The notes under the pieces: generated by a model
Database searches by the model: none
What the model was told of the DNA's origin: nothing
What the model saw: only the letters and a program-made list of their open reading frames with translations
DNA from: an uncultured Flavobacteriales bacterium
Lineage (GTDB): Bacteria > Bacteroidota > Bacteroidia > AKYH767-A > 2013-40CM-41-45
Assembly (NCBI GenBank): GCA_964544885.1
Contig: CAZJDX010000004.1
Coordinates: 100,293-164,292, forward strand
Length of the DNA stretch: 64,000 nucleotides
Direction of reading: 5' to 3'
Made by a program: the position numbers and the translations under genes
Part shown: positions 1 to 64,000 of the stretch, piece by piece
How positions within the stretch are numbered: the stretch's first letter is position 1
How the letters are laid out: every line of letters starts with the position of its first letter

Positions 1-443
1 AATGCATTTCCGAGTGTAAGCCAGGGCCAGGACAGTTCCCAGTTCAGGTGTAAAAATTCGAACGCCACCCAATAACAGATAAGAGAAAAATAACCCACCA
101 ATGTTCCGTACCGTTTTCTCGTACTGAAATAGGTAAGCCAAATGATGGTCATCAGCAAACTGTTTGCGGCGATGGCAACGACACTACCTGCATTGGATGA
201 ATACCAGATCCAGTAGGTGCTTAATCCGTTCCAGCTGAGAAAAGTGAGGTAGTAATAAAAGAACATCCTGAGATGAGCGCGGCGTCTTTCACTTGCAAGT
301 GCCTGTTCTTCGAGCCAGAGGAGCGGAATGAATGCAAAGAAGATAAACGGACTGAAGCCCCTTTCAGGCCAGGCAAGCCAGAGCAGGCACCCGCTGAGAA
401 GCGCAATAAAGCTTAGTAGGACTGCAGATCTTTTTTTGCTCAT
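1..443 (-). CDS. lnt: Apolipoprotein N-acyltransferase (Lnt), N-terminal fragment; the gene runs off the left edge of the window. Absent from the ORF track, presumably because no stop codon lies in the window.
   Basis: Reverse-complement translation from the ATG at 443..441 gives MSKKRSAVLLSFIALLSGCLLWLAWPERGFSPFIFFAFIPLLWLEEQALASERRRAHLRMFFYYYLTFLSWNGLSTYWIWYSS...WPWLTLGNAF with no stop to position 1. The multi-TM N-terminus and the W-P-W-L motif match the Lnt family architecture. The ORFs the track lists here (221..406 -, 328..561 +) are in other frames. Confidence 0.6.
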   Translation of the reverse strand, partial: MSKKRSAVLLSFIALLSGCLLWLAWPERGFSPFIFFAFIPLLWLEEQALASERRRAHLRMFFYYYLTFLSWNGLSTYWIWYSSNAGSVVAIAANSLLMTIIWLTYFSTRKRYGTLVGYFSLICYWVAFEFLHLNWELSWPWLTLGNA

Positions 444-807
444 TTTCTACTGCAAGATTGTTAAAATTATACTTTCCGGGAAATGCTTTTCAATAAAGGA
501 TATCTCTAAATACCAGATTTTCTTATGTGCACAAAGATTTATTGCTTTCAGAACAATATAGAAGAATATACTGAAACCACTAACTGTTGGTGAGTACCGG
601 AACCTGCCTGTCAGGGTTTGGACGGTGTCGGTATGAAACGCTTAAATCAATCTTTTTTTATTTTCATTTTCACAAATAAAACTTCAGCGCCTGATTCTTA
701 TTCTCCGAAAGCTAACGTCATGTGCCAATTCCACCTTGCTGCGTCGGAACCGAATAGTATGAAGGAATCGATGGCAGTGCCTTCCGGAGTCTGCGTACAG
801 ACATTAC

Positions 808-1581
808 TCAGGAGACATCTTTCTTTACAATATAAGAAGTGTTAGCCTGAGCAAGTGGTGTAACGACGATATCGTTCAATACGACATGAGCGGGTCTTGT
901 CGCAGCGAAGTATGCGATATCGGCGATATCGTCAGCATGCAGAGGTTCATAGCCCTGATAAGCCTTTTTGGCCCTTTCCACATCTCCGTGGAATCGTACC
1001 AGAGAAAATTCAGTTTCAGCGGCGCCCGGGTCAATGGATGTTACCTTGATGCCATGCTCGAGAAGATCTATCCGCATACTTTTAGTGAGTGCGTCAACCG
1101 CATGCTTGGTGGCACAGTAGACATTACCTTTAGCGTAAGCCTCCTTTCCCGCTATGGAACTGATATTGATAATATGACCGCGATGTTGCGCCACCATCTG
1201 TGGCATGATTTGCCGTGATACATACAGCAATCCTCTTACATTGGTATCTATCATGAGATCCCAGTCATCGGGATCGCCTTCCTGGATCGTTGAAAGTCCG
1301 GAAGCCAGTCCCGCATTGTTCACCAGAACGTCTATATTTTTCCAGTCATGAGGAAGTGACTGAATACTTCTCGTTACTTCCTCACGATCCCGTATGTCAA
1401 AAGGAAGTGACAAGACACGGGCATTATACTGATCTTTCAGATCCCGTTCGATCGCTGTCAGTCTTTCCTTGCGTCTGCCATTGATGATTACGTCCCACCC
1501 GTGCGCAGCGAATTTATACGCAATGGCTTTGCCGAAACCGGCGGTTGCTCCTGTTATGAAAATTATTTTTCCTACTCCCAT
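808..1581 (-). CDS. Short-chain dehydrogenase/reductase (SDR) family NAD(P)-dependent oxidoreductase (YdfG-like)
   Basis: N-terminal Rossmann motif TGATAGFG, the NNAG motif and the catalytic YxxxK (YCATK); 257 aa is typical for a classical SDR. Confidence 0.9.
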   Translation of the reverse strand: MGVGKIIFITGATAGFGKAIAYKFAAHGWDVIINGRRKERLTAIERDLKDQYNARVLSLPFDIRDREEVTRSIQSLPHDWKNIDVLVNNAGLASGLSTIQEGDPDDWDLMIDTNVRGLLYVSRQIMPQMVAQHRGHIINISSIAGKEAYAKGNVYCATKHAVDALTKSMRIDLLEHGIKVTSIDPGAAETEFSLVRFHGDVERAKKAYQGYEPLHADDIADIAYFAATRPAHVVLNDIVVTPLAQANTSYIVKKDVS

Positions 1582-1626
1582 AATTAAAAATCGTGTGGTA
1601 AATACTAACAGTCAAAGATAAAACAG

Positions 1627-3573
1627 TTATTTGGCATATTCATTCAACTTGCTCCTTTTGACCGAATAACCAAAGTAAATGAGCAGACCCGCCAGCAACC
1701 ACAATCCGAAACCAATCCAGTTAGAGATACCAAGTTCACTCATCATATAGAGGCAGCAAATCAGTCCTAAGAGAGGAATGAGTGAAAGTTTTTTGGAATA
1801 AGCCAGATACGTAAGGACCAGACTGCAGAGCATGAAGATCCACAGAGGGATTTTATGTTTGAACACATCCCAGCCCTTTTCAATTTTTTTGTCTTCGCTC
1901 AGCGGCAACTTAGCTACAAAGGATGAATAAATTTCAGCCGGCAAGGCGCTCAGGTAAGACTCCAGGTCGTAATCGGCTTGTTCAAACCCTTTCGAATCCA
2001 TGCGGAGGGTACTTTCCTTGATCATCTCAAGATCCTCCGCTGACGCGTTTCCGATAAGTTTGGCTGCATCCATTATCAGCGGGTCATTACTGAAAAAGCC
2101 GGCTACTTTTTCGCGGTTATAAGTTACACTCAGTACGATAGCGGTGATGAGGAGAAAAGGCATTATGTACCGGGAATTAATATACGGGGTTTTGAATTTT
2201 CCTCTTGGAGCATCGGGCATGGATTCGAGTTTCAGCACCCCCGCACAAACAAGCACAAAGGCGAAAAGAGTTCCGATACTTACAAGGTCGGTCACCATGG
2301 TAAGATTCATGAACAGAGCCGGAACGGCTGTTACAATACCTGTAACAATGGTGGCGAAGGATGGAGTCCGGAATGTTGGATGTATCCTGGAAAATTTCTT
2401 TGGCAAAAGTCCGTCGCGACTCATACTCATCCAGATTCTTGGCTGTCCCAGTGCGAATACGAGCAAAACGCTGGCCATGGCAACGATGGCGCTGATGGCG
2501 ACAATACCGGAAAACCATTGGAGGTTCACTTTTTGAAACACGAAAGCAAGCGGGTCACCCACGGCCAGTTCGCTGAAGTTTACCATTCCCGTAAGCACCA
2601 AGGCAATCGCGACATAAAGTATGGTGCAAATAATGATCGCCCACATCATGCCCCGTGGAAGATCCCGCTGTGGATTTTTACATTCCTCCGCGGTGGTGCT
2701 GATCGCGTCAAAGCCTATATAGGCGAAGAAAACAGCACTCACACCCTGCAGAACCCCGCTAATCCCATTGGGCATGAAGGGATCCCAGTTATCGGTGTTG
2801 ACATAAAAGGCTCCTACGGCGATCACAAGCATGACGATCAAAACCTTAATGACCACCATGAGGTTACTGGCATTTCTGGATTCTCTTATCCCACGGTATA
2901 CTAACCAGGTGATGAGTACTATGATGAATAAGGCAGGAAGATCGGCAACAAGGTGAATCCCCATCAACTGGGGCGCGGTTGACCAGGCGGTATGCGATTG
3001 TTGGAGTGCGGGACTAAGATTACCAAAATCCTTTCCCGCCAGCAGCAAGGCTTCTGCCTTGTTAAATCCGTTCATCGCGCTCAGAAAATCCATCGTCATC
3101 CACGCGGGTAAATGTATTCCGTTTGCTGACAGAAGGCCGGTGAGGTAATCTGACCAGGAAATGGCAACGGTGATATTACCGATGGCATATTCCATAATTA
3201 AAGCCCAGCCAATGATCCAGGCAATGATCTCGCCGAAAGCCACATAGCTATAGGTATAGGCGCTCCCTGAGACAGGAACAATGCTGGCGAATTCTGCATA
3301 GGCGAATGCAGTGAATCCGCAGGCTAAGGCCGTAAACAAAAAAAGAAAAACAACGCCGGGTCCGCCGCTGGCGCTTGCATTGCCTATCGTACTGAAGATT
3401 CCGGCACCTATAATGGCAGCAATCCCGAAAGCCGTCAGGTCTCTCACCCCCAAGTGCCTTGATAATGGCAAATGATCGCCACTGTCTGTGCCATCCGCCT
3501 GTTCAAGTATTTTTGAGACGGATTTTTTTCTGAATAGATTCATAAACTTCAGGGAATTAATTGAGTAAGACAA
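1627..3573 (-). CDS. APC-superfamily amino acid permease (cationic amino acid transporter-like) with a C-terminal two-TM extension
   Basis: Long hydrophobic polytopic protein with the GAGIF...G..ASASGGPG signature region of APC permeases; 648 aa with extra C-terminal TM helices, as in CAT-type members. Confidence 0.85.
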   Translation of the reverse strand: MSYSINSLKFMNLFRKKSVSKILEQADGTDSGDHLPLSRHLGVRDLTAFGIAAIIGAGIFSTIGNASASGGPGVVFLFLFTALACGFTAFAYAEFASIVPVSGSAYTYSYVAFGEIIAWIIGWALIMEYAIGNITVAISWSDYLTGLLSANGIHLPAWMTMDFLSAMNGFNKAEALLLAGKDFGNLSPALQQSHTAWSTAPQLMGIHLVADLPALFIIVLITWLVYRGIRESRNASNLMVVIKVLIVMLVIAVGAFYVNTDNWDPFMPNGISGVLQGVSAVFFAYIGFDAISTTAEECKNPQRDLPRGMMWAIIICTILYVAIALVLTGMVNFSELAVGDPLAFVFQKVNLQWFSGIVAISAIVAMASVLLVFALGQPRIWMSMSRDGLLPKKFSRIHPTFRTPSFATIVTGIVTAVPALFMNLTMVTDLVSIGTLFAFVLVCAGVLKLESMPDAPRGKFKTPYINSRYIMPFLLITAIVLSVTYNREKVAGFFSNDPLIMDAAKLIGNASAEDLEMIKESTLRMDSKGFEQADYDLESYLSALPAEIYSSFVAKLPLSEDKKIEKGWDVFKHKIPLWIFMLCSLVLTYLAYSKKLSLIPLLGLICCLYMMSELGISNWIGFGLWLLAGLLIYFGYSVKRSKLNEYAK

Positions 3574-3633
3574 ATGTAAAAAGATATTTCATTTTATTCC
3601 TGAACTCGCCGGTGACAAGAAGCACATGACAAT

Positions 3634-4938
3634 TTAATTGTCCTTCGCTTTTCGAAAGACATTCAACAGTCGTTGTGAATCGAACGAGCTGACCAACAGA
3701 AACATGAGAAAAGGCAAGGCAGGAACTTTGTATCGAACAAGGGCGCCAAGTATGGGAGTGATGAGTCCGCTTAACGTGAAGATCAGGATAACAAAACAAA
3801 TTGAGACGAGGATCAAGGGATGCAAGGAGCCGGTATTCCTGCGGTGAAAAATGAAAGTGGTAATAGTGAAGCCTGCTATGAACAGGTTTTCAAGGCATGC
3901 CATTAAAATAAAAGGATTCCCATGCACATCCATGGGTAGCGGCCTTATAAAAGTATTCAGAAATGCAAGAGGAGAATTCAGGATGATACTGGTCAGTCCA
4001 TACTCAAGCTGAGGAATGCTGATAACACTCTTTGCCTGTGTGAGTTCTGCCAGTGTATTGAAATTTTTTTGTTTCCAGTAAATGAGATCTGTAAAATTAT
4101 ACTGCGGTAAAATATGGTGAATGTTAAAGATCATCAGGAAGTATAAGCCATAGCAGAATGCGAATTTTAACGGGACCTTCCAGCCGCTCTGCCGGACAGT
4201 CCAGGCCCAGGCCATAAGACCCGGAAGAACAGCGACAAGAACATACAGTTTTATGAGTATCATCAGGAAAAGTCCAAGAATTAATCCGGCATAGACCTGA
4301 AATCCTTTATTGCCATTTAGTGCGCGACTGAAATTCATCATCAGTAAACCGAACGCGAAGAGCAAGAGTCCGTCTTTAAGCAAACCTGAACCCCAGAAGA
4401 GGACGGAAGGAAGCAGGAAGGTTCCGGCAAAAAGTAATTTTTTTGAGCCGGTGAATGAAACGATAAAGGTTTTGTAAAGAAAGATGAGTCCTGCAAATGA
4501 AAGTATATTCAACAAAACAACGTGCACATAATACTTTCCCAGTGATATGAAATGGAACAGGGCATTTAGTCTGATTATGGTTTTGTTGTCATTGAAAAGT
4601 ACATCTGTATTCAGCCATGCATCCATCTGCAGGTAGTACTTTCTCAGTTCCGGAGCATTCGCGTCAATCCCGCTGACCATTCTCAAAAAATCATAAGGAT
4701 TCTCCTGCAGGGCATCGAACATCACCCGGCTGTCATCAAAGAATTTGAAAGTGTCGGCTGTGCTTCGGTCGGTATAGTGATGTGTATATATCAAGCCCAG
4801 GGTAATTCCGGCGAGTACTTTTATCAGAAATGTTGCGGCAAGCCATCCTGGCGGAATGCCGGGCAATTCAAAGGCTTTAAGTCTCAGGACAAGAGCGATA
4901 AAGAGAAAAGTATAAACGGCGGTCAGGATCCACTCCAT
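3634..4938 (-). CDS. Polytopic integral membrane protein of unknown function (about 10-12 predicted TM helices)
   Basis: A 434-aa ORF that is hydrophobic along nearly its whole length; no recognisable catalytic motif. Its function cannot be assigned from sequence alone. Confidence 0.55.
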   Translation of the reverse strand: MEWILTAVYTFLFIALVLRLKAFELPGIPPGWLAATFLIKVLAGITLGLIYTHHYTDRSTADTFKFFDDSRVMFDALQENPYDFLRMVSGIDANAPELRKYYLQMDAWLNTDVLFNDNKTIIRLNALFHFISLGKYYVHVVLLNILSFAGLIFLYKTFIVSFTGSKKLLFAGTFLLPSVLFWGSGLLKDGLLLFAFGLLMMNFSRALNGNKGFQVYAGLILGLFLMILIKLYVLVAVLPGLMAWAWTVRQSGWKVPLKFAFCYGLYFLMIFNIHHILPQYNFTDLIYWKQKNFNTLAELTQAKSVISIPQLEYGLTSIILNSPLAFLNTFIRPLPMDVHGNPFILMACLENLFIAGFTITTFIFHRRNTGSLHPLILVSICFVILIFTLSGLITPILGALVRYKVPALPFLMFLLVSSFDSQRLLNVFRKAKDN

Positions 4939-5070
4939 AAAGCATATTGAACCAAATTTATCAGACCATGAAGAGGTTTAACAAATTCTTTTTGTACTCC
5001 AAAAGTAGAGAAATAAATTATCCCTACTTTTGTGATAAATTCAATTCCTCTTAATTTATAATCATTTGAC

Positions 5071-7302
5071 ATGTCAGAAGTGATGGAGCCGGCAGTAAGT
5101 CTGTCTACTGCTAAAAGCCTGGGACTGCTTGAAGAAGAGTATTCAAAGATCATCCAGTACCTGGGCCGGACTCCCAATTACACTGAGTTAAGTATTTACA
5201 GTGTAATGTGGAGTGAGCATTGTTCGTATAAAAATTCTATCGTCTGGCTTAAGACCTTGCCGAAGGAAGGCCCGCATATGCTTGCGGAGGCCGGGCAGGA
5301 AAATGCGGGGCTCGTCGCCATAGGTGACGGATTAGCCTGTGCTTTTAAGATCGAAAGTCATAATCATCCCAGTGCCATTGAACCTTATCAGGGGGCAGCG
5401 ACAGGGGTAGGTGGTATTAACCGGGACATTTTCACCATGGGCGCAAGACCTGTGGCACAGCTGAACTCACTTCGTTTTGGAAATCCATCATCGGAAAAAA
5501 ACAGGGCCCTGCTGAGAGGTGTTGTCAAGGGAATCGGTGATTATGGAAACGCTTTCGGTGTACCTACTGTTGGTGGCGAATTGTATTTCGATGATTGTTA
5601 CAATGTAAATCCGCTCGTGAACGCCATGTCTGCCGGAATTGTTGAAGCAGGTAAAACTGTTTCGGCCATTTCTTTCGGTTCAGGCAATCCGGTTTTTATT
5701 GTTGGTTCCGCCACCGGTAAAGACGGTATTCACGGTGCGACCTTCGCCTCGGGTGATTTACACGAAGATTCCGCAGACGACCTCCCTTCCGTGCAGGTAG
5801 GCGATCCATTCACTGAAAAATTACTGCTGGAAGCAAGCCTTGAAGTGATAAAAACCGGAGCCGTTGTGGGTATGCAGGACATGGGCGCTGCCGGTATCAT
5901 CTGTTCTACCTCTGAAATGTCGGCGAAAGGGAAGAGCGGAATGATAATTCATCTTGACAAGGTTCCGACGCGTCAGCAGAACATGCTTGCCTGGGAAATC
6001 CTCCTCAGCGAATCGCAGGAGAGAATGCTGGTGGTAGTGAAGAAGGGAAGGGAAGCTGAAGTGAAGGCCGTTTTTGATAAATGGGATCTTAATTGCGTAC
6101 AGATTGGTGAAGTGACCAGCGGAACCCAACTCCGGTTTTATATGGGAAGTGAACTGGTCGCGGATGTTCCGGCTGATTCACTTGTACTTGGTGGAGGCGC
6201 CCCGGTATATCACCGCGAATATGCTGTACCGGCATACTTCAAAGACAATAAACGTTTTTCGATCAATGATATTGATGAACCGCAAGACCTGAAAGAAGTC
6301 GCGGATTTTCTGGTCAGTCATCCCAACATCGCTTCAAGAAAATGGGTTTATCATCAATACGACTCCATGGTTGGAACCGTGAACATGAGTACGAATGCTC
6401 CATCCGATGCAGCCATTGTCAATATCAAAGGAACTGACAAGGCGCTGGCGCTGACCGTCGATTGCAATTCCCGGTATGTATATGCAGATCCTGAGCAAGG
6501 GTGTGCCATCGCGGTAAGTGAAGCGGCAAGAAATATCGTTTGCAGCGGTGCTGAGCCTTCAGCGATAACCAATTGCCTCAATTTCGGTAATCCCTATAAC
6601 AAAGAGGTTTACTGGCAATTCGTTCAGTCAATCAAAGGTATGGCAAAGGCATGCCGTAAATTCCAGACTCCTGTCACCGGAGGAAATGTGAGTTTCTACA
6701 ACCAAAGTTCAGATGAAGGACCTGTATTTCCCACACCAACCATTGGAATGCTCGGTGTGTTGCCTTCCAAGTCGAACAGGATGACGCTGGATTTCAAAGC
6801 CGGCGGAGATTCCATTTATCTGATAGGCGAATCAAAGAACGATATTTCAAGTTCGGAATATTTATATTCATATCATAAGGTAAAAAATTCACCGGCACCC
6901 TCCTTCGATCTTGATGAAGAATATAAAGTGCAGCAACTGGTGAAGTCTCTCATAAAGAAAAAACTCGTCCGTTCCGCTCACGATGTTTCGGATGGAGGTT
7001 TATTCATCGCATTACTCGAATCGGCCATGCCGAATTCGCTGGGTTTTTCCATTGAAACCGACTTTGACTGCCGTGCGGATGCCTTTTTATTCGGTGAATC
7101 TCAAAGTCGTATTCTGGTTTCAGTATCACCTGAACAGATTGATGCCTTCGTGGAATTCCTTGCAGCCAGCGATGTTGAATTCGCAAACCTCGGTGTGGTT
7201 ACCGACGGTGAATTGCTCATTGATGATTCTTCTTTTGGAAATATCGCTGATGCAAAGAACCGGTATGAGAATGCACTGGGCGAATTGATGAAAACCGTTT
7301 GA
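5071..7302 (+). CDS. purL: Phosphoribosylformylglycinamidine synthase subunit PurL (FGAM synthase II)
   Basis: 743 aa with a PurL-type N-terminus (…[14 protein letters not shown]…) and AIR-synthase-related duplicated domains ([14 protein letters not shown]). The length matches the small PurL of split FGAM synthases. Confidence 0.95.
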
Positions 7303-7499
7303 TCCAACCGGAACCTTAATGCATTGTTAAAGCTTGTCAGGGCATTTCTGAGAGTTGGAGCCGTTTTATTACACGTGCATGGCCTATCTTTTATGATGAC
7401 GACCTCGCCTGGGTAGAGTTCCTCTTCAGCATTGCTTCCTTTAATGAAGTCTTGTTTCTTAAGGAAATGTTCGGAAATTAGCGTGATAAAACAAAAACC

Positions 7500-10391
7500 A
7501 TGAAAATTTTTTATTCCCGTGTAACTGCTTTTGCTTTTCTTTTAATGCTGAGCATTAATCAGAACGCTTATTCACAACTCAAAGCAAGTACGGCGGCAGA
7601 CAGGCTTTCAGGAATTTCTAAGCGAAAGGTTCTTGATCAGAGGTCTCTGGTCTCCAATATTAAATTCAGGAACGTTGGCCCAACCATTATGAGCGGAAGA
7701 GTAAGCGATATAGAAGTCAATCCTTCAGATCCTACGGAATTTTATGTAGCCTACGCTTCCGGCGGCTTATGGCATACAAAGAATAATGGCCAGTCTTTTA
7801 ATCCGCTCTTCGATAATGAGGATGTCATCACCATAGGCGACATCGCAGTCAACTGGAAAAACCGTTCCATCTGGATTGGTACCGGTGAGGTGAACAGCAG
7901 CAGAAGTTCATATGCAGGAACAGGTATCTATCTTAGTGAGGACAGTGGAAAGACATGGGTACATAAAGGCCTTCCTGAGTCGCATCATATTGGGAAAGTA
8001 CTCCTGCATCCTTCCGATGATAGAACAGTATGGGTAGCCGTATTGGGACATTTATTTTCGGCTAATCCGGAACGGGGCGTATATAAAAGCACCGACAAAG
8101 GTTCAACTTGGAAACTGGTCTTGTCTTCAGATGATAATACCGGTGCCGTGGATATGGATATTGACCCCGGAAATCCTTCCATCCTCTATGCATCCCTGTG
8201 GCATCGCGAAAGGAGAGCATGGAATTTTGTGGAAGCAGGTCCCGGTTCAGGTATTTATAAGTCTGAAGACGGAGGAGAAAACTGGAGATTGATCAGCGGA
8301 AGCGGAAGCGGATTTCCCGGAGGAGATGGTCTTGGCAGAATAGGCTTGTCTGTGTATCAAGCTGATCCGCGGATAATTTATGCAGTACTTGACAATCAAA
8401 ACAAGCGTACGGAAGAGGAAGTTCAGGATACCTCAAAGATCGTAACAAAAGACCTTAGGAATATTCCGGATGAGACGTTTTTGAAGCTGGATGACAAGAA
8501 GCTGGATGCATTCCTGAAAGAGAATGATTTCCCTTCGAAGTATAACGCCGGAATCCTTAAATCCCTTGTCAGGGATGATTCGATTCAGGTCAGTGACTTG
8601 GTGGACTATCTGAATGACGCCAACAACTCACTGTTCGATACTCCGGTCACAGGTGCGGAAGTATATAAGAGCCTGGATGCCGGCAGAACATGGAAACGAA
8701 CACACGATCATTATCTGAAGAATCTTTTTTATACATATGGATATTATTTTGGAAAGATCAGTGTCGCAGCTTATGATGAAAATAAAATTTCGGTTTGCGG
8801 AGTACCCTTGCTGTTATCTTACGATGGTGGTAAAAGTTTTAAGTCGATAGATGGAGATAATACTCATGTGGATCATCATGCGCTCTGGATGAATCCGGAA
8901 CGACCCGGCCATATGATTATTGGTAATGACGGTGGTGTAAATATTACCTATGATGATGGCAAATCCTGGTTTAAAGCAAATACTCCTCCTGTTGGACAGT
9001 TTTACAGTGTAGAGGTTGACATGGAAACACCTTATAATGTATATGGAGGTTTGCAGGATAATGGAGTCTGGACTGGACCTTCAACCTACAGCGGCGACAA
9101 GAGCTGGTTGCAGTACGGAAAGTATCCCTATACAGGTCTGATGGGTGGTGACGGCATGCAGGTGCAGGTCGACACCAGGGATAACACCACCGTGTATACG
9201 GGTTTCCAATTCGGATATTATTACAGGATCCTCAAGAATAATCCCAGGGAATCACTTTCCATTAAACCAAGGAATGATATAGGCGAAAAGAATTACAGGT
9301 TCAACTGGCAAAGTCCTGTTCATCTTTCCAGGCATTGTCAGGATATACTCTATTTCGGCTCTAACCACTTTCACCGTTCCATGCTGAAAGGAGAAGAGAT
9401 GCGTACACTTTCACCTGACCTCACTATGAATGACAAGACAGGTGATGTACCCTACAATACCCTGGTAAGTATAGCTGAATCCCCGCTCCGTTTTGGATTG
9501 ATCTATGCAGGTACAGATGATGGTCTGGTATGGATGAGTAAGGACGTCGGCTACTCATGGAATAAAATTTCTGAAGGATTGCCAACAGATCTCTATGTAA
9601 GCAGGGTAAGCCCTTCTTCGCATACCGAAGGCCGGATCTATGTAAGCATGAACGGATATAGGCATGATCATTTTGATCCCTATATTTTTGTTTCTGAAGA
9701 TTATGGAAAGAGCTGGAAAAGCATTTCCTCCGGACTTCCTGCCGAGCCGGTCAATGTCATACGGGAAGATCTGCAGAATGAGAATCTGCTCTTTGCAGGA
9801 ACTGACAATGGATTTTATATTTCCCTTAATCGTGGTAAGGATTGGATGAGCATGAACGGCGATTTGCCGAGAGTAGCCGTACATGACGCCGTGATTCATC
9901 CAAGCGATAACGAAATTATTTTGGGAACCCATGGCAGGAGTATATTTATCGCCGGACTGACAGAGCTAAGAATGCTTACGGACTCTCTGCTTCTTAAGGA
10001 CCTCGAACTTTTCAGCGTAAAGGCACCTGATTTTGACAAGAACTGGGGGAAGGCATTCAGTATGTTTGAGCAGGCAGGTGTGCCTGAATTAGCGGTAGCC
10101 TACTATTCGCGTTCCGCGGCTGTTTCCACCTTCAACATTTATTCCGGCGATGGCCGGATCTTACAAACCCTGAAGGATACGTCTGAGGCGGGAATCAATT
10201 ATATAAGCACTGTATTAACGCTCCGGGAAGCGGATGCGAAGTTGCTCATGAAGAAAAAGACGAAAGTCCCTTATGGAATACCTGTTAAAGCTGAAGACGG
10301 AAATTATTATTTTCCGGCAGGTTCATACCGGTTGGAAATTGAACAGGAAGGTAAAAAGCGGGAATTAAAATTTGAAATCACCGTTAAGTGA
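7500..10391 (+). CDS. Secreted BNR/Asp-box repeat protein, sortilin/VPS10-like beta-propeller (often annotated 'glycosyl hydrolase, BNR repeat')
   Basis: Signal peptide (MKIFYSRVTAFAFLLMLSINQNAYSQ) and at least 10 Asp-box motifs (SxDxGxTW: SEDSGKTW, STDKGSTW, SEDGGENW, SLDAGRTW, YDDGKSW, SEDYGKSW, SLNRGKDW...). Confidence 0.8.
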   Translation: MKIFYSRVTAFAFLLMLSINQNAYSQLKASTAADRLSGISKRKVLDQRSLVSNIKFRNVGPTIMSGRVSDIEVNPSDPTEFYVAYASGGLWHTKNNGQSFNPLFDNEDVITIGDIAVNWKNRSIWIGTGEVNSSRSSYAGTGIYLSEDSGKTWVHKGLPESHHIGKVLLHPSDDRTVWVAVLGHLFSANPERGVYKSTDKGSTWKLVLSSDDNTGAVDMDIDPGNPSILYASLWHRERRAWNFVEAGPGSGIYKSEDGGENWRLISGSGSGFPGGDGLGRIGLSVYQADPRIIYAVLDNQNKRTEEEVQDTSKIVTKDLRNIPDETFLKLDDKKLDAFLKENDFPSKYNAGILKSLVRDDSIQVSDLVDYLNDANNSLFDTPVTGAEVYKSLDAGRTWKRTHDHYLKNLFYTYGYYFGKISVAAYDENKISVCGVPLLLSYDGGKSFKSIDGDNTHVDHHALWMNPERPGHMIIGNDGGVNITYDDGKSWFKANTPPVGQFYSVEVDMETPYNVYGGLQDNGVWTGPSTYSGDKSWLQYGKYPYTGLMGGDGMQVQVDTRDNTTVYTGFQFGYYYRILKNNPRESLSIKPRNDIGEKNYRFNWQSPVHLSRHCQDILYFGSNHFHRSMLKGEEMRTLSPDLTMNDKTGDVPYNTLVSIAESPLRFGLIYAGTDDGLVWMSKDVGYSWNKISEGLPTDLYVSRVSPSSHTEGRIYVSMNGYRHDHFDPYIFVSEDYGKSWKSISSGLPAEPVNVIREDLQNENLLFAGTDNGFYISLNRGKDWMSMNGDLPRVAVHDAVIHPSDNEIILGTHGRSIFIAGLTELRMLTDSLLLKDLELFSVKAPDFDKNWGKAFSMFEQAGVPELAVAYYSRSAAVSTFNIYSGDGRILQTLKDTSEAGINYISTVLTLREADAKLLMKKKTKVPYGIPVKAEDGNYYFPAGSYRLEIEQEGKKRELKFEITVK

Positions 10392-10419
10392 TCGTTGGAG
10401 TTGCCCTTTAGTCTTTCGC

Positions 10420-11856
10420 TCAAGGTTTCTTATTCCTGGAATGGTGATCTATAAAATCCCGCAATTTTTCCGTGTCAAGACGCTTGGCAAGAATTTTCTT
10501 CTCTGCATCCAGAAGGTAGACCACCGGAGTTGAATAAATATCGTAATAACTCCTGAAGCCCGTATTATTATAAAGGTCTGATACATTCACCCAGGGTAAT
10601 TTATTATCACGGATATACTTTTTCCACAATTCAATATCGGATTCAATTCCTACAGCGAATACTTCGAAACTCAAACCTGCCGTCCTGACGCTGTCATAGT
10701 AGTGTACTAATTTAGGCATCTCAATCTTGCAATGACTGCAGGTTGGATCCCAGAAAACGATTACCGTATAATCAGCTTTAATGTTATACAGTGCCTGCAG
10801 CTTGAGCGAAGTATCCGGCATGATCATGTTGTATGCCTTCTCGCCGAGAATGTTCGGTTTTATTTTTTGTACCCGTTCATGGATCTTGGCCTGAAGGGTC
10901 GAATCAGCCCAGAAAGCTTCCTTGGTGAGGTAATACCTTTCCGCGATGTGGACGAAAACTTTATCATAGCCCATCACTTTGGATGTCTCATAATAGTTGG
11001 CAAAGTGCGCTACACAATACTTGAAAACTTCTTTATTGGCGCGTGCGCGCTGGATGATCGTATCCACAGCCACGATGATGGAATCAGGGAGTGGTACCGT
11101 AAGTTGCTGTGTATAGGTCTTGATCTTATTGTAAAATACCGGTGTCCGCAACAACCTGTCATCTGAAAAATCCAGGTCTTTCAGGTAATTGTTTTTATAA
11201 TACCGGAACTGAAAAGTGGAGTCGGTGATATTGCCATTCGCGTCTTTGGGAGCTTCGGGAACTTCCGGTTCAGACATGGCCCGGATGAGCTGAGCCATGA
11301 AAGTTTTTGGATGATCTTTCAGGATCTGAAGCCTGTAATTTTTCACTTCCTGATCCACATTTTTCATCTCTTCTCTGATCGAGTCGGCTTTCGTCTTATC
11401 ATCTTTGTGAATATCCAGCTGAATTTTCAAAGCCTGTGATTTTTTTGACTTTTCAATTATGAAAAGCTGGTGCTCATTGAAAAGCTTGTTTTCCAGTGAG
11501 CCGCTTATTTTCATGTGGGAGATAAAATCCAGTGTATCTGTTTCCAGTGTGAATTTCTGTTCATTGACGATCATCTCGAAATAGGTCTTTCCCGGAAGAA
11601 TGACAAGGTATATACCTCCGGCAAGAGAATCCTCGCCTTTGAATAACATCCATCCTTCTTTGTCAACCCTTACCGTATCTCTTACATATTGTTTATCTCC
11701 GAAGTGATTACCGAGATAGCATACTGTATCCGAAAGGCCTTTGATCCGGACTTTTATTTCATAGCCTTTTGCCGAAGTATCTGAAGATGCAGTAAATAAG
11801 AGTGCGGAGAAAAAAATGACTGACCTGAGAAGACCTGGGAAACTGGTAAATTTCAT
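10420..11856 (-). CDS. Periplasmic thiol:disulfide oxidoreductase, TlpA-like thioredoxin domain with an N-terminal DUF4369-type domain
   Basis: Signal peptide, then a thioredoxin-fold segment carrying the CxxC active site (WDPTCSHCK); overall architecture as in Bacteroidota AhpC/TSA-TlpA redoxins. Confidence 0.8.
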   Translation of the reverse strand: MKFTSFPGLLRSVIFFSALLFTASSDTSAKGYEIKVRIKGLSDTVCYLGNHFGDKQYVRDTVRVDKEGWMLFKGEDSLAGGIYLVILPGKTYFEMIVNEQKFTLETDTLDFISHMKISGSLENKLFNEHQLFIIEKSKKSQALKIQLDIHKDDKTKADSIREEMKNVDQEVKNYRLQILKDHPKTFMAQLIRAMSEPEVPEAPKDANGNITDSTFQFRYYKNNYLKDLDFSDDRLLRTPVFYNKIKTYTQQLTVPLPDSIIVAVDTIIQRARANKEVFKYCVAHFANYYETSKVMGYDKVFVHIAERYYLTKEAFWADSTLQAKIHERVQKIKPNILGEKAYNMIMPDTSLKLQALYNIKADYTVIVFWDPTCSHCKIEMPKLVHYYDSVRTAGLSFEVFAVGIESDIELWKKYIRDNKLPWVNVSDLYNNTGFRSYYDIYSTPVVYLLDAEKKILAKRLDTEKLRDFIDHHSRNKKP

Positions 11857-12036
11857 AGAATCGTTAGTTGTTTATGTGCACGCGAATTTTACAAAAGTAA
11901 TACCACAGATGTTCAGAAAATGAATTATTTATTAATAGCTGATATACAATCCTTTGCAATGAATTTGCCGGCCTTGAATCCGTCGCCTGTGTGCAGGAAA
12001 CCTGAAGAAATGGCTGCTACTTACATGAAATACCAA

Positions 12037-12066
12037 GGGGAAATTTTCCTGCAGGAAAATTTCCCC
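12037..12066 (-). terminator. Perfect 30-bp palindrome (15-bp stem, GGGGAAATTTTCCTG|CAGGAAAATTTCCCC) about 27 nt past the hppD stop, followed on the minus strand by a U-rich stretch. Probable intrinsic terminator of hppD.
   Basis: Read directly: ggggaaattttcctgcaggaaaatttcccc is exactly self-complementary. Minus-strand downstream sequence is UUGGUAUUUCAUG. Confidence 0.4.
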
Positions 12067-12092
12067 TTGACGGTTAACATGGGCAATATAGA

Positions 12093-13187
12093 TCAGAGAT
12101 TACCTCGGATCGCCTGTTCCCTTTCAATAGCTTCAAAAAGCGCTTTGAAATTTCCTTTACCAAAGGACTTAGCTCCTTTACGCTGAATGATCTCATAGAA
12201 CAGAGTAGGCCGGTCTTCTACAGGCTTGGTAAATATCTGTAGCAGATATCCTTCATCATCCCTGTCCACAAGAATTCCCAGCTTACCCAGGGTAGAAATA
12301 TCTTCATCGATTTTTCCAACACGTTTCTCCAACTCCTCATAGTAATTGGAAGGCACTCTCAGAAATTCAATTCCTCTTTTCTGCAACTCCGTTACGGTCT
12401 TGATCACATCATTGGTCAGGACGGCAATATGCTGTACACCGGCCCCTCTGTAAAATTCCAGGTACTCGTCAATTTGTGATTTTTTCTTCCCTTCGGCAGG
12501 TTCATTGATAGGGAATTTGATATACCCATTACCATTAGAAACCACTTTACTCATCAAAGCGGAGTATTCGGTCGAAATGTCCTTGTCATCAAAGGTGATG
12601 ATCATCTTGAATCCAAGCACATCCTCATAAAACTTGACCCATTCGTTCATGCGTCCCAACTCCACATTTCCGACACAGTGATCGATCACTTCAAGCCCGA
12701 TAGGTTCGGTTTTGAAGGATGATTTCGCCGCAATATATCCGGGCATGAATGCTCCCTTGTAATTTTTTCTCTCTACAAACGTATGTATTGTGTCTCCGTA
12801 GGTATGGATGGATGCGGTCTTCACTTCACCCTGTTCATCCCGTAAGGTCTGTAATGCCGTATGCTGTCTGGCTCCGCGCGACATCGTTTCATAGAAGGAC
12901 TTCTCTGCGTCATCGACCCATAAGGCAAGAACCTTGACTCCGTCTCCATGTTTTCTCACATGTTCCGAGATCTCGCTGTCGGGCAGCAGGGAAGTGGTGA
13001 GTACCAGCCGTATCTTTCCCTGTTGCAGTACATAGGAAGCTCTGTCGCGTATACCGGTCTCCGGACCTGCATAAGCGATCAGTTCAAAGCCAAATGCATG
13101 TTGATAGAAGTAGGATGCCTGCTTTGCATTACCAACCCAGAATTCTATATGGTCAGTACCTAACAAGGGAAGAAAATCAGCTGCCAT
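12093..13187 (-). CDS. hppD: 4-hydroxyphenylpyruvate dioxygenase
   Basis: 364 aa with two vicinal-oxygen-chelate/glyoxalase-like halves, a conserved HPPD N-terminus (HIEFWVGNAKQ) and the C-terminal motif …QIFTKP…FFEIIQR. Confidence 0.93.
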   Translation of the reverse strand: MAADFLPLLGTDHIEFWVGNAKQASYFYQHAFGFELIAYAGPETGIRDRASYVLQQGKIRLVLTTSLLPDSEISEHVRKHGDGVKVLALWVDDAEKSFYETMSRGARQHTALQTLRDEQGEVKTASIHTYGDTIHTFVERKNYKGAFMPGYIAAKSSFKTEPIGLEVIDHCVGNVELGRMNEWVKFYEDVLGFKMIITFDDKDISTEYSALMSKVVSNGNGYIKFPINEPAEGKKKSQIDEYLEFYRGAGVQHIAVLTNDVIKTVTELQKRGIEFLRVPSNYYEELEKRVGKIDEDISTLGKLGILVDRDDEGYLLQIFTKPVEDRPTLFYEIIQRKGAKSFGKGNFKALFEAIEREQAIRGNL

Positions 13188-13273
13188 GATTATTGATTTT
13201 TAACTGTTGATGAATTGTTCAAGCCTAAATTTACGAATCTTCCAAAAAGTCGCCAAGTTCGGAAGCATGATAT

Positions 13274-15127
13274 TTATCTCTTTTTGGGAGGTTGAATTCC
13301 GCGTTCTTTAGCCATCGTTTCCAGTCTCTGCTGAAAGGACGATTTTTTCACCGGTTTTTTCTTGTTTTCCTGAATCTGGCGGTGTATGGCATCTTCGTCG
13401 ATGAAAGCCTTGAAAAGGTATTGCTGTCCGAATCCGAAAATATTGCTCAGGAAGTAGTAATAGCTCAGTCCGGATGAATAATTATTAAAGAATCCCAGGA
13501 AAAATATGGGCATCAGGTACATCATCCATTTCATCTGGGGATTGGTTGCCGTTGCCATCTGCAGATTGACCTTTGTATAGATAATGGTGGAAATGGTCAT
13601 CAGCAGGGTAAAGAGACTCACGTGCGCGCCGTAAAAAGGTATCTTGAAGGGAAGGTCCAGGATATTGTCATAAGTTGAAAGGTCAGTTGCCCAAAGGAAT
13701 GGCTCCTGCCGGAGTTCGATGGAAGAGGGAAAGAAATTGAACATCGCGATAAGGATTGGCATCTGTAATAAACCGGGTATGCATCCTCCAAGCGGATTAA
13801 CACCTGCCTTGCGGTAAAGTCCCATTACCTCTTGCTGTTTCTTCATCGGGTCATCCTTGAACTTCTCATTGATTTCCGTCATTTCGGGTTGCAGCACTTT
13901 CATCTTGGCCTGCGACTTGAATGAACCATAGGTGAGAGGAAGCAAGATGATCCTCACAAGAATAGTGAGCAGGAGGATGATGATCCCGTAGTTGAAATTG
14001 AAACTGTTGAGAAAATTAAAAGTGGGAATCACCAGGAACTTGTTTACCCATCCAAAGATGCCCCAACCCAGCGGTATCAGTTTCTCAAGGTTCAGGTCGT
14101 CGATTTTCTTAAGGGTCTGGTAATGGTTGGGACCGGCATAAAATCGCATGCCATAGCTCTCTTTTTCTTTGCGGTCATAAGGGAGGGAGAAGGAGGCGGA
14201 CATGCTTTTTACATATTCACTGTTCTCATCGGTGATGGTTTCCACCACGGGAGAGTCAAAAGTTTCATCGGCGATCAGTGCGACTGTAAAGAAGTGTTGT
14301 TTAAAGGCGACCCATTTCACACGGGTCTTGAGACTTTCCTTTTCATCACTCGTCGGACTCAGGTAATCCACATCCTCCTCCGCGAAGCGGTAATAAATGG
14401 TGGCGCTTGCGCGCTCATTCTCCAGATTATTTTCTTTCCGTGTCAGCTGGTCTTTCCAGTCCAGATTGATATAAGAAGCATTGGAAGCTATGATATCCTG
14501 CATACCTACCGCGTTGATTCTGAAATCCAGCAGGTAAGAATCTTCAACCAGGCTGTAAACGTATTCAATATACTTTCCTTCACCTGCAGGCAGGCGCATG
14601 CTTACTTCATTGCTCTTTCCTGCCGTACCGGCCGACTGAAAATACAAATCTTTGGTATTGATGATCCTGTTGCCCGCGGAAAGGGACAGGTTGAATTCAC
14701 CGGAATCTCCGGACATCAGGATAACCGGTCTTCCATCCCAGGTCTGATAATTCTTCAGTTCTATTCCTCTGATCCTTCCTCCATGGGAAGAGATCTCAAC
14801 CTTTATCAGTTTATTTTCCAGACTGAGAATCTGTTCAACTCCTTCAGCGCCTCCTGCAAATTCGCCATACATCTCCTTATTGCGGTCAGGCGCGATACTG
14901 TCAGTTTGCAGAGAATCAGTCCCGGCCTTCTGTGAAGCGGTATCGCTGTAAGGTACCGTTGAGGAAGCTGCCGCAGCCATGGCTTCAAGTTTAGCCTGGG
15001 CCGCTGCAACCGAGTCCCTGCGATCCTGCATGGCCCTGATCTCTTCTTTACTCGGCTGCGTATAAATCGTGTAGGCAATGATCAGCAAGCCTATTAACAA
15101 CAAACCTATTATTGACTGTCTGTCCAT
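13274..15127 (-). CDS. yidC: Membrane protein insertase YidC (long Bacteroidota form with a large periplasmic domain)
   Basis: C-terminal 60-kDa inner-membrane insertase core (LLPLTYGSFKSQAKMKVLQPEMTEINEKFKDDP…QEVMGLYRKAGVNPLGGCIPGLLQMPILIAMFNFF). The N-terminal TM plus large periplasmic domain matches the 617-aa length. Confidence 0.93.
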   Translation of the reverse strand: MDRQSIIGLLLIGLLIIAYTIYTQPSKEEIRAMQDRRDSVAAAQAKLEAMAAAASSTVPYSDTASQKAGTDSLQTDSIAPDRNKEMYGEFAGGAEGVEQILSLENKLIKVEISSHGGRIRGIELKNYQTWDGRPVILMSGDSGEFNLSLSAGNRIINTKDLYFQSAGTAGKSNEVSMRLPAGEGKYIEYVYSLVEDSYLLDFRINAVGMQDIIASNASYINLDWKDQLTRKENNLENERASATIYYRFAEEDVDYLSPTSDEKESLKTRVKWVAFKQHFFTVALIADETFDSPVVETITDENSEYVKSMSASFSLPYDRKEKESYGMRFYAGPNHYQTLKKIDDLNLEKLIPLGWGIFGWVNKFLVIPTFNFLNSFNFNYGIIILLLTILVRIILLPLTYGSFKSQAKMKVLQPEMTEINEKFKDDPMKKQQEVMGLYRKAGVNPLGGCIPGLLQMPILIAMFNFFPSSIELRQEPFLWATDLSTYDNILDLPFKIPFYGAHVSLFTLLMTISTIIYTKVNLQMATATNPQMKWMMYLMPIFFLGFFNNYSSGLSYYYFLSNIFGFGQQYLFKAFIDEDAIHRQIQENKKKPVKKSSFQQRLETMAKERGIQPPKKR

Positions 15128-15192
15128 CAGGAATTTTTAGAGAGGCCGCAAAGATAAAAAAAAAGGCTTGCCTTCCCTGTTGGAATGGGTCC

Positions 15193-15224
15193 AAAAAAAA
15201 GCCGGAAGAATCTCCCGGCTTTTC
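15193..15224 (-). terminator. Rho-independent terminator downstream of the 2194-aa gene (minus strand: AAAAGCCGGGAGAUUCUUCCGGCUUUUUUUU)
   Basis: Inverted repeat gccgg…ccggc with an A8 run on the plus strand, which is a U8 tail on the minus strand. It begins about 17 nt after the stop codon at 15241. Confidence 0.5.
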
Positions 15225-15240
15225 ATTAAATAATTTGTTT

Positions 15241-18200
15241 TTAATTCTTTATGAACCTGACCTGTCGTGGGTTTTCTGTCCTGTCAACATGATCGAGTTT
15301 CAGGTAATATACACCCGGTGAAAGTTGTTCTATATTGCTCTGAAGAATATTGGCGCCGCGCTGGGTTCCGAATCTTTCCCAACTGACCAGTTTTCCATAC
15401 ACATCCAGAATCTGCACATTGATCACACTTTCATATTCTTCAAAGAAGGAATAAGTGATGGTGGTTCTGGCAGGATTAGGATATACTGAAAGCGCGTCTT
15501 TGGTCTTCAGGCAGTTCAGGGCGACTATATCAGAAACACTTTCTGTTCCGTCTATATCCACCTGGCGTAATCTGTAATACACAACTCCGTTGCAAGGATC
15601 TTCATCCGTAAAATTGTATTCTCTTGTTTCGGTAGTAGTACCTGCGCCGTAACCATTGATCTGCGCGATCTTCACGAAATTTTCTCCATCATAGCTTCTT
15701 TCAAGAATGAAGTAATCATTGTTGATCTCGGATGCCGTGATCCACTCACAACGGTTACCTCTTTCGGTATTCTCGGCCCGGAAGGAGATAAGCTCAATCG
15801 GAAGTGCGGTACCGAACTGCACCGTGGCAAAGTTGAAGAACCCGGTATTGCTTGCATCATAGGCATAACGGCGTGATGCAGGTTTTGGCGGAGGTGGGAA
15901 GGTCGGGTTACATGGACAGGTTGCTTCCATCGTCCAGCTTCCTGAACCGTTTACATCTTTCATAATGGTCAGTGCGGCGAATGATCCGGCTGCTCCGGCT
16001 GTAAAGAAGTCAATATAAGTACCTGCCGGAACAGCCAGGGTGGTAGCTGCGCTGAGAGTAACGGTGGTAGCCGTAACTGCCGTGATGGTGGCTCCGGGAG
16101 GAACACCAAATCCCAGTACATTCATACCCACACTCAGAGCAGGGAAACCGGGAGTCGCCGTTGATGCAAAGGTGAGTACGGTTCCCGGAGCGCCCTGCGC
16201 AACACTTACGGCATGACTGATGGATGCCGGCGTAGCCGTTCCCACGTAGTTTGAATAGGTACGGTTGTACAAAGTCATGGTATAGGTACCCGTAGGAGTT
16301 GCTGTACTGGAAATGGTATTCCAGTAACCGTGATTCAGCGCCTGACGAAGACTCCAGTTATAGCCCGAACATTCAAGCGGCGGATAAACTCCGTTCACGA
16401 GCGGCAGGTTGGCTCCGCCCCAGCGCAGGAAGCGCATCAACAGATTATAAGGAGCGCTTGGAGGAGTGGTGAATTCAATATTCGCTCTCTCCCAACCGGT
16501 GATGGCATCCCCGACAGGGAAATCATAACTGGCAACGCTGGTCCCAAAATAACGGCGCATCCATCCTTCAACATAACTGGCTGTATTTCCAATGGTCGAA
16601 GCGGCGCCGGCGGTATTGGTAATTACAACTTCATTCGTACCGGTAATGATCTTACCATTGGTAAGAGTCAAAACCCCCGCGGTTCCCAGTACCATATTGT
16701 TAAAGGCTCCGGCGCTCAACGTCACTGAGGAGTTGATCGTCTGGGCCATTCTCACATTGTTCAGCGTAAGAAGACTTCCATTATTGGTGAAGGTCTGTGG
16801 CGCCGCACCTATAAAGGAAAGCATGGATCCGGCAGGTGACTGAAATGTTGAGGTTCCGTTGAAGTTCGTGAAGTTTCTTCCTATTCTCAGATCAAACCCA
16901 TTGCAGTTAAATACACTCGTTCCGTTGACAGTACTAAAGTCCCTGGCAACCTCCACGATAGCATTCATCTGGACATTGCCACCGCTTTTATTGATGACAA
17001 GATTACCCATTCTGCTTGTGCCGGTTATATTTCCGTTAATGGTTTGATTGGCACTACCGATAAATTCAATGATAGATGTTGGATCAGCAATTAAAGTCCC
17101 ATCGTTTGTATAATTACCGCAAATCTGAAGAGTAACCCCTGCATTGATGGTGAGTGTGGCTCCGGGTCCGATATAAACATCCTTAACCTGCTCATTGGCT
17201 GTCAGTACCGGTTGGTTCAGGGGACCGGAGTTAATATTCGCACTGGTCACGCAACTGGGCGTACCGCATCCTCCCCAGTTAGCCACATCCGACCAGGTGC
17301 TGTTGGCACCGCCGGTCCAGCTTAAGGTGGCCGGTGAACCGAAATTCACCGGTGAGGAGGTGCCAAAGTCAAGGGTAAATCCGGCTGCAAGACCTGATGT
17401 ATTATTGATCATGAGCAGGTAAGTTTCACCGGCAGTGACCAGGATATCCTGTGAGAATGGAGGATTAACCGGCAGGCAAATGGTACAGGTTCCTATACTC
17501 TGCATTCCCGTTGTACCTGCCGTGGTGCTGTAATTACAAGCCGCAATGGTGGCTGCATTGCTCAGAACCTGGGCGCAGGCATTGGCTATGGTCGGATAGC
17601 TGGAAATATTCCAAAGCACCCAGTCATAATTAATATTGCTGGTCGGGATGATATCAAAGAACAGGTTACCGGTTGTAGCGATGTTGAAAGTGAACCAGGC
17701 TGAATTATTTTCTCTTGCACCTGTGGCTGGCACGCAGCCATAGGCAGTGGCTGTATTACCCAGGTCACAGATATTTCCTGCTCCCTGGAAGCCGGGACTT
17801 CCATAGGTTGTTTGCTGGGCGCAGATCTGTGTAGGCAGCACGCAATCCTGTTGCGGTATGGGTGCCAGCGGAATCGAATTATCATAAATCGTTATACCGA
17901 AGGTACCGGTGAGCGCATTTCGGCCGTCTACAACCACATAATAGGTTACGCCAGGAGTAAGACCTGTGGCAATCAGCTCAGAGGCAAAAGTGCTCACTCC
18001 GCATTGTGTATAGTCATCATTACAACTGACGGCGCCAAACGGTACGAGGGAGAAACAGAAAGCGCCCTGATAGATGGCTATTTGTGTATTGGTGAGCGTT
18101 CCAAGTGTGGTCCTTATTCTTACCTGTCCGGATGCAGGTGCTACGAAAGTATACCAAACCGTATTGAGTTCGCCTGCTCCTGAATTTGCCCAGCATGATG

Positions 18201-21200
18201 GGGCAGCACCGGCGCCATCCGGAGGATAAGGTTCACTCAGACCATTACTGCAGGAATTATATCCGGTATAGGTCGTTCCCAGCGTGACCAACTGAGCGTT
18301 ACAGGGAAGATCGTTGCTTGGCGGTCCAAGAGGACATGGGTCTGTCACACATATTTCAAAACCACCGCTGAGGCCGTTCTTCGCCCAGATCCTTATGTAT
18401 AGTGTTTCACCCGCTGTTCTTCCTGTAAGTGTAAGTGAGGGCATGGCTGGATTCACACTGCTGTTATCATTACATCCGATCTGCGTAAATGCCGTACTGC
18501 AACTGGCCGCTGAATAAACCGCCATCACCGCATCAGGGATGTTGATACTTCTTGTGTCAATGGAAACCTGGCCACTGGCGGGTACGGTAACCGAGAACCA
18601 AACATCCCTGCTGGTGGTATTGAAGTTTCCGCAGGTGGTGACCGTTGCCGGAACACCTGCCTGCACCGTGTTGGTGGCGCAAAGAGTAGTATAAGGTTTA
18701 TAGATACATCCGGCGCTTACTGAGAGCGGGATTGCCTGACATGGATTGTCATTGGGAACAGCCGTACTGCATGGAGTCTCAACACAGAACCCAAAATCAC
18801 CTGTACGGGTAGTGTTACCATTCCATATCCAGTGTCTTACATAAAGTATTTCACCCGGTACCAGTCCGCCTAGTGAGATATAAGGCATCAGTCCCGGACC
18901 ACTGAGGTCGTCGCAGGCAAGTTGTGTAAAGGTCGAGCAGTTGGTAGAACGGTAAACAGCCATCTGATCATCGGTAACACTGCCAGCGGCAGTAACAAAG
19001 TTCATGGTAGTAATTCCGGGAGGAACTACAACGCGGACCCAGGTATCATTACTTGGATTCCAGCCCGGCGCCCAGAAAGGATCGCAGTTTACCGGTGCGG
19101 GAATACCAGCCGTTACCGCAGTGGGTGTCTGACAACGAAGTGAGAGTGTGGTATAAGTATTACAGGTTCCAGTTGTAACAGGGAAGTCGTTTGTGATCTG
19201 GCAGGGTTCATCAGCCTGGTATGGATTGGGCGCAGAAAGAGGGGAGGTCTCATAGGCCGCCAACTGGAAGGTTCCTTCGTTAGCCGGCAGTGTTGATCCA
19301 TATGGCCAGACTCGCAGCCATAAGGTCTCTCCCGGCGTGAGTCCTCCGCAAAGAGTTATCTCCGGTGCCAGTCCCGGTCCCGCATCATCATTGCAGGCCA
19401 CCTGGGTCAGTGAGGTACAGGTTCCGCGATACACCTGCAGTACCGGATCACGCATACCGCCGGTGGTAGGACCGACCAGTCCGGTAATGGTAAGACCACC
19501 GGATGGAGGAACAATGATGCGGATCCATACGTCTATCCTCGGGGCGGTGGCGCAGGTATTTCCAGGCATACCGGTGGAAGTGGTAGCGCAAACATTGGTA
19601 AAGGTTGAATACACCGGTACTCCTCCGGTAGTGACAGTCAATGGCGTGGCGCTGCAGGGTTCGTCGTATGAATTACAGGCGGAACTGAGACAGAATTCAA
19701 TGCTTCCGTTAGACGCATTGTTTTCCGACCATACTCTGACCCAAACGACTTCACCGGGTGTTCTTCCGGTGAGAGCGACAAGCGGGAAGTTGGCATTGAT
19801 ACTCGAACCGTTATCCGCGCAGGCGATCTGGGTAAATGGACCTGCGCAACTTCCGGCTGAATAGACCGCCATAGCCGCATTGCCCATTGGATTGGTAGCG
19901 CCGGGGCGGGTATCAATCACCACGTTACCTGCCGCAGGGATCGTCACACGGAACCATATATCCCCACCGTTATAATTTCCGCAGCTTGGAGCGGGAACTC
20001 CGGTGGTTGCCGATGCGCAGTTATTCGAATATCCCGCGGCTGTCCAGGTACAGGTCGCGCCGCCGACAGCAAGCATTGGTACACCGGCATCACAGGGATC
20101 ATTATTCACCGGAGCCAGTCCGGCAGTGGCGATCTGTAAGGTGAATGGGATACAAGGCGGGGTGCCGTTGTTGTCAACCACTATGTAATAGGTGTTTCCT
20201 ACAACCAGACTCACGGATGAAATACTTACCGAGTTGCCGGTAGAATTGTTTGATGCGAGACAAACAACACCAGCGGCGGTAGGACAATCGTTCAGAACGA
20301 AGATCCCGGGATTGGAACCCGCGCCTGTATTGGTCACGTTAATGGAAATACAGGAGTTGGCGATAGAGGTAGGAGTATAGGTATAGACAAAGTCTTCTCC
20401 GTTCATGTAACTGCTGCTGCAGCCATGAGTGGAGTTATAATCATTTACTGCTCCGCAGGTTGTCTGGCAGTTTAAAGTAAGCGGGAGTGTAGTGGAAAGA
20501 GCCGTTGCATTGGCACAATTTGAGGCTCCGTAATTTTCCACGCAGATCTGGAATTCACCCTGTGCGGAGGCGTCGCCCGCAACACGAATATAGTACTGCG
20601 TTGCGTTACAGGCATTGGCCGGATCGCTGATATCTAAAACAGCATTGTTCGCGTTAATGGTGCCTCCTGTGCTGGCACAACCCATGGATACCAGCGCGCC
20701 GCAGGCACCGGAATATACTTCAACTGAAGTGGTAACTCCTCTGCATAAGGCTGCAAAATCTGTTGTGACCCGGAAGGAGGTGATGTTCGCCGGTTTGGTG
20801 AACCGATACCATACATCATTGGTATTGCCTGCATCGCATGGAGCGGCCGGGGTACCTGTATTGGTAGCACCGATGAGAGTTCCAATGGTAGGCGTGCAGG
20901 CTCCGGCAGGGATGCTTCCCAGATTAACCGCGTTAGCACATTGATCGTTGGCGGGTACGCCTTTGTCAAAAGTGATGTATTGAACCTGGGTTATGACAGT
21001 ATTAGCAGAACCCAGATTATTTATATTGGATGTCTCAACGGTTTTGGAAGCGCTTCCGTTCGTCCAGCCGGGCAGATTCACCGGAGCGGTGCTTTGCACG
21101 ACGGAATAAAAATCACCTCCGCAGGTATCGGCAAAACCTATGCTGGCACCTCCTGAAGTTCCGGAATAAGGGCCGTATGCCTGTGGGAGAGTCGTTACGA

Positions 21201-21825
21201 TAGGTTGATAGAAATACTGTATCCTGCCTCTGTTAGCTACCGTGGTATGCGTGGAAGAATAAAAGCGAACGCACATCTTGGCAAGGTATGCTGAACCTGC
21301 ATTCTTGTCCCAAACTACGTTCTGCCATTCCACATAGAATATTCCGTTAGCCAATCCCCCAATGGCACGGTATCCTGCTCCGGTGATGAGGTCATCCCAG
21401 AGTGGCGCGATCAGCGGGCCGTCTCCGGCAGGAATTGCTGTCAGATTATTGGCAGGCGTTGGACCAATGGGTGCAGGAGTACCAGCAGGCGCATTGGTAA
21501 GGATGATGAATCCGTTGGATGAAATGTGAAAGGCGCTATAATCCCTTCCTCCGAAATTCACGCTGAAGGCGGCCGTTCCGACTATGGCGATAGCGGGTGT
21601 GATCTGTTCATCGGTACCGGCAGCTATGGGTGAAGCCGTAAGTGCGCCGATGGTCGGATAAGCGATGTAGCCGTAGGTATCTGTATAGGTAATCCCTCGA
21701 CCGGCCTGGGCAAAACTGGTGTTCCACTGAAGGGAAATCAGCGTGAACAAGGCAAATAAAGTTTTAAGGAGAGTAGTTTTTTTCCACATGGTCAGGTATG
21801 GCTTAGCGTATGGTTTTTTAATCAT
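15241..21825 (-). CDS. Giant T9SS-secreted surface protein (2194 aa) with at least 7 tandem Cys-rich PPC-like (pre-peptidase C-terminal-like) repeats, a central beta-helix-like region and a type-A Por/T9SS C-terminal sorting domain. Probable adhesin. The true start is likely the internal Met of MWKKTTLLKTLFALFTLISL at about 21789, which gives a canonical signal peptide.
   Basis: A repeated ~95-aa unit carries conserved motifs (PC…A/L…C…DVW[YF]R[FV]T…G.V.I.T…AVY…C…C.D/ND) seven times: NDVWYRFT, GDIWFRVT, IDVWIRII, NDTWVRVV, RDVWFSVT, NTVWYTFV, NSAWFTFN. The C-terminal ~80 aa (…SVYPNPARTTITYSF…LSPGVYYLKLDHVD…) is a T9SS CTD. Composition is Thr/Gly/Ala-rich. Confidence 0.85.
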   Translation of the reverse strand: MIKKPYAKPYLTMWKKTTLLKTLFALFTLISLQWNTSFAQAGRGITYTDTYGYIAYPTIGALTASPIAAGTDEQITPAIAIVGTAAFSVNFGGRDYSAFHISSNGFIILTNAPAGTPAPIGPTPANNLTAIPAGDGPLIAPLWDDLITGAGYRAIGGLANGIFYVEWQNVVWDKNAGSAYLAKMCVRFYSSTHTTVANRGRIQYFYQPIVTTLPQAYGPYSGTSGGASIGFADTCGGDFYSVVQSTAPVNLPGWTNGSASKTVETSNINNLGSANTVITQVQYITFDKGVPANDQCANAVNLGSIPAGACTPTIGTLIGATNTGTPAAPCDAGNTNDVWYRFTKPANITSFRVTTDFAALCRGVTTSVEVYSGACGALVSMGCASTGGTINANNAVLDISDPANACNATQYYIRVAGDASAQGEFQICVENYGASNCANATALSTTLPLTLNCQTTCGAVNDYNSTHGCSSSYMNGEDFVYTYTPTSIANSCISINVTNTGAGSNPGIFVLNDCPTAAGVVCLASNNSTGNSVSISSVSLVVGNTYYIVVDNNGTPPCIPFTLQIATAGLAPVNNDPCDAGVPMLAVGGATCTWTAAGYSNNCASATTGVPAPSCGNYNGGDIWFRVTIPAAGNVVIDTRPGATNPMGNAAMAVYSAGSCAGPFTQIACADNGSSINANFPLVALTGRTPGEVVWVRVWSENNASNGSIEFCLSSACNSYDEPCSATPLTVTTGGVPVYSTFTNVCATTSTGMPGNTCATAPRIDVWIRIIVPPSGGLTITGLVGPTTGGMRDPVLQVYRGTCTSLTQVACNDDAGPGLAPEITLCGGLTPGETLWLRVWPYGSTLPANEGTFQLAAYETSPLSAPNPYQADEPCQITNDFPVTTGTCNTYTTLSLRCQTPTAVTAGIPAPVNCDPFWAPGWNPSNDTWVRVVVPPGITTMNFVTAAGSVTDDQMAVYRSTNCSTFTQLACDDLSGPGLMPYISLGGLVPGEILYVRHWIWNGNTTRTGDFGFCVETPCSTAVPNDNPCQAIPLSVSAGCIYKPYTTLCATNTVQAGVPATVTTCGNFNTTSRDVWFSVTVPASGQVSIDTRSINIPDAVMAVYSAASCSTAFTQIGCNDNSSVNPAMPSLTLTGRTAGETLYIRIWAKNGLSGGFEICVTDPCPLGPPSNDLPCNAQLVTLGTTYTGYNSCSNGLSEPYPPDGAGAAPSCWANSGAGELNTVWYTFVAPASGQVRIRTTLGTLTNTQIAIYQGAFCFSLVPFGAVSCNDDYTQCGVSTFASELIATGLTPGVTYYVVVDGRNALTGTFGITIYDNSIPLAPIPQQDCVLPTQICAQQTTYGSPGFQGAGNICDLGNTATAYGCVPATGARENNSAWFTFNIATTGNLFFDIIPTSNINYDWVLWNISSYPTIANACAQVLSNAATIAACNYSTTAGTTGMQSIGTCTICLPVNPPFSQDILVTAGETYLLMINNTSGLAAGFTLDFGTSSPVNFGSPATLSWTGGANSTWSDVANWGGCGTPSCVTSANINSGPLNQPVLTANEQVKDVYIGPGATLTINAGVTLQICGNYTNDGTLIADPTSIIEFIGSANQTINGNITGTSRMGNLVINKSGGNVQMNAIVEVARDFSTVNGTSVFNCNGFDLRIGRNFTNFNGTSTFQSPAGSMLSFIGAAPQTFTNNGSLLTLNNVRMAQTINSSVTLSAGAFNNMVLGTAGVLTLTNGKIITGTNEVVITNTAGAASTIGNTASYVEGWMRRYFGTSVASYDFPVGDAITGWERANIEFTTPPSAPYNLLMRFLRWGGANLPLVNGVYPPLECSGYNWSLRQALNHGYWNTISSTATPTGTYTMTLYNRTYSNYVGTATPASISHAVSVAQGAPGTVLTFASTATPGFPALSVGMNVLGFGVPPGATITAVTATTVTLSAATTLAVPAGTYIDFFTAGAAGSFAALTIMKDVNGSGSWTMEATCPCNPTFPPPPKPASRRYAYDASNTGFFNFATVQFGTALPIELISFRAENTERGNRCEWITASEINNDYFILERSYDGENFVKIAQINGYGAGTTTETREYNFTDEDPCNGVVYYRLRQVDIDGTESVSDIVALNCLKTKDALSVYPNPARTTITYSFFEEYESVINVQILDVYGKLVSWERFGTQRGANILQSNIEQLSPGVYYLKLDHVDRTENPRQVRFIKN

Positions 21826-21893
21826 GGTATGGCGATTGAATGGAGATCATGGCAGCTTAACAGCCAATCACTCAATACATAATTTCAGAACCT

Positions 21894-21901
21894 CAAACTT
21901 A
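21894..21901 (-). promoter_or_regulatory. Candidate Bacteroidota sigma-A -7 box (TAAGTTTG on the minus strand) upstream of the giant T9SS gene
   Basis: Minus-strand TAAGTTTG matches the TAnnTTTG consensus, about 70 nt upstream of the track ATG and about 105 nt upstream of the likely true start. A TTTG element lies 15 nt further upstream, which is shorter than the canonical spacing, so this call is weak. Confidence 0.25.
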
Positions 21902-22204
21902 CTGATTTTAGAGGCTCAAAGCAAGAAAAATATCTCTTGATTATCAACAGGTTGCCTCGTTTTTCAGGTGTATGTGAACGATCCTGATTCAAGGGTGAAC
22001 GAATGCAAATCTTGGGTGAAAACGCCGACCCTGTTTCAGTACAATTATTTCTGTATTGAGGAACATGAAGAAATGACCCCGATCCGGAGAATTGTTAATA
22101 AAAAAAATGACGGATTTTGGTATTGATCCGGATGAATTCAAGTTCAATCACACATTAAAAAATCCTGAACAATACCCGTATCAACTTAAAGCAGAAAATA
22201 ATTT

Positions 22205-23911
<1,707 letters not shown>

Positions 23912-24073
23912 TCAGGATCCATGCCGGAAAAAGACCGGCATCATAGCTTATCCGGCTCCGCATATATCAGTCCAATGAGCAACATTATTCAAATCTTTGT
24001 TGATCATTCGTTTCAGGTTTCTCCGGTGATTGTAAGTAATGATATAAATTGCGATCCGCAATAATCACTATCC

Positions 24074-25036
24074 GTGAAAAGACTTCTCTGCGTTCAGGCA
24101 TTTATTCTGATGTCCGCGTTTCTCTTTGCTTCCGGTCCGGGTCACGAATCGCATGCAGCATTCAGTTCCGCGGAAAAGACGGAGTTCAACCGTTTGTTCC
24201 GGGAAGATTCCCTTTGGTCTTTCCGTTCCGCGAAGGGTTTTGTGCCTATGTTGTGGTATAACACTAAAAGACAAGCGACATCTTTTCTCCGGATGTCGGA
24301 AGGTCAGGCATTGTTCCTTATGGGTGCTGCCGGACTAACGGCTGCATTATACTATTATGACGAAGATATAGACCGTCATTTCAAACCGCTGGAAGACGAG
24401 CATGACTGGCTGGCAAAAACCAGTCCTGTGCTGACTGAATTCGGTGATTACTATGGTTATTCATTCCTGGCGCTGACCGGTGTTTATAGTCTGGCAGCCG
24501 GTAATCACAAGTTGCTTCATACTTCGGTGATGGCGGCACAAAGCGCGATCAGTGCCGGACTCTGGTGCAGAGTGGGAAAGATCATGACCGGCAGGATGAG
24601 GCCCGGAGCCACCTATGGTGATCCTGAGTTCACTTCCGATCACTGGTTCGGGCCTTTCGGGCAGTACAATAAAAAGGAGAGAGGCGAAAGGGGCATTGGC
24701 GCATATGACGCATTTCCGAGCGGACATACAGCTGCGGCCTTCTCCATCGCGAGCGTCTTTGCCGATCGTTACAGTGACCGTCCGGCGGTAGCCTGGATCT
24801 CCTATGGACTTGCAGGTATCGTAGCCGTCACACGTATGGTTGAACACGAGCATTGGGCTTCAGACCTGATTCCCGGCGCGCTGATCGGTTACGGTTGTGG
24901 CAGACAGGTACTGAGCAATTACAGGAGACTTTTTCCGCAGTATGCCGAGGAGGATTACCGCAGGAAAAAGAAGAAAAGCCTGAGCTGGAATGTAGCCCCG
25001 ACGCACAATGGAGTTTATTTTCTTATAAGCTTTTGA
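24074..25036 (+). CDS. PAP2-family phosphatase (phosphatidic acid phosphatase type 2 / haloperoxidase fold), periplasm-facing with a signal peptide
   Basis: Signal peptide, then the three PAP2 motifs: KxxxxxxRP-like (GRMRPG), PSGH (FPSGHTAAAF) and SRxxxxxHxxxD (TRMVEHEHWASD). Confidence 0.8.
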   Translation: MKRLLCVQAFILMSAFLFASGPGHESHAAFSSAEKTEFNRLFREDSLWSFRSAKGFVPMLWYNTKRQATSFLRMSEGQALFLMGAAGLTAALYYYDEDIDRHFKPLEDEHDWLAKTSPVLTEFGDYYGYSFLALTGVYSLAAGNHKLLHTSVMAAQSAISAGLWCRVGKIMTGRMRPGATYGDPEFTSDHWFGPFGQYNKKERGERGIGAYDAFPSGHTAAAFSIASVFADRYSDRPAVAWISYGLAGIVAVTRMVEHEHWASDLIPGALIGYGCGRQVLSNYRRLFPQYAEEDYRRKKKKSLSWNVAPTHNGVYFLISF

Positions 25037-25046
25037 AAAAGCCGGA

Positions 25047-27350
25047 TCAAAAAAGCAAGGCTAGTCCGAAGGTAGGTATTATGGGTAACTGATACACTCT
25101 CTGTGCGGTGACCCTGTTCACATAAAATATATTTTTTCTGTCGAGCACATTGGTGACTCCTGCATTCACCTCCAGACTTGTATTCTTGTTGAACCTGAAT
25201 GTTCTTTGCACGGCAAGGTCAAGGCGCTGAAAGTCCGATAGCCTGCCTTTGTTCAGATCGCCGTACTGAATTCCAAGGTTTCCATTCTGATTCTGAAGGT
25301 CGGTCCCTGTTCCGTTATTGAAACTGAGCATCTCATAGAAATTCTGTGTCTGTGTGAAGGGGAATGGCGAACCGAAATTGAATCTTCCGTTTGCCTGCCA
25401 CAAGCCGTTCTTTCCGAATTTTACCGAAGCGACCACATTCACATTGTGGCGTCTGTCAAAACCGGGTTCATAGGTGATCCTTCCATCATATCGTTTCACA
25501 TAACCCAGGGAATATACCATCCATACATATACGTTTTTGTGATCGTATTTCAATACAACATCAACACCTCGTGCGGTGCCTGACTCAATGATGAATTCTT
25601 TCTTCTGATAGTCCGGCTTGTCGCTGTGCAGTCCGTCATCCGCATAGATTTTATCCCGGTTGGTGTTCTGTAACTGGTTAAAGTCCTTGAAATAGGCTTC
25701 CGCATTAAGGCTGAGATGAAGCGGCAGATCCAGTTCAAATCCGGCAACAGCGTGCGTGGCTTTTTGAAGTTTTGAGTCCACAGGTTCGCCGTCAAACTCG
25801 TCCGGCAATTCATCTGAGCCGGAGAGGAAGCCGTAAAAAAGGTTCACCACATCTCTGTCGGAAGTGGCGGCAAGAAAGTTCTGGCTGTAAAATCCGCCGG
25901 CACCTTTGATCCGTATCGAATTGGTGAGATTGACCTTGAAACCGATTCTGGGTTCAAGCGTGAATTCGGACAGGGATGAGTAATAGTTGGCTCTCAGGCC
26001 GGGTTCAATGACAAATTTTCCCGCGACCTTTTTGTATTTCAGAAATGCGGCCAGCTCCGTTGTATTTTCAGTCTGGCCCGATTCTGAACTGTAGATATTG
26101 GTAAACTTATAATCGGTTTTGAATCCGAGCAATTCAATACCGTACATCATCTCGTCCTTCCCCATGAAATAGGAAAAGTTCAGTCCGGCATTGAAGCCGC
26201 CGATTTCGCTGTAGCGCTCACGTCCATCTTGTTCTTCCAGTGAAATCCTGTAACCGGAATAAGCAAAGTTTCCGTCAATGAGAACAGATGATCCGGATGG
26301 AACGAGAACGAAATTGGTACCGGCGCCGCTTGACTTCCAGTTGAGGTCGGCGATCTCTCCATAGTCAACCGCATCAGTAAACCTGAAACCGAACAGATTC
26401 CATTTACTTCCCGTCGCGCTGTTCATGGAAATCTTTCCATAAAGATCGGTGAACGAATAGGGCAGTCCCGCCGTATCAAGATTGCTGTAAAGTGATTTGG
26501 AAGTTTGATCCAGGTAGGATGTCTTTCCGGTAAAGAGGAATGATGAACTTCCGTCATTGCCTTCTTTTTCTTTTTTAAGCGGGCCTTCAAGAAGTAGCTT
26601 AGAAGTGAAAGTATTTGCGGATAGCTTTCCGGCGAGCCGTTTTTTGTTACCGTCTCTGGAGGTGATATCCATAACCGAGGATATCCGGTCGCCATATTCC
26701 ACATTAAAGCCGCCCGTATAGATATCCGCGCCTCTGATGGCATCCGCGTCAAGTACGGAATAAAGTCCGATGGAATGGAAAGGATTATAGATGATCATTC
26801 CGTCAAGCAATACTTTATTCTGAATCGGTGTTCCACCCCGTATATAAAGCTGACCGCCCTGGTCGCCTGAGAAAACAATTCCCGGAAGCACTTGCAGATA
26901 CTGTGCGAGGTCGGGTTCGCCTCCAACTGTCGGCACTTGCCTTATCTCTTTGGGTGTGATCTTATTCACCGAGATCCGTACATCGGTTTTTTTCTCTTCA
27001 CTTTCCGCAGAGATCTGCACTTCTCCGATTTCTATAGTCGATTTCTTCAGGTACAGCTTGCGGGTAATGAGAGATCCGGCAGTCACGCTGACCGGTATCT
27101 GAATGGAATCAAAACCGATCGAACTCACAAATAACTGGTATTCTCCGGGTGGTAATTTGGATATGGAGAAGAATCCGTCCATATTGGTTTGCGAGCCGTA
27201 TTTGGTTCCCTTCAGGTAAACACTTGTATATATGGCCGGTTCGGATGTTTCTTCTTCATATACAAAGCCGCGTATCTCACCGGTCTGGGCCATTATTGGA
27301 AGAATGAAGATGGCCGAAAGGATAAAGAAGAGTGAAAATATTTTTTTCAT
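25047..27350 (-). CDS. TonB-dependent outer-membrane receptor with an N-terminal carboxypeptidase-regulatory-like (CarbopepD_reg) domain. No adjacent SusD gene, so this is not a classical PUL.
   Basis: Signal peptide; an N-terminal Ig-like CarbopepD_reg domain (GFVYEEETSEPAIYTSVYLKGTKYGSQTNMDGFFSI…); a plug and beta-barrel region; a C-terminal aromatic residue (…LALLF). Confidence 0.8.
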   Translation of the reverse strand: MKKIFSLFFILSAIFILPIMAQTGEIRGFVYEEETSEPAIYTSVYLKGTKYGSQTNMDGFFSISKLPPGEYQLFVSSIGFDSIQIPVSVTAGSLITRKLYLKKSTIEIGEVQISAESEEKKTDVRISVNKITPKEIRQVPTVGGEPDLAQYLQVLPGIVFSGDQGGQLYIRGGTPIQNKVLLDGMIIYNPFHSIGLYSVLDADAIRGADIYTGGFNVEYGDRISSVMDITSRDGNKKRLAGKLSANTFTSKLLLEGPLKKEKEGNDGSSSFLFTGKTSYLDQTSKSLYSNLDTAGLPYSFTDLYGKISMNSATGSKWNLFGFRFTDAVDYGEIADLNWKSSGAGTNFVLVPSGSSVLIDGNFAYSGYRISLEEQDGRERYSEIGGFNAGLNFSYFMGKDEMMYGIELLGFKTDYKFTNIYSSESGQTENTTELAAFLKYKKVAGKFVIEPGLRANYYSSLSEFTLEPRIGFKVNLTNSIRIKGAGGFYSQNFLAATSDRDVVNLFYGFLSGSDELPDEFDGEPVDSKLQKATHAVAGFELDLPLHLSLNAEAYFKDFNQLQNTNRDKIYADDGLHSDKPDYQKKEFIIESGTARGVDVVLKYDHKNVYVWMVYSLGYVKRYDGRITYEPGFDRRHNVNVVASVKFGKNGLWQANGRFNFGSPFPFTQTQNFYEMLSFNNGTGTDLQNQNGNLGIQYGDLNKGRLSDFQRLDLAVQRTFRFNKNTSLEVNAGVTNVLDRKNIFYVNRVTAQRVYQLPIIPTFGLALLF

Positions 27351-27445
27351 AATGTTTCAGGATCGGCAAATGTATAGAATGAGCCTGAATGATCATCAGA
27401 AATTCTCAGCTCCGTTTTGTTAAAATATGTGAATTTCGGGTGAGG

Positions 27446-27856
27446 CTAATTGTCCAGCGACATTTCCAGAATTCTGTCAAAGTGTTTCTTCGACAGCGGC
27501 ATAACCGAAAGCCTTGAAATCTTTACCAGCATGATGTCTTTCAGTGCCGGATCTTTTTTGATGTGACTGAGTGGAACCGTTTGTTTCAGCTTTTGGACCG
27601 CTTTAAGTCCTACACTCTGCCAGGTATCATCCATCGCCGTTGGGTCCTTATAGGGATTTTTATTGACGGCAGCCAATCCATAAACGCAGGATTCCCCGCC
27701 ACTGTGATAAACAAGAACCTGATCGCCAATCCTCATCTCTCTGAGAAAATTCCTGGCCGCGTAGTTTCTTATTCCGTCCCAGGAAGTGCTTTTGTCTTTC
27801 AGGAGGTCTTCAAATGAATAGGTTTCGGGATCCGATTTAACAAGCCAGTAATTCAT
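27446..27856 (-). CDS. EVE (PUA-like) domain protein
   Basis: 136 aa; N-terminus MNYWLVKSDPETYSFEDLLKD…W.GIRNY.ARNFLREM.IGDQVLVYHSG is a textbook EVE/Thump-like PUA fold. Confidence 0.8.
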   Translation of the reverse strand: MNYWLVKSDPETYSFEDLLKDKSTSWDGIRNYAARNFLREMRIGDQVLVYHSGGESCVYGLAAVNKNPYKDPTAMDDTWQSVGLKAVQKLKQTVPLSHIKKDPALKDIMLVKISRLSVMPLSKKHFDRILEMSLDN

Positions 27857-27903
27857 CGTATGATTTTTAGATCAGGGTAGAATAAAAAAAAAAGAACCAA
27901 TGT

Positions 27904-28935
27904 TCAGTGAACAATTCTGAAGACCATTTCCTTCAACAACTGACCATGGTCTGCGGAAGCGTTTTTTATCCCTTTACTGCGATTGTCGTACTCGCGGATG
28001 ATACTGATATTCCTGAGGCAATGATCCCTGTTATATGACCTCGCGGCGGTTTCATAGTCAGGGACAAAAAACTGGTTAACACCCAGTGAACTGGCTACAT
28101 TGGCGCGTGAACGGTCTTGAAGGGTGTGATAGGTAAGTACCTTAAGGAAGAAACTATACAGCTGGGAAACGGTCATCACGAAGGGATTGCTCTTCGGGTT
28201 CTTTATGAAGTACTGAACGATGAGGTTGGCTTTGTATATGTTTCTTTTTCCCAGGGCGTCATTCAGTTCGAAGATGTTGTAATCCTTGCTGATGTCAATA
28301 TTTTTCTGGACATGATCGGTGCTGATTCTTTCGCCCGGTTTCAGGTTCAGTACCAGCTTGGATATCGCATTTTCAATCCTTGACAGGTCATTACCCAGAT
28401 AACTGGTCATCATCAGCGTTGCTTTGGGTTCAATCGTAAAACCTGATTTCTGAACCTGAGCTTCTATCCAGCCCGGTACCTTGTCTTCGTAAAGCTTCTT
28501 TGATTCCAGTACAAGGGCCTTTTTATCCAACAGTTTGTACAGCCTGGTTCGTTTGTCTAAGGTCTTATACTTGTAGCAAATGACCAGCAGCGTACTGGGT
28601 AATGGATTCTGAAGGTATTCGGCAAACGGGTCTTTACTGTCTTTGTCCTGTGCTTCCTTCGAAACAAGATTTTTAATATTCTGAGCTTCCTTCACGATCA
28701 CTACCTGATAATTTGACATCATCGGATAACGCTTGGCCGTACTGATCATGGTCAGGGTGTCGATGTCCTTCCCGTAAAGTATGCTCTCGTTGAATTCCTT
28801 TTCGCTTTCTGAGAGAACATTTTTTTCTATGTAGTCGGCAATCTGGTCAATAAAATACGGTTCCTCTCCGCACAGAAAATAGACAGGCGCGTATATTTTT
28901 TTCTTCAGGTCATTAAGTATTTGCTCGTAAGTCAT
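27904..28935 (-). CDS. holA: DNA polymerase III subunit delta
   Basis: 343 aa; N-terminal motif …VYFLCGEEPYFIDQIADYIE… is typical of HolA, with the domain order of a clamp-loader delta subunit. Confidence 0.85.
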   Translation of the reverse strand: MTYEQILNDLKKKIYAPVYFLCGEEPYFIDQIADYIEKNVLSESEKEFNESILYGKDIDTLTMISTAKRYPMMSNYQVVIVKEAQNIKNLVSKEAQDKDSKDPFAEYLQNPLPSTLLVICYKYKTLDKRTRLYKLLDKKALVLESKKLYEDKVPGWIEAQVQKSGFTIEPKATLMMTSYLGNDLSRIENAISKLVLNLKPGERISTDHVQKNIDISKDYNIFELNDALGKRNIYKANLIVQYFIKNPKSNPFVMTVSQLYSFFLKVLTYHTLQDRSRANVASSLGVNQFFVPDYETAARSYNRDHCLRNISIIREYDNRSKGIKNASADHGQLLKEMVFRIVH

Positions 28936-28952
28936 AATTCTTTCATCTCATT

Positions 28953-29723
28953 TCAGAACCTGAGGTGTTTGACGGTGAGTCCGTTATTGATAAGTTCATT
29001 GAGTGAGGCAATACCGATCTTCAGGTGTATATTAACATACTGTGCCGTGACTTTTTTATCACTCTCCGCGGTTTTAACTCCTGTGGAAATCATCGGCTGA
29101 TCAGATACCAGCAGCAGTGCACCGGTTGGAATCTTATTGGCAAAACCTGCAATAAAGATGGTTGCCGTTTCCATATCAATGGCCATCGAGCGGGTCAGTT
29201 GCAGGTATTTCTTGAATTCTTTGTCGTGTTCCCAGACACGGCGATTGGTTGAAAATACGGAACCGGTCCAGTAATCCTTGTCATGATTTCTGATCGTGGT
29301 GGAGACGGCTTTTTGCAGGCTGAACGCCGGCAGCGCGGGTATTTCACTGGGGAGGTAGTCATTGGATGTACCTTCTCCCCTGATGGCCGCGATAGGGAGA
29401 ATAAGGTCCCCTACCTTATTCTTCTTTTTTAGTCCACCGCACTTGCCAAGGAACAGCGCCGCTTTGGGTGCTATGGCGGATAAAAGATCCATGATCAGGG
29501 CCGCGTTCGGACTGCCGATACCGAAATTAATAATGGTGATGCCATTGTGCGTGGCATTGGGCATCGGCTTGTCACTTCCATTCACAGGAACCTTGTGCCA
29601 TTCGGAAAATAAATTTACGTAGTGATTAAAATTCGTCAGAAGTATATACTTGCCGAAATCTTCCAGTTTGGTACCGGTGTATCTTGGAAGCCAGTTTTCT
29701 ACTATTTCTTTTTTATTGATCAT
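28953..29723 (-). CDS. Short-form AMP nucleosidase / purine-nucleoside-phosphorylase family 1 (PNP_UDP_1) enzyme
   Basis: 256 aa carrying the PNP_UDP_1 fold signatures (…GIGSPNAALIMDLL…, …AIDMETATIF…); it lacks the long regulatory N-domain of enterobacterial Amn. Confidence 0.7.
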   Translation of the reverse strand: MINKKEIVENWLPRYTGTKLEDFGKYILLTNFNHYVNLFSEWHKVPVNGSDKPMPNATHNGITIINFGIGSPNAALIMDLLSAIAPKAALFLGKCGGLKKKNKVGDLILPIAAIRGEGTSNDYLPSEIPALPAFSLQKAVSTTIRNHDKDYWTGSVFSTNRRVWEHDKEFKKYLQLTRSMAIDMETATIFIAGFANKIPTGALLLVSDQPMISTGVKTAESDKKVTAQYVNIHLKIGIASLNELINNGLTVKHLRF

Positions 29724-29752
29724 AAAGATATATTCGTTGAAAATATAAAGAG

Positions 29753-30217
29753 GTGGAATTGATAAAGCTCAACTTCCCGGACTACAAGTTTACGCTGAAA
29801 GGACAAGATTCCGGCGGAAAAAGTTTAAAAATTTTCGACATAATAAGGAAAAAGTATGTGAACCTGAGTCCGGAAGAATGGGTCAGGCAACATCTGATTC
29901 ACTATCTCATCAGGGATAAAGCGTATCCGGAGTCACTCACTGCCGTTGAGAAGATGGTGATGGTGAATCGTTTACAACGCAGGTTCGATTTGCTTGTTTA
30001 TTCACGGGACCATCAACCGCTGCTTCTCGCCGAATGCAAATCACCCAGTGTTCCGGTAAGTCAGGAAGTTTTTGATCAGGCTGCGCGGTATAATCTCAGT
30101 ATTGGCGCACGGTATTTTGTACTGAGCAATGGTTTGCAGACTTATTGCTGCAAGGTACTTGATGAGGAAGGCAGATATGAATTTCTTGAGGACGTCCCTT
30201 TTTATGAAAAGAAATAA
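29753..30217 (+). CDS. Type I restriction enzyme HsdR N-terminal (HsdR_N, PD-(D/E)xK nuclease-fold) domain protein, standalone
   Basis: 154 aa; sequence pattern typical of the widespread Bacteroidota HsdR_N-only proteins (…EEWVRQHLIHYLI…DLLVYSRDHQPLLLAECK… carrying a D…E.K-like core). Confidence 0.7.
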   Translation: MELIKLNFPDYKFTLKGQDSGGKSLKIFDIIRKKYVNLSPEEWVRQHLIHYLIRDKAYPESLTAVEKMVMVNRLQRRFDLLVYSRDHQPLLLAECKSPSVPVSQEVFDQAARYNLSIGARYFVLSNGLQTYCCKVLDEEGRYEFLEDVPFYEKK

Positions 30218-30319
30218 GTTTTAACAGTATCCTCCGGTATTGACATGAGAGTGTAAAATTCCGATTAAACGCAGGGGAATAGTCATGGTCATTTCCCGTA
30301 AGGGAATTAACTGTACCTT

Positions 30320-33220
30320 GTGTTTTCTTACGACGATTTAACCAAAACAACAATGAAAAAATTAGTATGCCTGATTCTGTCAGGCTTATTTGTAACCGGC
30401 ACTGTCTATCAGGTCATGTCCGTTGATCCTTCCCGTTCGGCCGGGACTTTCTCCGGGAAACAAGCTGCATCGGATGTGTATAACGGAGCCAGGATCAAAG
30501 CGGGACTACTGGTTATAAAGGTCAGTGCTCAGTACAGGCAGTTCTGTACACCAGACGAGATCCGGGAACCGCGGATAAAAGCTTCCTTACTGAAGATCGG
30601 GACTACCCGTGTTGAAAGGAAATTCCCGCTTGCAACCCCTCCTTCAGCTGAGCTGAACAGGCATGGGAAAGCCAGAACCGATCTCAGTCTGATGTACACG
30701 GTGCATTTTACATCTTCTGTATCCATGGATGAGGCAATTGCGACGCTCAGCTCGTCCGGCTTATTGGAATACGCGGAACCACTTTACATACATAATCTCA
30801 GTTATACTCCCACTGATCCGGAGCTCGGATCACAGTATTTCATCGGAAAGATCAACGCTTATACAGCCTGGGATGTAACGCAGGGTGATACAAATGTCGT
30901 AATCGGTATTGTTGACAGCGGCACCGACTGGGATCATCCGGATCTTGCCGGAAATATTAAATACAACTGGTCGGACCCGATTGACGGCATTGACAATGAC
31001 CTTGACGGTTTCACGGATAATTTCCGAGGCTGGGATGTGAGCGAAAATGATAATGATCCGATGAACGGAAGCAGTGACCATGGTTCACACGTTTCTGGAT
31101 GCGCCGCCGCTGTTACCGATAACGGTATTGGTGTCGCCAGTCCGGGTTTCAATTCAAAATTCCTTCCGGTTAAAAGTTCCCTGGATGCCAGTACAACATC
31201 GATTGACGATGGCTATGACGGAGTGGTTTATGCCGCCGAGCATGGCGCCGACATCATCAATTGTTCCTGGGGTCGTGGTGGCAGTCCGAGCCTGTTTGAA
31301 CAGGATATCATCAATTACGTAACGCTTGATCTCGACAGACTGGTTATCGGCGCCGCCGGAAATGACGGCGTTGAAGAGCTGCATTTCCCGAGCAGTTATA
31401 AATATGTTACCTCGGTTGCCTGGACCGGGATGACCGATGCAAAGAACGGCAGTTCCAATTATGGTTTCGGAATAGATGTGTGTGCGCCCGGTACATCGAT
31501 TTACAGTACGGTGCATAACAATTCATATGTTGCCTATAGTGGTACTTCCATGGCAGCTCCGGTAGCGGCCGGAGGAGCGGCGCTGATCAAGGCCCGCTTC
31601 CCTTCGATGAATGCGCTTCAGATCGGACAACAGCTTCGCGTGACCTGCGATAATATATACGGTACTTCAGGGAATACTGCCTATCAGTTCAAACTGGGTA
31701 AGGGAAGGATCAACCTGTTCAAAGCGGTGACAGATTCACTTTCTCCCGGCGTAATGGTGGATTCAATCAGTACCCGTGACAACAATGATCAGGTATTCGT
31801 TCCGGATGATACGCTGAGCATTCATGCCTTCTTTAAAAATTTTCTGAGACCTACATCGGGACTGACCTGCAATCTCACCAGTTCCTCTCCATACGTCAGC
31901 ATTGTTTCCGGCTCCTTCAGTCCGGGTGTGCTTGGCAGTCTGGATACGGTCAGCAATCACAGCGCGCTTTATAAAGTGCACGTTTCTCCCGGTGCGCCGG
32001 AGAATACCGAGGTTGTTTTCAGAATTACCATGACTGACGGAACCTGGTCTGATTTTTACGCGTTCCGGATCACGGTGAATGTGGATTATATAAATATTGC
32101 CATCAACGATGTAGCGACCAGTATCACCAGCAAAAGCGTGATCGGTTACAACGATGATTTGCAAAGTCAGGGATTTGGTTTCACTTACCTTGGCAGTCCT
32201 TCCATCCTCTATGAAATGGGCCTGATGATCGGAGCGCAGGGAACCCAGGTTTCCGATAATGTAAGGTCAACAGGCGGCGGAGCCGATGTTGACTTCTCTT
32301 CTGTGGTGAAGGTGCAGGGACAGGAACCCGGAAGCATTTCCGATTTCGACGCTTATGGAGTGTTTAGTGATGCCAATAGTCCTGCTCCCTTGAATCTGCT
32401 CGTAACGCACAAAGCCTATGCCTGGACCTCTGTACCGGACAGGAAATATGTCATGGTCGACTATTTCATTAAGAACACGGGAAGTGCAACGCTGAACTCA
32501 ATGTATGCGGGATTATGTGCCGACTGGGATATACCATCCTATGAGAATAACAAGGCATCGGTCGATAACAGCCGGCGCATGGGTTATGTGTGGAGTACCG
32601 ATGCGGGTGGCTTGTACGGCGCCATGAAATTGTTGTCAGCAGGTTCCTTTTCTCACTACGCGATTGACAATGTGCAGGGAGGCGGAGGCGCTGATCTCAG
32701 CGACGGCTTCAGTAATTCAGAAAAGTATCTTGTTCTCTCCACCAGTCGGTCTAATGCAGGAAACACAGCACCAACGGGAAACGACGTCATCAACGTGGTT
32801 TCCAGCGGGCCTCACAACCTTTCACCGGGTGATTCGGTGCGGGTAAGTTTTGCGCTCATTGCCGGAGAAGATCTTTCCATGATCCAGCAAAGCGCTGACG
32901 CGGCACAGGCTAAATACGACAGTCTCTTTACCGGCATCGAACAGATTGCCTTGTCCGGTGCTTTTGCGCTGGAACAGAATTTTCCCAATCCTGTGAGTGA
33001 TCTCACCAGAATTCATTTCACACTCAAAGAAAATGGATTCACGGAACTGTCTGTTTACAATGTATTGGGCAATAAGGTGAAGACTCTTGTAAACGAATTC
33101 CTTGGAGGGGGTAAATATTCGGTGGTCGCAGACCTTTCAGAACTTCCTTCCGGTGTTTACTTCTATACTCTCAGCTCAGGTACATCCCGCAAATCATTGC
33201 CTCTCACGATTATGGAATAA
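30320..33220 (+). CDS. Subtilisin-like serine peptidase (S8 family) with a T9SS C-terminal sorting domain. The track start is a GTG; the likely true start is the ATG at 30353 (MKKLVCLILSGLFVTGTVYQ signal peptide).
   Basis: Catalytic triad motifs are all present: Asp (GIVDSGTDWDHPDL), His (HGSHVSGCAAA) and Ser (GTSMAAPVAAGGAALIKA). The C-terminal ~80 aa (…FPNPVSD…VYNVLGNKV…LPSGVYFYTL…) is a type-A T9SS CTD. Confidence 0.9.
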   Translation: MFSYDDLTKTTMKKLVCLILSGLFVTGTVYQVMSVDPSRSAGTFSGKQAASDVYNGARIKAGLLVIKVSAQYRQFCTPDEIREPRIKASLLKIGTTRVERKFPLATPPSAELNRHGKARTDLSLMYTVHFTSSVSMDEAIATLSSSGLLEYAEPLYIHNLSYTPTDPELGSQYFIGKINAYTAWDVTQGDTNVVIGIVDSGTDWDHPDLAGNIKYNWSDPIDGIDNDLDGFTDNFRGWDVSENDNDPMNGSSDHGSHVSGCAAAVTDNGIGVASPGFNSKFLPVKSSLDASTTSIDDGYDGVVYAAEHGADIINCSWGRGGSPSLFEQDIINYVTLDLDRLVIGAAGNDGVEELHFPSSYKYVTSVAWTGMTDAKNGSSNYGFGIDVCAPGTSIYSTVHNNSYVAYSGTSMAAPVAAGGAALIKARFPSMNALQIGQQLRVTCDNIYGTSGNTAYQFKLGKGRINLFKAVTDSLSPGVMVDSISTRDNNDQVFVPDDTLSIHAFFKNFLRPTSGLTCNLTSSSPYVSIVSGSFSPGVLGSLDTVSNHSALYKVHVSPGAPENTEVVFRITMTDGTWSDFYAFRITVNVDYINIAINDVATSITSKSVIGYNDDLQSQGFGFTYLGSPSILYEMGLMIGAQGTQVSDNVRSTGGGADVDFSSVVKVQGQEPGSISDFDAYGVFSDANSPAPLNLLVTHKAYAWTSVPDRKYVMVDYFIKNTGSATLNSMYAGLCADWDIPSYENNKASVDNSRRMGYVWSTDAGGLYGAMKLLSAGSFSHYAIDNVQGGGGADLSDGFSNSEKYLVLSTSRSNAGNTAPTGNDVINVVSSGPHNLSPGDSVRVSFALIAGEDLSMIQQSADAAQAKYDSLFTGIEQIALSGAFALEQNFPNPVSDLTRIHFTLKENGFTELSVYNVLGNKVKTLVNEFLGGGKYSVVADLSELPSGVYFYTLSSGTSRKSLPLTIME

Positions 33221-33253
33221 TACCCCTGAGCACTGATTGTTGCCATCCTGAAA

Positions 33254-33279
33254 CCCGTGCATGTCACGGGTTTTTTTTT
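33254..33279 (+). terminator. Rho-independent terminator after the S8 peptidase gene (CCCGUG-CAUGU-CACGGG then U9)
   Basis: Read directly: cccgtgcatgtcacgggttttttttt, beginning about 30 nt after the stop codon. Confidence 0.6.
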
Positions 33280-33343
33280 ACCTGCCGGAGAATGAGACTA
33301 TAATCCCGTTTGCGGAATATTTTCTGTTTTTCGTTTTGTATCT

Positions 33344-33877
33344 TTGATGCTGATAAATAACAGAACTATGGAATTAAAAGATATTATTTCAGTTCCCGGA
33401 ATGAGCGGACTGTATAAAGTTGTGGGGAACAACAAGAATGGATTCATTGTCGAATCGGTGAGTGATAATAAGCGTACCATGATCAGTTCCAGCCAGCGTA
33501 TCATGACTCTGGTTGATATCGGAGTGTATACCGGTGACAAGGAAGTGCCATTGAATGAAGTATTTCTCAAAATACAGCAATCAGGGAAAGACCAGACAAT
33601 TGACACAAAAGGAGATTCAAAAAAGCTTCGCGAATTTTTCAGAGAGGTGCTTCCAAATTATGATGAGGGAAGGGTTTATGATTCCGATATTAAGAAAATA
33701 CTGAACTGGTATTTATTGCTCAACGGAAAAGTTGATTTCAGCAAGGTGGAAGAAGCGGATGAAAAATTGCATGCGCAGCAGGACCACGATAAGCACATCC
33801 CAAAGATACACGAAGCGCATGGGCCAAAGGAAAGCGCGGCTAAGGCAAGTACAGCCCGCACGCGTAAAAAGGTCTGA
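33344..33877 (+). CDS. Conserved hypothetical cytoplasmic protein (resembles the small Bacteroidota DUF5606-type family) with a Lys/His-rich C-terminal tail. The start may be the internal Met at 33368 (MELKDII…).
   Basis: ORF lies between an upstream terminator and the next gene on the same strand. No catalytic motifs; the family assignment is a recollection that cannot be verified here. Confidence 0.5.
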   Translation: MMLINNRTMELKDIISVPGMSGLYKVVGNNKNGFIVESVSDNKRTMISSSQRIMTLVDIGVYTGDKEVPLNEVFLKIQQSGKDQTIDTKGDSKKLREFFREVLPNYDEGRVYDSDIKKILNWYLLLNGKVDFSKVEEADEKLHAQQDHDKHIPKIHEAHGPKESAAKASTARTRKKV

Positions 33878-33913
33878 AATTATTTTCGTATTGAATCGCC
33901 AAATCCATTATTC

Positions 33914-35641
33914 ATGTCATATAGCGCTGATCCGGTAAGTGCTCCGGAAAAATTGAAACGGAATTATGTTGAGGAGTCATTGAACCTGGATGACTGGTCA
34001 AAGCTTGAACCGCTTTATAAGGATCTTGAGCAGAGAGTGCTGAATTCTCCTGATGATCTCCGGAAATGGCTGACCGACCTGAGTGAGCTGGAATCAGTTA
34101 TCTCGGAACATGCAGGATGGTTGTATATAAGAATGACATGCGATACGATGGATGCAGAGAAGAGCAAGGCTTATACACATTTCGTTGAGGAGATAAATCC
34201 GAAGATCGAGCCTTATAACGACCGCTTGAACAGAAAACTGCTTGCCTGTCCTCATGTGAAGAGTTTGCCGGCATCTTACCGCTTGTTCCTTAAACAGGTT
34301 GAGAATTCGATCCGGATTTTCAGAGAGGAAAACATTCCTCTGGAGGCTGAGATGACAGTCAAGGAGCAGAAGTATGGAGAGCTTTCAGGTGCCATGACCG
34401 TTGAGATGGGAGGGAAGGTACTCACCCTGCAGCAGGCATCTAATTTTCTCAGGGATCCTGACAGACGCGTACGTGAAGCGGTTTACGGAAAAGTCAGTGC
34501 AAGAAGATTACAGGACAGGGAAAACTTTGATTCGCTTTTCAATGAACTTGTGTCGCTTCGTGATCAGGTGGGAAGAAACGCGGGATTCCGGGATTACCGC
34601 GACTATATTTTCGTTGAGCTCGACCGTTTTGACTATACCTCCGATGACTGCCTCAGATTTCATGAATCCGTCCGTAAGGTAGTCGTGCCGGTGCTTGATG
34701 AAATGATGTCTTCGCGCCGGGCTGCGATGAAGCTGGAAATCCTGAAGCCCTGGGATACCGAAGTGGATGAACTGGGCAGGCCAGACCTCAAGCCTTTCAC
34801 TGACGGGAAGGAACTGATGGTCAAAACCATTTCATGCTTCAAGGCTATCCATCCTTATTTCGCGGAAGTTGCTTCGACGCTTCAGTCAATGAATTATACG
34901 GATCTCGACAGCCGTATCGGCAAAGCGCCTGGTGGGTATAATTATCCTCTCTATGAAAGTGGTGTGCCATTCATCTTCATGAATTCAAGCGGATCCCTGA
35001 GAGATGTGGTGACCATGGTTCACGAGGGTGGGCATGCGATCCACTCCATGCTCACACGGGACCTGGAGTTCATCGCGTTCAAGGAACTGCCTTCTGAAAT
35101 AGCCGAACTTGCCTCCATGAGTATGGAACTGATCTCGATGGAGCACTGGGAACATTTTTTCTCAGATCCCGAAGATCTCCGGAGGGCAAAGCGTGAGCAA
35201 CTCGAAGGTGTATTGGAAACACTTCCCTGGATCGCCTGCATTGATTCATTCCAGCATTGGTTGTATACACACCCAACGCATAGCATACAGGAAAGAACGG
35301 AAGCCTGGAAACAGATCTATCATTCCTTCAGTTCAGGCATCATAGACTGGTCAGGGAATCAGGCGGAACTGGAAACGCTTTGGCAAAAACAGTTGCATTT
35401 GTTTGAAGTGCCGTTTTATTACATTGAATATGGCATCGCGCAGTTGGGCGCCATAGCGGTATGGCGAAACTATAAGAAAGATCCGGAGACGGCCGTAAAA
35501 AGGTATATGGATGCCCTGAGTCTGGGTTATTCCAGATCCATTCCGGAGGTCTATGAAACCGCCGGAATACGCTTCGATTTTTCTGAAGAATACATCCGGG
35601 AACTGATTTCTTTCACGCGTGACGAACTCTCAAAAGTGTAA
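33914..35641 (+). CDS. pepF: M3-family oligoendopeptidase (PepF-like)
   Basis: 575 aa with the HExxH zinc-binding motif (VHEGGHAIHS), a downstream Glu, and overall M3B architecture. Confidence 0.88.
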   Translation: MSYSADPVSAPEKLKRNYVEESLNLDDWSKLEPLYKDLEQRVLNSPDDLRKWLTDLSELESVISEHAGWLYIRMTCDTMDAEKSKAYTHFVEEINPKIEPYNDRLNRKLLACPHVKSLPASYRLFLKQVENSIRIFREENIPLEAEMTVKEQKYGELSGAMTVEMGGKVLTLQQASNFLRDPDRRVREAVYGKVSARRLQDRENFDSLFNELVSLRDQVGRNAGFRDYRDYIFVELDRFDYTSDDCLRFHESVRKVVVPVLDEMMSSRRAAMKLEILKPWDTEVDELGRPDLKPFTDGKELMVKTISCFKAIHPYFAEVASTLQSMNYTDLDSRIGKAPGGYNYPLYESGVPFIFMNSSGSLRDVVTMVHEGGHAIHSMLTRDLEFIAFKELPSEIAELASMSMELISMEHWEHFFSDPEDLRRAKREQLEGVLETLPWIACIDSFQHWLYTHPTHSIQERTEAWKQIYHSFSSGIIDWSGNQAELETLWQKQLHLFEVPFYYIEYGIAQLGAIAVWRNYKKDPETAVKRYMDALSLGYSRSIPEVYETAGIRFDFSEEYIRELISFTRDELSKV

Positions 35642-35927
35642 GATTTTATCGTCTTTTTTTTACTCGTTTTGACGAATTCCTCAATTCCGGGTTTCCCATT
35701 GAGAATTAATGGTAAAGAACTTGCCTTAGACTTAAAATTTCGATGTGTCATTAATTTCCTGTGATGGAGAGTTCATTCCATTGCCTCAGGAATTGTTTTT
35801 CCGCTTCTCTGGGTGAAATTCCGGGACGGTTCAGGATGTAATGAAAAGCCCCATTTTTCAATCAATCAGGCGCATTTAACCCAAACCCGGAGCGCATGCT
35901 TAGCATATAAGGAATCGCACTAATTGT

Positions 35928-38900
35928 GTGCATACCTTGGCTAAAATTACAAATCAATCTCAGCGAAAAGTTTCGGATGAGGGCCGGAAGATCCTGTATA
36001 GGCTGCTGCTCTTCGCCGTAAGCATAATCTATGCCCTGGTATTTATTCTGGACTATCTGTTGCAATTACAGTTTACTTTTTTCCTGCTGCTCAGTCTCTT
36101 CGGATTTGTCATTCTCACTTTGCTTTACATGTGGTTCAGGGTTTCAGTTGTGGAACCTGTTGAAGCGACGGAAGCAGCAGAGGCTGAACCGGAAAGTTCC
36201 CCGGAAAAATTTCAGGATGCTCAGTTTCTCGTAAACATGCTCACCGGCCTTACCATTGATTGTACTGAGGCCGCCTGTTCATTGTTTGAAGCTGACAGCG
36301 TTTCAGAACTCAGCGGCATAGACCTGACAGGACTGATGGCGGTTAAATGGAGTGTGGATGAGAATACGCTGATCCGCAGACAACTTCAGCAAACCAATAA
36401 GGCAAGCGCGATAGGAACCTATGTAAGTCTGAAGGGAAGAGTTTTCAAAGGACTGATGCAGGCATCGCGCCTGAGCGGTACGGAAGAAAAAATCCTCGCC
36501 GTCAGGATAACGGACTTATCCAATCTGCCTGAAAGCATAACTTCTACGGCGCGTGCGGAAACAGAAGCCATTGAACGTGATCATACGTCCCGTCTGCTCT
36601 TCGAAGAAGGTATTATACCAATTGCCTTTGTGGGAATTAACTACAAGTTTGAGCAGGTGAACAAGGCTTTCTGTGATTTGCTGGGCTATTCAAAGGAAGA
36701 ACTGAAGCAGTTAACCGTGCTGGATATTGTGTTTCCGGATGACAAGGTTCAGGAACGGAAAAATCTGTCTCTGGTATTCAGTGGCGAAAGTCCGGTGAGT
36801 AAAAAGGAGAAAAGATTTGTACGTCGTAACGGAGATGTGATCTGGGTCAATACCTCTTCGACACTGGTGAGAAATGAGAGAAACCATCCCGGTTTTGTTT
36901 TGACGATGGCCGAAAATATCACCCGCCGTAAGCGGATCGAATACAGCACTCATGCAAAAAAGGATAAGCTCAGCAGTTTACTGGAGAATGCGGAATACTC
37001 CATTATATCGGTTGACAGACATTGCACTATCCTTCTGATCAATTCAAAGTTATGCGACATCTTGTTTTCACTTACGGGTATAGTTGTGGAAACGGGTTAC
37101 AATGTGATGGACGTATTGCCCGGTTCATTCCGGGAAGAGTTTGCTGAGCTGCATCGCCGCGCCTTCACCGGTGAGCATTTTGTGCATGAAAAGAAGATTG
37201 TGGTTTCCGGAAGCGCTGTTGATATTGAACTTGTATTTACCCCTGTTACGGATGAAAATGGCAAGGTGTTGAGTGTTTCCGTCTTTGGCCATAATATTAC
37301 GGAGCGCAAGAAATTGGAAGAAGAGCTTGTCAGACAGAAAACGGAAGCGGAATCTGCCACCGCAGCCAAGTCCGGCTTTCTTGCAACCATGAGTCATGAG
37401 ATCAGAACTCCGCTCAATGGCGTTATAGGAATGGGAAGATTACTGAGCGATACACAACTGACGCCAAAGCAACAGGATTATGTAGATTCGATGTTGCTGA
37501 GCGGTGAAGCTTTGCTTTCCGTGATCAATGATATCCTTGACTACTCCAAAATCGAATCAGCGAAGATGGAACTGGAGGAAAAGCCGTTCGCCGTCCGCAG
37601 ATGCATTGAGGAGACCTTTGACCTGCTTGCTGCCAGGGCAATTGAGAAAAAACTCTCGCTGCAATACAGTATAGCACGCGATGTGCCTACCTATATCATA
37701 GGAGATATTGTCCGACTGCGGCAGATTCTTATGAACCTGGTTGGCAATGCCATCAAATTCACACCGGCGGGAAAAATTACCGTCAGGGTAAACACAGTGA
37801 GTCGGGAAAACGAAAATTATGAACTCCTGTTCTCCGTGAAGGATACCGGTATCGGAATTCAGAAAGACAAGATTGGTAAGCTTTTCCAGAGCTATAGTCA
37901 GGCTGAAAAGAGTACGGCGGGCACTTATGGAGGTACTGGTCTTGGACTGATGATCTGTAAAAATCTGGTGAACCTGATGGAAGGAAAGATCTGGGTGGAA
38001 AGCGAGGCCGGAATGGGATCCGATTTCCTCTTTACTATCAAGACGAGGAAAGCTTCAAGTTCGGCGGTTCCCGAGCAGGTCCGCACCGGTTCGAACCGGC
38101 TGGTGAATTCTCATGTCTTGCTGATCGCTGATGATAAGTCCGAGGCAGACATCTATTATAATTATTTTAAAAGATGGAGCATGATCCCGCGGATTGAGTA
38201 TGGTATACAGGCAGGCCTGGATCTGATCCGTGAACATCCGGAATATAGCCTTGTTCTTATCGATGCCCAGATGACGAGCACAAAACCGCTGGAGATTGCC
38301 GGTCAGTTGCGTCGTCTTCGTCCCCAGGATGAGTTGCCGATCATTCTTTTCAACGCGGATAAGGGAAATGAAATTTTCTATGATTATACCGGAGATCTGG
38401 TGTCTGCTGTGATTCCGGGCAATGTGGACCGGTCAAAGGTGCTTGATATTCTGATCGGGGTATTCTCCGTTGAGGATCATCAACGAACACAGCATGAAGC
38501 CGGATTAAAAAGCATGACTTCAAGGCTGGCAGATGAGTATCCGCTTAGAATACTTATCGCGGAGGACAACATGATAAATCAAAAGCTGGTTCAGAATATT
38601 TTTGAAGGACTCGGTTACAAGCCGGAGATAGTATCCAATGGTCTTCAGGTAATTGAAAAGCTTAAGTCTGCCGATTTTGATCTTATTTTCATGGATATTC
38701 AGATGCCGGAAATGGATGGACTCGAAACGACACGCTTCATCATGCAGAAGATTGAAGCTTCCAGGAGGCCGGTGATTGTAGCCATGACCGCTTTTGCCCT
38801 TGAAGGTGATAAAGCAAAGTGCATAGAGGCTGGAATGAACGATTATATAAGCAAACCGTTCATGGTGGAGGAGATTGTCGAGAAAATAAAAAGGTGGTCC

Positions 38901-39323
38901 CAACCCCGAACAAATCCATCTTCAGGAAGTATAACAACACCAGACATGGAACTAATTCAGAAACAGGCAATGCTTGACGAAAAAGTGTTGAACCGGCTGC
39001 GTGACATGGCAGCCAGCGCCGACATGGATTTCTTCGGAGAGGTCATGCGGATGTTCATACAACAGGGACGCGAGATAATTGATGATGTGGAAAAATTATG
39101 TCTCAACCGGGAATGGGAAAAGATGAGCCAACAGGCTCATAAGCTCAAAGGTTCTTCCTTGAATATCGGTGCTAATATGCTGGCGGAAACCTGCCGGATG
39201 ATTGAGATAAAAGGTAAGGAATCTGAGTCTCAGGATTGTGTTTCCCTGACGAAGCGTCTTCGCACAGATTTCGAAGAAACGGTAAAGCGGATCCTGGAAG
39301 TGACCGGTCTGAAGGAAGATTGA
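35928..39323 (+). CDS. Hybrid sensor histidine kinase carrying a full phosphorelay in one polypeptide: N-terminal TM segments, PAS/PAC x2-3, HisKA, HATPase_c, a degenerate pseudo-receiver, a canonical REC, and a C-terminal Hpt domain
   Basis: H-box (ATMSHEIRTPLNGVIGM), N/G1/G2 boxes (LVGNAIKFT…, GGTGLGLMICKNL), REC (ILIAEDNMINQK…DLIFMDIQMPEMDG…K) and Hpt (…AHKLKGSSLNIGA). Confidence 0.9.
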   Translation: MHTLAKITNQSQRKVSDEGRKILYRLLLFAVSIIYALVFILDYLLQLQFTFFLLLSLFGFVILTLLYMWFRVSVVEPVEATEAAEAEPESSPEKFQDAQFLVNMLTGLTIDCTEAACSLFEADSVSELSGIDLTGLMAVKWSVDENTLIRRQLQQTNKASAIGTYVSLKGRVFKGLMQASRLSGTEEKILAVRITDLSNLPESITSTARAETEAIERDHTSRLLFEEGIIPIAFVGINYKFEQVNKAFCDLLGYSKEELKQLTVLDIVFPDDKVQERKNLSLVFSGESPVSKKEKRFVRRNGDVIWVNTSSTLVRNERNHPGFVLTMAENITRRKRIEYSTHAKKDKLSSLLENAEYSIISVDRHCTILLINSKLCDILFSLTGIVVETGYNVMDVLPGSFREEFAELHRRAFTGEHFVHEKKIVVSGSAVDIELVFTPVTDENGKVLSVSVFGHNITERKKLEEELVRQKTEAESATAAKSGFLATMSHEIRTPLNGVIGMGRLLSDTQLTPKQQDYVDSMLLSGEALLSVINDILDYSKIESAKMELEEKPFAVRRCIEETFDLLAARAIEKKLSLQYSIARDVPTYIIGDIVRLRQILMNLVGNAIKFTPAGKITVRVNTVSRENENYELLFSVKDTGIGIQKDKIGKLFQSYSQAEKSTAGTYGGTGLGLMICKNLVNLMEGKIWVESEAGMGSDFLFTIKTRKASSSAVPEQVRTGSNRLVNSHVLLIADDKSEADIYYNYFKRWSMIPRIEYGIQAGLDLIREHPEYSLVLIDAQMTSTKPLEIAGQLRRLRPQDELPIILFNADKGNEIFYDYTGDLVSAVIPGNVDRSKVLDILIGVFSVEDHQRTQHEAGLKSMTSRLADEYPLRILIAEDNMINQKLVQNIFEGLGYKPEIVSNGLQVIEKLKSADFDLIFMDIQMPEMDGLETTRFIMQKIEASRRPVIVAMTAFALEGDKAKCIEAGMNDYISKPFMVEEIVEKIKRWSQPRTNPSSGSITTPDMELIQKQAMLDEKVLNRLRDMAASADMDFFGEVMRMFIQQGREIIDDVEKLCLNREWEKMSQQAHKLKGSSLNIGANMLAETCRMIEIKGKESESQDCVSLTKRLRTDFEETVKRILEVTGLKED

Positions 39324-39352
39324 TTCTACCGGGGGCGTCAAACTGAGATTCC

Positions 39353-40369
39353 TTAAATCAGGTTGACTTCCATTTCCATCAGTACACCGAACTTTTCATT
39401 CACACTATCCTGTACTTTACGTGCATGTGTAAGCAATTCCTTTCCTTTTGCTCCTCCGTAATTAACAAGTACCAGAGCCTGTTTATGGTGCATCCCGACT
39501 CTCCCTTCGATCTTTCCTTTCCAGCCACATTGTTCAATTAACCAACCGGCTGCAAGTTTCATCTTGTGGTTGACGGTTTTATAAGCGACTATGTCAGGGT
39601 GCTTTTTCCGAAGTTCTTCAAAGACGGACTCATCGATCTCCGGATTCTTAAAAAAACTCCCTGCGTTTCCGAACTCTGCAGGATCCGGTAATTTGCTGCG
39701 GCGTATATTAATGACAGCCCGGCTCACATCTCTTATATCAGGCTTCGTAACACCCATCGCCATTAATTCCTGATTTATGGCACCATAACTCGTATTGAGT
39801 ACGGGATTTTTACTCAGCCTGAAACTTACCGAGGCGATCAGATACCTGTTCCTTGCCTCGTGCTTGAAGATACTGTCACGGTAGGCAAAGCCGCACTCAT
39901 CATGCAAAAATGTCCTCAGCCCGTCATCCTGCAGATCTACGGCTTCCAAAGAGTGAAAACTGTCTTTCATTTCCACGCCGTAGGCGCCGATATTCTGGAT
40001 AGGAGATGCCCCCACGCAGCCGGGTATGAGGGATAAATTCTCCAGTCCCCCCAGGCCATTATCAATACTGAACATCACCAGGTCATGCCAGACCTCGCCT
40101 GCTCCGGCTTCTACGATGGCATGGTCAGAATCTTCCCTGACAATTTTAATCCCTTTGATCACATTATGGATCACCAGACCGGGAAAATCTCCTGTCAGCA
40201 GAATATTGCTACCGCCTCCCAATACGAGCCTGGGTAACTGGCGGTACTCGGGCAGGAGCAGCAGAGAACGGACTTCCTCCGGATTATGTACTCTTGTATA
40301 AAAAGCAGTTTTGCATTCAACACCCAGGGTGTTCAGGTGGAGTAAGGAATAATTTCTGAGGATCTTCAT
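39353..40369 (-). CDS. murB: UDP-N-acetylenolpyruvoylglucosamine reductase
   Basis: 338 aa; FAD-binding PCMH domain (…LVLGGGSNILL…) plus the MurB C-terminal domain. Confidence 0.92.
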   Translation of the reverse strand: MKILRNYSLLHLNTLGVECKTAFYTRVHNPEEVRSLLLLPEYRQLPRLVLGGGSNILLTGDFPGLVIHNVIKGIKIVREDSDHAIVEAGAGEVWHDLVMFSIDNGLGGLENLSLIPGCVGASPIQNIGAYGVEMKDSFHSLEAVDLQDDGLRTFLHDECGFAYRDSIFKHEARNRYLIASVSFRLSKNPVLNTSYGAINQELMAMGVTKPDIRDVSRAVINIRRSKLPDPAEFGNAGSFFKNPEIDESVFEELRKKHPDIVAYKTVNHKMKLAAGWLIEQCGWKGKIEGRVGMHHKQALVLVNYGGAKGKELLTHARKVQDSVNEKFGVLMEMEVNLI

Positions 40370-40588
40370 ATAATCGGAAAAGTGAAATTACATGCTCAGA
40401 ACTATCAAAATTTATCTCCGGATCTTTCTTTTAAACCGAATTACTCACAAGGTAAAATCATCATTTCACCAAGCAGGTACCGGTATGGACTGAATAGATT
40501 TGAAGGGCGGTGTGAGAGGCTTTATTTTGCAGGCTCATGGTTTAGTTTTTGGTTAAACAACCTGGATGTGCCTTGGGTTAAGCACAGG

Positions 40589-40618
40589 CAGCGGTCTCCG
40601 GACCGCTGTTTTTTTTTT
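40589..40618 (+). terminator. Strong + strand intrinsic terminator (8-bp stem CAGCGGUC/GACCGCUG, UCCG loop, U10 tail) with no protein-coding gene upstream of it on the + strand. An orphan terminator, possibly the 3' end of an sRNA.
   Basis: Read directly: cagcggtctccggaccgctgtttttttttt. The U-run lies only on the + strand side. The flanking genes murB and the OMP gene are both on the minus strand. Confidence 0.5.
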
Positions 40619-40619
40619 C

Positions 40620-41219
40620 TCAAAATTTTATCATCAGTGCCACACCTATATTCGCGCCCTCTAACAATAGTTCATAATCGCTTTTATTGCCGGAATTATC
40701 TTCGATTTCGCCATTCTTATACGTTAACGAATTATAGGCGGCATGTACATTGAATCCTATATGTTCTCCCGGGAAGAAATTAGCCCCAAGCACTGCCTGT
40801 AAATGTCCGCCGGTGGCATTAAACTCTCCCAGGTCGATCTTGTTTTTATAATTGAATTTCGAAAGGCCGTATTTGATGCCAAGCTGCATATTGAAAAAGC
40901 TGGATCTGAGAAAGTGATAGTTCAGCAGCAAACTGATATCGGTATTTGAAGCGGATGTTGAATCCTTATCACTTGCATATTTGTTCAGTCCGGCCTGCAA
41001 TCCTATTCCGATGTTATTGGTCAGACCGTATTCAATGCCAATGGGAATGATCCTGCTGACGGCATTATCCGTATTTTTTATTTCAGCGACCGGATCAAAT
41101 CCCTCGGTATCGTAAATGCCGAGGTCAATGCCTGCGGAAAGAATGAAATCACCTCTTTCAAAGCTTTGGGCATTGGAAATAAATGGCAATAAAATCAGGA
41201 GAAGCAGAATTCGTTTCAT
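40620..41219 (-). CDS. Small outer-membrane beta-barrel protein (OmpW/OmpA-like porin family)
   Basis: Signal peptide (MKRILLLLILLPFISNAQS), alternating amphipathic beta-strand pattern, a C-terminal Phe (…ALMIKF); 199 aa. Confidence 0.7.
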   Translation of the reverse strand: MKRILLLLILLPFISNAQSFERGDFILSAGIDLGIYDTEGFDPVAEIKNTDNAVSRIIPIGIEYGLTNNIGIGLQAGLNKYASDKDSTSASNTDISLLLNYHFLRSSFFNMQLGIKYGLSKFNYKNKIDLGEFNATGGHLQAVLGANFFPGEHIGFNVHAAYNSLTYKNGEIEDNSGNKSDYELLLEGANIGVALMIKF

Positions 41220-41318
41220 AAATGTTGGAGATTGAATGCTATAATTTTACAAGGAAGCGGTTAAAATTATTCTGATATACCTTTAGTTCATACCTTCACG
41301 CCGTAAATAAATGTTTAC

Positions 41319-41894
41319 ATGAATAAAACGGAAATTATCAAAGGAAATTTTACCGAAGCGGCCGAGCTTCTCAACAACTTTATTTCCTCCGCGGATAACC
41401 TGAGCAAGATAGCAAAGGCGGCGGAAATCATGTCTGAAGCCCTGAAAAAGGGAAATACGATCATCTCTTGTGGTAATGGAGGCAGCATGTGTGACGCCAT
41501 GCATTTTGCCGAAGAACTCAGTGGCCGTTTTCGTGAAAACCGCAAGGCGCTGGCTGCCGTCTCGATCTCGGATCCTTCTCATATCACCTGCGTGGCCAAT
41601 GATTACGGTTTCGATCAGGTGTTCTCGAGGTATATTCAGGCTGTGGGAAAGCAAGGGGATGTATTGCTGGCCATCAGTACGAGCGGGAATTCAAAGAATG
41701 TTCTGAATGCCATCAGTTCAGCCCGGGAGAAAAAAATGCATGTCGTCGGACTAACGGGAAAGAATGGAGGTAAGATGGCGGATCTTTGCGATGTTGAGAT
41801 CAGGGCTCCGCATTCTGAATACGCAGACCGGGCGCAGGAAATACACATTAAAGTGATTCATTCCCTGATTCAGGTTATCGAATCCGGTTTGTGA
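41319..41894 (+). CDS. gmhA: SIS-domain phosphoheptose isomerase (GmhA/DiaA family)
   Basis: 191 aa; SIS-fold motifs (…ISCGNGGSMCDAMHFAEEL…, …LLAISTSGNSKNV…) are characteristic of GmhA (sedoheptulose-7-phosphate isomerase). Confidence 0.75.
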   Translation: MNKTEIIKGNFTEAAELLNNFISSADNLSKIAKAAEIMSEALKKGNTIISCGNGGSMCDAMHFAEELSGRFRENRKALAAVSISDPSHITCVANDYGFDQVFSRYIQAVGKQGDVLLAISTSGNSKNVLNAISSAREKKMHVVGLTGKNGGKMADLCDVEIRAPHSEYADRAQEIHIKVIHSLIQVIESGL

Positions 41895-42038
41895 AAATAA
41901 TTTGAGCGCATATATTAATATATGCATGAAGTTAGATACAATAATCGGGCTTTAATACCGGCCTGATTTCATTCATCACAAGAGTATTATTCTGAAAAAA
42001 AATGACGCCTCGCGTCCTGAAATCGTATTGCCTGTAGT

Positions 42039-43577
42039 ATGCTGGTAAAAACTTATGGAAGCGCTGTTTACGGAGTACACGCCACCACCATTACGGTCGA
42101 GGTCAACCTGAGCAGCGGGGTCAATTTCATCCTTGTCGGATTGCCCGACAGTGCCGTGAAGGAAAGTCAGAAGCGAATAGTTGCCGCTCTTAATAATTGC
42201 GGCTATAAGTATCCTAAAAGAGAGATTACCGTGAATATGGCACCCGCGGATGTACGCAAGGAAGGTTCCGCCTATGACCTTACCATAGCGGTTGGGATAT
42301 TGGCCGCTTCCGCCCAGTTGCAGCAGGAGGAGCTGGATAAGTACATCATCATGGGAGAGCTCTCACTGGATGGCGGACTTCAACCAATCAGAGGGGTTCT
42401 TCCAATCGCTATTCAGGCAAGGGACGAGGGTTTTAAAGGTTTTATTCTCCCTATGCAGAATGCGAAGGAGGCAGCCATTGTGAACGACCTGAATATATAT
42501 GGTGTTGAAAATATTTCGGAGGTGCTTGATTTTTTTAACGGCATCAGGGAGTTGCAAACTGTTAAAGTGGATGCGGTGAGTATTTTCCGGGAAAGCCAGG
42601 GTAGGTCTGAATTTGATTTCTCGGATGTAAAGGGGCAGGAGAATATCAAAAGAGCCATGGAGGTTGCCGCCGCCGGAGGGCACAACATTATTCTGATCGG
42701 TCCGCCCGGTGCCGGAAAGACCATGCTTGCCAAGAGGCTGCCAACAATTTTGCCCCCACTAACGCTGGAGGAAGCGCTCGAAACAACTAAGATCCATTCA
42801 GTGGCTGGTAAGCTGGGCAAGGAGTCATCCATGATCTCGGTTCGGCCCTTTCGCGCTCCGCATCACACCATCAGTGATGTGGCACTGGTTGGAGGAGGTA
42901 CCTTTCCTCAGCCCGGAGAGATTTCGTTAGCACATCACGGAGTATTGTTTCTGGACGAACTGCCTGAGTTTAAACGAACGGTGCTGGAAGTGATGCGTCA
43001 GCCACTTGAGGAAAGAACGGTTACGATTTCGCGGGCGAAGTTTTCCATAGAGTACCCGGCCAGCTTCATGCTGGTCAGTTCCATGAATCCATGCCCTTGC
43101 GGTTTCTATAATCATCCTGAGAAGGATTGTGTATGTGGAGTAGGTGTTGTACAGAAATACCTCAATAAAATTTCCGGACCCTTGCTCGACCGGATCGATA
43201 TTCATGTGGAAGTAACTCCGGTTCCATTCAGGGAGCTGACCAGGGACAGAAAGTCAGAGAGAAGTGAAGCTATCCGGCAAAGGGTAGTCTCGGCGCGACA
43301 GTTGCAGGCGGAACGTTTCTCCGGTCATGAAGGCGTGTATTGCAATGCACAAATGAATTCAAGGATGCTGCAGGAAATCTGTCAGATCACTGAAGAAGGG
43401 AAACAATTACTTAAAACCGCTATGGAACGATTGGGATTATCAGCCAGAGCCTACGACAGGATATTAAAGGTCTCCCGGACGATTGCTGACCTGCAATCAA
43501 GCGCGGATATTAAAACAGAACACCTGGCAGAAGCGATACAGTACCGGAGCCTGGACAGAGAAGGATGGGCGGGCTAA
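42039..43577 (+). CDS. comM: YifB/ComM-family Mg-chelatase-like AAA+ ATPase
   Basis: N-terminal Lon-protease-like domain (MLVKTYGSAVYGVHATTITVEV…), Walker A (LIGPPGAGKTMLAKRL), Walker B/sensor region (GVLFLDELPEF) and a C-terminal ChlI-like domain; 512 aa. Confidence 0.92.
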   Translation: MLVKTYGSAVYGVHATTITVEVNLSSGVNFILVGLPDSAVKESQKRIVAALNNCGYKYPKREITVNMAPADVRKEGSAYDLTIAVGILAASAQLQQEELDKYIIMGELSLDGGLQPIRGVLPIAIQARDEGFKGFILPMQNAKEAAIVNDLNIYGVENISEVLDFFNGIRELQTVKVDAVSIFRESQGRSEFDFSDVKGQENIKRAMEVAAAGGHNIILIGPPGAGKTMLAKRLPTILPPLTLEEALETTKIHSVAGKLGKESSMISVRPFRAPHHTISDVALVGGGTFPQPGEISLAHHGVLFLDELPEFKRTVLEVMRQPLEERTVTISRAKFSIEYPASFMLVSSMNPCPCGFYNHPEKDCVCGVGVVQKYLNKISGPLLDRIDIHVEVTPVPFRELTRDRKSERSEAIRQRVVSARQLQAERFSGHEGVYCNAQMNSRMLQEICQITEEGKQLLKTAMERLGLSARAYDRILKVSRTIADLQSSADIKTEHLAEAIQYRSLDREGWAG

Positions 43578-43702
43578 GGTTGCGGAAGGGCGGAAACCGA
43601 AGTTTTCCGGAGCCGGGATCAGGTTTTTGAGTGAGTTATAAAGTGTTGAATAAGCAGAGAGTTAAAACACAAAAATGCATAGAGAAAGATGTTTTATTTA
43701 TC

Positions 43703-44449
43703 CTACCAGTTTTTTTCGAGGTAGGCTAAAAATGGTTCTTTGCGCCGGGTGGAAACTTCAATTTGTTTGTTATCCGAAAGTGTGACGAAACCACCTTTTC
43801 CCCGATTGTAGCTTTTAATAAAGCGGGTATTTATAAGGTGTGAATTATGTACCCTGAAGAAACCGTGATCCGTGAGTAATTCCTCAAATTCTTTTAAAGT
43901 TTTGGCAACCATAATTTTGGATTGATCCTTTAAAAAAATGTGAGTGTAGTTTATTTCGCTTTCAAGTCTTACAATTTCATCTGTATTCAGATAGGTATAA
44001 CCGGTTAAAGTCGGTACCGCTATCCGTTTGGATGTATGATGAATATTATGAATCAGTGTTTCAAATTTCCTGGTTTTTTCAATTTCAGAAATCCTTTTGC
44101 TAAGTTTTCCGACAGCGCCGGAGAGGTCTCCCGCATCCACAGGTTTCATCAGATAATCAATGGCGCTAAATCTGAATGCCTGAACTGCATACTTCTCAAA
44201 GGCAGTAGTAAAGATTACCTCAAAGTTTATTTCTTTAAACTGCTGAAGCAGATCAAACCCGGTTCCGTCGCTCATAGAAACGTCCAAAAAAATAAGTTCG
44301 GGTTTCAGTCTTTCAATACCATTTTTTGCGTCTTTAACATTTTTAAAACTATCCATCAGCAGAATGCTCTGCTTACAGTTCTCTTCAAGCAACCTGCTGA
44401 GACGGTCAATGCAGTGTTGTTCATCGTCTATGATTATTGTTCGTATCAT
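43703..44449 (-). CDS. LytTR-family two-component response regulator (REC + LytTR DNA-binding domain)
   Basis: REC domain (IIDDE…FLDVSMSDGTGFDLL…) followed by a LytTR domain (…IVRLESEINYTHIF…FRVHNSHLIN…). Confidence 0.9.
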   Translation of the reverse strand: MIRTIIIDDEQHCIDRLSRLLEENCKQSILLMDSFKNVKDAKNGIERLKPELIFLDVSMSDGTGFDLLQQFKEINFEVIFTTAFEKYAVQAFRFSAIDYLMKPVDAGDLSGAVGKLSKRISEIEKTRKFETLIHNIHHTSKRIAVPTLTGYTYLNTDEIVRLESEINYTHIFLKDQSKIMVAKTLKEFEELLTDHGFFRVHNSHLINTRFIKSYNRGKGGFVTLSDNKQIEVSTRRKEPFLAYLEKNW

Positions 44450-44460
44450 TATCCGGAATA

Positions 44461-46557
44461 TTAAAAGTTGCTGATGAGCGGAAGTTTTACTTCTACACGC
44501 AATCCTTCAGTTAGATTGGAAAAATTTATTTCTGCAGCAGATTTTTTAATTTTGTTAAGAATATCAATTCGTGCCTGGGTTATTTTCATGCCCATTGAAG
44601 ATTTTTCATGAGCGGAGGTGGTTTGCGAAAAATTTCCTAAACCGGGACCATTATCATCCACCCTGCATTTTATCATATTTCCTTCCCGCACAATACTTAT
44701 GTTGATCCTGCCTTCCGTTTTTTCCTTATTGGCAATACCATGCCAAATGCTGTTTTCAACAAAAGGTTGCAGAATCAGAGGAGGGATCATCGTATTTTCA
44801 GTATCAATTTCAGAATCTACGTATATGGTATAGCTGAATTTATTTTGAAGCCGCATTGCCTCCAGTTGAATGTAATTTTCTAAGGCTTTCAAGTCTTTAC
44901 TTAATGTAATTTCTTTCGATTCTGAATTTTCCAGGATCTGGCGGATAAGGGTTGCAAATTTTACAAGGTATGTATCTGCGCTCTTGGTGTCATTTTTATT
45001 TATATAATCGCTTATTGAATTCAAAGAATTAAAAATAAAATGCGGATTCATTTGCGCTCGCAGGGCTTTCATCTCCGTACTGGTTACCTCTGCATTGAAT
45101 TCAGCTTCTTTCTTTTCAAACATGGCATCGCGACGTTTTTTGTACGACACAAAAATACCTGTTCCGGCCAGTAAGATGAGCATGCTGCCTGCAATGGAAT
45201 AATTACGGATCATTTGTTCTTTTTCGATTTGTGCACTTGAAATAGCCTGTTGCTTATCGCTTTCAGCCATAATCAAAGCTTCTTTTTTATCAAATCGAAA
45301 CTGCGTTTCCATTTTAATGATATCCGTTTGCTTATCAATATTGAAAACACTGTCTTTCAGGCTGGAATATTGCATTGCGAATTCATAAGCCTGTTGATAG
45401 TCCTTTTTCCTGTAGAATAGTGTACTCAGGCTTTCGGTTATTTCCGCTTGCAGAGCAACATTACCTGTATTTCTTAAAATTTCCAGTGCATTTTGTTTAA
45501 GACGTATTGCTTTTGTGGATGAATCCTGAATTTTGAATTTTCTTAGCAAGGATAATGGTGCCTTTGAATAAATAGTTCCGATTTCATGCAGCATAAAGGC
45601 AGTGTTGATTTTGTCACCCAGCTCATCGAATACCTTATATGCTTTAGTTAAGTAATCCAAAGCATTCTCAAGCTCAAGCCGGTTGCTTAGTAGTATTCCA
45701 ATGTTAGCCATGTTGCTGGCTGTTCCGAACCGGTAATTTGCTCTTTGATTTATGCTTAAAGCGTTCTGATAACTTTTCAAGGCATTCTCAGCCTCATTTA
45801 TACTCTCGTAAATATTTCCTAAATTGTTAAAGCATTTGGCAAGATTAATATCATCTTCGGTCCTTGTGTAAATTTTAACTGCATTTTGCTGATATTCAAT
45901 TGCCTTTTTAAAATTTCCGGTGTTTTTAAAGAGGATTCCGATATTGGAATAAGTATTTGCAATATTATTACTGTCAGAGGCATTTTCATATAATTTCAAG
46001 GAACGTAAGTAATATTCAAGAGCTGTTTCATAGTCTGACATATTCATATATACAACTCCGATATTGCTCAAGATAGCCGCCTGAAGAACGGAATTTCCCA
46101 GTTCAACCTGAAGAGCAAAGGCAGTTTGATAACTTTTCAATGCTGATGAATAATCCGACAAGTTAGAGTGGCAGATTCCTGTATTTGTCGCGATACTCGC
46201 ACATGCCTGTAGTCTGCCATTCTTTTCGTTAATCGAATACGATATTTTGTAATATTCAATGGCCAGCGAGTCTTTTCCTGCCTTAGCATAATTGTATGCT
46301 TTAGCAAAATATGCCGTTGCCAGCTTTGGTTCATGTTTGATTTTTGTTGTCAAACTAATGGATGAATCGGCATAGAGTATACCGGTCTCCGGATCAAAGT
46401 CAGCATAACTCAACGAAATGTTGTTCAGGACAGTGGCACGGACGGAATCTGACTGGGTATGCTCCTTGAGTAGTAGGAGAAGTGAATCAATTTCTGCCTG
46501 ATTCGCAAACGTGTAATTCATAAGAAAAAGACAGAGAATAATAATTAAATTTTTCAT
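44461..46557 (-). CDS. Sensor histidine kinase of LytS/YehU type (His_kinase 5TM-less form) with a periplasmic/extracytoplasmic TPR-repeat sensor region. Operon partner of the LytTR regulator.
   Basis: Signal peptide, about 8 TPR-like repeats (repeated A..Y…A..Y hydrophobic patterns), one TM, then the His_kinase motif (NPHFIFNSLNSISDYI) and HATPase_c (…ISIVREGNMIKCRVDDNGPG…). The stop/start spacing to the response regulator is 12 nt. Confidence 0.88.
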   Translation of the reverse strand: MKNLIIILCLFLMNYTFANQAEIDSLLLLLKEHTQSDSVRATVLNNISLSYADFDPETGILYADSSISLTTKIKHEPKLATAYFAKAYNYAKAGKDSLAIEYYKISYSINEKNGRLQACASIATNTGICHSNLSDYSSALKSYQTAFALQVELGNSVLQAAILSNIGVVYMNMSDYETALEYYLRSLKLYENASDSNNIANTYSNIGILFKNTGNFKKAIEYQQNAVKIYTRTEDDINLAKCFNNLGNIYESINEAENALKSYQNALSINQRANYRFGTASNMANIGILLSNRLELENALDYLTKAYKVFDELGDKINTAFMLHEIGTIYSKAPLSLLRKFKIQDSSTKAIRLKQNALEILRNTGNVALQAEITESLSTLFYRKKDYQQAYEFAMQYSSLKDSVFNIDKQTDIIKMETQFRFDKKEALIMAESDKQQAISSAQIEKEQMIRNYSIAGSMLILLAGTGIFVSYKKRRDAMFEKKEAEFNAEVTSTEMKALRAQMNPHFIFNSLNSISDYINKNDTKSADTYLVKFATLIRQILENSESKEITLSKDLKALENYIQLEAMRLQNKFSYTIYVDSEIDTENTMIPPLILQPFVENSIWHGIANKEKTEGRINISIVREGNMIKCRVDDNGPGLGNFSQTTSAHEKSSMGMKITQARIDILNKIKKSAAEINFSNLTEGLRVEVKLPLISNF

Positions 46558-46693
46558 TTAAGTCGAAGTAAGTTGATGGACAATGCAAGAGTTGTAAATT
46601 ATGCAAAATATAAGTTCTTTCCGGCAGAAAATAAATAGCGATTGCCAGCGGGTTTAACCTGCCCTAGGTTTACCGGATACAAAGCTTATCAAA

Positions 46694-46897
46694 ATGTGTC
46701 TGTCTGTTAGAGTATCCAAAAGAGAAAAGCAGGTATTATTTCTGATTGCATCAGGCAAAACAAGCGGGGAAATTGGACTTTTACTCAACATCAGTATAAA
46801 AACTGTTGAAACACATCGAAAAAACCTGCTCATCAGATTTAATGCTTCCAATGCCTGCCACTTGATATACAAAGCTGTAAAATGTGGTATTATTTAA
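46694..46897 (+). CDS. Standalone LuxR/GerE-type helix-turn-helix transcription regulator (67 aa, no receiver domain)
   Basis: Matches the LuxR C-terminal HTH consensus along its length: LSxREKQVLxLIASGKTSGEIGLLLNISIKTVETHRKNLLIRF…. Divergent from the LytTR two-component operon and followed by about 510 bp with no ORF. Confidence 0.55.
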   Translation: MCLSVRVSKREKQVLFLIASGKTSGEIGLLLNISIKTVETHRKNLLIRFNASNACHLIYKAVKCGII

Positions 46898-47407
46898 AAT
46901 TTTCGACGAATTAAAGCGGCTATGAATTTTTGTATATGAAGTACCATGTTTTTCCAACAGGGCTAAAATAGTAAGATTTCTTTTCGTTTTCAGCCAAATA
47001 CTGTTTTCTGACAAATTGAATGTATTGGCTGGAAACGCAGAGATCACAAATTTTCTGAACCACTATACAGGCTTACTATTCTATTGATATTCCAATTTCA
47101 GGGTTTTCAGGTATTGTTTGCAAAGTTTATTGATTCAATCTTTGGGCAATAATGTTTTGTATTTGTAACATCCTCCTGTATGATTGCAAGCAAAGTGACA
47201 TGCCTTTAGAATTTCAGCTCGTTTTCTAAAACAGCAAAGCTGCCGAAATTGAGATATCCTTGATTTTAAGCTTAAAAATGTGTTTTTGTATCCGGATTAT
47301 GCAGATGGTTTTTATGCTGTTTATTTCATAGATCCTTTGGGTATAGCAGAAAATAAGTGGAGACTGGCAATTAATAAATACAGATTGATGCCGGATTGGG
47401 TAGGGTT

Positions 47408-47415
47408 TAGTTTTG
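47408..47415 (+). promoter_or_regulatory. Candidate Bacteroidota -7 box TAGTTTTG (TAnnTTTG), with an ATTG about 20 nt upstream, positioned about 40 nt before the likely true lipoprotein start at 47455
   Basis: Read directly: …cagATTGatgccggattgggtagggttTAGTTTTGaccc…. Confidence 0.3.
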
Positions 47416-48075
47416 ACCCATGATTTTAAAAACAACTCTAAAAACCACACTCTCATGAAAACGACAAGCACAATCACCCTAATCCTGCTTACCCTGATTC
47501 TGACTATTCTTTCTTCCTGCAGAAAGGATGATGAAACTCAACCAAAGAATAAAGCACCCGGACCGAACTATCCTGCTAATCCCAATAACCCGACTATCAT
47601 TAACGGAACGGACTATGTGGAATTCAAACTGGACGGAAATCAAATTATACTTAATAATTTCTCCTATACCCCGCCTGCTTTTAGTGTCGGAATTGCTTCC
47701 ATTTTGAGTGAACCGGTGATACCATTGTATCAGTTTATCGGACAATTTCATAGTCTTCCGGGTTCAGAAATGAGTTATGTTTTGATGAATCTTTCTGATA
47801 CGGTTCCACTAATTCTTGGCCGACATGATTTTCAGGGCTATAGTGTTTATAGACGATTTTCACTGAGTTTGATCACTAAAGACGGAAATTTTTTACTCCC
47901 TGATGGAAACTGTATCAGCAACATAGAATTCAGCAGGCTGGATACGATTGACGAAGGAAAGGTGGAGGGTACATTTAGTTTGTCAAACCTGAATCTACAG
48001 GACGCTGATGAAAACATTATATCCAGAAATCATTCAATTAATGATGGTAAGTTCAGTTTGACCCTGAAGAAATAA
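47413..48075 (+). CDS. Lipoprotein of unknown function (paralog A). The track start is a TTG; the likely true start is the ATG at 47455 (MKTTSTITLILLTLILTILSSC, lipobox LSSC).
   Basis: Signal peptide ending in a lipobox Cys; shares blocks with the next ORF (NGxDYVEFKLDGNQI and EGTFSLSNLNLQDADENIISRNHSINDGKFSLTLKK). Confidence 0.65.
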   Translation: MTHDFKNNSKNHTLMKTTSTITLILLTLILTILSSCRKDDETQPKNKAPGPNYPANPNNPTIINGTDYVEFKLDGNQIILNNFSYTPPAFSVGIASILSEPVIPLYQFIGQFHSLPGSEMSYVLMNLSDTVPLILGRHDFQGYSVYRRFSLSLITKDGNFLLPDGNCISNIEFSRLDTIDEGKVEGTFSLSNLNLQDADENIISRNHSINDGKFSLTLKK

Positions 48076-48101
48076 TCTAACGAATATTAAACCACCAAAA
48101 A

Positions 48102-48671
48102 ATGAAAACTTTATCTCACTTTATGGTATTCTTTATTCTTCTGTTTGTATCGGCATCGTGTCAGAAAGAAGATGCTACCAGTCCGGCAATACCACCGGTT
48201 GTTAACGGCGAATTTATTGAGTTCAGAATTGATGGCCATCAATATAAAATAACAGGATCCACAGCAGGAGGCACGGTGAATGCTGATGCCGCAGCTATGT
48301 TGTTTGATTCCGGATTCCAGAAAGGGCTGGTATTTCGCTTTGTCAACATGGATCCGCTTCAAATGGTTGGTTTCACCGTTTACGACCTGACTTTCCCAAT
48401 GGGGAATCGGTATACTATTTCAGCTGATCCAAATCAGACAAATCCGTATAATCCAAGTGAATTTGGCTTTATTATGGAAGACGAAAGACAATATATTTTC
48501 TCTCTTGCTACAACAGGAAGTTTCGAATTTACCAGTATTGATAGTGTAGTTGGTGGAATTGTGGAAGGTACCATGCACCTTACGAACCTTGATCTCACTG
48601 ATGAGAATGGGGACGTTATTTCTTCAGGACATACATTGACAAATGGAAAATTTAGAGTGATAATTCAATAA
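48102..48671 (+). CDS. Lipoprotein of unknown function (paralog B), tandem duplicate of the preceding gene
   Basis: MKTLSHFMVFFILLFVSASC lipobox. Conserved blocks NGEFIEFRIDGHQYKI and EGTMHLTNLDLTDENGDVISSGHTLTNGKFRVIIQ align with paralog A. Confidence 0.7.
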   Translation: MKTLSHFMVFFILLFVSASCQKEDATSPAIPPVVNGEFIEFRIDGHQYKITGSTAGGTVNADAAAMLFDSGFQKGLVFRFVNMDPLQMVGFTVYDLTFPMGNRYTISADPNQTNPYNPSEFGFIMEDERQYIFSLATTGSFEFTSIDSVVGGIVEGTMHLTNLDLTDENGDVISSGHTLTNGKFRVIIQ

Positions 48672-48826
48672 AATGAATGAATTCCTGTCCTCTACATTAG
48701 TATGGAGATTAAATAGGGAAAAATCAATTGGCGATTCCGAAAAATATTGTACTTATTACTTGAACTTACAAATTAATATATATATTTGGAATTTCCGATT
48801 AATATTCACATTTAAAACCAATTAAC

Positions 48827-50215
48827 ATGAAATACATTTTTAGCATCATCATAGTCTCATTTCTCTCCCTTGCTGCTGATGCTCAGTCCTTAAGCCCGGA
48901 GGCTGAGTTTCTCTTCAGGGATGTAAAAACGAATCTCTCCATTGCAGAAAAAAATGAAATAGCCAAATCGGCCGGAACACTTTCGAAAGACAGATCTACC
49001 TTTCAGTACATAGATCCCGATTTAGATGAACCGATTGATATTGGGACTTCCGTTTCTATTTATGATTTCAACAAGGATGGCATTGAAGAAGTTGTGTTGT
49101 CAACAAGCAGTTCATACTTATATGGGAATACAGGTGAAGGGTTTGAATTACTTGTGAAAGGGATGGCCAATGCGTATCAATCGGTTTTAAACTTGCCAGG
49201 CATACCTGAATTTGAGCAGAGTTCGGGTAAACAGTATCCCGATATTACTATCGGGGGTCCGGGTTTTGTTTTTCCGGTTTATGGATGGAATGGAAAAAGC
49301 TATGAAATTGTAGGGGAGGTTAAAGAGGGTGGGTTTAAAGTCAATAATGAAGTTGCTGATGTTGCATCATCCAATGTACATAAGGAAAATGACCTACAGG
49401 GATCTTCAGGAATGGAAAGTGTTTCAGAGCAATTGTCACCACCGGCAAATATGCTCTTCCATAATGTGATGTCTAATCTTACAAATGCTGAGAAAAACAT
49501 GATTGCCATGCTGTCCCAGGTTTCTCCTCAGGATACGCTGGAGAAAACAAAGAAGGGAAGATCAAAAACGGAATACGATGTTTATCCGGTTGATTTCAAC
49601 CGTGACGGAAGCGATGAAATATTCCTGCGCGTGACAAACCTTCTCCTGGGTTTACCTACGTATAATTATTCTTTCTACGCGAAGGATCATTCGGGGAATT
49701 ACAAACCCGCCCCGGGGAAGATTGGCCCTGCGGTCCGGATTATGCTCAATGGAAAGCAAGGCTTTCCCGATTTAATCAAAGGTGTTGCCGGTTTCTCACG
49801 AGAAATATGGATATGGAATGGCAGCAACTATGCAATTGCGCAAAAGCTGGACCCGGATGCAAAAGTAGCTACAGAACTAATGAATGTTGAGGATGCGAAC
49901 AAGTATTATAGCTCCCACAGCAACGTTAAGGGATCCAATACCGCGTTCAACCATTTTAACGGCGAATGGTACAGCCATGATTATAAATATTCATTTCGTA
50001 TCAATGGAAAGGAGGGAGTGGCAACCTTGTCGAACTCTCCAAATTACAGAGTTGGTGATCTCATGTTGCGTATTGATTCTTTCGATGGCGCCCTCTATCA
50101 CGGACAGCAAATATTTACCGATGGGAAATGGCATAATGTTACCATGCAATTACTGCCCAATGAAATTGTAATGAAAGGGAGCGGATATAACTGGAAGATG
50201 GTGCGGACAAGGTGA
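48827..50215 (+). CDS. Secreted protein with an internal duplication of a ~150-aa module carrying FG-GAP/VCBS-like DxNxDGxxE Ca-binding-type motifs
   Basis: Signal peptide MKYIFSIIIVSFLSLAADAQS. Repeat 1 (LSPEAEFLFRDVKTNLSIAEKNEIAKSAG…YDFNKDGIEEVVL…WNGKSYEIV) aligns with repeat 2 (LSPPANMLFHNVMSNLTNAEKNMIAMLSQ…VDFNRDGSDEIFL…WNGSNYAIA). Confidence 0.65.
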   Translation: MKYIFSIIIVSFLSLAADAQSLSPEAEFLFRDVKTNLSIAEKNEIAKSAGTLSKDRSTFQYIDPDLDEPIDIGTSVSIYDFNKDGIEEVVLSTSSSYLYGNTGEGFELLVKGMANAYQSVLNLPGIPEFEQSSGKQYPDITIGGPGFVFPVYGWNGKSYEIVGEVKEGGFKVNNEVADVASSNVHKENDLQGSSGMESVSEQLSPPANMLFHNVMSNLTNAEKNMIAMLSQVSPQDTLEKTKKGRSKTEYDVYPVDFNRDGSDEIFLRVTNLLLGLPTYNYSFYAKDHSGNYKPAPGKIGPAVRIMLNGKQGFPDLIKGVAGFSREIWIWNGSNYAIAQKLDPDAKVATELMNVEDANKYYSSHSNVKGSNTAFNHFNGEWYSHDYKYSFRINGKEGVATLSNSPNYRVGDLMLRIDSFDGALYHGQQIFTDGKWHNVTMQLLPNEIVMKGSGYNWKMVRTR

Positions 50216-50340
50216 GGCTGAGGGATGCAGACATTCTTACTATGAGAACTCGACAAAACAGAACACTAATCAATTTGAAATATTTTAAGGTTATTGAAAT
50301 ACCTATTTACCCTATTAACTAACCATAAAAACCAAAAAGC

Positions 50341-51417
50341 ATGAAAAAGACAAACATTATCACCGCATTATTTATTATTGCCGCCGCCTTCGGTATTCCT
50401 AAATTAGTGAATGGAAAGGTTTGGCGGGTTAATAACACACCTGCATATAATCAATTTACGGGTGCTCCACCTTTTGAGGTCTTTAGTAATTTGGGTCAGG
50501 CCATAGGCGATCCGGACGTTGGTCAAGGCGATACTCTGTTAATTGAAAGTTCCGGAACTCGTTATCCAGGAGTAACATTAAATAAAAAATTGGTATTAAT
50601 TGGTACCGGATATTTCTTGGGTGAAAATCTCGGGAGACAACAGAATCAAACACCAGCAATTATTGATTATTTGATTTTCGGGCAAAATTCAAGCGGCTCA
50701 ACAATTATGGGATTAAATATCTCTGGAACCGCCTCATCTGGAGTGGCTTTATCGAATTTTAATCTCGATAGCATTGCAATTACCCGATGCTACATTAATG
50801 GAGACATTAATTTTCAGAATGGAGCTGGTATTATACACAATCGAATTATCATAACCAAGAACTTTATCACTGGTGCAATAGACCAGCCTGCTGGAAGTCC
50901 CGGAACAATTACAAATTTAATTTTTACAAATAATCAAGTCGGTTGGTACATGCAATTTGACGGAACGAACCATCATGGAATTGTTGAGAATAATGCGTTG
51001 GCTCGCGACATATATATTCAAGGGAACATCGTTTTTCGAAACAATATTATAACCGGTGGAACATTTGTCCAAAATCCTACCAATTCAAGCACAAATATCT
51101 ATAATAACCTTTTCAGCTATGCTCAACCGGCATGGTTGACGGGAGGTGATAACAATTTTGGAGTGGCTTCAAATATTATTTATCACTCTACAGGAACGAC
51201 TGATAGTATATTTACTCCAAAGGCAATAAGCGACTGTCCGCAGTGCTATCAGGGTTTTCCCGGTGGAACTGCCATGCTTGGTATGTTTGGCGGCAGTGAT
51301 CCGTACATATTAAGTGGAATTCCTGCAATCCCGACAATTTATCAGCTACAGACTCCTGTAAACGCACCACAGGGAGGCACTATTCAGGGAACTATCAGTA
51401 CACGTAGTAATAATTAA
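50341..51417 (+). CDS. Secreted right-handed parallel beta-helix protein (pectate-lyase-fold-like), function unknown
   Basis: Signal peptide. Repeated ~22-aa turns with Asn/Ile/Gly ladders (…NISGTASSGVALSNFNLDSIAITRCYINGDINFQNGAGIIHNRIIITKNFITG…); no T9SS CTD. Confidence 0.6.
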   Translation: MKKTNIITALFIIAAAFGIPKLVNGKVWRVNNTPAYNQFTGAPPFEVFSNLGQAIGDPDVGQGDTLLIESSGTRYPGVTLNKKLVLIGTGYFLGENLGRQQNQTPAIIDYLIFGQNSSGSTIMGLNISGTASSGVALSNFNLDSIAITRCYINGDINFQNGAGIIHNRIIITKNFITGAIDQPAGSPGTITNLIFTNNQVGWYMQFDGTNHHGIVENNALARDIYIQGNIVFRNNIITGGTFVQNPTNSSTNIYNNLFSYAQPAWLTGGDNNFGVASNIIYHSTGTTDSIFTPKAISDCPQCYQGFPGGTAMLGMFGGSDPYILSGIPAIPTIYQLQTPVNAPQGGTIQGTISTRSNN

Positions 51418-51435
51418 TTTTAAATTCAGAAAATT

Positions 51436-52446
51436 ATGAAAAAAATTAACGTGCATCTGCTCGTTCTGCTACTGTGTTGTTGTACTTGTACCGTATCGGC
51501 TCAAAATATTGTGAAAGCAGAATATTGGATAAACAGCGATCCCGGTATGGGCTTGGCAACAGATATCCCCGGAATTACACCCGCCCTTAATGTTGCAAAC
51601 CTGGTATTCTCTGTTCCCGCAACCATCAGTCCGGGTGTACATACGCTTGGACTTCGCAGCAAGGATTCAAACAATCGCTGGAGTCATACGAACATGTTTC
51701 CCGTACTTGTTTTAAGTCCGCCTTCTAATCCGATTATTGATAGTGTTGAGTATTTTATAAATACTGATGCAGGTTTTGGAAACGGAACAAAGGTATTGGG
51801 TATTACTCCCCAACAAACTATTGCTAATCTGGCCTTGACTATCCCCGCATCTCTTACAACAGGTATCCATACGATTGGTGTCCGGTCAAAGGATACTGAT
51901 GGAAATTGGAGCCATACCAATTTTTATCCGGTTCTGATAAATGATTCCACATCAGCAGGAGTTATTGTTGCCATTGAATATTTTTGGGATGTTGATACGG
52001 GTTTTTATCAAAACCTGTCCTATACACCTACAGGTATTGTAAGCGACCTCAACAATGAATTGATGAATATTAATGTTCCATTTAATTTGCCATTTGGACA
52101 ACATACTGTTTTTATGCGAAGTCGGGATAGCAGAGGTAGATGGAGTCATACCAACTATTCTTCGGTAAATGTAGTGGATTCGAACTCTGTTGGCATGCAT
52201 GAAATGGAACACAGCAGTATTACAGTCTATCCAAATCCATGTATTGATCACATTACAGTCTCATCAGTAAATAATCAAAAAATTCGAGTGATTCTGTACA
52301 ATGAAAGTGGCCAACTCATTCTCGACAAAAGCATAGAGCATTCAGAGCAAATTAATACCTCACAGTTTGCTCCGGGTGCATACACTGTATTCATTTGGTC
52401 AGATCAAAATAAAATTTATAAGACAACTCTTCTCAAAACAAGATAG
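51436..52446 (+). CDS. T9SS-secreted protein built from three tandem ~85-aa repeats of an unassigned domain plus a type-A T9SS C-terminal domain
   Basis: Repeat starts are EYWINSDPGMG…, EYFINTDAGFGNG… and EYFWDVDTGFYQN…, each ending …RSKD(S/T)…(R/N)WSHTN(M/F/Y)…V. The C-terminus (…ITVYPNPCIDHITVS…LYNESGQLI…APGAYTVFIWSD…) is a T9SS CTD. Confidence 0.75.
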   Translation: MKKINVHLLVLLLCCCTCTVSAQNIVKAEYWINSDPGMGLATDIPGITPALNVANLVFSVPATISPGVHTLGLRSKDSNNRWSHTNMFPVLVLSPPSNPIIDSVEYFINTDAGFGNGTKVLGITPQQTIANLALTIPASLTTGIHTIGVRSKDTDGNWSHTNFYPVLINDSTSAGVIVAIEYFWDVDTGFYQNLSYTPTGIVSDLNNELMNINVPFNLPFGQHTVFMRSRDSRGRWSHTNYSSVNVVDSNSVGMHEMEHSSITVYPNPCIDHITVSSVNNQKIRVILYNESGQLILDKSIEHSEQINTSQFAPGAYTVFIWSDQNKIYKTTLLKTR

Positions 52447-52460
52447 TAGTTAATGAATAT

Positions 52461-52524
52461 AAATCCCATCTTATGCGATTGAAAGAAAAGTATTAACAAA
52501 ATTGATTGCATAAGATGGGATTAT
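52461..52524. repeat. Long inverted repeat (15-bp perfect arms AATCCCATCTTATGC / GCATAAGATGGGATT separated by about 34 nt) in the gap between convergent genes
   Basis: Read directly. No U-tract follows on either strand, so it is not a canonical intrinsic terminator. Confidence 0.4.
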
Positions 52525-52817
52525 CACATAATTTAAGCGCATTTACTGTGAGAGATTATTTCAACAGAACTGACCAGGTCTTACACGGGCAATTGACAAA
52601 TATTCTGCTTTATTCTCTCCTCTTAACAAGAAAAATGCCCTAAAGTCAAATCGGGATGAAAAAATGGGGAGCTTACATTCACCTTTGCAAAAGCTTCCTG
52701 CAGGGAATGCACTTTAAGTTTCTTGTATCTATTCTTAATGGGGAACCGTACCGTATTCTTTCGAACCCGTCGCAATTGAATGGATCAAACCCCGCTGCGA
52801 AACTCAGGTACAGCCGG

Positions 52818-55800
52818 TCAATACTTAATTAATTTTACCGGCTTTTCCGGAGGAACCGAGATAAAATACACTCCTTTTAGTAAAGTGCTTATATTGACAA
52901 TAGTGATTTCCGGTTCTATTTTTCCTGTAAATAATTTTTGCCCAAGCAAATTATAGATTGTGAAATCAGAACCGGCCAAATGACTCTTTGTACGGATCTG
53001 AAATTCATTTTTAGCAGGATTTGGAAAAACAATGACATTGGAATTGAGATTTTCCTGCTTCCTTAATAATAAATTGCTGAGGGTGGGAGTCGGCTCGAGA
53101 TAGTATATCGATGTAGTTCCATCCGGATACCTTCCCCAGGTTGAACGGTTGCTTTGTATTGAAAAAGATAAACTATCAATCAACAAATAATCATCCAATC
53201 TTCTCTGATAAATTCCCAGTGATTCGCCGGAAGCATTTAGTTTAAACGCAACATGCTTGGCGCCTTGTTCAATCTGATTGTCGGCCCACAAAATATAATA
53301 TCCTCCGGCAGGAATAATAGTTAATGCCGGGAAATTCAAAGGTAATTGATGTTTGTCGTAATTTGATATTTGATCCGTTAAATAAAGTCCGCCGAGATTG
53401 ATCGGACTGCCGCTGCTGTTAAAAATTTCAAACCAGTCATCATATTCATTGAAATCGTCTGCTATGATTCCGGTGTTAGAAGCCATTACTTCATTTATAA
53501 ATAGACCACTGAAATCAGGTGGAAGAGTGTTAGCAGCTCCGGAAGAGCCCATGAGTAAAAAACTTTCGTGCCAATCCTGAACGAGATTTCCTTCTTTTGA
53601 TTCATTCAGTTCCAGGGTTGCCCCTCTGCCATCAGCCAATGCCGGCCATGGCCTGGAATCGGAATATCTGATGCTATGGATCAGGTTGCCGTTATGATCG
53701 TATAGTGAAATCTTATCGGATTTATTATCCAATTCATAAAATAAGTTTCCGCATATATTATTTACAGCAGGATGGTAGGATTTAAATAAAAGCGTGTCCT
53801 CGCAAATCACCAGATAGTCACCCGGCAGAATAACTGTATTTTGCTTTAGTGAAAAGTTATTTTTTACAGTACTTAATCTCCATCCGCTTACATCAACCGC
53901 CTGGCTGGTTCTGTTAAATATTTCTACCCAATCACCCGTATTGTAATTGTCAGCGGAATGGTAGTTTATTTCATTTATATGTACAGTTAACCCATAATTG
54001 CCATGATGAGTATAATAGGCGCCTATATCAGCAGCAGAGCTGTCAGGGTCAGGTGGTGACAGTGGGTTTCCCGAATCAATACAGGGTGAGGTGTTTTTAA
54101 GCTGCAGATTACCTGTTGTTGCATGAATAAACTGAGGGTCAGCAAAAATATTATGATTGCCTGTAAGCAATTCTTTATCTGAAAGAGAATAGCTGATTTC
54201 TACTTCTGATTTATCGTCAATCGAAACAGTTTCATAGATTGACCCCGCCAAAATGGAGTTTTGAATAAAAGCTTTTCCCCCGCCCCTAAGTGTACTCTTT
54301 TCATAACATGCAATGGAATGGTGGTTTCTGTAGAAAGTATTTTGGTTCAGATAGGCAACTGATGAACTGTCTTTAACTCCGATTCCTAAACCACAGTCGT
54401 ATATCAGGTTGCGGTAGATCGTTGCATTTGACTGTGAGCCAATAGAGATACCTTTATCTGTACAGTTATAAATTATGTTATTTTCAACAATATTGTTGAC
54501 GGAATTTATTCCAAAATCAATTCCATCGCAGTTCGTGCCTGAGAAATCATGGATATAATTGTTCTTAACCACAGCATTAGTAACTCCCTTTAAGTCCAAT
54601 GCATCAGTATCCGTAGCTTTATTGCCATTGAAAGAGCAATCTTCAACGATTGGGTTATTAATATTGTTTAAACTGATGAATCCATTGCAAGGATTGAGGG
54701 TGTGAAAGGCAGAGTTCCCAATATATACATTACCACCCTCTGCATAAAATGGCGGCCCGCCATCTGAAATATCCGAGTGTTCAAATCGTATGTTTGCATT
54801 GTAAGCGGAAATGGTCGAAAAATATTTTATCGGGTCATTACCGTAACTTCCATTACGAATATTTACATATTGTATAAGAATCGAGTCGCCTGGATTATCA
54901 GCAATGATACTGCCCCACCGGATACTTGCTTTATCATTTTTAGATGAATAAATTGTGTCGGCACGGATACTTATCAAACTGTCCGGCGTGCCATGTATTT
55001 TTAATCCACCTTCAACATAAATAGATTTATTCTCGCAAATAAATATTTCAACACCAGGTTCAACTATGAGTTTTGCGCCAGGTTTAATAATTACATCCTC
55101 TAATCCATACCAGGGTGAATAAGCCACACTGAGTATGGTATCATTTTGAATCAGTGGAGGTATTATACTGATTGGGTCAGGAGCAAAGACTGCCGTAATG
55201 CTTGTGTCGCTTACCGGAATAAAGACCATTTCCGGAGATGTGTTTCCTGATCCTTGCCATTCAATAAATTTATAGCCCGGTTTGGGAAAGGCTTTTAATT
55301 TTATTGGAATGTTTTTAAAATATTGGCCAGAATATATTGAGTCTTTTAATAATACGCCACACAAAGATACATTTCCCCCGCCGGAAATATTTATTTCAAC
55401 ATGTGCACTATCCTGAATTCCGAATTGAGTAGTAATATGTTGACGAAGATGTTCTCCGCGATATTGTAAAAAAGTTTTGATAAAATCAATGTTGGAATGC
55501 CAGGATGACAGCGACAGAGGCGTACCCCATTTATTAATGTGCCTTGGCATTTGAAGACTTAGAAGTGCTTTTAAACTGTCTGCAATGGGCAAAGTAACAG
55601 CGGGATTAAATACTGTATTCAAAAAAGTGGATGTACGTTGTATAAAATCATTTTTGAACCCCTCATTTTCCAGCAGGTTTCTGAATAAAAAAGTTGACCA
55701 ATCAGGCAGGTTTCCGGTAATTCCTGAAACTTTACTCAACGTGTTGTCCATGTAATCGTCTCCGCCTAATTTTCCAAATGCATGTTCATTGTCGTTTGTA

Positions 55801-57353
55801 ATCCAGCGCCACTTGCTTTCAGTATCATTGTTTCTCCAATACTTATTATTATAATCAACAATCCAGTAGCCGATAAATATTTTATGAATTATGTAATTGG
55901 TAAATTCATGAATGTCGATTTGTTCAGAAACGTAATGGTAATTATCGTCCACACTCAGGTCATTGTTTTCAATAAAGTAAATCAGATTATTATAATGGTT
56001 TCTACTGCCTGAGACGACGCTTATACTGTCTTCGAGAAGATCAAGGTTGGCATTATTGGTGTAGTGATTGTTTGAAATATAGTTTTCATCCAGCCTTTCT
56101 CTTATTTCATAAATGCCGTTGTACTGTCCATTGATAAAAACAACACAAGGCTGATATTCCTGATAATCCACGTCTATTTTATTTTTTATCAGAGAGGTGG
56201 ATAAGCCCTCACGGAAATAGGAAAGATTATAATCGTTACCGCCATTTCTTAAGAGAAAGGAATAATAAACGACGGATTCTCTGTCATTAAATAATTTATA
56301 GTTTATTTTATCATCGCCGTATTTTGATTTTACTTCGAGAGAAATTGGTCTTTGAGGTAAATTGAAAATGCTTGATCCGAATAGTTTCGCACCGGCATTT
56401 ACATTAAATTTTCTTTGTTTATTCAGATCAAAATATTCAACATAAGCCGGAACTTCTCTACCCTTCATTGCATTTTGCAGTATGCCGTATTCAAAGTCAT
56501 AGAAGTTTGAAATGTCTGTGGAAATTGAAATAACAGGAAGGTCGATGTTTTCATTTATGAAATAGGATTTAGTAATGACCTTACCCGGTAATTTTCCCGG
56601 TTGGTACGCACGAGCTTTGATAACATAATTACGTGCAATGTTAAGGCTTCCGGTAAATACAGGAGAACTTTCAACCGGTGTTGTTCCATCAATGGTAAAC
56701 CGTATGAGAGAATTGGGTTCCGAAGAACTGATTTGCAATTGTTGAGCAGAAGGGTAAAAACCCTCAGAAATTGAGAATATCGGTTCGGATGCATAATTCA
56801 GGGACGTTGAACCGAAAGATGAATTAATTTTACCGGGCGTAGGTTCACTGTAATAATACCATCCCTGGGAATTTTGATTATTTCTTCCAATTGAAATATC
56901 ATATTCCTGTACATCTAATTTCAGACTATCCTCAAGTTCTTCATGATTGTTATATAGATAAATTGTTTCGCCCAGACTGCTGACCTTAAAGTTAGCATGT
57001 AAAGAGTTTATGGTAATTGTATCATTTTTGTATTTACTGTACGCGCGTTCTCCGGGATATTTGGATTCCCCGTCCGTCCATATAATCAGATATTGATCTG
57101 CTGACAAGACCTGGGATGGCAGTATCCATTTTCTCTTTATATCAGGATCATCAGTAATAGAATAGTTTTGGAGATTGATAGCGTATGCGGCTGTATTGTG
57201 TAACTCAATAAAATCCGAAAATTCTCCAAAATCAGGATCGCTTAAAACGGAACTGTTAAGGGCAAGAATTTCATTTATTCTGATTTGCGCATTTAAACAC
57301 AGGCTCAGTAATATGAAAACAATGAGCAGTGAATTTTTCATAGGATTAGTCAT
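52818..57353 (-). CDS. CotH-kinase-family protein with three lamin-tail domains (LTD), a central parallel beta-helix region and a T9SS C-terminal sorting domain (1511 aa)
   Basis: LTD motifs: INEILALNSS…DFIELHNT…INLQNYSITDD (N-terminal), VHINEINYHS…DWVEIFNRT…VSGWRLS, and LFINEVMASN…DWFEIFNSS…LGGLYLTDQ. CotH core: …VVFINGQYNGIYEIRERLDENY… and …NNKYWRNNDTESKWRWITNDNEHAFG (the GKW-W-DlD-sFG-like signature). Beta-helix repeats (…NNIVENNIIYNCTDKGISIG…). C-terminal …VFPNPAKNEFQI…IYNLLGQKL…KGVYFISV = T9SS CTD. Confidence 0.85.
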   Translation of the reverse strand: MTNPMKNSLLIVFILLSLCLNAQIRINEILALNSSVLSDPDFGEFSDFIELHNTAAYAINLQNYSITDDPDIKRKWILPSQVLSADQYLIIWTDGESKYPGERAYSKYKNDTITINSLHANFKVSSLGETIYLYNNHEELEDSLKLDVQEYDISIGRNNQNSQGWYYYSEPTPGKINSSFGSTSLNYASEPIFSISEGFYPSAQQLQISSSEPNSLIRFTIDGTTPVESSPVFTGSLNIARNYVIKARAYQPGKLPGKVITKSYFINENIDLPVISISTDISNFYDFEYGILQNAMKGREVPAYVEYFDLNKQRKFNVNAGAKLFGSSIFNLPQRPISLEVKSKYGDDKINYKLFNDRESVVYYSFLLRNGGNDYNLSYFREGLSTSLIKNKIDVDYQEYQPCVVFINGQYNGIYEIRERLDENYISNNHYTNNANLDLLEDSISVVSGSRNHYNNLIYFIENNDLSVDDNYHYVSEQIDIHEFTNYIIHKIFIGYWIVDYNNKYWRNNDTESKWRWITNDNEHAFGKLGGDDYMDNTLSKVSGITGNLPDWSTFLFRNLLENEGFKNDFIQRTSTFLNTVFNPAVTLPIADSLKALLSLQMPRHINKWGTPLSLSSWHSNIDFIKTFLQYRGEHLRQHITTQFGIQDSAHVEINISGGGNVSLCGVLLKDSIYSGQYFKNIPIKLKAFPKPGYKFIEWQGSGNTSPEMVFIPVSDTSITAVFAPDPISIIPPLIQNDTILSVAYSPWYGLEDVIIKPGAKLIVEPGVEIFICENKSIYVEGGLKIHGTPDSLISIRADTIYSSKNDKASIRWGSIIADNPGDSILIQYVNIRNGSYGNDPIKYFSTISAYNANIRFEHSDISDGGPPFYAEGGNVYIGNSAFHTLNPCNGFISLNNINNPIVEDCSFNGNKATDTDALDLKGVTNAVVKNNYIHDFSGTNCDGIDFGINSVNNIVENNIIYNCTDKGISIGSQSNATIYRNLIYDCGLGIGVKDSSSVAYLNQNTFYRNHHSIACYEKSTLRGGGKAFIQNSILAGSIYETVSIDDKSEVEISYSLSDKELLTGNHNIFADPQFIHATTGNLQLKNTSPCIDSGNPLSPPDPDSSAADIGAYYTHHGNYGLTVHINEINYHSADNYNTGDWVEIFNRTSQAVDVSGWRLSTVKNNFSLKQNTVILPGDYLVICEDTLLFKSYHPAVNNICGNLFYELDNKSDKISLYDHNGNLIHSIRYSDSRPWPALADGRGATLELNESKEGNLVQDWHESFLLMGSSGAANTLPPDFSGLFINEVMASNTGIIADDFNEYDDWFEIFNSSGSPINLGGLYLTDQISNYDKHQLPLNFPALTIIPAGGYYILWADNQIEQGAKHVAFKLNASGESLGIYQRRLDDYLLIDSLSFSIQSNRSTWGRYPDGTTSIYYLEPTPTLSNLLLRKQENLNSNVIVFPNPAKNEFQIRTKSHLAGSDFTIYNLLGQKLFTGKIEPEITIVNISTLLKGVYFISVPPEKPVKLIKY

Positions 57354-57635
57354 TTACATCCAGAATGCTTGTAATTATGCACAATGTAGTTTACGTACTT
57401 CTTCATACTTTTTTGCTTGATCAAAAAAGTATGCAAAAAAATCAAGCCAAATTCCCGCCTGCAACGGGCAGGGATTCTGCCTGCCGCACGAGCAGGCGCT
57501 TCCCGCCGCAATTAATCAAATTCATGCTTCGAATTGTATATAAATAAAATTCCATTTTGCCTCTAAAAATTTGCTCACAAAAAATTCAGAGCACAATTGA
57601 TAAGGATTATGGAACTAAGTGGTTAATCCTATTTT

Positions 57636-59324
57636 TCATTCCCTGATTAATTTATGTATAGCTCTGTTGTTTTTTGAGTCAACAACAACAAAGTAGATCC
57701 CGGATGCAATTTCATTTGCGTCAACTTTCAGTATTTCAAATGGTGAATTGTGATAATCGGATCTGATCAATCGTCCATCAATTGAATAAATAGATACCTT
57801 GGTTCCTGATACAGGTTTAGTCAGAAACTTTATGAAGAAAAAATCGTTTGCCGGATTTGGGAAAAGAGAAATTTTCATTGATTTGTTCAGTTCATCTATA
57901 TTGATTGTAGAATCATTTTCAAAATAACTTATAAAGCTTACTTGTTTTTTTCCAAAGCGAATTGGGCTTATGTGAACATAAATACTGTCCACTTCCCCGC
58001 TATTTTCCAATACATGACTATCGAAGGTTATAGTGTCCGATTCAAACATACCTCCATAATAGAAATTTTCATTTGATGCGGCCATAACAATAGTTGCCTC
58101 GTCAAGTAAGTGTCCTCCGAAAAAATTTCCCCATAACTCATCTCCTGTTGGTCCATACTTAAGAACAAATGCCTGGGGGTAATAATAACTTATGTAGTAT
58201 TCATTCAGGAGTGTTGTGTTGGCAAAATGAAGTGTATCGCTGAAAGAAAATCCTGCAACATAAGAATTGCCAAATGCATCAACTGTGATAGCTCTGGCAA
58301 GATCATAGTTTTCATCGTATATGGAACTCGAGACTCCTCCGTTTTCCTTTTGCCAGATTTTATTTAAAGCACTGTCAAGCTTGGTTACATATATTTTAGA
58401 AGATTGAAGTGGCCAGCCCCAGCCCATCCTCCATGTCATTTTTTCACCGCAGGTAAATAGTTCATTGTTGAGAGATGTTATATCGTTTACCTGGGTAAGA
58501 CTGGTGTCAGCGATACCCGACATGTAGAGACCGGCTGAATTGTATTTTACAATAAAGCCACTTTGTGTTCCATATCCAATAGTGTGTGTATTGCTGAATG
58601 TAGCGTAACCATAAAAGGATCCGGAGAGATAAACATTTTGGTTGTCATCCAAAGTTAATGATGTGGAAGTCATGGAATTGAAACCGACACTATCCGTGGT
58701 TCCGGATACTTCCCACAAGAGATTATTGTTGTTGTCATACTTTTTTACAAAAACATTGTAAATTGGATGTAGAGAAGAGTGACCGCTTACATAAACATTT
58801 CCTGAGCTATCCACACCTAACCCGGAAATTACGTCAGCCAGATTTGTTCCAATATTTCGTGCCCATTCAACAGTATTGTTAGAATTGAATTTAACAAGAA
58901 AACCATCTGATTCACCTGAGTTAATTAATACAGAACTACCGATGGTCAGTGATAAGCTATAATAGGTTCCGGCAACATAAATGTTACCCATACTGTCGGA
59001 TACGATATTCGAAATGTTATCCGATTCAAGACCGCCGATTTTATTTGCCCATAAATAATTCCCGTTCTTGTCCATGACAACGAAGAAGGCATCTTCCTGA
59101 CCTGAATTGGTAAGTGTATGCGAGTTAAATGTTAGGGTTGGAGAGGTGAATGAGCCGGCTATAATTATATTGTCACCGCTATATTTACAAATGGCATTCA
59201 GTTTTGTATTGCTGTTTATAAGTCCAATCTGATTTGCCCACTGGCAATTTTGTGCTTTTGTGTGCATATTGATTGAGAAGCAAAGACACAGGAAAAGCAG
59301 TCTTAGGTAATGTTTTATTTCCAT
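57636..59324 (-). CDS. T9SS-secreted SBBP-repeat (beta-propeller) protein
   Basis: Signal peptide; repeated …(N/G)N(I/V)Y(V/L)(A/S)G… SBBP-type blades (NIYVAGTYYS, NVYVSGHSS, NVYLSGSFYG, NSYVAGFSFS); C-terminal …LFPNPANDFFFIKF…IYSIDGRLI…SGIYFVVV = T9SS CTD. Confidence 0.8.
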   Translation of the reverse strand: MEIKHYLRLLFLCLCFSINMHTKAQNCQWANQIGLINSNTKLNAICKYSGDNIIIAGSFTSPTLTFNSHTLTNSGQEDAFFVVMDKNGNYLWANKIGGLESDNISNIVSDSMGNIYVAGTYYSLSLTIGSSVLINSGESDGFLVKFNSNNTVEWARNIGTNLADVISGLGVDSSGNVYVSGHSSLHPIYNVFVKKYDNNNNLLWEVSGTTDSVGFNSMTSTSLTLDDNQNVYLSGSFYGYATFSNTHTIGYGTQSGFIVKYNSAGLYMSGIADTSLTQVNDITSLNNELFTCGEKMTWRMGWGWPLQSSKIYVTKLDSALNKIWQKENGGVSSSIYDENYDLARAITVDAFGNSYVAGFSFSDTLHFANTTLLNEYYISYYYPQAFVLKYGPTGDELWGNFFGGHLLDEATIVMAASNENFYYGGMFESDTITFDSHVLENSGEVDSIYVHISPIRFGKKQVSFISYFENDSTINIDELNKSMKISLFPNPANDFFFIKFLTKPVSGTKVSIYSIDGRLIRSDYHNSPFEILKVDANEIASGIYFVVVDSKNNRAIHKLIRE

Positions 59325-59498
59325 TCTATCTTAATATTTAAGCAAATATAAGACCTGTCCAATGAAATATGAAGGCCGGATTGTCAGTAAAGAGTAAGTA
59401 TTCATTATGGTTGATACGAACCGCAAAGCCGGATTATTAATTCAACAGACGTTCTTGAACTGGCTATCTGCATAGTTCTTCTTTACCTGTGCAACTGA

Positions 59499-60113
59499 TT
59501 AAAATGACTTCTTCACTTTCGCGAAAGCTTCCTGAAGCGAGTGTACTTCCAGTTTTTTGTATATGTTCTTGATGTGAAAACGAACGGTATCGTGAGAAAT
59601 ATTCATCTGGTCGGCAGTCATCTTATAACTGTTACCGAGACTCATAAATTGCAATACTTCCTGTTCGCGTTCTGTCAGAACAGAGTTAATAAAGTTGTTG
59701 AATGACCTGACTACCATTCGGGCAATCCGTGGACTCATGGGAGCTCCTCCCATTCTGACTTCTCTCACCGCATCCAGAATCTCATCTGGTGAGGCATTCT
59801 TGGTAATATAACCACAGGCGCCGGCGCAGAGTGAGTCAAATACGGTTTTATCTTCCGCAAAAACAGTGAGCATGATCACATCGAGTGAGGGTAAAATGCC
59901 TTTCAGCTTGCGTACACATTCGATCCCTGAGATTCCGGGTAGTTTAATATCCATCAGTACTACCTGAGGATCAAGTTCAGGAATTTTCTGCAAGGCCTCT
60001 TCCGCATTGGAGAATGCTCCCACACAACTGAATTCTGCCGGATGTTCTTTAATGGCGATCTGCAAGCCTTCACGCAGATCATTATTGTCATCGACCAGTG
60101 CGATTGTGATCAT
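59499..60113 (-). CDS. NarL/FixJ-family response regulator (REC + LuxR-type HTH)
   Basis: REC (IALVDDNNDLREG…VLMDIKLPGISGIE…) and a C-terminal LuxR HTH (LTEREQEVLQFMSLGNSYKMTADQMNISHDTVRFHIKNIYKKL). Its start overlaps or abuts the stop of the upstream kinase. Confidence 0.92.
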   Translation of the reverse strand: MITIALVDDNNDLREGLQIAIKEHPAEFSCVGAFSNAEEALQKIPELDPQVVLMDIKLPGISGIECVRKLKGILPSLDVIMLTVFAEDKTVFDSLCAGACGYITKNASPDEILDAVREVRMGGAPMSPRIARMVVRSFNNFINSVLTEREQEVLQFMSLGNSYKMTADQMNISHDTVRFHIKNIYKKLEVHSLQEAFAKVKKSF

Positions 60114-60114
60114 A

Positions 60115-63100
60115 TCAGGATAGATTTTTTAAAGGAATTTCAAGTTCCAGAACAGTGCCATTCATGCCGGAATCAAGTTTTATTTTTGCTCCAATTACAT
60201 CACTCCGCTTTTTAACATTGTTCAGACCATTGCCCGACTTATTCCAATCCGCCTGAAATCCTTTTCCATTGTCTTCAAGCTTAATGGTGATATGATTGTT
60301 TTCTCTGAACAGGTTTAGTTTTACCCGGTCGCTTTCGGAATGCCTGAAACTGTTATGCATCGCCTCCTTAAAGATAAGGAGTACATGCCTCTTTTGAGAA
60401 AGGGGTATACTGATACCGTTGAATTCACCGTTGAGTTCTTCCGCCTGGAAACTGACTCCGGTCTGATCGAAAAGCGACTCGCCGAATTCTTTCATCTGCC
60501 TGTACAGGTCTTTCACCGAATCTTTTCCGGGATCCATGGCCCAAACCATATCTCGCATGGTATGATAAAGGCTGCCGGCTGTGTCAATGATCTTTTCCAG
60601 GTGTTCACGCAGCTCCTTTTGCTCAGGACCAATCTTTTTCTTCAGAATTTCTCCGAACCATGAAATGGTTGTCAGTTTGTGTCCCAGTTCATCATGAAAA
60701 TCGGCAGCTGTTTCCTTGCGGATTGCTTCGATTTCTTCAACCTGTTTCAGCCGTAACTTAAGCAGATAAGCATGAAGTAACCAGGCGACGAGACCAATAA
60801 AAAGCGCAAGGAAAAGATAAAACCAGGCGGTTTTCCAGAATGGAGGCTGGATGATGATGGCCAGACGGTCTGCCTGTTCATTGAACACTCCATCCTGGTT
60901 GGAACCTTTCACTTCGAATATATATTCACCGGGAGGCAGCTGGGAATAGTTTATCTGATTGCCCGTACTGCTCTCGTTCCATTCTTTGTCAAATCCCTCA
61001 AGTCTGTATTGAAATTTGTTCTTGACCGGATTGGTATACTGCAAGGCAATGAACCTGATCGAAAAATTATTCTGATCATGTTTCAGGCTGATCTTCTTTT
61101 CATCCGCAAAGGAAAGCAGATTCTTTTGTTCGCCCGGCATTGAAAAGGAGGTGATATATACCCTGGGAACAACGCTGTCAATTCTGATCTCAGCCGGATA
61201 GAATGAAGTATAACCGGCAATGCCACCAAAAAGAAATTCATTATCGGCTGCCCTGAAGAAAGCGCCACCGTTGAACTCATTGCTTTGCAGCCCGTCATGA
61301 ATATCAAAATTCCGGAAGCTCAGATTTTCCGGATCGAAATTGGTCAGACCACCGTTCGTACTCATCCAAAGCGTGCCATCATCAGGATTTTCAAGTACAC
61401 CATAAACGGCATTATTTTTTAGTCCGTCCCTGGTGGAGAAATTTCTGAAAGTTGTTTTCTGATCCTTGTAGTTTGCGCGGATAAAACCATTGGGAGTGCA
61501 AATCCAGATATTTCCTTTCTTGTCTTCCAGCAGATCGTTGACCGTATGCGAACGAAGGCTGTTGGTATCTAGCGGATCATGTTTATAAATAAGGGGCCTG
61601 GAAAAATCATAAGTGCTGTCAACGGGATTGTTGGGAAACATAAATAAGCCCATGCTGCTTCCCAGCCAGATATTCTGATCCCTGTCAATAATGCTGCACA
61701 TGTAATTGAACCCAAAAGGTAGCCTGCGGCCTTCGCTGAAAGCGTTTACAATTTCTCTTGACTTCTGTGACTTCAGCGAAAAATGATACAATCGGCCGGG
61801 AAGCACGATCAGCATATCTCCGTTTTTATCATAGCTGATATCCCTTACGGATACATCAGGGAAATCAGGATTTACCGTAATCCTTTCAAATTGAGGAGTA
61901 CCGGAATTTCTGTCGTTTACTTTATAGAGTCCTTTCTGGGTCCCGGCCCATAACTGATTGTTGCGGTCGAGTGAAAGGTGCATGATATAATTGCTTGCCA
62001 GTTCATTTTTCTTTCCCTCGCAGCAACGGTACAAGTCGTAGTCGTCTTTCGTTTTATCAAAACGTATCAGTCCTTCTGTTGTTCCGATCCAGTAATTATT
62101 CTCCTTGTCTTTCAGTATGCTGAAGACAAATGCCGATGACATGACATTGTCAAGGTGGTTGGTATAAAAATTTTTATTTTTTACAGACACCAGTTTTATA
62201 AGTCCCTGCGCATGTGAGCCCACCCATATGATCCCTTTGCTGATATTGTCTTCCCGCACACACATCACGCCGCCGGTTTCCTCATTTTTTTTCCCGGTAC
62301 TGAATAACTCCGGTGTTGGCGCTGCCTTGAATACGTTCTTTACTTTATTTGCGCTGATGGTATATAATCCCTGCCCGCCGGCGATCCAGAGCGTACCGTC
62401 TGAACTGAAAGTGAAATCATAAAACTCTTTCATCCCGTCAGCGGGACCTTTTTCAGGAACAGGAATTTTAACAATGCTGTTATCCTTGCCGTTGATTACA
62501 CATATTCCCTTGTAAGTACCAACCCAGTAATTTCCATAAGGATCATGCTGAAAAGCCAGGACCTGATCAGTATAGAGTCCATGTTCGCGGGTGAAAATGT
62601 TACCGCCTTCCGGAAGGAATTTATCATTCCCCCTGAAAGACAGCTTCAGTAATCCTCTGGAAGTTCCAATCCATAGATCTCCTTCTTTGCTTTCATATAT
62701 CGTTGTGATGGCAAGAAGGGTGGCGGTGCTGGTATCGCGGAATACAGTCTCAAATTCAATGAGGGGGTCTGAATTGCCGGATTCAGTTACAATAATCCGT
62801 TGTAATCCGTTTCCGGTTCCAAGCCAGATCGTGCCACCTGGCCCTTCATAGATTACATGGATTGTATTGTTGAGAATGCCTGACTTGTTTTTGGGATCAT
62901 GTTTGAAAGTCCTGAAATTATCATGGTCAGGCCGGTACAAATTCAATCCGTAATTGTCGGTACCAATCCAGAACCTGCCCCTGGAATCGTGCAGTGTTGA
63001 TCTGACATTCCCCGAAGAGAGTGAAGTGGTATCAAAAGGTTTATGATAATATGTCTGGAAACCAAGTCCGTCGTACCTGTTCAATCCGTCCTGCGTCCCT

Positions 63101-63309
63101 GCCCAGATAAAGCCCTGCGGATCCTGAGAAAGCGACTGGACCATGCTTTGGGAAAGCCCTTCCGCCAGGGAGATTTTCACCATCTTATAGGGCTGCGAAA
63201 AGGCGAAGCCAAAGAAAAAGACGGCCAAAACAGAAAGGAAACAAGGCAAATTTTGTCTTCCTGCCTTAGTCTTTGCTGACGAAGTTCGCCATTTCCTGCA
63301 GGATCTCAT
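60115..63309 (-). CDS. Hybrid-architecture sensor histidine kinase with a periplasmic two-component-regulator beta-propeller (Reg_prop repeats) and a Y_Y_Y domain, one TM, HisKA_3 and HATPase_c. Cognate kinase of the NarL-type regulator.
   Basis: Signal/TM segment, multiple GLNRYDG / GLxxx propeller repeats, Y_Y_Y-like region, TM (WFYLFLALFIGLVAWLL), H-box (DFHDELGHKLT) and ATPase motifs (…LEDNGKGF…GNGLNN…). Confidence 0.9.
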   Translation of the reverse strand: MRSCRKWRTSSAKTKAGRQNLPCFLSVLAVFFFGFAFSQPYKMVKISLAEGLSQSMVQSLSQDPQGFIWAGTQDGLNRYDGLGFQTYYHKPFDTTSLSSGNVRSTLHDSRGRFWIGTDNYGLNLYRPDHDNFRTFKHDPKNKSGILNNTIHVIYEGPGGTIWLGTGNGLQRIIVTESGNSDPLIEFETVFRDTSTATLLAITTIYESKEGDLWIGTSRGLLKLSFRGNDKFLPEGGNIFTREHGLYTDQVLAFQHDPYGNYWVGTYKGICVINGKDNSIVKIPVPEKGPADGMKEFYDFTFSSDGTLWIAGGQGLYTISANKVKNVFKAAPTPELFSTGKKNEETGGVMCVREDNISKGIIWVGSHAQGLIKLVSVKNKNFYTNHLDNVMSSAFVFSILKDKENNYWIGTTEGLIRFDKTKDDYDLYRCCEGKKNELASNYIMHLSLDRNNQLWAGTQKGLYKVNDRNSGTPQFERITVNPDFPDVSVRDISYDKNGDMLIVLPGRLYHFSLKSQKSREIVNAFSEGRRLPFGFNYMCSIIDRDQNIWLGSSMGLFMFPNNPVDSTYDFSRPLIYKHDPLDTNSLRSHTVNDLLEDKKGNIWICTPNGFIRANYKDQKTTFRNFSTRDGLKNNAVYGVLENPDDGTLWMSTNGGLTNFDPENLSFRNFDIHDGLQSNEFNGGAFFRAADNEFLFGGIAGYTSFYPAEIRIDSVVPRVYITSFSMPGEQKNLLSFADEKKISLKHDQNNFSIRFIALQYTNPVKNKFQYRLEGFDKEWNESSTGNQINYSQLPPGEYIFEVKGSNQDGVFNEQADRLAIIIQPPFWKTAWFYLFLALFIGLVAWLLHAYLLKLRLKQVEEIEAIRKETAADFHDELGHKLTTISWFGEILKKKIGPEQKELREHLEKIIDTAGSLYHTMRDMVWAMDPGKDSVKDLYRQMKEFGESLFDQTGVSFQAEELNGEFNGISIPLSQKRHVLLIFKEAMHNSFRHSESDRVKLNLFRENNHITIKLEDNGKGFQADWNKSGNGLNNVKKRSDVIGAKIKLDSGMNGTVLELEIPLKNLS

Positions 63310-63649
63310 GTTTCAATACTTTTAGCAAATTTAAGATAATCCTTCCTCTGAAATCAGGTTTTATTGGCTTTGCTTCAGGCTGGATTCCTACATAATCATG
63401 TAGGAGGGACGGCAGCCCTGTTTGATTTGTACACCTGGGTCTGCAATTCCTGATTTTCAAAGAATCTAAACGAAACCCGGAACGGAAATTTCAAAGGGTA
63501 TTACAGACTCAGGCCTGATAAAACTGTTTAAAACAAAGGCCCGCCGGGTCATTTGACCCAAAGCGGTTAAAATCGCAAGGTTTTTCGAGGTTTTTATGAT
63601 GGATATTTCTAAAAAAATTGCGAAATTGCATACTCAAATCAATACCAAC

Positions 63650-64000
63650 ATGAAAAAGACTTATATCTCAGTATTGGCAGCACTGCTCATTATGTTTGTT
63701 TGCCACGGCCCTGCTGTTGCCCAAGGCCAGACATCAGCAGGCACAGAAGCTGCTACCTGGACAGAAATGGAATCATTCAAGGCACTGTTGAACGAAACCT
63801 TCGCTGCAGCACAGGATGGTAATTTTGTTCCTGTCAAGAAAGGCGCGGAAGACCTGACAAGACTTTCCATCCTTATGGCAAAATCAGAACTGCCAGAGGC
63901 GAATGATAATACCGAGTTCCGGACACTCATTGGTAATTTCACTGATCAGTGCGAACAATTTCAGGGGCTTGTACTCACAAGTAAATCTGAGCCGGAGATC
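63650..64000 (+). CDS. 5' fragment of a secreted or periplasmic protein, cut by the right window edge. Absent from the ORF track; the listed antisense ORF 63661..63942 is probably spurious.
   Basis: An ATG at about 63650 opens a frame with no stop to the end of the window: MKKTYISVLAALLIMFVCHGPAVAQGQTSAGTEAATWTEMESFKALLNETFAAAQDGNFVPVKKGAEDLTRLSILMAKSELPEANDN…. It has a canonical Sec signal peptide with an AVAQ cleavage region and is divergent from the kinase operon. Confidence 0.5.
   Translation, partial: MKKTYISVLAALLIMFVCHGPAVAQGQTSAGTEAATWTEMESFKALLNETFAAAQDGNFVPVKKGAEDLTRLSILMAKSELPEANDNTEFRTLIGNFTDQCEQFQGLVLTSKSEPEI

Follow-up and report, generated by a model that had tools for sequence, protein, structure and literature searches.

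Within the 64-kb window, the whole stretch of DNA analysed here (64,000 nucleotides from an uncultured Flavobacteriales bacterium), we identified a gene that probably encodes a large T9SS-exported cell-surface adhesin, the alleles and domains of which would be exchanged between conserved flanks. The protein consists, in this order, of a signal peptide, a NIDO-like head, eight repeats, a beta-solenoid, a beta-sandwich with an inserted mini-domain, an FN3-like domain and a T9SS type A C-terminal sorting domain (CTD). An adhesin or S-layer role, as proposed in the preliminary description of this DNA, is one that we infer, and the evidence assembled below favors the former.

Gene, translation start and locus

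The open reading frame at 15241..21825 (minus strand, 2194 codons) proved to be a genuine gene, as initially described, and the antisense ORFs overlapping it, which had been considered spurious, are so in our analysis too, having no Pfam matches. An identical protein at NCBI, P0001, has 2182 aa and begins with the residues MWKK, which are conserved in 6/6 orthologs, whereas the residues upstream of this motif vary, and the corresponding codons are kept only in the close relative L023, whose 5' flank is near-identical. Thus, translation probably starts at M13 (21789), yielding a 2,182-residue product, and the longer annotated start, already suspected to be too far upstream, would add 12 codons. 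From M13, a KK n-region, a hydrophobic core and an FA/Q cleavage point can be recognized by inspection, and a predicted Sec-type signal peptide begins at this residue. The A-Q pair at the cleavage point is present in all orthologs, and FA/Q agrees with the rule in Bacteroidota that Q follows the signal-peptide cleavage site. The features of the locus, all on the minus strand, are as follows.

21790..21825, minus: 12 codons ahead of the probable start codon, likely not translated (from the starts of P0001 and the orthologs)
21709..21789, minus: predicted Sec signal peptide, residues 13-39, MWKKTTLLKTLFALFTLISLQWNTSFA, followed by Q (read from sequence)
20971..21708, minus: head domain, residues 40-285, NIDO-like (family-profile match to the RemA/RemZ N-terminus)
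20530..20970, minus: R1, residues 286-432, PF23759/PPC-fold domain (PF23759, 20.9 bits)
20131..20529, minus: R2, residues 433-565, divergent (hhalign to the clear-repeat profile; PPC E 0.034)
19678..20130, minus: R3, residues 566-716 (45% identical to R6, BLASTP 1.5e-32; PF23759, 23.2 bits)
19231..19677, minus: R4, residues 717-865 (phmmer/BLASTP; PF23759, 15.3 bits)
18790..19230, minus: R5, residues 866-1012 (phmmer/BLASTP; no Pfam match alone)
18331..18789, minus: R6, residues 1013-1165 (PF23759, 30.5 bits)
17872..18330, minus: R7, residues 1166-1318 (PF23759, 19.3 bits; PPC, 16.9 bits)
17326..17871, minus: R8, residues 1319-1500, divergent and enlarged
16591..17325, minus: right-handed parallel beta-solenoid, residues ~1501-1745
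15901..16590, minus: beta-sandwich, residues ~1746-1975 (AF2 secondary structure, pLDDT 52-90)
16018..16164, minus: mini-domain of ~50 aa inserted in the beta-sandwich, residues ~1888-1936 (BLAST HSP gap)
15526..15900, minus: FN3/Ig-like domain, residues ~1976-2100
15244..15525, minus: T9SS type A C-terminal sorting domain, residues 2101-2194
15190..15230, minus: intrinsic-terminator-like hairpin and T8 run, right after the stop codon (RNA fold)

The gene is monocistronic and has its own terminator, the hairpin of which folds with -20.2 kcal/mol (z = -3.7) and has the same sequence in L023; a pattern scanner missed this hairpin. Upstream of the gene, a sigma-70 promoter scan performed at chance level and no two-box Bacteroides-type promoter was detected, with a lone TAAGTTTG at 21901..21894. 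No Rfam matches were obtained across 12-25 kb of the window.

As noted in the preliminary description, the gene is GC-richer than its flanks (~0.51 versus ~0.45). The excess is confined to codon position 2 (GC2 0.54 versus 0.35-0.40 in the flanks; GC3 0.495, the same as in the flanks), and therefore reflects amino-acid composition rather than horizontal transfer. Horizontal acquisition, for which a check of GC and codon usage had been suggested, was rejected because GC3 equals that of the flanks and the locus lies in a synteny block, pyrG-X-yidC-HPPD, that is conserved across relatives.

Repeat array

The recurring Cys-rich unit with a D-x-W block, on which the initial description centered, was recovered by regex, phmmer and BLASTP, and the repeats are far above chance. 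The D-x-W-[YFI]-x-[FVI] pattern occurs at residues 337, 622, 765, 927 and 1074, R6 as a single phmmer seed retrieved the other five clear copies with E values from 3e-30 to 4.5e-5, and copy-versus-copy BLASTP reached 1.5e-32. (Whole-protein self-BLAST gave the identity match alone and was replaced by seed phmmer and HMM searches.) The tandem arrangement stands, and the count, previously put at seven or more, resolves into six clear copies and two divergent ones, R2 and R8, whose homology comes from profile-profile comparison; both are tied to the clear repeats by hhalign (for R2, probability 99.1%, E 8.9e-19). The unit is longer than the ~95 aa originally estimated, with a period of ~147 aa (133-182). 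Cysteine spacing, described as strict, is constant in the core (4-6 columns) and not elsewhere, with 6-9 Cys per copy. Across 614 homologous domain instances, the consensus is ND.C..A...C...DVWYsFtA...vYSGtCgsLT.v.C...GLT.G.TYYvRV...G.F.IC, with six conserved Cys.

The repeats are Cys-rich beta-sandwich domains of the PF23759/PPC-collagen-binding fold. The designation PPC-like is right for the fold. As to sequence family, PF23759 (GBD_T9SS_assoc) is the best match, at 58.3 bits for the whole protein in four stretches (gathering 27), versus 27.2 bits for PPC (PF04151; gathering 25.9), a sum over the protein in which no single stretch is significant. Taken singly, the copies score 12-17 bits with PPC, R6 is the sole copy above the PF23759 gathering score, and R5, R2 and R8 have no PF23759 match. 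HYR and PKD, which had been named as families that might score better, were not matched in Pfam. The PPC type of position, after a secreted peptidase, does not apply, as no peptidase domain was found anywhere in the protein with Pfam or NCBIfam.

Such repeat arrays had been described as hotspots of recombination-driven length variation, which was not seen among the close relatives. The same six clear copies occupy the same positions in 5/5 orthologs checked (P0002-P0006, 71-77%), and a 95%-identical allele is almost equally long (2193 aa) and aligns with just one gap of 1 aa. Differences in copy number are confined to deep divergence: the ~1600-aa relatives have 3 clear copies versus 6 here, R4 and R5 being lineage-specific extra copies relative to them, and R7 keeps its position in nearly all relatives. 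In the retrieved homologs, the number of tandem PF23759 domains ranges from 1 to 21, and relatives carry one or two copies of the gene with very different domain numbers. There are no relevant tandem or direct repeats at the DNA level, which rules out slippage as well as assembly collapse of the repeats.

Allelic variation between conserved flanks

Compared with L023, the window has flanks of 89-98% DNA identity (pS 0.16-0.31) enclosing a coding region of 54-83% identity (pS 0.74, pN 0.16), with sharp borders of divergence at ~21684 and ~15241. The identity matrix is incongruent, and identity is mosaic at the domain scale. Near-identical flanks around a divergent coding region indicate, for this pair, whole-allele replacement between conserved flanks combined with a domain-scale mosaic. 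The basis is one discordant pair (the window and L023) and one concordant control, L026, for which pN/pS is 0.055 and the gene diverges in step with its flanks. When metagenome contigs were scanned for exact matches to the 5' signal-peptide region and to the 3' terminator, neither scan yielded further alleles. A diversity-generating retroelement was rejected because the divergence spans the whole mature protein, not a short variable region.

Within one allele type, the protein would be under strong purifying selection, and homologous recombination would swap whole alleles as well as domain-sized segments. On one side, the exchange would be bounded by the conserved pyrG region, which extends through the codons of the signal peptide, and on the other by the conserved terminator/yidC region. 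An exposed surface protein subject to frequency-dependent pressure, exerted for example by phages or grazers, would be expected to show this pattern.

A further-reaching interpretation, which we offer tentatively and consider rather less probable than its opposite, is that the pyrG-X-yidC slot of this lineage is a dedicated 'surface-identity' cassette site in which highly divergent giant T9SS adhesin alleles are long kept by negative frequency-dependent selection. The protein may then be, for example, a phage or grazer receptor, and the alleles may extend in size from 1.6 kaa (single or tandem genes) to 2.5 kaa and in the number of clear PPC-like domains from 3 to 8. Homologous recombination may accomplish the swaps, its breakpoints being anchored in the signal-peptide codons and the terminator, and the eight-domain allele of the window may be one mosaic product.

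Head, solenoid and C-terminal domains

The head was linked to known proteins through its family. The family profile A2 matched PDB chain 8gl6_D ('RemA') with E 1.2e-36 (profile 22-337, chain residues 5-330); the substrate in 8gl6 is RemZ, a RemA homologue (PMC10994853). The head aligns to the equivalent domain of P0009 at BLASTP 8e-19, and that domain matches Pfam NIDO (PF06119) with 28.5 bits (gathering 25), albeit over model positions 4-59 of 186 only; the P0072 domain reaches 24.3 bits. As a single sequence, the head matches neither RemA nor Pfam NIDO (no NIDO match at E<=10), and PDB searches started from one sequence, either the whole protein or the head, returned nothing useful, so that the link to RemA and NIDO is by family profile and transitivity. 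On these comparisons, the head is homologous to the N-terminal part of the Flavobacterium gliding adhesins RemA/RemZ and is predicted to be NIDO-like. Its AF2 pLDDT is ~80-90, and S102, N104, G105, A140, W143, D144 and the ASIG motif (227-230) are invariant.

The N-terminal domain shared with RemA/RemZ, the type A CTD found also in RemA, and the similar size and modular build could suggest a true functional equivalent of RemA, that is, a mobile gliding adhesin which, once loaded onto the gliding track, would be propelled along the cell. We consider this unlikely: RemA has a lectin domain (PMC12618676), and no lectin family was detected among the Pfam matches, even at E<=5 on fragments; apart from the CTD and a marginal 13-bit stretch at the solenoid start (i-Evalue 0.089), the other architecture is unrelated to the RemA chain; and the window holds no sign of gliding.

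The R8-solenoid module is common to at least 170 clusters at 50% identity. The best structural match of the solenoid is the SRRP adhesin, which is non-enzymatic, and the structurally matched enzymes have 6-14% sequence identity. In the solenoid, conservation across 47 relatives extends to G, L, N, F, T, Q, one K and one S but to no Asp, Glu or His, and residues 1501-1830 have no lyase, hydrolase or Beta_helix family match in Pfam/NCBIfam, even at E<=5. All this argues against a secreted polysaccharide-degrading enzyme in which a pectate-lyase- or glycoside-hydrolase-like solenoid would be accompanied by eight PPC/GBD-like sandwiches serving as carbohydrate-binding modules that target the polymer. 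Because beta-helix folds serve as catalytic scaffolds too, the lack of conserved acidic residues in the 47-sequence alignment still leaves room for such an enzyme, improbable as we take it to be.

The order of beta-helix region, FN3-like module and CTD agrees with the initial description. In the beta-sandwich, BLAST HSPs to the ~1600-aa relatives stop at ~1862 and restart at ~1950, and the mini-domain motif (VGMNVLGFGVPPGATITAV...TLS) is found elsewhere in P0007, P0017 and P0023. The FN3/Ig-like domain has no sequence match to fn3 (PF00041). The CTD, recognized early on as canonical, lies at the extreme C-terminus, exceeds the cut-offs of both TIGR04183 and PF18962 and can be superposed on CTDs of solved structure; no autotransporter (type V) beta-barrel translocator was matched in Pfam/NCBIfam. 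From these signatures, the protein is predicted to be a T9SS type A cargo. Four further CTD-bearing ORFs lie within the 64-kb window, which suggests that the organism uses a T9SS; the core T9SS genes sprA, porV and gldKLMN are not among the genes of the window. The relatives are all Bacteroidota MAGs.

Proposed function

The large, Thr/Ala/Gly/Asn-rich protein, its allelic hypervariability, which is typical of S-layer genes, and a top Foldseek match to an archaeal S-layer protein might point to a structural surface coat with a protective layer rather than ligand binding as its main role, but this match is weak (TM only 0.12) and due to generic Ig-like domains, relatives carry one or two gene copies of very unequal domain number, and we regard this reading as highly improbable.

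For the favored role as a surface adhesin, we envisage the following course. The precursor of ~2,180 residues would cross the inner membrane via Sec, disulfides would form among the ~60 Cys of the repeat region, and the CTD would dock on PorV and the SprA translocon for export and then be removed by a predicted cleavage. The mature protein would stay attached to the surface through its C-terminus or be released in part, like RemA, an adhesin with a type A CTD that occurs in anchored as well as in released form (PMC12618676); cargo of this CTD type can also be released rather than anchored. A stalk formed by the solenoid together with the row of beta-sandwich domains would keep the N-terminal head, as well as the sandwiches that would bind carbohydrate or protein, at a distance from the cell, so that the protein would act as an adhesin.

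Apart from the strongly divergent allele that a very close relative carries between near-identical flanks, there is nothing unusual about the protein within its known class, and its domains, secretion route and population-genetic pattern are all of known kinds, so that no change of paradigm is involved. Nevertheless, giant T9SS cargos are among the least characterized surface proteins of environmental Bacteroidota, and this study provides a complete domain map of one of them, links an uncharacterized family to the RemA/RemZ adhesin head, and offers a clean example of surface-protein allelic replacement between near-identical housekeeping flanks.

Comparison with known systems

With RemA and RemZ (Fjoh_0808 and Fjoh_0803, Flavobacterium johnsoniae), the protein shares the homologous N-terminal domain of ~230 aa, the type A CTD and the character of a large modular surface protein, and a Sec signal peptide and SprA/PorV export are predicted for it as well; unlike the window protein, RemA/RemZ have neither the eight PF23759/PPC-fold domains nor the long solenoid in their middle part. 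The multi-domain PF23759 T9SS proteins of Bacteroidota have the same domain in tandem, and close relatives are named 'T9SS type A sorting domain-containing protein' at NCBI; compared with these proteins, the window lineage has an architecture and a fixed pyrG-X-yidC position of its own. The collagen-binding domains of the clostridial collagenases ColG/ColH and PPC have 11-20% sequence identity to the repeats, which, in contrast to these domains of ~70-115 aa, span 133-182 aa and are not attached to a peptidase. Finally, the solenoid resembles those of beta-solenoid adhesins, namely, the binding region of the L. reuteri SRRP and the autotransporter passengers VacA p55, Vag8, Pet, Ag43 and TibA, at 6-14% identity. 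However, the window protein lacks an autotransporter beta-barrel or LPXTG and would be exported through its T9SS CTD, so that only the passenger-like beta-helix fold is held in common with autotransporters.

Giant gene and its flanks

The 2194-codon giant gene is the only long ORF at its position and is flanked by pyrG and yidC.

Features of the pyrG–yidC region
22205..23818, minus strand, CTP synthase gene pyrG
15241..21825, minus strand, giant gene (residues numbered from the annotated start)
15190..15230, minus strand, strong terminator-like hairpin with a T8 run (-20.2 kcal/mol, z -3.7), just 3' of the giant gene stop codon and before yidC
13274..15127, minus strand, YidC gene

Farther out, one side encodes HPPD, a thioredoxin-like protein and a sortilin/BNR protein, the other PAP2 and a TonB-dependent-receptor-like protein. 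The antisense ORFs 19337..19864 and 14123..14935 yielded no family match, in line with the preliminary description, which had called such ORFs spurious. It had also considered the annotated start too long, and the identical NCBI protein P0001 (2182 aa) indeed begins with MWKK. Because this start, followed by ...A|Q, is kept in six orthologs and the residues upstream of it are not, the true start is probably at 21789, with residues 13-39 forming the putative signal peptide, which is visible directly in the sequence.

The hairpin was not picked up by the built-in terminator scan and is 100% conserved in L023 (JGI 3300009868), a related metagenome contig. In L023, the 379-nt pyrG–giant gene intergenic region matches at 96-97% identity, and even the related locus L002 preserves part of it (74% over 140 nt, window 21883-22022). 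This region contains no two-box promoter; a lone Bacteroides -7-like box, TAAGTTTG, lies upstream of the giant gene at 21901..21894.

The same gene order, with the giant gene between pyrG and yidC, was found in the related loci L001, L002, L005, L021, L023, L024, L025 and L026, each from a Bacteroidota MAG or metagenome contig. The L026 yidC (11696-13535) is annotated as two overlapping fragments of 542 and 96 aa, probably through a frameshift or an assembly error. In L018/L019 (GCA_003388485.1, GCA_003389295.1; 4648-15772), two paralogs of the cargo (1616 and 1611 aa) lie in tandem between pyrG and yidC, accompanied on the opposite strand by the gene for a small 362-aa protein with a C-terminal sorting domain (CTD); L021 has one 1625-aa copy and a 332-aa CTD protein. 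This small CTD gene is absent from the window. Two homologs, P0009 and P0032, resemble paralogs and lie in unrelated contexts.

Domain architecture

Thr (12.2%), Ala (10.2%), Gly (9.8%) and Asn (7.9%) are abundant in the giant protein, and 62 of its 72 Cys lie between residues 286 and 1525. By curated cut-offs, it is assigned to the T9SS type A cargos (TIGR04183, 31.6 bits against a cut-off of 23; PF18962 Por_Secre_tail, 41.3 bits), as had been proposed, and to the PF23759 GBD_T9SS_assoc family (58.3 bits, four stretches). Close relatives are named "T9SS type A sorting domain-containing protein" at NCBI. The repeats had been described as PPC-like, but the PPC match is marginal (27.2 bits summed, no stretch significant singly) and weaker than that to PF23759. 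When the repeats were scanned singly, only R6 (1013-1165) exceeded the PF23759 threshold, the others scoring 15-23 bits or giving no match.

A relaxed regular expression for the D-x-W-[YF]-R-[FV] block matched at residues 337, 622, 765, 927 and 1074, so the spacing is ~145-160 aa and not ~95 aa as first reported. A phmmer search with the single seed 1011-1165 recovered five other copies (E 3e-30 to 4.5e-5, for a one-sequence database), and an HMM built from these copies delimited six clear units (286-432, 566-716, 717-865, 866-1012, 1013-1165 and 1166-1318), which are 21-45% identical pairwise (BLASTP E down to 1.5e-32). R2 (433-565) and R8 (1319-1500) resembled the array domain by eye, and profiles of their orthologs were compared by hhalign with a clear-copy profile derived from 614 domains of homologs, whose consensus contains a DVWYxF block and six conserved Cys (R2, probability 99.1%, E 8.9e-19; R8, 96.1%, E 3.6e-9). 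Thus, by profile comparison, the array consists of eight tandem domains over residues 286-1500, in keeping with the earlier count of at least seven.

Domains in the predicted structure of residues 1319-2194 (pLDDT 85)
First domain, R8 sandwich
~1501-1745, beta-solenoid with short periodic strands (pLDDT ~96)
~1746-1975, beta-sandwich, lower confidence
~1976-2100, Ig/FN3-like domain
2101-2194, CTD

This order matches the beta-helix, FN3-like module and CTD recognized previously. A Foldseek search with the model returned nothing informative. The R8–solenoid–sandwich module (1319-1960), searched alone, retrieved proteins of ~1000-3100 aa in 170 clusters (50% identity) at E<=1e-30 and in 1004 at E<=1e-3.

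Residues 40-285 of the giant protein itself gave no Pfam match, and the family profile of this N-terminal domain, with the invariant motifs SSNG and APLWDD, matched PDB chain 8gl6_D (labelled RemA) over the full domain (E 1.2e-36). The equivalent domain of P0009, with which residues 40-285 of the giant protein align at 8e-19, matched Pfam NIDO with partial coverage (28.5 bits against a gathering score of 25), and that of the homolog P0072 scored 24.3 bits (gathering score 25).

An inserted mini-domain of ~50 aa without a Pfam family (L-x-VGM-x-V-x-G-x-GIP-x-G-[AT]-T-[IV]...T-[IV]-T-[LI]-S; residues ~1888-1936, window 16018-16164) occupies that position only in the closest orthologs; in the homologs P0007, P0017 and P0023 it lies within other host domains (the N-terminal head), and it looks like a mobile insert module.

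Copy number

The repeat array had been expected to vary in length by recombination. However, the six clear copies occupy equivalent positions in all five orthologs of 71-77% identity, and we found no DNA-level tandem or direct repeats. The 95%-identical allele P0265 (2193 aa) aligns with one 1-aa gap. Relatives of ~1600 aa have three clear copies, which by best match correspond to R1, one R3/R6-type domain and R7 (1166-1318); R3-R6 of the window are therefore an old, lineage-specific expansion of a single middle domain, and P0007 carries two more copies. Length variation is thus confined to deep divergence, with DNA repeats not its driver.

Probable allelic replacement

The most interesting aspect of the locus is its pattern of probable allelic replacement. 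At the DNA level, the window and L023 are 89-98% identical from pyrG through the intergenic region to the signal-peptide codons, and 95-98% identical from the stop codon via the terminator into yidC, whereas the region coding for the mature protein is only 54-83% identical, with a sharp 5' border at ~21684 (codon ~48).

Divergence between the window and L023 (Nei-Gojobori proportions)
pyrG, pS 0.31, pN 0.006
giant gene, pS 0.74 (saturated), pN 0.16
yidC, pS 0.16, pN 0.015

L026 (JGI 3300048839), which serves as a concordant control, is by its flanks a more distant relative (pS 0.46-0.64), and nevertheless its giant protein is 95% identical to that of the window (pS 0.63, pN 0.035, pN/pS 0.055). 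On our reading, the protein is under purifying selection within one allele type. Incongruently, pyrG of the window is 99% identical to that of L023 and 90% to those of L001/L024, whereas the giant protein is 75% identical to its L023 counterpart and 77% to those of L001 and L024. The protein is also a mosaic at the scale of domains.

Mosaic segments of the giant protein
313-387, 95% identical to P0004, the protein on L023
688-912, 84-95% identical to the homolog P0003 and 52-68% to P0004
1813-2112, ~90% identical to P0004

We infer that alleles are replaced, and segments exchanged, by homologous recombination for which the conserved flanks serve as anchors, a reading that rests on one discordant pair, the window and L023. 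Two exact-match scans of metagenome contigs yielded no further alleles.

Composition and other cargos

The giant gene is compositionally distinct, as noted before (GC ~0.51 vs ~0.45 in the flanks), but its GC3 (0.495) lies inside the range of its neighbours (0.48-0.56) and only GC2 is raised (0.54 vs 0.35-0.40), so the excess comes from codons for Thr, Ala, Gly, Pro and Cys. Both this and the synteny speak against horizontal acquisition. Overall, the preliminary description was largely right on anatomy and wrong on the repeat period, and its claims of unstable repeat number and foreign composition found no support.

Elsewhere, window 44000-59400 is a low-GC block (GC 0.36-0.39; GC3 0.32-0.36 vs ~0.50 elsewhere) and a candidate horizontally acquired island. 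Four other CTD proteins are encoded in the window, three of them in this block.

Other cargos and a further gene of the low-GC block
30320-33220, plus strand, 966-aa S8 subtilase with a T9SS type A CTD, another secreted cargo
44461..46557, minus strand, TPR/His_kinase protein, in the block
51436..52446, plus strand, 336-aa T9SS CTD cargo, in the block
52818..57353, minus strand, 1511-aa T9SS CTD cargo with CotH-kinase, Lamin-tail-domain and beta-helix, in the block
57636..59324, minus strand, 562-aa SBBP-repeat T9SS CTD cargo, in the block

Possible function and relation to known systems

PorV collects type A CTDs from the SprA translocon, and the RemA CTD confers surface anchoring and also release (PMC12618676; PMC10994853). 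The giant protein would be exported via Sec and then the T9SS, its sandwich domains stabilized by disulfides; with the C-terminal end attached, the solenoid and eight sandwiches could act as a stalk that displays the RemA-like head, and the function would be adhesive. Alternatively, the solenoid could be an enzyme with the other domains as binding modules. Among 47 relatives, the solenoid residues kept in at least 80% are Gly, Leu, Asn, Phe, Thr, Gln, one Lys and one Ser, with no conserved Asp, Glu or His, which argues against a conserved catalytic site, short of excluding one, and we regard an enzyme as unlikely. A true gliding adhesin, with which the RemA-like head would agree and the missing lectin domain would not, seems equally improbable, and a coat protein more improbable still.

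The putative adhesin shares its head domain with RemA/RemZ; however, these have a lectin domain, none was detected in the giant protein, and it is therefore not a RemA orthologue. Its resemblance to PPC/collagen-binding domains, to FN3 and to autotransporter passengers is one of fold only.

Follow-up and report, generated by a model that had tools for sequence, protein, structure and literature searches.

Which transcript, if any, ends at an intrinsic terminator that follows no recognizable gene? In the window analysed here (a 64-kb stretch of DNA from an uncultured Flavobacteriales bacterium), such a terminator lies on the plus strand between two minus-strand genes: murB and a gene for an outer-membrane β-barrel protein (hereafter OMP). 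The biology of small RNAs (sRNAs) in Bacteroidota is young, and nearly all of the known examples come from gut Bacteroides and one Flavobacterium. To our knowledge, translation initiation in this phylum is not based on Shine–Dalgarno sequences. A preliminary description of the window proposed that the orphan terminator marks a non-coding RNA that arises from the murB–OMP spacer, and this proposal is supported by the conservation of a discrete block, a predicted promoter, compensatory changes in the stems and the lack of a conserved open reading frame (ORF). On the basis of these sequence comparisons, the locus very probably encodes a real, separately transcribed sRNA at positions 40535–40618.

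A single strict terminator in the window

The hairpin occupies 40589–40618 on the plus strand and consists of a GC-rich 8-bp stem, a UCCG loop and U10: CAGCGGTC (40589–40596), TCCG (40597–40600), GACCGCTG (40601–40608) and T10 (40609–40618). It is followed by C40619 and then by TCA (40620–40622), the reverse complement of the OMP stop codon. In a lenient terminator scan, the site ranked first in the interval 35000–45000, with 11 pairs when an AGG/UUU extension is included; however, that scan has no discriminating power (11 sites compared with 9.6 expected), and a strict test was used instead. When the stem had to be a perfect 8 bp including 6 or more G–C pairs, the loop 3–8 nt and the T-run at least 8 residues, this hairpin was the single site in the 64-kb window, both strands included. 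Across 200 dinucleotide shuffles of the window, the same criteria gave a mean of 0.005 sites, and 1 of the 200 shuffles contained any site at all. Both the letters and the strict test therefore bear out the earlier reading of a textbook terminator. Slightly looser criteria yielded four canonical terminators in the window, two of which follow genes in the correct orientation, so the orientation of a hairpin and its U-tract is informative in this genome. Elsewhere in the window, a strong terminator-like hairpin on the plus strand at 29396–29430 (12-bp stem, T6) lies inside or antisense to the minus-strand ORF 28953–29723, and may be another orphan terminator.

The nearest plus-strand gene upstream, a hybrid histidine kinase ORF, ends at 39323, as previously noted. 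Between it and the hairpin, on the opposite strand, lies murB (UDP-N-acetylmuramate dehydrogenase; 39353–40369, minus strand; NCBIfam NF000755, 443.6 bits against a cut-off of 277). On the other side, the OMP gene (OMP_b-brl, PF13505; 40620–41219, minus strand) is convergent with the predicted sRNA and encodes a protein of 199 amino acids with a signal-peptide-like N terminus and a C-terminal Phe; its stop codon abuts the U-run.

Conservation and distribution of the element

The comparison set comprised the window and 12 further distinct genomes, in which murB is 56–88% identical to that of the window. These genomes were drawn from OMP homologues (59–95% identity), murB homologues (62–63%) and two JGI/NCBI metagenome loci, L073 and L074. 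Among 185,579 species-representative genomes, the closest murB is 57% identical (Emticicia, ‘Bacteroidetes bacterium UKL13-3’), which places the window in an uncultured lineage of Bacteroidota, and the exact proteins of the window are present on Logan metagenome contigs.

Conservation of the spacer and its hairpin in relatives had been suggested as a check, and the alignment reveals a sharply bounded block, UCAUGGUUUAGUUUUUGGUUAAACAACC...GUGCnUUGGGUUAAGCAC...CAGCGGUCUYCGGACCGCUG-U(n), which corresponds to 40535–40618 of the window and is conserved in all 12 further genomes. The identity of this block to the window is 90–95%, compared with 64–69% for the coding DNA of OMP, murB and gmhA, 37–39% for murB third codon positions (which are saturated), 55–62% for the remainder of the sRNA-bearing spacer and 62–68% for the gmhA–OMP spacer. 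In L124, the most distant OMP-bearing relative, the block retains 76% identity compared with 61–64% for coding DNA, and the 20-mer GGTTTAGTTTTTGGTTAAAC is exact even in L074, the murB of which is 56% identical to that of the window.

Covariance model R1 places the predicted RNA, approximately 83 nt in length, on the plus strand at 40534–40617 with 109.7 bits, and it detects the element at the same position and in the same orientation in 12 of the 12 other genomes (33–111 bits). In around 99 other Bacteroidota murB loci, neither R1 nor a broader model, R2, detected a credible homologue; the best R2 matches there (E values of 0.06–0.9) were driven by the terminator hairpin or lay within coding sequence. 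In the data searched, the RNA family thus appears to be restricted to one clade of uncultured wastewater and soil Bacteroidota. A mobile or phage origin was considered and rejected: viral contigs contained no exact match, blastn against plasmids found nothing, and the R1 scan found a single copy of the RNA in the window.

The order gmhA, OMP, a spacer of 240–490 nt and murB is found in 11 of the 13 genomes (gmhA was identified with NF001628, 289.6 bits against a cut-off of 265). The sole constant neighbour of the RNA is murB, which is divergent and lies 148–171 nt from the 5′ end of the RNA in all 13. The OMP gene is absent from L073, in which the RNA is located between murB and gmhA, with gmhA around 150 nt downstream on the same strand. 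L074 also has no convergent OMP gene; its downstream neighbour is an unrelated large ORF that encodes a signal-peptide-like N terminus.

Several other features of the neighbourhood were recorded. G-rich repeats of the GGGACGA(A/G)GGGAC type occur downstream of the terminator on the sRNA strand in L126 (2030–2250) and L073 (2110–2230), and L126 additionally carries a tandem array of approximately 28 nt (AATCAGCAATCCTAAATCCTCAATCAGA) there; the window has neither. Between the gmhA stop (41894) and the start of a yifB/comM-like gene (42039), a conserved hairpin at 41995–42016 lies around 25 nt upstream of the YifB/ComM-like gene. Its sequence is GACGCCTCGCGTC in the window and GGTGCnnTGCGCC in relatives, and it appears to covary. 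An A-run precedes it, the conserved CTGAAAnnnTATTG follows it and the scan flagged it as minus-strand terminator-like; it may represent a leader structure or some other small element. The yifB/comM-like gene is itself truncated in some relatives (L122, 1–1713; L124 and L125, 705–1760), where it adjoins a serine recombinase gene (Resolvase/Recombinase) in L122 and an HTH gene in L124, which suggests that integrative elements target comM in these relatives. comM is a known target of integrative elements in other bacteria.

Promoter and predicted start site

A promoter is predicted on the plus strand at 40499–40530, comprising a −33 element (TTTG, 40499–40502), a 20-nt variable spacer and the −7 box TATTTTGC (40523–40530). 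The consensus for the primary sigma factor of Bacteroidota is TTTG at −33 and TAnnTTTG at −7 (PMC7366714), and in Flavobacterium psychrophilum both the TAnnTTTG box and a TAnnTTGY variant (‘SM5’) are located at −12 to −5 (PMC9723704). Placing the box of the window at −12 to −5 puts the predicted +1 at T40535, where the invariant part of the alignment begins. All 12 genomes tabulated have TTG and TAnnTT.. separated by exactly 20 nucleotides of variable sequence. Seven genomes have a −7 box of the TAnnTTGY type, three have TAnnTTTG or TAnnTTTA and two have TAnnTTCA; the box ends 4–5 nt 5′ of UCAUGG in 10 of the 12 genomes and 7–8 nt from it in L073 and L126.

A start in the murB–OMP spacer is what the preliminary description had envisaged, but its estimate of 150–220 nt for the transcript is too long: the conserved unit spans approximately 83 nt from around 40535, and the rest of the interval that it had flagged (40370–40534) is promoter and regulatory DNA. 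Within this DNA, between the divergent murB and sRNA promoters, lies a conserved block at 40441–40473 that consists of TTACTCACA (40441–40449), 15 nt and TTCACCAAG (40465–40473). In the 11 genomes aligned, TTACTCACA is invariant and T[TC][AG]CCAA(G), 21–22 nt further on, is nearly so. The composite TTACTCACA...TTCACCAAG motif is unique in the window, with 0 occurrences expected, and contains a TCAC[AC]AAG-like direct repeat whose copies are spaced by two turns of the helix. The block may be a site for a regulator shared by the murB and sRNA promoters. As a marker of a wider regulon, TTACTCACA was rejected, as it is no commoner than chance elsewhere in the window. On the minus strand, TAATTTCA (40383–40390) is a TAnnTT(C)G/A box located 12–15 nt upstream of the murB start, and this murB-proximal box (CGAAAnTA on the plus strand) is conserved in most relatives. 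We infer that it is the −7 element of murB itself, which would give murB a very short 5′ untranslated region.

Structure of the predicted RNA

The RNA begins with a U-rich 5′ domain, UCAUGGUUUAGUUUUUGGUUAAACAACC (40535–40562, plus strand), the first 26 or so nucleotides of which are nearly invariant. Columns T4–A29 are invariant in 9 genomes, and across 12 genomes only 4 positions of the domain vary, each once or twice. Folded alone (−4 to −8 kcal/mol), the domain forms a weak, imperfect hairpin, SL1, in which 40539–40542 pair with 40559–40562 and 40545–40548 pair with 40555–40558, leaving a mostly unpaired loop (UUGGUU); it is thus predicted to be partly foldable and not strictly single-stranded. 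The pair changes seen in SL1 are solely from G–C to G·U and from U–A to U·G. SL1 can be closed in L074, L126, L127 and L073 by pairing of the very first nucleotides (CUCA or UUC) with UGAG or GAA further along the RNA. We propose that the 5′ domain is a target-recognition or ligand-binding module.

A second hairpin, SL2 (40568–40585, plus strand), has a GUGC/GCAC stem and the loop motif UUGGGUUAA, and is supported by both folding and covariation. Its fifth pair covaries, being A–U in L114 and L115 and U–A in L116 and L120, and the sequence of its stem has been replaced in L073 and L124. Ten of 12 genomes retain the loop motif, G[GA]GUUAAG, which L126 and L127 have lost. We also considered UUGGGUUAAG (40575–40584) of SL2 as a mimic of 16S rRNA, because it resembles the Escherichia coli 16S rRNA segment ‘...GUUGGGUUAAGUCCC’. 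Bacteroidota 16S rRNA differs from that of E. coli at this segment, and L126 and L127 lack the motif; the resemblance was judged to be a coincidence.

In the terminator stem, five pairs are changed on both sides across homologues, and the T-run is 3′ of the hairpin in every genome; L074, L073, L126 and L127 have terminator stems that differ in sequence. The 3′ end of the RNA is predicted to lie somewhere within the U-run. When the whole structure is aligned, pairing is possible in 95.7% of cells and double changes are seen at 7 pairs, compared with 1.1 ± 0.9 in shuffles. These counts are supportive rather than probabilistic because the sequences had been aligned to fit the model and are not independent of one another; the phylogenetic relatedness of the homologues means that covariation counts overstate the number of independent events. 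Slid controls of the same alignment lower the paired fraction to 26–48%, and folding z-scores range from −3.4 to −4.7.

The plus strand is indicated by the one-sided T-run, the orientation of the promoter and four independent G·U-compatible substitutions, which favour this strand because they would be A·C on the other. Pair counts separate the strands only weakly (229 of 239 cells on the plus strand and 223 on the minus strand). Taken together, the alignments show a structurally coherent predicted unit, from promoter to terminator, that appears to be under strong purifying selection.

Coding potential and relation to known families

We sought conserved ORFs on both strands across the homologues and found none that is kept in frame and length; every frame is broken in several genomes. 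An antisense ORF of 25 amino acids starts at an invariant CC-ATG-A and shrinks to 2–3 codons in five genomes. Inside the RNA, a UUG-started sense frame of 10 codons lacks its stop in L114 and L115 and is disrupted by a frameshift in L120, and internal frames are cut to 2–5 codons in several genomes. Both of the ORFs cited in the preliminary description exist, but neither sustains the very small peptide that it offered as an alternative to a non-coding RNA. The 33-codon ORF (40392–40493) lies 5′ of the predicted start site in unconserved sequence, and the 123-amino-acid ORF (40382–40753) runs across the terminator and continues antisense to the OMP gene, and is almost certainly spurious, as the description had supposed. 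A further ORF of 32 amino acids (40566–40664) was also rejected, as it is not conserved.

A search with Rfam 15 (4,227 models), a comparison that had likewise been suggested, gave no gathering-level match in the whole window. Between 40200 and 40800 the sole matches were chance-level ones to snoRNA models (E ≥ 2.5), and six homologous loci gave no match at E ≤ 0.1. The core sequence had no match in the full texts of the papers searched. In silico, the unit has the features of a canonical intergenic sRNA: its own promoter and transcription start site (conserved boxes and a predicted +1), a Rho-independent 3′ terminator, no conserved coding potential and a conserved, accessible seed (a 5′ domain of 26–28 nt with a weak fold and a mostly unpaired loop). 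The classification of the predicted RNA as an undescribed sRNA family with the architecture of a canonical intergenic sRNA, rather than as a new kind of system, is well supported.

Proposed function and alternative explanations

We lean towards the reading that this is a stand-alone, non-coding sRNA that pairs in trans with mRNAs through its conserved 5′ domain; the pairing mechanism, considered by itself, is evenly poised. The RNA would be transcribed from T40535 and released at the U-run, and its 5′ domain would pair with one or more mRNAs encoded elsewhere. The likeliest pairing site would be a translation initiation region, which in Bacteroidota is A-rich and has no Shine–Dalgarno sequence (PMC6847099). 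Pairing at these regions is favoured because they are A-rich, because the 5′ domain is U-rich and because there is a precedent in GibS, the best-studied sRNA of Bacteroidota. GibS has a defined transcription start site and ends at an intrinsic terminator, and its extended 5′ seed, which is conserved and unstructured, pairs with target mRNAs across their start codons (PMC7366714). The 5′ domain of the present RNA starts with (C)UCAUGG, and because CAU within it is complementary to AUG, such pairing would block initiation. In the 64-kb window, we found no near-complementary site besides the antisense of the RNA gene itself; the strongest duplexes from a sliding search (−25 to −28 kcal/mol) are rich in G·U pairs and lie inside, or antisense to, coding regions. 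In the initiation regions of comM, gmhA, OMP and murB from 8 genomes, pairing was no better than the local background.

The long invariant stretch and the repeated loop motif make a protein-binding RNA the main rival to pairing in trans. Around 26 consecutive invariant nucleotides exceed what most seeds need, and a protein-binding site would fit too. In one form of this explanation, which we regard as unlikely, the RNA is a decoy or sponge that titrates an RNA-binding protein, as CsrB and RsmZ do for CsrA. Stem and loop of the 5′ domain are invariant alike, SL1 shows no covariation, a G(G/A)GUUAA-like motif occurs in two hairpin loops (UUGGUUAA in SL1 and UGGGUUAA in SL2) and neither the window nor the initiation regions of the neighbours yielded an mRNA target. 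However, the lack of a target within 64 kb carries little weight, L126 and L127 have lost the second motif although the RNA is otherwise kept, two sites are few compared with the many that known sponges carry, and the locus offers no candidate for a protein partner; we know of no Hfq, ProQ or CsrA in Bacteroidota. It is rather improbable that the RNA is, in a broader sense, a ligand, decoy or cofactor of an RNA-binding protein, with the invariant 5′ hairpin as the recognition element and co-regulation with murB through TTACTCACA...TTCACCAAG. If the RNA were such a ligand, peptidoglycan synthesis would be linked to post-transcriptional control of the envelope.

The remaining explanations dispense with a trans-acting RNA. 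That the element acts in cis on an OMP–murB unit, the hairpin being the terminator or 3′ stabilizer of OMP and the plus-strand RNA an antisense insulator against read-through, is distinctly improbable, even though the OMP stop codon abuts the hairpin, the minus strand of the window has no other terminator-like site between OMP and murB, and the sRNA would be complementary over its whole length to any transcript that ran on from OMP into murB. Read on the minus strand, the hairpin has A10 before it and CCUGUGCUU after it, and hence no U-tract; in relatives, 30–240 nt of unconserved sequence separate it from the OMP stop; and the 5′ domain, not the hairpin, is the most conserved part. Furthermore, L073 and L074 keep the RNA, its promoter and its terminator without a convergent OMP gene, so the hairpin is not primarily the terminator of OMP but is tied to the RNA, in agreement with the view first taken of it. 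Nor does the hairpin look like a bidirectional terminator, which would have a U-rich tract on its 3′ side whichever strand is read and would depend on the convergent gene. In the window, the hairpin probably stops or stabilizes the convergent OMP transcript as a side effect; because there is no other terminator between OMP and murB, it may serve OMP transcripts as a roadblock or 3′ stabilizer. A DNA-level regulatory region for murB, similar to an operator or enhancer and without a discrete RNA, would fit the constant position of the element around 150–170 bp upstream of murB and the presence of other conserved motifs in the same spacer (TTACTCACA and TTCACCAAG), but it is very unlikely, as it leaves unexplained the compensatory hairpin with its one-sided T-run, the −33 and −7 boxes that point away from murB at a fixed spacing and the G·U-compatible substitutions. 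Barely credible is a very small protein gene or a 5′ leader or attenuator of a downstream plus-strand gene. Short frames do exist (the ORFs of 33 and 32 amino acids and the UUG-started frame), and in L073 gmhA follows on the same strand; however, the longest of these frames lies upstream of the predicted start and is unconserved, the internal frames decay as described above, and the variable base of GUGCnUUGG covaries with its pairing partner, as predicted for RNA structure. Nor is the arrangement that of a riboswitch or cis-acting leader, as the RNA is followed by a gene on the other strand in 11 of the 13 genomes, and gmhA on the same strand is found in L073 alone.

Significance of the locus

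The locus defines, in an uncultured lineage from wastewater and soil, a clean candidate sRNA family with a promoter, start, seed-like domain and terminator that are all predictable from sequence and a 5′ module that has stayed conserved over divergences that saturate synonymous sites. The constant association of the RNA gene with murB, and its gmhA and OMP neighbours, suggest a link to the control of the cell envelope, and we speculate that the neighbourhood hints at a role in cell-envelope homeostasis. The combination of an orphan terminator, a contrast in conservation and a phylum-specific promoter motif can be used to find sRNAs in lineages that are represented only by metagenomes.

Comparison with known small RNAs

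GibS (BTnc035) of Bacteroides thetaiotaomicron is, like the RNA described here, an intergenic Bacteroidota sRNA with its own transcription start site and an intrinsic terminator (PMC7366714). The 5′ portion is highly conserved and weakly structured in both; in GibS, it is the seed that acts on the start codons of targets without Hfq or ProQ (PMC7366714). Neither their sequences nor Rfam linked the two RNAs, and the RNA of the window comes from a different, uncultured lineage. At around 83 nt it is also shorter than GibS, which is approximately 145 nt in length.

In Enterobacteriaceae, MicF (RF00033) is an sRNA of around 90 nt with a Rho-independent terminator that is divergent from ompC; its conserved 5′ end masks the initiation region of the ompF mRNA, which is encoded elsewhere. 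The likeness is that of a short, terminator-ended sRNA divergent from an envelope gene (ompC for MicF and murB here), without homology or an Rfam match. MicF depends on Hfq, which is not known from Bacteroidota.

Rfp18 and other ‘indep’ sRNAs of F. psychrophilum are likewise stand-alone RNAs with a transcription start site and an intrinsic terminator (PMC9723704). They are conserved beyond the species, have strong predicted structure and are preceded by TAnnTTTG or TAnnTTGY boxes at −12 to −5; the predicted pairing region of Rfp18 is its third stem-loop and not its 5′ end (PMC9723704). Rfp18 was compared with the present RNA by description, and no sequence relationship is apparent. The RNA described here combines a GibS-like design with a MicF-like genomic arrangement, and is the sequence kin of neither.

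Follow-up and report, generated by a model that had tools for sequence, protein, structure and literature searches.

Two secreted-protein cassettes, one with a candidate LytTR-type control element, in a low-GC3 mosaic region of a Flavobacteriales genome

We analysed a 64,000-nucleotide stretch of DNA from an uncultured Flavobacteriales bacterium (the window), in which two groups of genes for secreted proteins, Module A (43703-52446) and Module B (52814-59441), lie between ComM and a NarL-type two-component system. All open reading frames listed in a preliminary description made from the sequence alone were found at the coordinates given there, and domains were assigned by Pfam and NCBIfam profile matches. 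The features are as follows.

43703-44449, minus strand: LytTR-type response regulator, 248 aa (Pfam Response_reg E=4e-17, LytTR E=2e-16)
44461-46557, minus strand: sensor histidine kinase (Pfam TPR, His_kinase (PF06580) and HATPase)
46603-46644, plus strand: candidate regulator site in the divergent kinase/LuxR region, two repeats 21 bp apart (GCAAAATATAAGT / GCAGAAAATAAAT)
46694-46897, plus strand: stand-alone GerE/LuxR HTH protein (LuxR solo), 67 aa (Pfam GerE E=2.8e-15)
47346-47387, plus strand: candidate LytTR operator from the sequence, two repeats 21 bp apart (GCAGAAAATAAGT / GCAATTAATAAAT)
47455-48075, plus strand: lipoprotein LipoA, 206 aa from M15, lipobox LSSC (listed ORF start TTG at 47413)
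48102-48671, plus strand: lipoprotein LipoB, 189 aa, lipobox SASC
48827-50215, plus strand: secreted FG-GAP-like protein (FGGAP), 462 aa, weak Pfam FG-GAP match, internal duplication
50341-51417, plus strand: secreted right-handed beta-helix protein (BH), 358 aa, no T9SS CTD (AlphaFold model)
51436-52446, plus strand: T9SS cargo (Rep3), 336 aa, three Ig/FN3-like repeats and a type-A CTD (Por_Secre_tail E=3e-10)
52678-52756, minus strand: junction scar, remnant of the final ~29 codons of a NarL/GerE gene, no ORF (tblastn 76% aa)
52814-59441, minus strand: SBBP-CotH cassette, span set by nucleotide homology to another genome
52818-57353, minus strand: giant T9SS cargo, 1511 aa (Pfam 3x LTD, CHB_HEX_C/Fn3_assoc, CotH, Beta_helix, CTD)
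57342-57630, no strand: MITE-like insertion of 289 bp between SBBP and CotH, accounting for the 282-bp gap
57636-59324, minus strand: SBBP beta-propeller T9SS cargo, 562 aa (SBBP E=9e-16, Por_Secre_tail E=1e-13)
59499-60113, minus strand: NarL-type regulator (Pfam Response_reg and GerE)
60115-63309, minus strand: Reg_prop/Y_Y_Y/HisKA_3 kinase (Pfam)

The Pfam matches agreed with the preliminary description on the LytTR regulator, the TPR kinase and the divergent 67-aa LuxR-HTH protein, as well as on the Y_Y_Y-propeller kinase and NarL regulator to the right. All seven proteins described as secreted carry N-terminal signal-like segments, judged by eye and hydropathy rather than with a dedicated predictor; that of the SBBP protein falls below the hydropathy cut-off and was recognised by reading the sequence. 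Type-A T9SS CTDs were likewise found in the three proteins said to carry them (Por_Secre_tail/TIGR04183 on 51436-52446, 52818-57353 and 57636-59324).

LipoA and LipoB are tandem paralogues, as had been proposed (23% identity, E=2e-13). Gene callers start LipoA at M15 (47455), which is probably its true start, and its orthologue in L094 is 49% identical, while only three relatives of LipoB were found in a word-indexed search of 5.8 billion clusters. The internal duplication noted in the FG-GAP-like protein was recovered (31% over 169 aa, E=4e-14), the FG-GAP match itself being marginal, and its orthologue in L094 (74%) occupies the same position. The operon structure of Module A is suggested by strand and spacing only; the internal gaps of 155 bp and 125 bp, together with a second TAnnTTTG box at 48781, would allow internal promoters.

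The last two genes of Module A form a conserved pair. The 50341-51417 protein had no match in Pfam, and AlphaFold (pLDDT 91.3) gives it a right-handed beta-helix fold, in line with the earlier description of a beta-helix protein. The threefold repeat described for the 51436-52446 protein is visible both in the sequence and in the model (AF2 pLDDT 84), which in Foldseek resembled tandem beta-sandwich arrays (GhpA, adhesin extender, SGBP-B, GbpA). In the window, the repeat-T9SS gene begins 18 bp after the beta-helix gene. The same order was found in 9/9 independent contexts (the window, L094, L097, L099 and L101-L105; beta-helix identity 27-66%), which were sampled from more than 2,600 family clusters and all come from the branch reachable by word-indexed search. 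In these contexts 11-170 bp separate the beta-helix gene from the CTD gene that follows it, whose N-terminal repeat domain is common to all nine. A two-component system is adjacent in eight of the nine (the L101 sequence ends 198 bp upstream of the gene), namely LytTR/TPR-HK in six, NarL/TPR-HisKA_3 in L104 and, divergently adjoining a distant pair, Reg_prop/Y_Y_Y with a NarL-type regulator in L105. The beta-helix family comprises at least 2,642 clusters and has no Pfam or NCBIfam model. A beta-helix protein and a surface Ig-repeat protein make up a large Bacteroidota family that nearly always lies beside its own sensor-regulator pair. The type of two-component system varies within the family, and the association may thus be with any sensor rather than with a specific circuit.

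The two proteins presumably pair physically, and their biochemical role may involve glycans. No catalytic residues were identifiable in the beta-helix protein and the conserved polar residues are mostly a structural Asn ladder, so it is the fold, and only the fold, that points to glycan activity. It is possible, though on balance doubtful, that the beta-helix protein has polysaccharide lyase or depolymerase activity, which would make Module A a substrate-induced, non-Sus T9SS glycan-degrading locus rather than an adhesion or structural one. Consistent with this are a weak profile match to a tailspike glycosidase (E=2e-4), the likeness of the partner to the surface glycan-binding SGBP-B, the Y_Y_Y sensor in L105, a class that senses glycans in Bacteroides hybrid two-component systems, and the glycoside hydrolases or capsule-export genes adjoining L102 and L103. 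However, these nearby CAZymes are inconsistent between contexts, identity to every enzyme compared is 10-18% with no Pfam lyase or hydrolase match, Asn, Gly and Pro dominate among the residues conserved family-wide, few of which are acidic or basic ones in the groove, and the adhesins pertactin and Vag8 share the same fold.

The regulators at the left end of Module A belong to the same conserved neighbourhood. Orthologues of the LytTR regulator at 62-66% adjoin the cassette in L094 and L099. The kinase begins with a signal peptide, followed by TPR repeats over about 400 aa that are predicted to be periplasmic, one TM at about residue 453, and then His_kinase and HATPase. The LuxR solo is 97% identical in L093, and in L099 an 81-aa GerE gene (54%) has the same divergent position. 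The motif CA[A/G]A[A/T]AATAAAT, with copies 21 bp apart, was found upstream of the cassette in four lineages. Promoter regions of the window, L094, L102 and, at three places, L099 contain it as pairs or triplets on the same strand as the cassette. The repeats at 47346-47387 precede a Bacteroidota-type -7 box (TAGTTTTG, 47408-47415) by about 20 bp, and their motif is kept upstream of orthologous cassettes. A motif of the same sequence type and position as that at 46603-46644 (repeat family D1) occurs in L099 and L102. Published LytTR sites consist of repeats of 9-11 nt with a spacer of 11-13 nt (PMC4847170), AgrA being likewise cited (PMC4227749). The repeat geometry here fits the published LytTR rule, and paired repeats 21 bp apart are typical of LytTR sites.

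At d=21 the spacing histogram counted 12 pairs, where other spacings averaged 3.1 (Poisson 9e-5), for a motif that is AT-rich and was defined after being seen. The observed repeat match was reached by 0/500 shuffles in each of L094, L102 and L103. The LytTR regulator is the factor presumed to bind; the LuxR solo or another factor may do so. We consider it rather unlikely that the repeats are not LytTR operators and reflect chance AT periodicity, UP-like elements or LuxR-solo sites. Such readings draw on the A/T-richness of the motif, on its position before the LuxR-solo gene in L099 and the window, which could be autoregulatory, and on the window pairs, each weak on its own (best match 9/12 in both, reached by 87/500 shuffles for 47346-47387 and 32/500 for 46603-46644). 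Against them, the spike occurs solely at d=21 and solely in module loci, being absent from 1.5 Mb of unrelated loci, and 10 of the 12 pairs fall in promoter regions of the module loci, on the same strand as the cassette. In L103, which has a divergent LytTR protein, the repeat differs in sequence, and the classical targets of GerE/LuxR proteins are inverted repeats rather than direct ones 21 bp apart. The kept neighbourhood and the conserved upstream repeats of LytTR geometry thus uphold the proposed link between the left two-component system and the adjacent secreted genes.

The region is also set apart by its composition. GC3 is 0.32-0.43 in the ten genes at 43703-59324 and 0.44-0.56 in 24 upstream genes, without overlap (Mann-Whitney p=6e-6; GC2 unchanged), the baseline being the genes visible in the 64-kb window rather than the whole genome. 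It is uniformly low across the ten genes and steps at both edges, from 0.53 in ComM to 0.39, an island-like value, in the LytTR regulator, and from 0.35 in SBBP to 0.47 in NarL. The left two-component system, which had been described as a bracket, therefore lies inside the block, whereas the NarL/Y_Y_Y pair (0.47-0.49) is not part of it because its composition is core-like. The compositional break bears out the foreign character of what had been called an accessory region. The description of the first 43 kb as housekeeping holds for PurL, YidC, PyrG, HolA, MurB and ComM, but the contrast was overstated: the same stretch carries T9SS-CTD cargo genes at 15241-21825 (a giant of 2194 aa) and 30320-33220 (an S8 subtilase), besides a TonB-dependent receptor and a Sortilin/BNR protein. 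Long AT-rich gaps are present as described (557 bp, 371 bp and 282 bp, the first being 515 bp if counted to the TTG start; GC 0.34-0.38, only slightly below island coding GC), except that two of them are accounted for by the NarL-gene relic (371 bp) and the MITE-like insertion (282 bp).

Since the island edges yielded no integrase, no tRNA and no convincing att repeat, it is composition only that argues for horizontal origin. Alternatively, the region may be native and weakly expressed or fast-evolving, its low GC3 reflecting relaxed codon usage and its modules being old residents that were shuffled. We regard this as unlikely. The absence of mobility features at the edges would agree with it, as would the 64-kb limit of the visible GC3 distribution and the left edge, which is present in the only two close relatives found (one identical, one at about 96%), the ComM/LytTR junction being identical in the latter, L093. 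Relaxed codon usage sits poorly, however, with a break that is sharp at both edges, uniform over ten genes and without change in GC2, and with the core-like GC3 of 0.50-0.52 in T9SS cargo genes outside the block in the same window. Moreover, the block GC equals that of the low-GC genomes with its closest relatives (genomes holding relatives of both modules have 31-38% GC, and the modules there match their own flanks), and no island gene was found near ComM in 80 other, distant Bacteroidota species.

The two halves of the region are separate in relatives. In L094, LipoA-LipoB-FGGAP-BH-Rep3 are kept in the same order (49-76% identity) beside LytTR/TPR-HK (62% and 41%), with no CotH or SBBP. Module B matches L084/L083 at 87-89% nt (84-86% aa) over exactly 52814-59441, broken solely by the 289-bp insertion. 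This homology ends 4 bp past the stop codon of CotH and, at the other side, 117 bp upstream of SBBP; the genes flanking it there encode other T9SS cargo and are unrelated to those of the window. The domain content proposed for both Module B proteins was recovered, with three LTD, CotH (E=4.8e-39), Beta_helix, CHB_HEX_C and CTD in the giant, and SBBP and Por_Secre_tail in its neighbour, whose orthologue in L084 (84%) lies directly upstream of CotH. The giant probably starts at M5 (57341), judging from the L084 alignment and a 1507-aa gene call in L090. The MITE-like insertion is bounded by 9-bp direct repeats (ATGAAAAAT, 57333-57341 and 57631-57639), has inverted ends AGGATTA...TAATCCT and no second copy in the window. 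L084 is without it, and the SBBP stop overlaps the CotH start there (ATGA). Exactly at the junction of the modules, in the 371-bp gap, sits the NarL relic, which blastn aligns (61/79 nt, E=4e-14) with the 3' end of the intact NarL gene at 59499-60113; it lies directly 3' of Rep3, so that Module A may at one time have had a NarL-type system as its immediate neighbour. A single surface or adhesion cassette of all seven genes, co-regulated and gated by both flanking two-component systems, as first proposed, is very unlikely: the low GC3 shared by ten genes, the occurrence of both system types beside beta-helix/T9SS pairs elsewhere and the position of the relic favour it, but the halves separate in relatives with unrelated flanks, the NarL and Y_Y_Y kinase genes are core-like, the junction carries a rearrangement scar, and no LytTR-type 21-bp repeat pair was found upstream of SBBP or CotH.

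We therefore favour, as reasonably probable together with the following mechanism, the reading of 43.7-59.4 kb as a compositionally foreign mosaic of two independent secreted-protein cassettes joined by rearrangement. Module A would be a self-contained, sensor-controlled surface-protein operon, in which the periplasmic-TPR kinase would phosphorylate the LytTR regulator. The regulator would then bind the 21-bp-spaced repeats upstream of lipoA and of the LuxR gene and turn on lipoA-lipoB-FGGAP-BH-Rep3. The functional core would be the last gene pair, a Sec-exported pectin-lyase-fold beta-helix without a sorting domain of its own and an Ig-repeat partner exported and anchored at the cell surface by the type IX secretion system. 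The pair would most likely act as a joint glycan-binding or -cleaving surface unit in adhesion or matrix remodelling, with the lipoproteins and the FG-GAP-like protein as lineage-specific accessories. Module B would be a separate two-gene T9SS cargo cassette of an SBBP propeller and a CotH/LTD giant, once translationally coupled and now split by the MITE-like insertion, and shows no sign of sharing Module A control.

Several known systems resemble parts of this region. The giant matches the Pfam model of the CotH kinases (Bacillus spore-coat CotH, Mucorales CotH invasins) nearly over its full length (positions 4-322 of 322); unlike in those, the predicted kinase-like domain lies inside a 1511-aa T9SS cargo with three lamin-tail domains, a beta-helix and CHB_HEX_C. 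No solved CotH structure was reachable by sequence, and no literature linking CotH and T9SS was found. Riemerella anatipestifer Riean_0653 is a hypothetical protein needed for haemolysis (PMC7881567). Like it, LipoA and LipoB are small Bacteroidota proteins, and their end-to-end alignments with NF052634 (Riean_0653 family) score 23.7 and 32 bits, below the 57-bit cut-off; Riean_0653 is without known mechanism, so the likeness adds no function. Porphyromonas gingivalis FimS/FimR, which controls fimbriae, likewise has a Bacteroidota periplasmic TPR kinase controlling surface-protein genes, as predicted here. However, the kinase core of Module A is LytS-type, its match to the FimS model NF053520 is sub-threshold (E=1e-24, 86.7 bits, far below the cut-off of 600), and its target genes are unrelated to fimbrial genes. 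LytS/LytTR systems (AgrC/AgrA, YpdA/YpdB, ComD/ComE, PlnB/PlnC) share with Module A a receiver-LytTR protein beside a PF06580-type kinase and, as a candidate feature here, a pair of ~10-nt direct repeats at a distance of 21 bp that immediately precedes the promoter. Those systems have a multi-pass membrane sensor and target peptides, toxins or transporters, whereas Module A has a single TM with a large periplasmic TPR sensor and would target T9SS/Sec surface proteins in a Bacteroidota host. As in Bacteroides PULs with Y_Y_Y hybrids, a sensor lies beside genes for a surface Ig-like binding protein and a pectin-lyase-fold protein, the L105 kinase is of the Reg_prop/Y_Y_Y type, and the partner fold resembles SGBP-B. 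Unlike these PULs, Module A is without a SusC/SusD pair or a recognisable CAZyme family, its surface delivery would proceed by a T9SS CTD instead of lipidation, and the sensors are classical two-protein systems rather than hybrids.

The open reading frames between 43.7 and 63.3 kb were laid out as in the preliminary description, and its domain calls were confirmed with Pfam and NCBIfam. The features on which the argument rests are listed here.

Principal features of the locus (strand given where it matters)
43703-44449: response regulator with receiver and LytTR domains (Response_reg E=4e-17, LytTR E=2e-16, both above the gathering scores)
44461-46557: sensor kinase with TPR repeats, PF06580 His_kinase and HATPase (Pfam)
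46694-46897: 67-aa GerE/LuxR HTH protein, the LuxR solo (Pfam)
50341-51417: beta-helix protein, BH, 358 aa
51436-52446: repeat protein with a type-A T9SS C-terminal domain (CTD), Rep3, 336 aa (Por_Secre_tail / TIGR04183)
52818-57353, minus strand: CotH giant with three lamin-tail domains, CotH (E=4.8e-39), a beta-helix region and CHB_HEX_C/Fn3_assoc (Pfam), and a type-A T9SS CTD (Por_Secre_tail / TIGR04183)
57636-59324, minus strand: SBBP protein with a type-A T9SS CTD (Por_Secre_tail / TIGR04183)
59499-60113, minus strand: NarL-type regulator (Pfam)
60115-63309, minus strand: Reg_prop/Y_Y_Y/HisKA_3 kinase (Pfam)

The TPR kinase and regulator genes are 11 bp apart, and the kinase scored 81.2 bits against the Pfam His_kinase model (cut-off 25.2) and a weak 21.6 bits against HATPase_c (cut-off 26.4). 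With a receiver-LytTR regulator and an adjoining kinase carrying PF06580 and this weaker HATPase_c match, the pair has the make-up of a LytS/LytTR system. All seven secreted proteins have signal-like N-termini, that of SBBP, below the hydropathy cut-off used, being recognized by sequence reading. Rep3, the CotH giant and SBBP combine the N-terminal signal peptide with a CTD, as type-A T9SS cargo does, and no CTD was detected by Pfam or NCBIfam in the other four. As described earlier, the lipoproteins LipoA and LipoB are paralogous (E=2e-13) and each carries a lipobox, and the FG-GAP-like protein contains an internal duplication (E=4e-14). Its duplicated unit of ~170 aa contains two DxDxDG-like 'DFN(K/R)DG' motifs, and its FG-GAP score reached 24.8 bits over the whole protein (cut-off 22.1, Pfam), with no single segment above the cut-off. 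The predicted model of Rep3 and its structural matches agreed with three Ig/FN3-like sandwiches followed by the CTD.

The seven secreted-protein genes had been proposed to form one module, but comparison with loci from other assemblies did not bear this out. In two of them (L083 and L084), an SBBP-CotH pair with 84-86% amino acid and 87-89% nucleotide identity to that of the window is flanked on both sides by other, unrelated T9SS cargo genes, and neither a two-component system nor any of the other five genes stands beside it. The homology spans window positions 59441 to 52814 and ends 4 bp past the CotH stop codon. Conversely, locus L094 contains LipoA, LipoB, the FG-GAP-like protein, BH and Rep3 in the same order (49, 64, 74, 62, and 76% identity, respectively), with LytTR and TPR-kinase orthologues (62 and 41%) after the cassette, on the opposite side relative to the window, and CotH and SBBP are absent there. 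These arrangements indicate, on gene content and order, that the seven genes comprise at least two independently inherited units. The sensor-linked secreted-protein module that had been envisaged does exist, but it is limited to the left half and the two-component system on that side (43703-52446, hereafter Module A).

The window's own locus was found again in the NCBI metagenome assembly GCA_011525865.1 (L090) and in two Logan runs, and a relative with ~96% identity (L093) has the junction between LytTR and ComM, the last gene upstream, and the first cassette genes in common with the window. All close relatives found (L090-L093) carry the block, or at least its left edge. The next nearest genomes among the matches listed have 72-74% ComM identity. 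Among the 80 GTDB species listed (≤74% identity), no gene of the block lies within 10 kb of ComM and the SIS-ComM adjacency alone is retained, these species being too distant to provide an empty site. In L093, MurB is split into two ORFs (L093 1229-2270) and the FG-GAP-like gene (L093 10728-11403) is broken into ORFs of 60 and 135 aa, each of which could reflect a frameshift or an assembly error; if the latter break is real, the FG-GAP-like gene is dispensable.

Codon composition was then compared along the window. GC3 ranged from 0.44 to 0.56 in 24 upstream genes and from 0.32 to 0.43 in the ten genes at 43703-59324, without overlap (p=6e-6), a break that is the clearest signal in the region and was absent from the earlier account. 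GC2 was equal between the two sets, so that amino acid composition does not explain the difference. The edges are sharp, from 0.53 in ComM to 0.39 in the LytTR gene and from 0.35 in SBBP to 0.47 in the NarL gene, which places the LytTR/TPR-kinase pair and the LuxR solo inside the low-GC3 block and the NarL/Y_Y_Y pair outside it. The supposed bracketing of the block by two two-component systems is, as it now stands, fortuitous. The first 43 kb had also been contrasted with the block as housekeeping sequence. PurL, YidC, PyrG, HolA, AMP nucleosidase, HPPD, MurB, and ComM are indeed encoded there, but the contrast was overstated, as two T9SS cargo genes, a TonB-dependent receptor and a Sortilin/BNR protein are found there too. 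The core cargo genes comprise a 2194-aa giant (15241-21825, minus strand; GBD_T9SS_assoc and Por_Secre_tail), which lies between YidC and CTP synthase, has an unusually high GC2 (0.54) and bears no NCBIfam name, and a 966-aa S8 subtilase with a T9SS CTD (30320-33220, plus strand). Their GC3 values, 0.50 and 0.52, are core-like, so low GC3 is not merely a property of secreted genes here. Five T9SS cargo genes thus lie in the 64-kb window, and because of these five CTD proteins the host genome very likely encodes a T9SS.

Relatives of either module all reside in genomes of 31-38% GC, where their composition equals that of their own flanks. The low-GC3 block, at 37-40% GC, resembles those genomes, and the window core stands at 46%. 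Composition, compared over 64 kb of the host genome, therefore favours horizontal acquisition of the block. No tRNA (tRNA scan) and no Rfam match was found in the whole window, no ORF of the block carries an integrase or transposase domain (Pfam), and a repeat search gave no convincing att repeat at the block edges. An 11-bp AT-rich direct repeat, ATGTTTTATTT, occurs near both edges (43689-43699 and 59310-59320; reached in 1 of 200 shuffles) and is probably due to chance, because one copy lies within the SBBP coding region. Readings as a prophage or a defence island were dropped, as Pfam and NCBIfam scans revealed no phage, integrase or defence domains.

The junction of the two modules was located within the 371-bp gap between Rep3 and CotH. 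Positions 52678-52756, on the CotH (minus) strand, hold a remnant of a NarL-type regulator gene, its final ~29 codons, with 77% nucleotide and 76% amino acid identity to the intact gene at 59499-60113 (NTVRFPIKNRYKKLKVHSLQEAFAKV versus DTVRFHIKNIYKKLEVHSLQEAFAKV; 61 of 79 nt, E=4e-14), and this relic lies exactly at the boundary. The resulting minus-strand order, Y_Y_Y kinase, NarL, SBBP, CotH and NarL relic, suggests that SBBP-CotH inserted into, or next to, a NarL-type gene. The right half is accordingly an unrelated cassette joined to Module A at a scar. Given the relic and the NarL-type system of locus L105 described below, a NarL-type system may once have adjoined Module A. A perfect 12-bp inverted repeat (52465-52476 and 52508-52519; GCATAAGATGGG and CCCATCTTATGC on the minus strand, 31-nt loop) begins 19 bp past the Rep3 stop codon and might serve in termination or in recombination.

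The long AT-rich intergenic gaps noted before were measured at 557, 371, and 282 bp. Two of the three are accounted for, the 371-bp gap holding the NarL relic and the 282-bp gap corresponding to a 289-bp insertion (57342-57630) that is absent from L084, in which SBBP ends and CotH begins within a shared ATGA. The insertion is flanked by 9-bp direct repeats, ATGAAAAAT, at 57333-57341 and 57631-57639, by which the CotH start codon was recreated, and it has inverted ends (AGGATTA/TAATCCT) and internal GC-rich hairpins. By these features it appears to be a MITE-like element that splits a formerly overlapping, translationally coupled pair. No further copy was found in the window or the comparison loci, except in L090, the window's own locus. 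The CotH domain matched PF08757 with 135.2 bits (cut-off 23.8) over profile positions 4-322 of 322, and an alignment attempt with solved CotH structures gave no usable match. SBBP-CotH is best described as a separate T9SS cargo pair, with a putative CotH kinase assigned on Pfam alone. An exact-match database look-up returned no record of the CotH giant, because gene callers start it at M5. The SBBP fold, T9SS cargo in the window, is a sensor domain in locus L097, where the module's TPR-His_kinase (1194 aa; L097 3126-6710) carries an N-terminal SBBP beta-propeller.

BH and the gene directly downstream form the conserved core of Module A. A word-indexed search retrieved 84 proteins of the BH family, and in an exhaustive profile search the number of cluster representatives (clusters at 50% identity) was 2,642 at E≤1e-30 and 5,257 at E≤1e-10, almost all of them full-length proteins of 320-360 aa. 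Neither BH nor any of ten sampled family members matched a Pfam or NCBIfam model. Nine independent contexts with 27-66% identity were compared (the window, L094, L097, L099, L101, L102, L103, L104, and L105), and in all nine the BH gene is followed directly, after 11-170 bp, by a gene for a T9SS-CTD protein. These downstream proteins have in common an N-terminal EY(F/W)x(D/N)xDxGxG repeat domain (29-76% identity), present as two or three repeats or in longer fusions of up to 1881 aa. A two-component system adjoins the pair in eight contexts, LytTR with TPR-His_kinase in six, NarL with TPR-HisKA_3 in L104, and NarL with Reg_prop/Y_Y_Y in L105; in the ninth, L101, the sequence ends 198 bp upstream of the BH gene. 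The genes between regulator and BH differ by lineage. Within the nine contexts, LipoA, LipoB and the FG-GAP-like protein are limited to the window lineage and L094, and another secreted protein of 355-357 aa occupies the variable slot of L097 and L099; a profile search revealed no relationship between the variable-slot proteins of other loci and LipoA/LipoB.

BH has the right-handed parallel beta-helix fold and a signal peptide, and lacks a lipobox and a CTD. By Pfam and NCBIfam it belongs to no defined PL, GH or CE family with catalytic residues, its best PDB profile match was local (E=2e-4), and its identity to every enzyme matched was 10-18%. No conserved catalytic set was evident among the family-invariant columns, which are mainly Asn, Gly, and Pro. 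The role of BH may be binding or structural, or it may be enzymatic; both readings are kept because of the nature of the invariant residues and the low identity to enzymes. For Rep3, with a CTD on a stalk-like Ig array, the best structural matches were the Aureispira grappling-hook protein, GbpA and SGBP-B, along with adhesin extender repeats. Protein P0139, distantly homologous to the repeat region of Rep3, is annotated with the Pfam Y_Y_Y domain, and the Ig-like repeat of the cargo and the Y_Y_Y domain of sensor kinases may be related.

A candidate operator was recognized near the 3' end of the 557-bp gap. Two repeats upstream of lipoA, GCAGAAAATAAGT at 47346 and GCAATTAATAAAT at 47367, lie 21 bp apart and ~20 bp before TAGTTTTG at 47408, the sole Bacteroidota-type -7 box in that gap, and a second pair lies in the divergent region between the kinase and LuxR genes (46603 and 46624). 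The same motif, with 21-bp spacing and on the cassette strand, is found upstream of lipoA in L094. It occurs as triplets upstream of the BH gene and of the 355-aa gene in L099, and also in the kinase-GerE region of L099 and between the kinase and the first gene of L102. With a deliberately loose half-site, 12 pairs at spacing 21 were counted in the module loci versus 0-8 (mean 3.1) at the other spacings from 8 to 40 (Poisson 9e-5), 10 of the 12 falling within module promoter regions, and 1.5 Mb of unrelated loci had no spike at this spacing. In shuffle tests the repeats were individually significant in L094, L102, and L103 (0/500 each), and the window's own pairs were weak alone (87/500 and 32/500). 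In L103, whose LytTR protein is 25% identical, the repeat is a different one, CACCCAAC[C/T]GTC. No such pair precedes SBBP or CotH, and 10-mers shared among the intergenic regions of the block were AT-rich strings alone, with no block-wide motif. Scans for sigma-70 promoters and terminators showed no enrichment over shuffles, which is to be expected in Bacteroidota. LytTR regulators recognize repeats of 9-11 nt with spacers of 11-13 nt and without a universal consensus (PMC4847170; for repeat geometry see also AgrA, PMC4227749), and the putative operator, conserved in four lineages, matches this rule in its geometry. The small GerE/LuxR gene divergent from the kinase is present in L099 as well (54% identity). 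At this position, the gene call of L093 is an 88-aa ORF on the opposite strand (window 46781-47047, minus strand) that overlaps the LuxR solo; Pfam and conservation back the LuxR reading, and this small regulator is therefore overlooked or placed on the wrong strand in public gene calls.

According to Pfam and hydropathy, the kinase consists of a signal peptide, ~400 aa of TPR repeats and a single transmembrane segment around residue 453, with the kinase core in the cytoplasm, which implies that the TPR sensor faces the periplasm. We propose that the kinase-LytTR pair would activate the lipoA promoter and that of the LuxR solo, and that the five same-strand genes would be co-expressed. BH would then work with its T9SS partner Rep3, perhaps depending on it for location, and the unit might bind or cleave polysaccharide, given the fold. 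More broadly, we put forward tentatively, as a possibility more doubtful than probable, that BH, a repeat-T9SS gene and a dedicated extracytoplasmic-sensor system of TPR or Y_Y_Y type form a widespread, undescribed surface system of Bacteroidota, in which a CTD-less subunit of pectin-lyase fold would rely on an Ig-repeat partner for display or function and the sensor would adjust expression in response to a cue from the envelope or from glycans, the window copy having been horizontally transferred with lineage-specific lipoprotein accessories.

T9SS cargo accounts for much of the surface biology of Bacteroidota, and most of it lacks annotation. A beta-helix protein paired with an Ig-repeat CTD protein, with its own sensor system and a candidate operator, offers a concrete, testable regulatory and functional unit for thousands of family members at present without a name or model, and a handle on how CTD-less proteins might reach the surface via a CTD partner. 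The locus also advises caution in genome scans: a series of similar secreted genes with uniformly atypical composition can consist of two unrelated cassettes that meet at a scar, and AT-rich gaps that look regulatory can derive from decayed genes or from MITE insertions.

In the literature searched, no relevant description of LytTR-controlled T9SS cargo or of CotH as T9SS cargo was found. LipoA and LipoB scored 23.7 and 32 bits against the Riean_0653 family NF052634 (NCBIfam cut-off 57) and are not members of it; Riean_0653 itself has no known mechanism (PMC7881567). Sensor-linked PULs are an analogue, but the locus contains neither SusC/D nor a recognisable CAZyme family, and no TonB-receptor or SusD domain was found by Pfam between 43.7 and 63.3 kb. 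The FimS/FimR system of Porphyromonas resembles Module A in its TPR sensor and surface-protein targets, with a sub-threshold profile match, and LytS/LytTR systems with paired-repeat operators are among the closest analogues. Operons for surface proteins under two-component control are familiar in general, and the main novelty is the large, unmodelled architecture of beta-helix protein, Ig-repeat T9SS partner and sensor.

Follow-up and report, generated by a model that had tools for sequence, protein, structure and literature searches.

A predicted T9SS-exported CotH-family protein of Bacteroidota with a variant kinase-fold active site, a parallel β-helix and a conserved β-propeller gene neighbour

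Bacillus CotH phosphorylates the products of the neighbouring genes cotB and cotG, with which it forms the cotBGH cluster, and CotH is described as a distant relative of Fam20C (PMC7821199). The role of the CotH modules found in cellulosomes, or in secreted proteins together with lamin-tail domains (LTDs), is still unclear (PMC6083626, PMC12484212), and that of bacterial LTDs, found alongside secreted phosphoesterases and sugar-binding proteins, is unsettled (PMC6085458). The locus described here, part of a window of 64,000 nucleotides from an uncultured Flavobacteriales bacterium, encodes a protein with both kinds of domain and predicted T9SS export, and raises the question of what a kinase fold of this type does outside the cell. 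A sequence-only reading had described a 1511-aa CotH-kinase protein with three LTDs, a β-helix and a T9SS sorting signal, implying either an extracellular substrate or a non-catalytic adhesive role.

The minus strand carries one ORF of 1511 aa at 52818..57353, as that reading had stated. Sequence comparison places the real start at Met5 (ATG at 57341), four codons inside the ORF, giving a gene at 52818..57341 and a predicted product of 1507 aa, because this length is shared with the identical database entry P0001 and with P0002 and P0003, and because of the alignment to the related locus L030. The first ATG of the ORF (MTNP...) falls within a terminal inverted repeat of a 289-bp MITE-like insertion (57342..57630, no strand assigned), of which the initial four codons are a part and which separates the gene from that of an SBBP β-propeller protein. 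The insertion has imperfect terminal inverted repeats of 31 nt, and a 9-bp direct duplication, ATTTTTCAT, lies on either side of it at 57333-57341 and 57631-57639. It is missing in L030, an 86%-identical relative in which the stop of the partner gene and the start of the CotH gene overlap as ATGA. Residue numbers below follow the 1511-aa ORF, in which the C-terminal sorting domain (CTD) ends at 1511.

Searches with Pfam and NCBIfam profiles gave solid statistical support to every domain originally named. The whole protein matched LTD in three stretches (E 1.3e-42), CotH (PF08757, E 4.8e-39, 135 bits, residues 325-636, profile positions 4-322 of 322), Beta_helix (PF13229, 1.4e-12), NosD (2e-6) and Por_Secre_tail (PF18962, 3.6e-9). 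All features of the gene lie on the minus strand. A signal peptide read by eye, MKNSLLIVFILLSLCLNA (57288..57341), is followed by Gln23, before which cleavage is predicted and which is invariant across 43 aligned orthologues. The first LTD spans residues 23-144 (56922..57287; isolated-fragment hit 22-144, PF00932 48.8 bits) and the others residues 1123-1231 (53661..53987; 67.6 bits) and 1282-1383 (53205..53510; 47.3 bits). The placement first proposed, one N-terminal and two near the C-terminus, is right, because each LTD exceeds the Pfam gathering score when scanned as a separate fragment. Two modules had been overlooked, namely a β-sandwich at residues 197-264 (56562..56765) that matches CHB_HEX_C_1 and Fn3_assoc (E 9e-13 and 3.5e-12) and, in a PDB search, the C-terminal part of β-hexosaminidase 6q63, and an InlB B-repeat-like module (Flg_new_2) at residues 657-726 (55176..55385; PF18998 E 1.6e-8, isolated fragment). 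Between them lies the CotH kinase-fold domain (residues 265-650, Pfam core 325-636; 55404..56561). The T9SS type A sorting domain at residues 1442-1511 (52821..53030) is well supported, as its TIGR04183 score of 37.9 bits clears the cut-off of 23 and the sequence matches the T9SS CTD structures 8glj_D and 8glk_D. From the N-terminus, the modules are thus a signal peptide, an LTD, the CHB_HEX_C-like sandwich, CotH, the InlB B-repeat, the β-helix, two further LTDs and the type A CTD.

This architecture is not a one-off but that of an established, widespread orthologous family. More than 90 orthologues of about 1520 aa, 35-86% identical, retain it as a whole; all are from MAGs of uncultured Bacteroidota, chiefly Saprospiraceae, Lewinellaceae and Chitinophagales, and carry the database name 'CotH kinase family protein', and none of them has been studied so far. 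Directly upstream on the same strand lies the partner gene (57636..59324, minus strand), which the sequence-only reading had not noted and whose 562-aa product combines SBBP (E 9e-16) with its own T9SS type A CTD (Por_Secre_tail E 1e-13; TIGR04183 also matched). Orthologues of this partner sit directly upstream of the CotH gene at 40 of 43 informative loci, and none was found beside distant paralogues in the loci examined (L056-L084). The adjacency is evidence of co-inheritance, not of physical or functional interaction.

In the PDB, neither sequence nor profile searches with the protein reached Bacillus CotH, to which it is only 16% identical. The AF2 model of the CotH domain (pLDDT 86, pTM 0.87), in contrast, found as its best Foldseek matches in the PDB the structures of B. 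cereus CotH, 5jd9 and 5jda (E 6e-14, TM 0.70/0.76), which share the atypical kinase fold. The model runs from a helix through a loop (494-503) and two strands (504-508 and 515-519) to D521, in agreement with the kinase order αE, catalytic loop, β7, β8 and DFG. The NG...E hinge region, the metal-binding Asn and the DxD-type metal site, here D521/E523, are also common to both proteins, as is a conserved neighbouring gene.

The active site itself departs from that of CotH. In the loop GYWIVDYNN (residues 495-503; 55845..55871), Ile498 occupies the column of the catalytic Asp, and the DYD motif aligns to D521-N-E523, as judged by hhalign against B. cereus CotH; MAFFT alignment with canonical LTD-CotH paralogues (motif NxDWPxxN...DxD[FY]) gave the same register. 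The loop is one residue shorter than in Bacillus CotH. Among 94 family members, the column of B. subtilis D228 contains Ile (78), Leu (12), Ser (2), Met (1) or Val (1) and never Asp, and the β3 Lys column contains Arg in 77 and Lys in 17. The D228Q mutant of B. subtilis CotH is catalytically inactive (PMC7821199). The metal site DNEH (residues 521-524; 55782..55793) carries an additional, clade-specific His524 (DxEH; 92/94), a position that beyond the clade is mostly Phe, Tyr or Leu. The metal-binding Asn, N502, and D521 are present in all 94 members and E523 in 92 of them; together with H524, R369, R381 and E419, they are invariant or nearly so among sequences only 35-50% identical. On alignment, then, the kinase active site retains its nucleotide/metal half (Q334-R/K335, R369, E419, N502, D521 and E523). 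The loss of catalytic residues, which the sequence-only reading had named as a sign of a pseudokinase scaffold and as counting against its own view, is therefore partial, affecting the Asp and mostly the β3 Lys and sparing N502, D521 and E523.

Secreted LTD-CotH proteins of canonical type from Bacteroidota and Clostridia (for example P0098, P0100 and P0112-P0120), including the cellulosomal Cthe_0239 of C. thermocellum ('LTD, LTD, Fn3, CotH') and CseP, share the N-terminal LTD-Fn3_assoc/CHB_HEX_C-CotH core at 30-38% identity; many have T9SS CTDs and some have β-helices. Unlike the DxEH clade, they retain NxDWPxxN with the catalytic Asp, the β3 Lys within QK, and a DxD followed by Phe or Tyr. 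Among the 137 nearest representatives outside the clade, the catalytic column holds Asp in 93, with 13 more having Asp one column earlier, the β3 column holds Lys in 131 and a further active-site column holds Asp in 124. All members of the clade, including the deepest, have the β-helix, the LTDs and the CTD. The family forms an old, separate clade within the CotH superfamily, which was already known; what is new is the active-site pattern.

The label 'CotH-kinase' is thus sound for fold and family and doubtful for canonical protein-kinase activity. A competent secreted Ser/Thr kinase acting on extracellular or surface proteins, such as the β-propeller partner, seems to us very unlikely. The strong Pfam match, the fold, the invariant metal-binding Asn and DxE, and a β3 position that stays positively charged would all suit such an enzyme, as would an adjoining conserved gene reminiscent of cotBGH (PMC7821199). 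However, the catalytic column lacks Asp in every member, the loop is shortened and the corresponding mutation, D228Q, abolishes the activity of B. subtilis CotH. Asp500, two residues ahead of N502 in 76 of 94 members, might be thought to take over, but is no conserved substitute, because it is replaced by Q, E, N, G, L or F in 18 of the 94 and is absent from deeper clade members. To our knowledge, the availability of ATP in the periplasm or extracellular space is not established, which also counts against a working kinase; Bacillus CotH acts in the mother-cell cytoplasm, in contrast to a nine-module protein with predicted Sec/T9SS secretion. Because the catalytic aspartate is lost while the metal-binding residues remain, the protein is unlikely to be an ordinary protein kinase. 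Nevertheless, Arg sometimes substitutes for the β3 Lys and some kinases are active without the canonical Asp, which weighs against the explanation that we prefer.

Could the β-helix (residues 735-1100; 54054..55151) be the active part? It is, as first described, a long parallel helix, right-handed and nearly all β-strand in a model of pLDDT 94.5, and its closest matches are AlgG (4NK8) and polysaccharide lyases, including PL6 alginate lyases and the Klebsiella K1 capsule lyase (CASH β-helix). A lyase, epimerase or depolymerase in which it is the sole catalytic domain, and the CotH, LTD and CHB_HEX_C modules serve as accessories that target the substrate, would fit the invariant row of charged residues over successive turns (D917, D920, D943, D946, D966, K967, K994, D995, E1018 and K1019), and CHB_HEX_C modules usually occur with glycosidases. 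We hold it to be unlikely, as identity to all solved enzymes is just 10-18%, no polysaccharide lyase, glycoside hydrolase or other CAZy-type family was matched by sequence, PDB profile hits were weak (E 0.006 or worse), and such an enzyme would not account for how strictly the CotH metal site is conserved. The AlgG/AlgE catalytic motif, which we take to be DPHD, appears to be absent, with GIDFG where GIDPHD is expected in a register set by eye. Furthermore, an enzyme-like fold does not imply catalysis, because NosD, adhesins and tail fibres score nearly as high, and the charged row may be structural, because it overlaps in part with the general PbH1 repeat motif (xDGIxL). This overlap and the lack of a sequence-level lyase or hydrolase match also count against the explanation that we prefer. 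At the other extreme, a surface adhesin or scaffold devoid of catalysis, with CotH as a dead pseudokinase binding surface, as has been proposed for Mucorales CotH3 and GRP78, and the β-helix and LTDs as adhesive or structural parts, would attach to other cells, filaments or particles; certain Mucorales CotH proteins are receptors for human GRP78 (PMC9973265). Two of three classical kinase motifs are altered (β3 Lys to Arg; catalytic Asp lost), as such a role would allow, but N502, D521, E523, H524, R369, R381 and E419 are more conserved than is usual in a pure scaffold, ten charged residues in a row along the β-helix are invariant, and we regard this role as rather unlikely.

Of the two roles initially offered, the second, taken as a non-catalytic or adhesive one and widened here to some non-canonical chemistry, is the more likely, and the protein probably serves at the surface to bind or process a polymer rather than as a canonical kinase. 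Our preferred explanation, which as a whole we put somewhat short of probable, combines an exported non-canonical CotH, a glycan-directed β-helix and the SBBP partner. The 1507-aa protein would be exported by Sec and T9SS and attached to the cell surface, where its CotH module may bind a metal-phosphate or nucleotide-type ligand, either for non-canonical chemistry using His524 or as a ligand-binding pseudokinase. The β-helix would bind, and possibly cleave or modify, an extracellular polysaccharide that is probably acidic, the LTDs and Ig-like modules could serve as spacers and anchors, and the putatively co-transcribed and co-exported β-propeller partner might cooperate. The secretory-pathway family Fam20 has a kinase fold that works outside the cytoplasm, and includes kinases that act on glycans as well as Fam20A, a pseudokinase partner. 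Fam20 proteins differ from the present protein in acting in the ATP-supplied Golgi lumen; the analogy offers a precedent for both glycan-directed and non-catalytic roles.

The CotH-family gene occupies a single uninterrupted reading frame of 1511 codons on the minus strand (52818..57353), as the sequence-only reading had described. Pfam searches with the whole protein matched LTD in three stretches (E 1.3e-42), CotH (PF08757, E 4.8e-39, 135.2 bits against a gathering score of 23.8, covering profile positions 4–322 of 322), CHB_HEX_C_1 (E 9e-13), Beta_helix (E 1.4e-12), Fn3_assoc (E 3.5e-12), Por_Secre_tail (E 3.6e-9), Flg_new_2, an InlB B-repeat (E 6.6e-7), and NosD (E 2e-6). Isolated LTD fragments (residues 22–144, 1123–1231 and 1282–1383) each passed the PF00932 cut-off of 34.3 bits on their own (48.8, 67.6 and 47.3 bits), placing one LTD at the N-terminus and two near the C-terminus. 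The modules follow one another as signal peptide, LTD1, CHB_HEX_C/Fn3_assoc (197–264), CotH (about 265–650), InlB B-repeat (657–726), β-helix (about 735–1100), LTD2, LTD3 and CTD (1442–1511). Every module named from the sequence alone was recovered, including the CotH domain and the β-helix, and only the CHB_HEX_C/Fn3_assoc and InlB B-repeat modules had been overlooked.

Candidate signals for export lie at both ends of the protein. The N-terminus, judged by eye, resembles a typical n-h-c signal-peptide region ending NA/Q, and this Gln is invariant in the orthologues. At the C-terminus, the proposed T9SS sorting signal was confirmed by TIGR04183, the NCBIfam type A sorting domain (37.9 bits, cut-off 23), and by PF18962 (37.2 bits, cut-off 27; residues 1442–1501 of 1511), and its sequence matches the solved CTDs 8glj_D and 8glk_D.

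Among 5.8 billion proteins, 301 relatives reached E 1e-10 or better, and about 100 among the 120 matches listed were full-length (about 1500–1580 aa) with the same Pfam set, sharing 34–86% identity with the query over 96–100% of its length. Their source names are 'CotH kinase family protein', 'lamin tail domain-containing protein', 'T9SS type A sorting domain-containing protein' and 'parallel beta-helix repeat protein'. In a scan of one genome per species, the full-length type was confined to uncultured Bacteroidota metagenome-assembled genomes (MAGs), labelled mostly Saprospiraceae, Lewinellaceae, Chitinophagales and Saprospirales, with a few under other bin labels. The 80 genome loci that carry relatives all lie in MAGs except for one Cellvibrionaceae and one Breznakibacter genome, both with distant paralogues only. 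In an alignment of 94 sequences, 184 positions are at least 97% conserved; the CotH and β-helix regions are the most conserved, and conservation is high along the whole length. With more than 90 full-length orthologues and this number of near-invariant positions, a chance or degenerate reading frame was rejected. A link to GhpA, the T9SS substrate of the Aureispira 'grappling hook', was also considered and dropped, as its paper mentions no CotH, LTD, β-helix or propeller.

Bacillus CotH was not retrieved from the PDB by phmmer or profile searches, even at E 10, whether the query was the whole protein, an alignment of 43 full-length sequences or one of 17 CotH domains. The relation had to be established by structure prediction and Foldseek. 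The AlphaFold2 model of residues 265–660 (pLDDT 86, pTM 0.87) had B. cereus CotH as its best match (5jd9/5jda, E 6e-14, TM 0.70/0.76, 16% identity), followed by distant matches to PI3K and HipT kinases.

The active site of CotH was reportedly defined by Nguyen et al. (PNAS, 2016). In B. subtilis CotH the catalytic Asp is D228, D251 is the Asp of the DFG-like DxD motif, and both D228Q and D251A are inactive (PMC7821199). The B. cereus CotH sequence was retrieved by searching the PDB with a B. subtilis CotH sequence; in it, the counterparts of D228 and D251 sit in N-F-D-G-F-V-H-N and P-W-D-Y-D. We took the register from three concordant alignments: hhalign profile-to-sequence, MAFFT with canonical LTD-CotH paralogues, and hmmalign with the 137 nearest non-clade representatives. 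These pair the DxD motif with D521-N-E523, the metal-binding Asn with N502 and the catalytic Asp with Ile498, in a catalytic loop shorter by one residue (FIGYxIxDxNN vs NxDWPxxN). The secondary structure of the model (helix 481–493, loop 494–503, strands 504–508 and 515–519, then D521) agrees with the kinase order of αE, catalytic loop, β7, β8 and DFG.

We compared 94 family members, of what is here called the DxEH clade after its metal site D521-x-E523-H524, with the 137 nearest CotH domains outside the clade, taken as 50% cluster representatives. The catalytic Asp column holds no Asp in any member (Ile 78, Leu 12, Ser 2, Met 1, Val 1), whereas outside the clade Asp is found in 93 domains and, one column earlier, in a further 13. 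The column aligned with β3, which reads QK in canonical relatives, is Arg in 77 members and Lys in 17, compared with Lys in 131 of the 137; its identity comes from alignment with 'EKKSYHV' of B. cereus CotH and not from a nucleotide-bound structure. N502 and D521 are invariant in both sets (94/94 and 137/137). Position 523 is Glu in 92 members and Asp in two (outside, Asp 124 and Glu 12), and position 524 is His in 92 and Arg in two, while Phe, Tyr and Leu predominate outside. Judging from these alignments, three substitutions set the clade apart while the rest of the site stays frozen: Asp has become Ile or Leu, Lys has mostly become Arg, and Phe or Tyr has become His. Of the active-site residues that the sequence-only reading had asked to be checked, the metal ligands are kept and the catalytic Asp is lost.

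Absence of the catalytic-loop Asp from all 94 members in an intact fold is what the usual sequence definition of a pseudokinase describes, although inactivity is not thereby proven, and the DxEH CotH module is accordingly a predicted pseudokinase in that sense. Asp500, two residues N-terminal of N502, was considered as a relocated catalytic base, but since it is Asp in only 76 of the 94 members and is replaced by Phe, Gln, Thr, Val and others deeper in the clade, it is no conserved stand-in. That the metal ligands are strictly kept and an invariant His was gained speaks against decay and for a site that binds a ligand or is catalytic in a non-canonical way. We also observed a second, separate group of Asp-less secreted CotH proteins (P0103, P0107, P0110, P0114 and P0117) with the loop NTSWxHN and the metal site DxDR, in which a basic residue again lies directly C-terminal of the metal site. 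In the CotH superfamily the Asp may thus have been lost, and a His or Arg gained with it, on more than one occasion.

The β-helix model (residues 735–1120) is very confident (pLDDT 94.5), and profile matches (PF13229, PF05048, TIGR03804) together with the modelled fold identify a right-handed parallel β-helix of the CASH type. Its best Foldseek matches were lacto-N-biosidases, AlgG, PL6 alginate lyases, Pel9A, chondroitinase B and RbmB (E 1e-6 to 1e-4). Ten charged residues on consecutive turns (D917, D920, D943, D946, D966, K967, K994, D995, E1018 and K1019) are invariant in 94 of 94 sequences, a row that looks like a polysaccharide-binding or -cleaving cleft, although the generic PbH1 repeat motif accounts for part of the pattern. 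Pfam searches with the whole protein gave no PL or GH match, no CAZy-type family was recovered by sequence, and the β-helix profile matched PDB entries weakly (E 0.006 or worse); the likeness to PL6 and AlgG-type enzymes is limited to the fold. Because part of the pattern is generic PbH1 and no CAZy-type family matches by sequence, catalysis by the β-helix is not established.

The next gene upstream of the CotH-family gene (57636..59324, same strand) encodes a 562-aa protein with SBBP β-propeller repeats and its own type A CTD, here called the partner. On four long contigs with orthologues (L001–L004) the only common neighbour is an orthologue of the partner, directly upstream and 33–41% identical over its full length; it overlaps the start of the CotH-family gene on three contigs and stops 22 nt short on the fourth. 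Among the 80 genome loci, the partner is directly upstream at 40 of the 43 that have a full-length relative and enough upstream DNA. Seven of these 40 partners are just 20–26% identical to that of the window and are still detected by a profile HMM (E 5e-81 to 2e-49), and at three further loci the C-terminal end of the partner is visible at the contig edge. The partner is absent at three loci of a subgroup with 37–38% identity, and none was found beside the distant paralogues (L056–L084) except at L059, a full-length-type locus that is truncated. The two genes form a module, in which the partner may be a substrate, a cofactor or a surface component assembled together with the CotH-family protein. 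No other neighbour was conserved on L001–L004, neither the upstream response regulator and Y_Y_Y sensor kinase nor the downstream T9SS proteins. Two tandem paralogous copies of the partner occur at L001 (6444–10032), L002 (4705–8032), L005, L006, L014, L018 and L039; the window has one.

The start codon lies at the junction between the two genes. The identical database protein P0001 and relatives of 86% and 69% identity are 1507 aa long and begin MKN or MKK, and an alignment of upstream regions showed that in L030, the locus of the 86% relative, the stop of the upstream gene overlaps the CotH-family start (GGAATGAAAAAT). Precisely at this stop/start junction the window contains 289 bp (57342–57630) that are missing from L030, bordered by a 9-bp direct duplication, ATTTTTCAT (57333–57341 and 57631–57639). 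The insert has imperfect 31-nt terminal inverted repeats (77% complementary), a perfect 12-bp inverted repeat (CATACTTTTTTG/CAAAAAAGTATG) and GC-rich hairpins, one of which, at 57454–57472, is terminator-like. From the direct duplication, terminal inverted repeats and hairpins we infer a MITE-like element with a target-site duplication, and that duplication regenerated the ATG of the CotH-family gene. The four extra codons (MTNP) belong to the terminal repeat of the element, so the gene is 52818..57341 and its start is not at 57353, where the reading frame had been taken to begin. The insert may uncouple the two genes transcriptionally. A promoter and terminator scan, covering promoters of the sigma-70 type only, found sites no more numerous than in shuffled sequence. 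No second copy of the element is present within the window, and two insert probes gave no exact match in metagenome contigs.

The window is otherwise ordinary Bacteroidota chromosome, with MurB, YidC, PurL, two-component systems and a TonB-dependent receptor. Four more of its proteins carry a CTD, which, with the Bacteroidota affiliation of the relatives, is indirect support for a T9SS in this genome; among the four are a subtilase and a 2194-aa protein. The latter (15241–21825, minus strand) is a T9SS cargo with GBD_T9SS_assoc and a type A CTD, unmatched by Pfam over most of its length, in the part of highest G+C (0.50–0.53). At 44000–60000 G+C is lower (0.36–0.40, against 0.42–0.53 in the remaining window), and most genes there code for T9SS cargo, two-component regulators or proteins that are secreted or lipoprotein-like; this stretch could be an island or merely reflect the composition of surface-protein genes. 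Two adjoining small lipoprotein-like reading frames on the plus strand (47413–48075 and 48102–48671; 220 and 189 aa) have no Pfam match, and the visible likeness of their C-terminal halves (…LSNLNLQDADENIISRNHSINDGKFSL… vs …LTNLDLTDENGDVISSGHTLTNGKFRV…) suggests tandem paralogues. Convergent to the CotH-family gene is a plus-strand pair, not conserved on L001–L004: a 358-aa protein without a Pfam match (50341–51417) that reads like parallel β-helix repeats (…NRIIITKNFITG…NLIFTNNQVG…NIVFRNNIITGG…), followed by a 336-aa T9SS CTD protein (51436–52446) with three internal repeats of about 90 aa.

What the protein does has to be judged from what the analysis showed of its conservation and gene pairing, its residue pattern, its modelled folds and its predicted signals for export. 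The reading we favour, tentatively and at somewhat under an even chance, is that of an exported protein whose CotH module is a ligand binder and no standard kinase, joined to a polysaccharide-engaging β-helix and acting with the partner. Sec would carry the protein over the inner membrane and the T9SS over the outer one, and it would then be displayed on the surface or released. Its CotH module would bind a metal-phosphate or nucleotide-type ligand and would not work as a standard protein kinase, the β-helix would engage a polysaccharide outside the cell, probably an acidic one, the LTD and Ig-like modules would serve as spacers and anchors of the active parts, and the propeller partner would cooperate. 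Published background lends this reading some support: bacterial LTDs, whose role is unknown, are found alongside secreted phosphoesterases and sugar-binding proteins (PMC6085458), cellulosomes contain LTD-CotH proteins of unknown function (PMC6083626, PMC12484212), and Pel polysaccharide loci of streptococci and clostridia include CotH genes (PMC7112168). We found no relevant literature combining CotH with the T9SS.

Three rival explanations were weighed. An inert adhesin or scaffold, which we consider unlikely though the most serious of these rivals, would suit the missing Asp and the mostly altered β3 Lys; it sits less easily with metal ligands that are strictly kept and a His that was gained. 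It is rather improbable that the β-helix is the sole enzyme and the other modules accessory: the invariant charged row may form a cleft, but part of that row is generic repeat pattern, and the CotH site is itself frozen. A canonical secreted protein kinase, for which the fold and the metal site speak, has the least to recommend it given a catalytic column devoid of Asp. A bolder proposal, to which we assign a low probability, is that the DxEH clade branched off within the CotH kinase fold as a new kind of enzyme, having exchanged the catalytic Asp for His-based or other non-kinase chemistry. Candidate reactions would be transfer or hydrolysis of phosphate or nucleotide groups on an extracellular glycan or another anionic polymer held by the β-helix, and the CotH-family protein and its SBBP partner would then be a candidate obligatory two-protein system exported by the T9SS.

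All the domains, and LTD-CotH fusions, are already known, and orthologues are present in databases under generic names, so this is not a categorically new system. What is new is that a deep clade has been recognized whose CotH active site is altered, whose nine modules stand in a fixed architecture and whose propeller neighbour is obligatory. CotH-fold proteins are abundant, with 12,801 cluster representatives at 50% identity to be found with the profile of the CotH domain studied here. To our knowledge, a role as kinase is established only for the Bacillus spore-coat CotH, and one as receptor only for some Mucorales CotH proteins. Secreted bacterial CotH proteins number in the thousands, and what they do is still open (PMC12484212). 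The DxEH family offers a clean natural experiment, with the catalytic Asp and the β3 Lys changed, the metal site frozen, a new His, and fusion partners and a neighbouring gene that are likewise retained, and it makes testable whether secreted CotH modules are kinases, enzymes of another chemistry or binding modules. In activated sludge and fresh water, Saprospiraceae, Lewinellaceae and Chitinophagales are major degraders of polymers and major epibionts, and the CotH-family protein may therefore bear on how its hosts attach to or process extracellular polymers.
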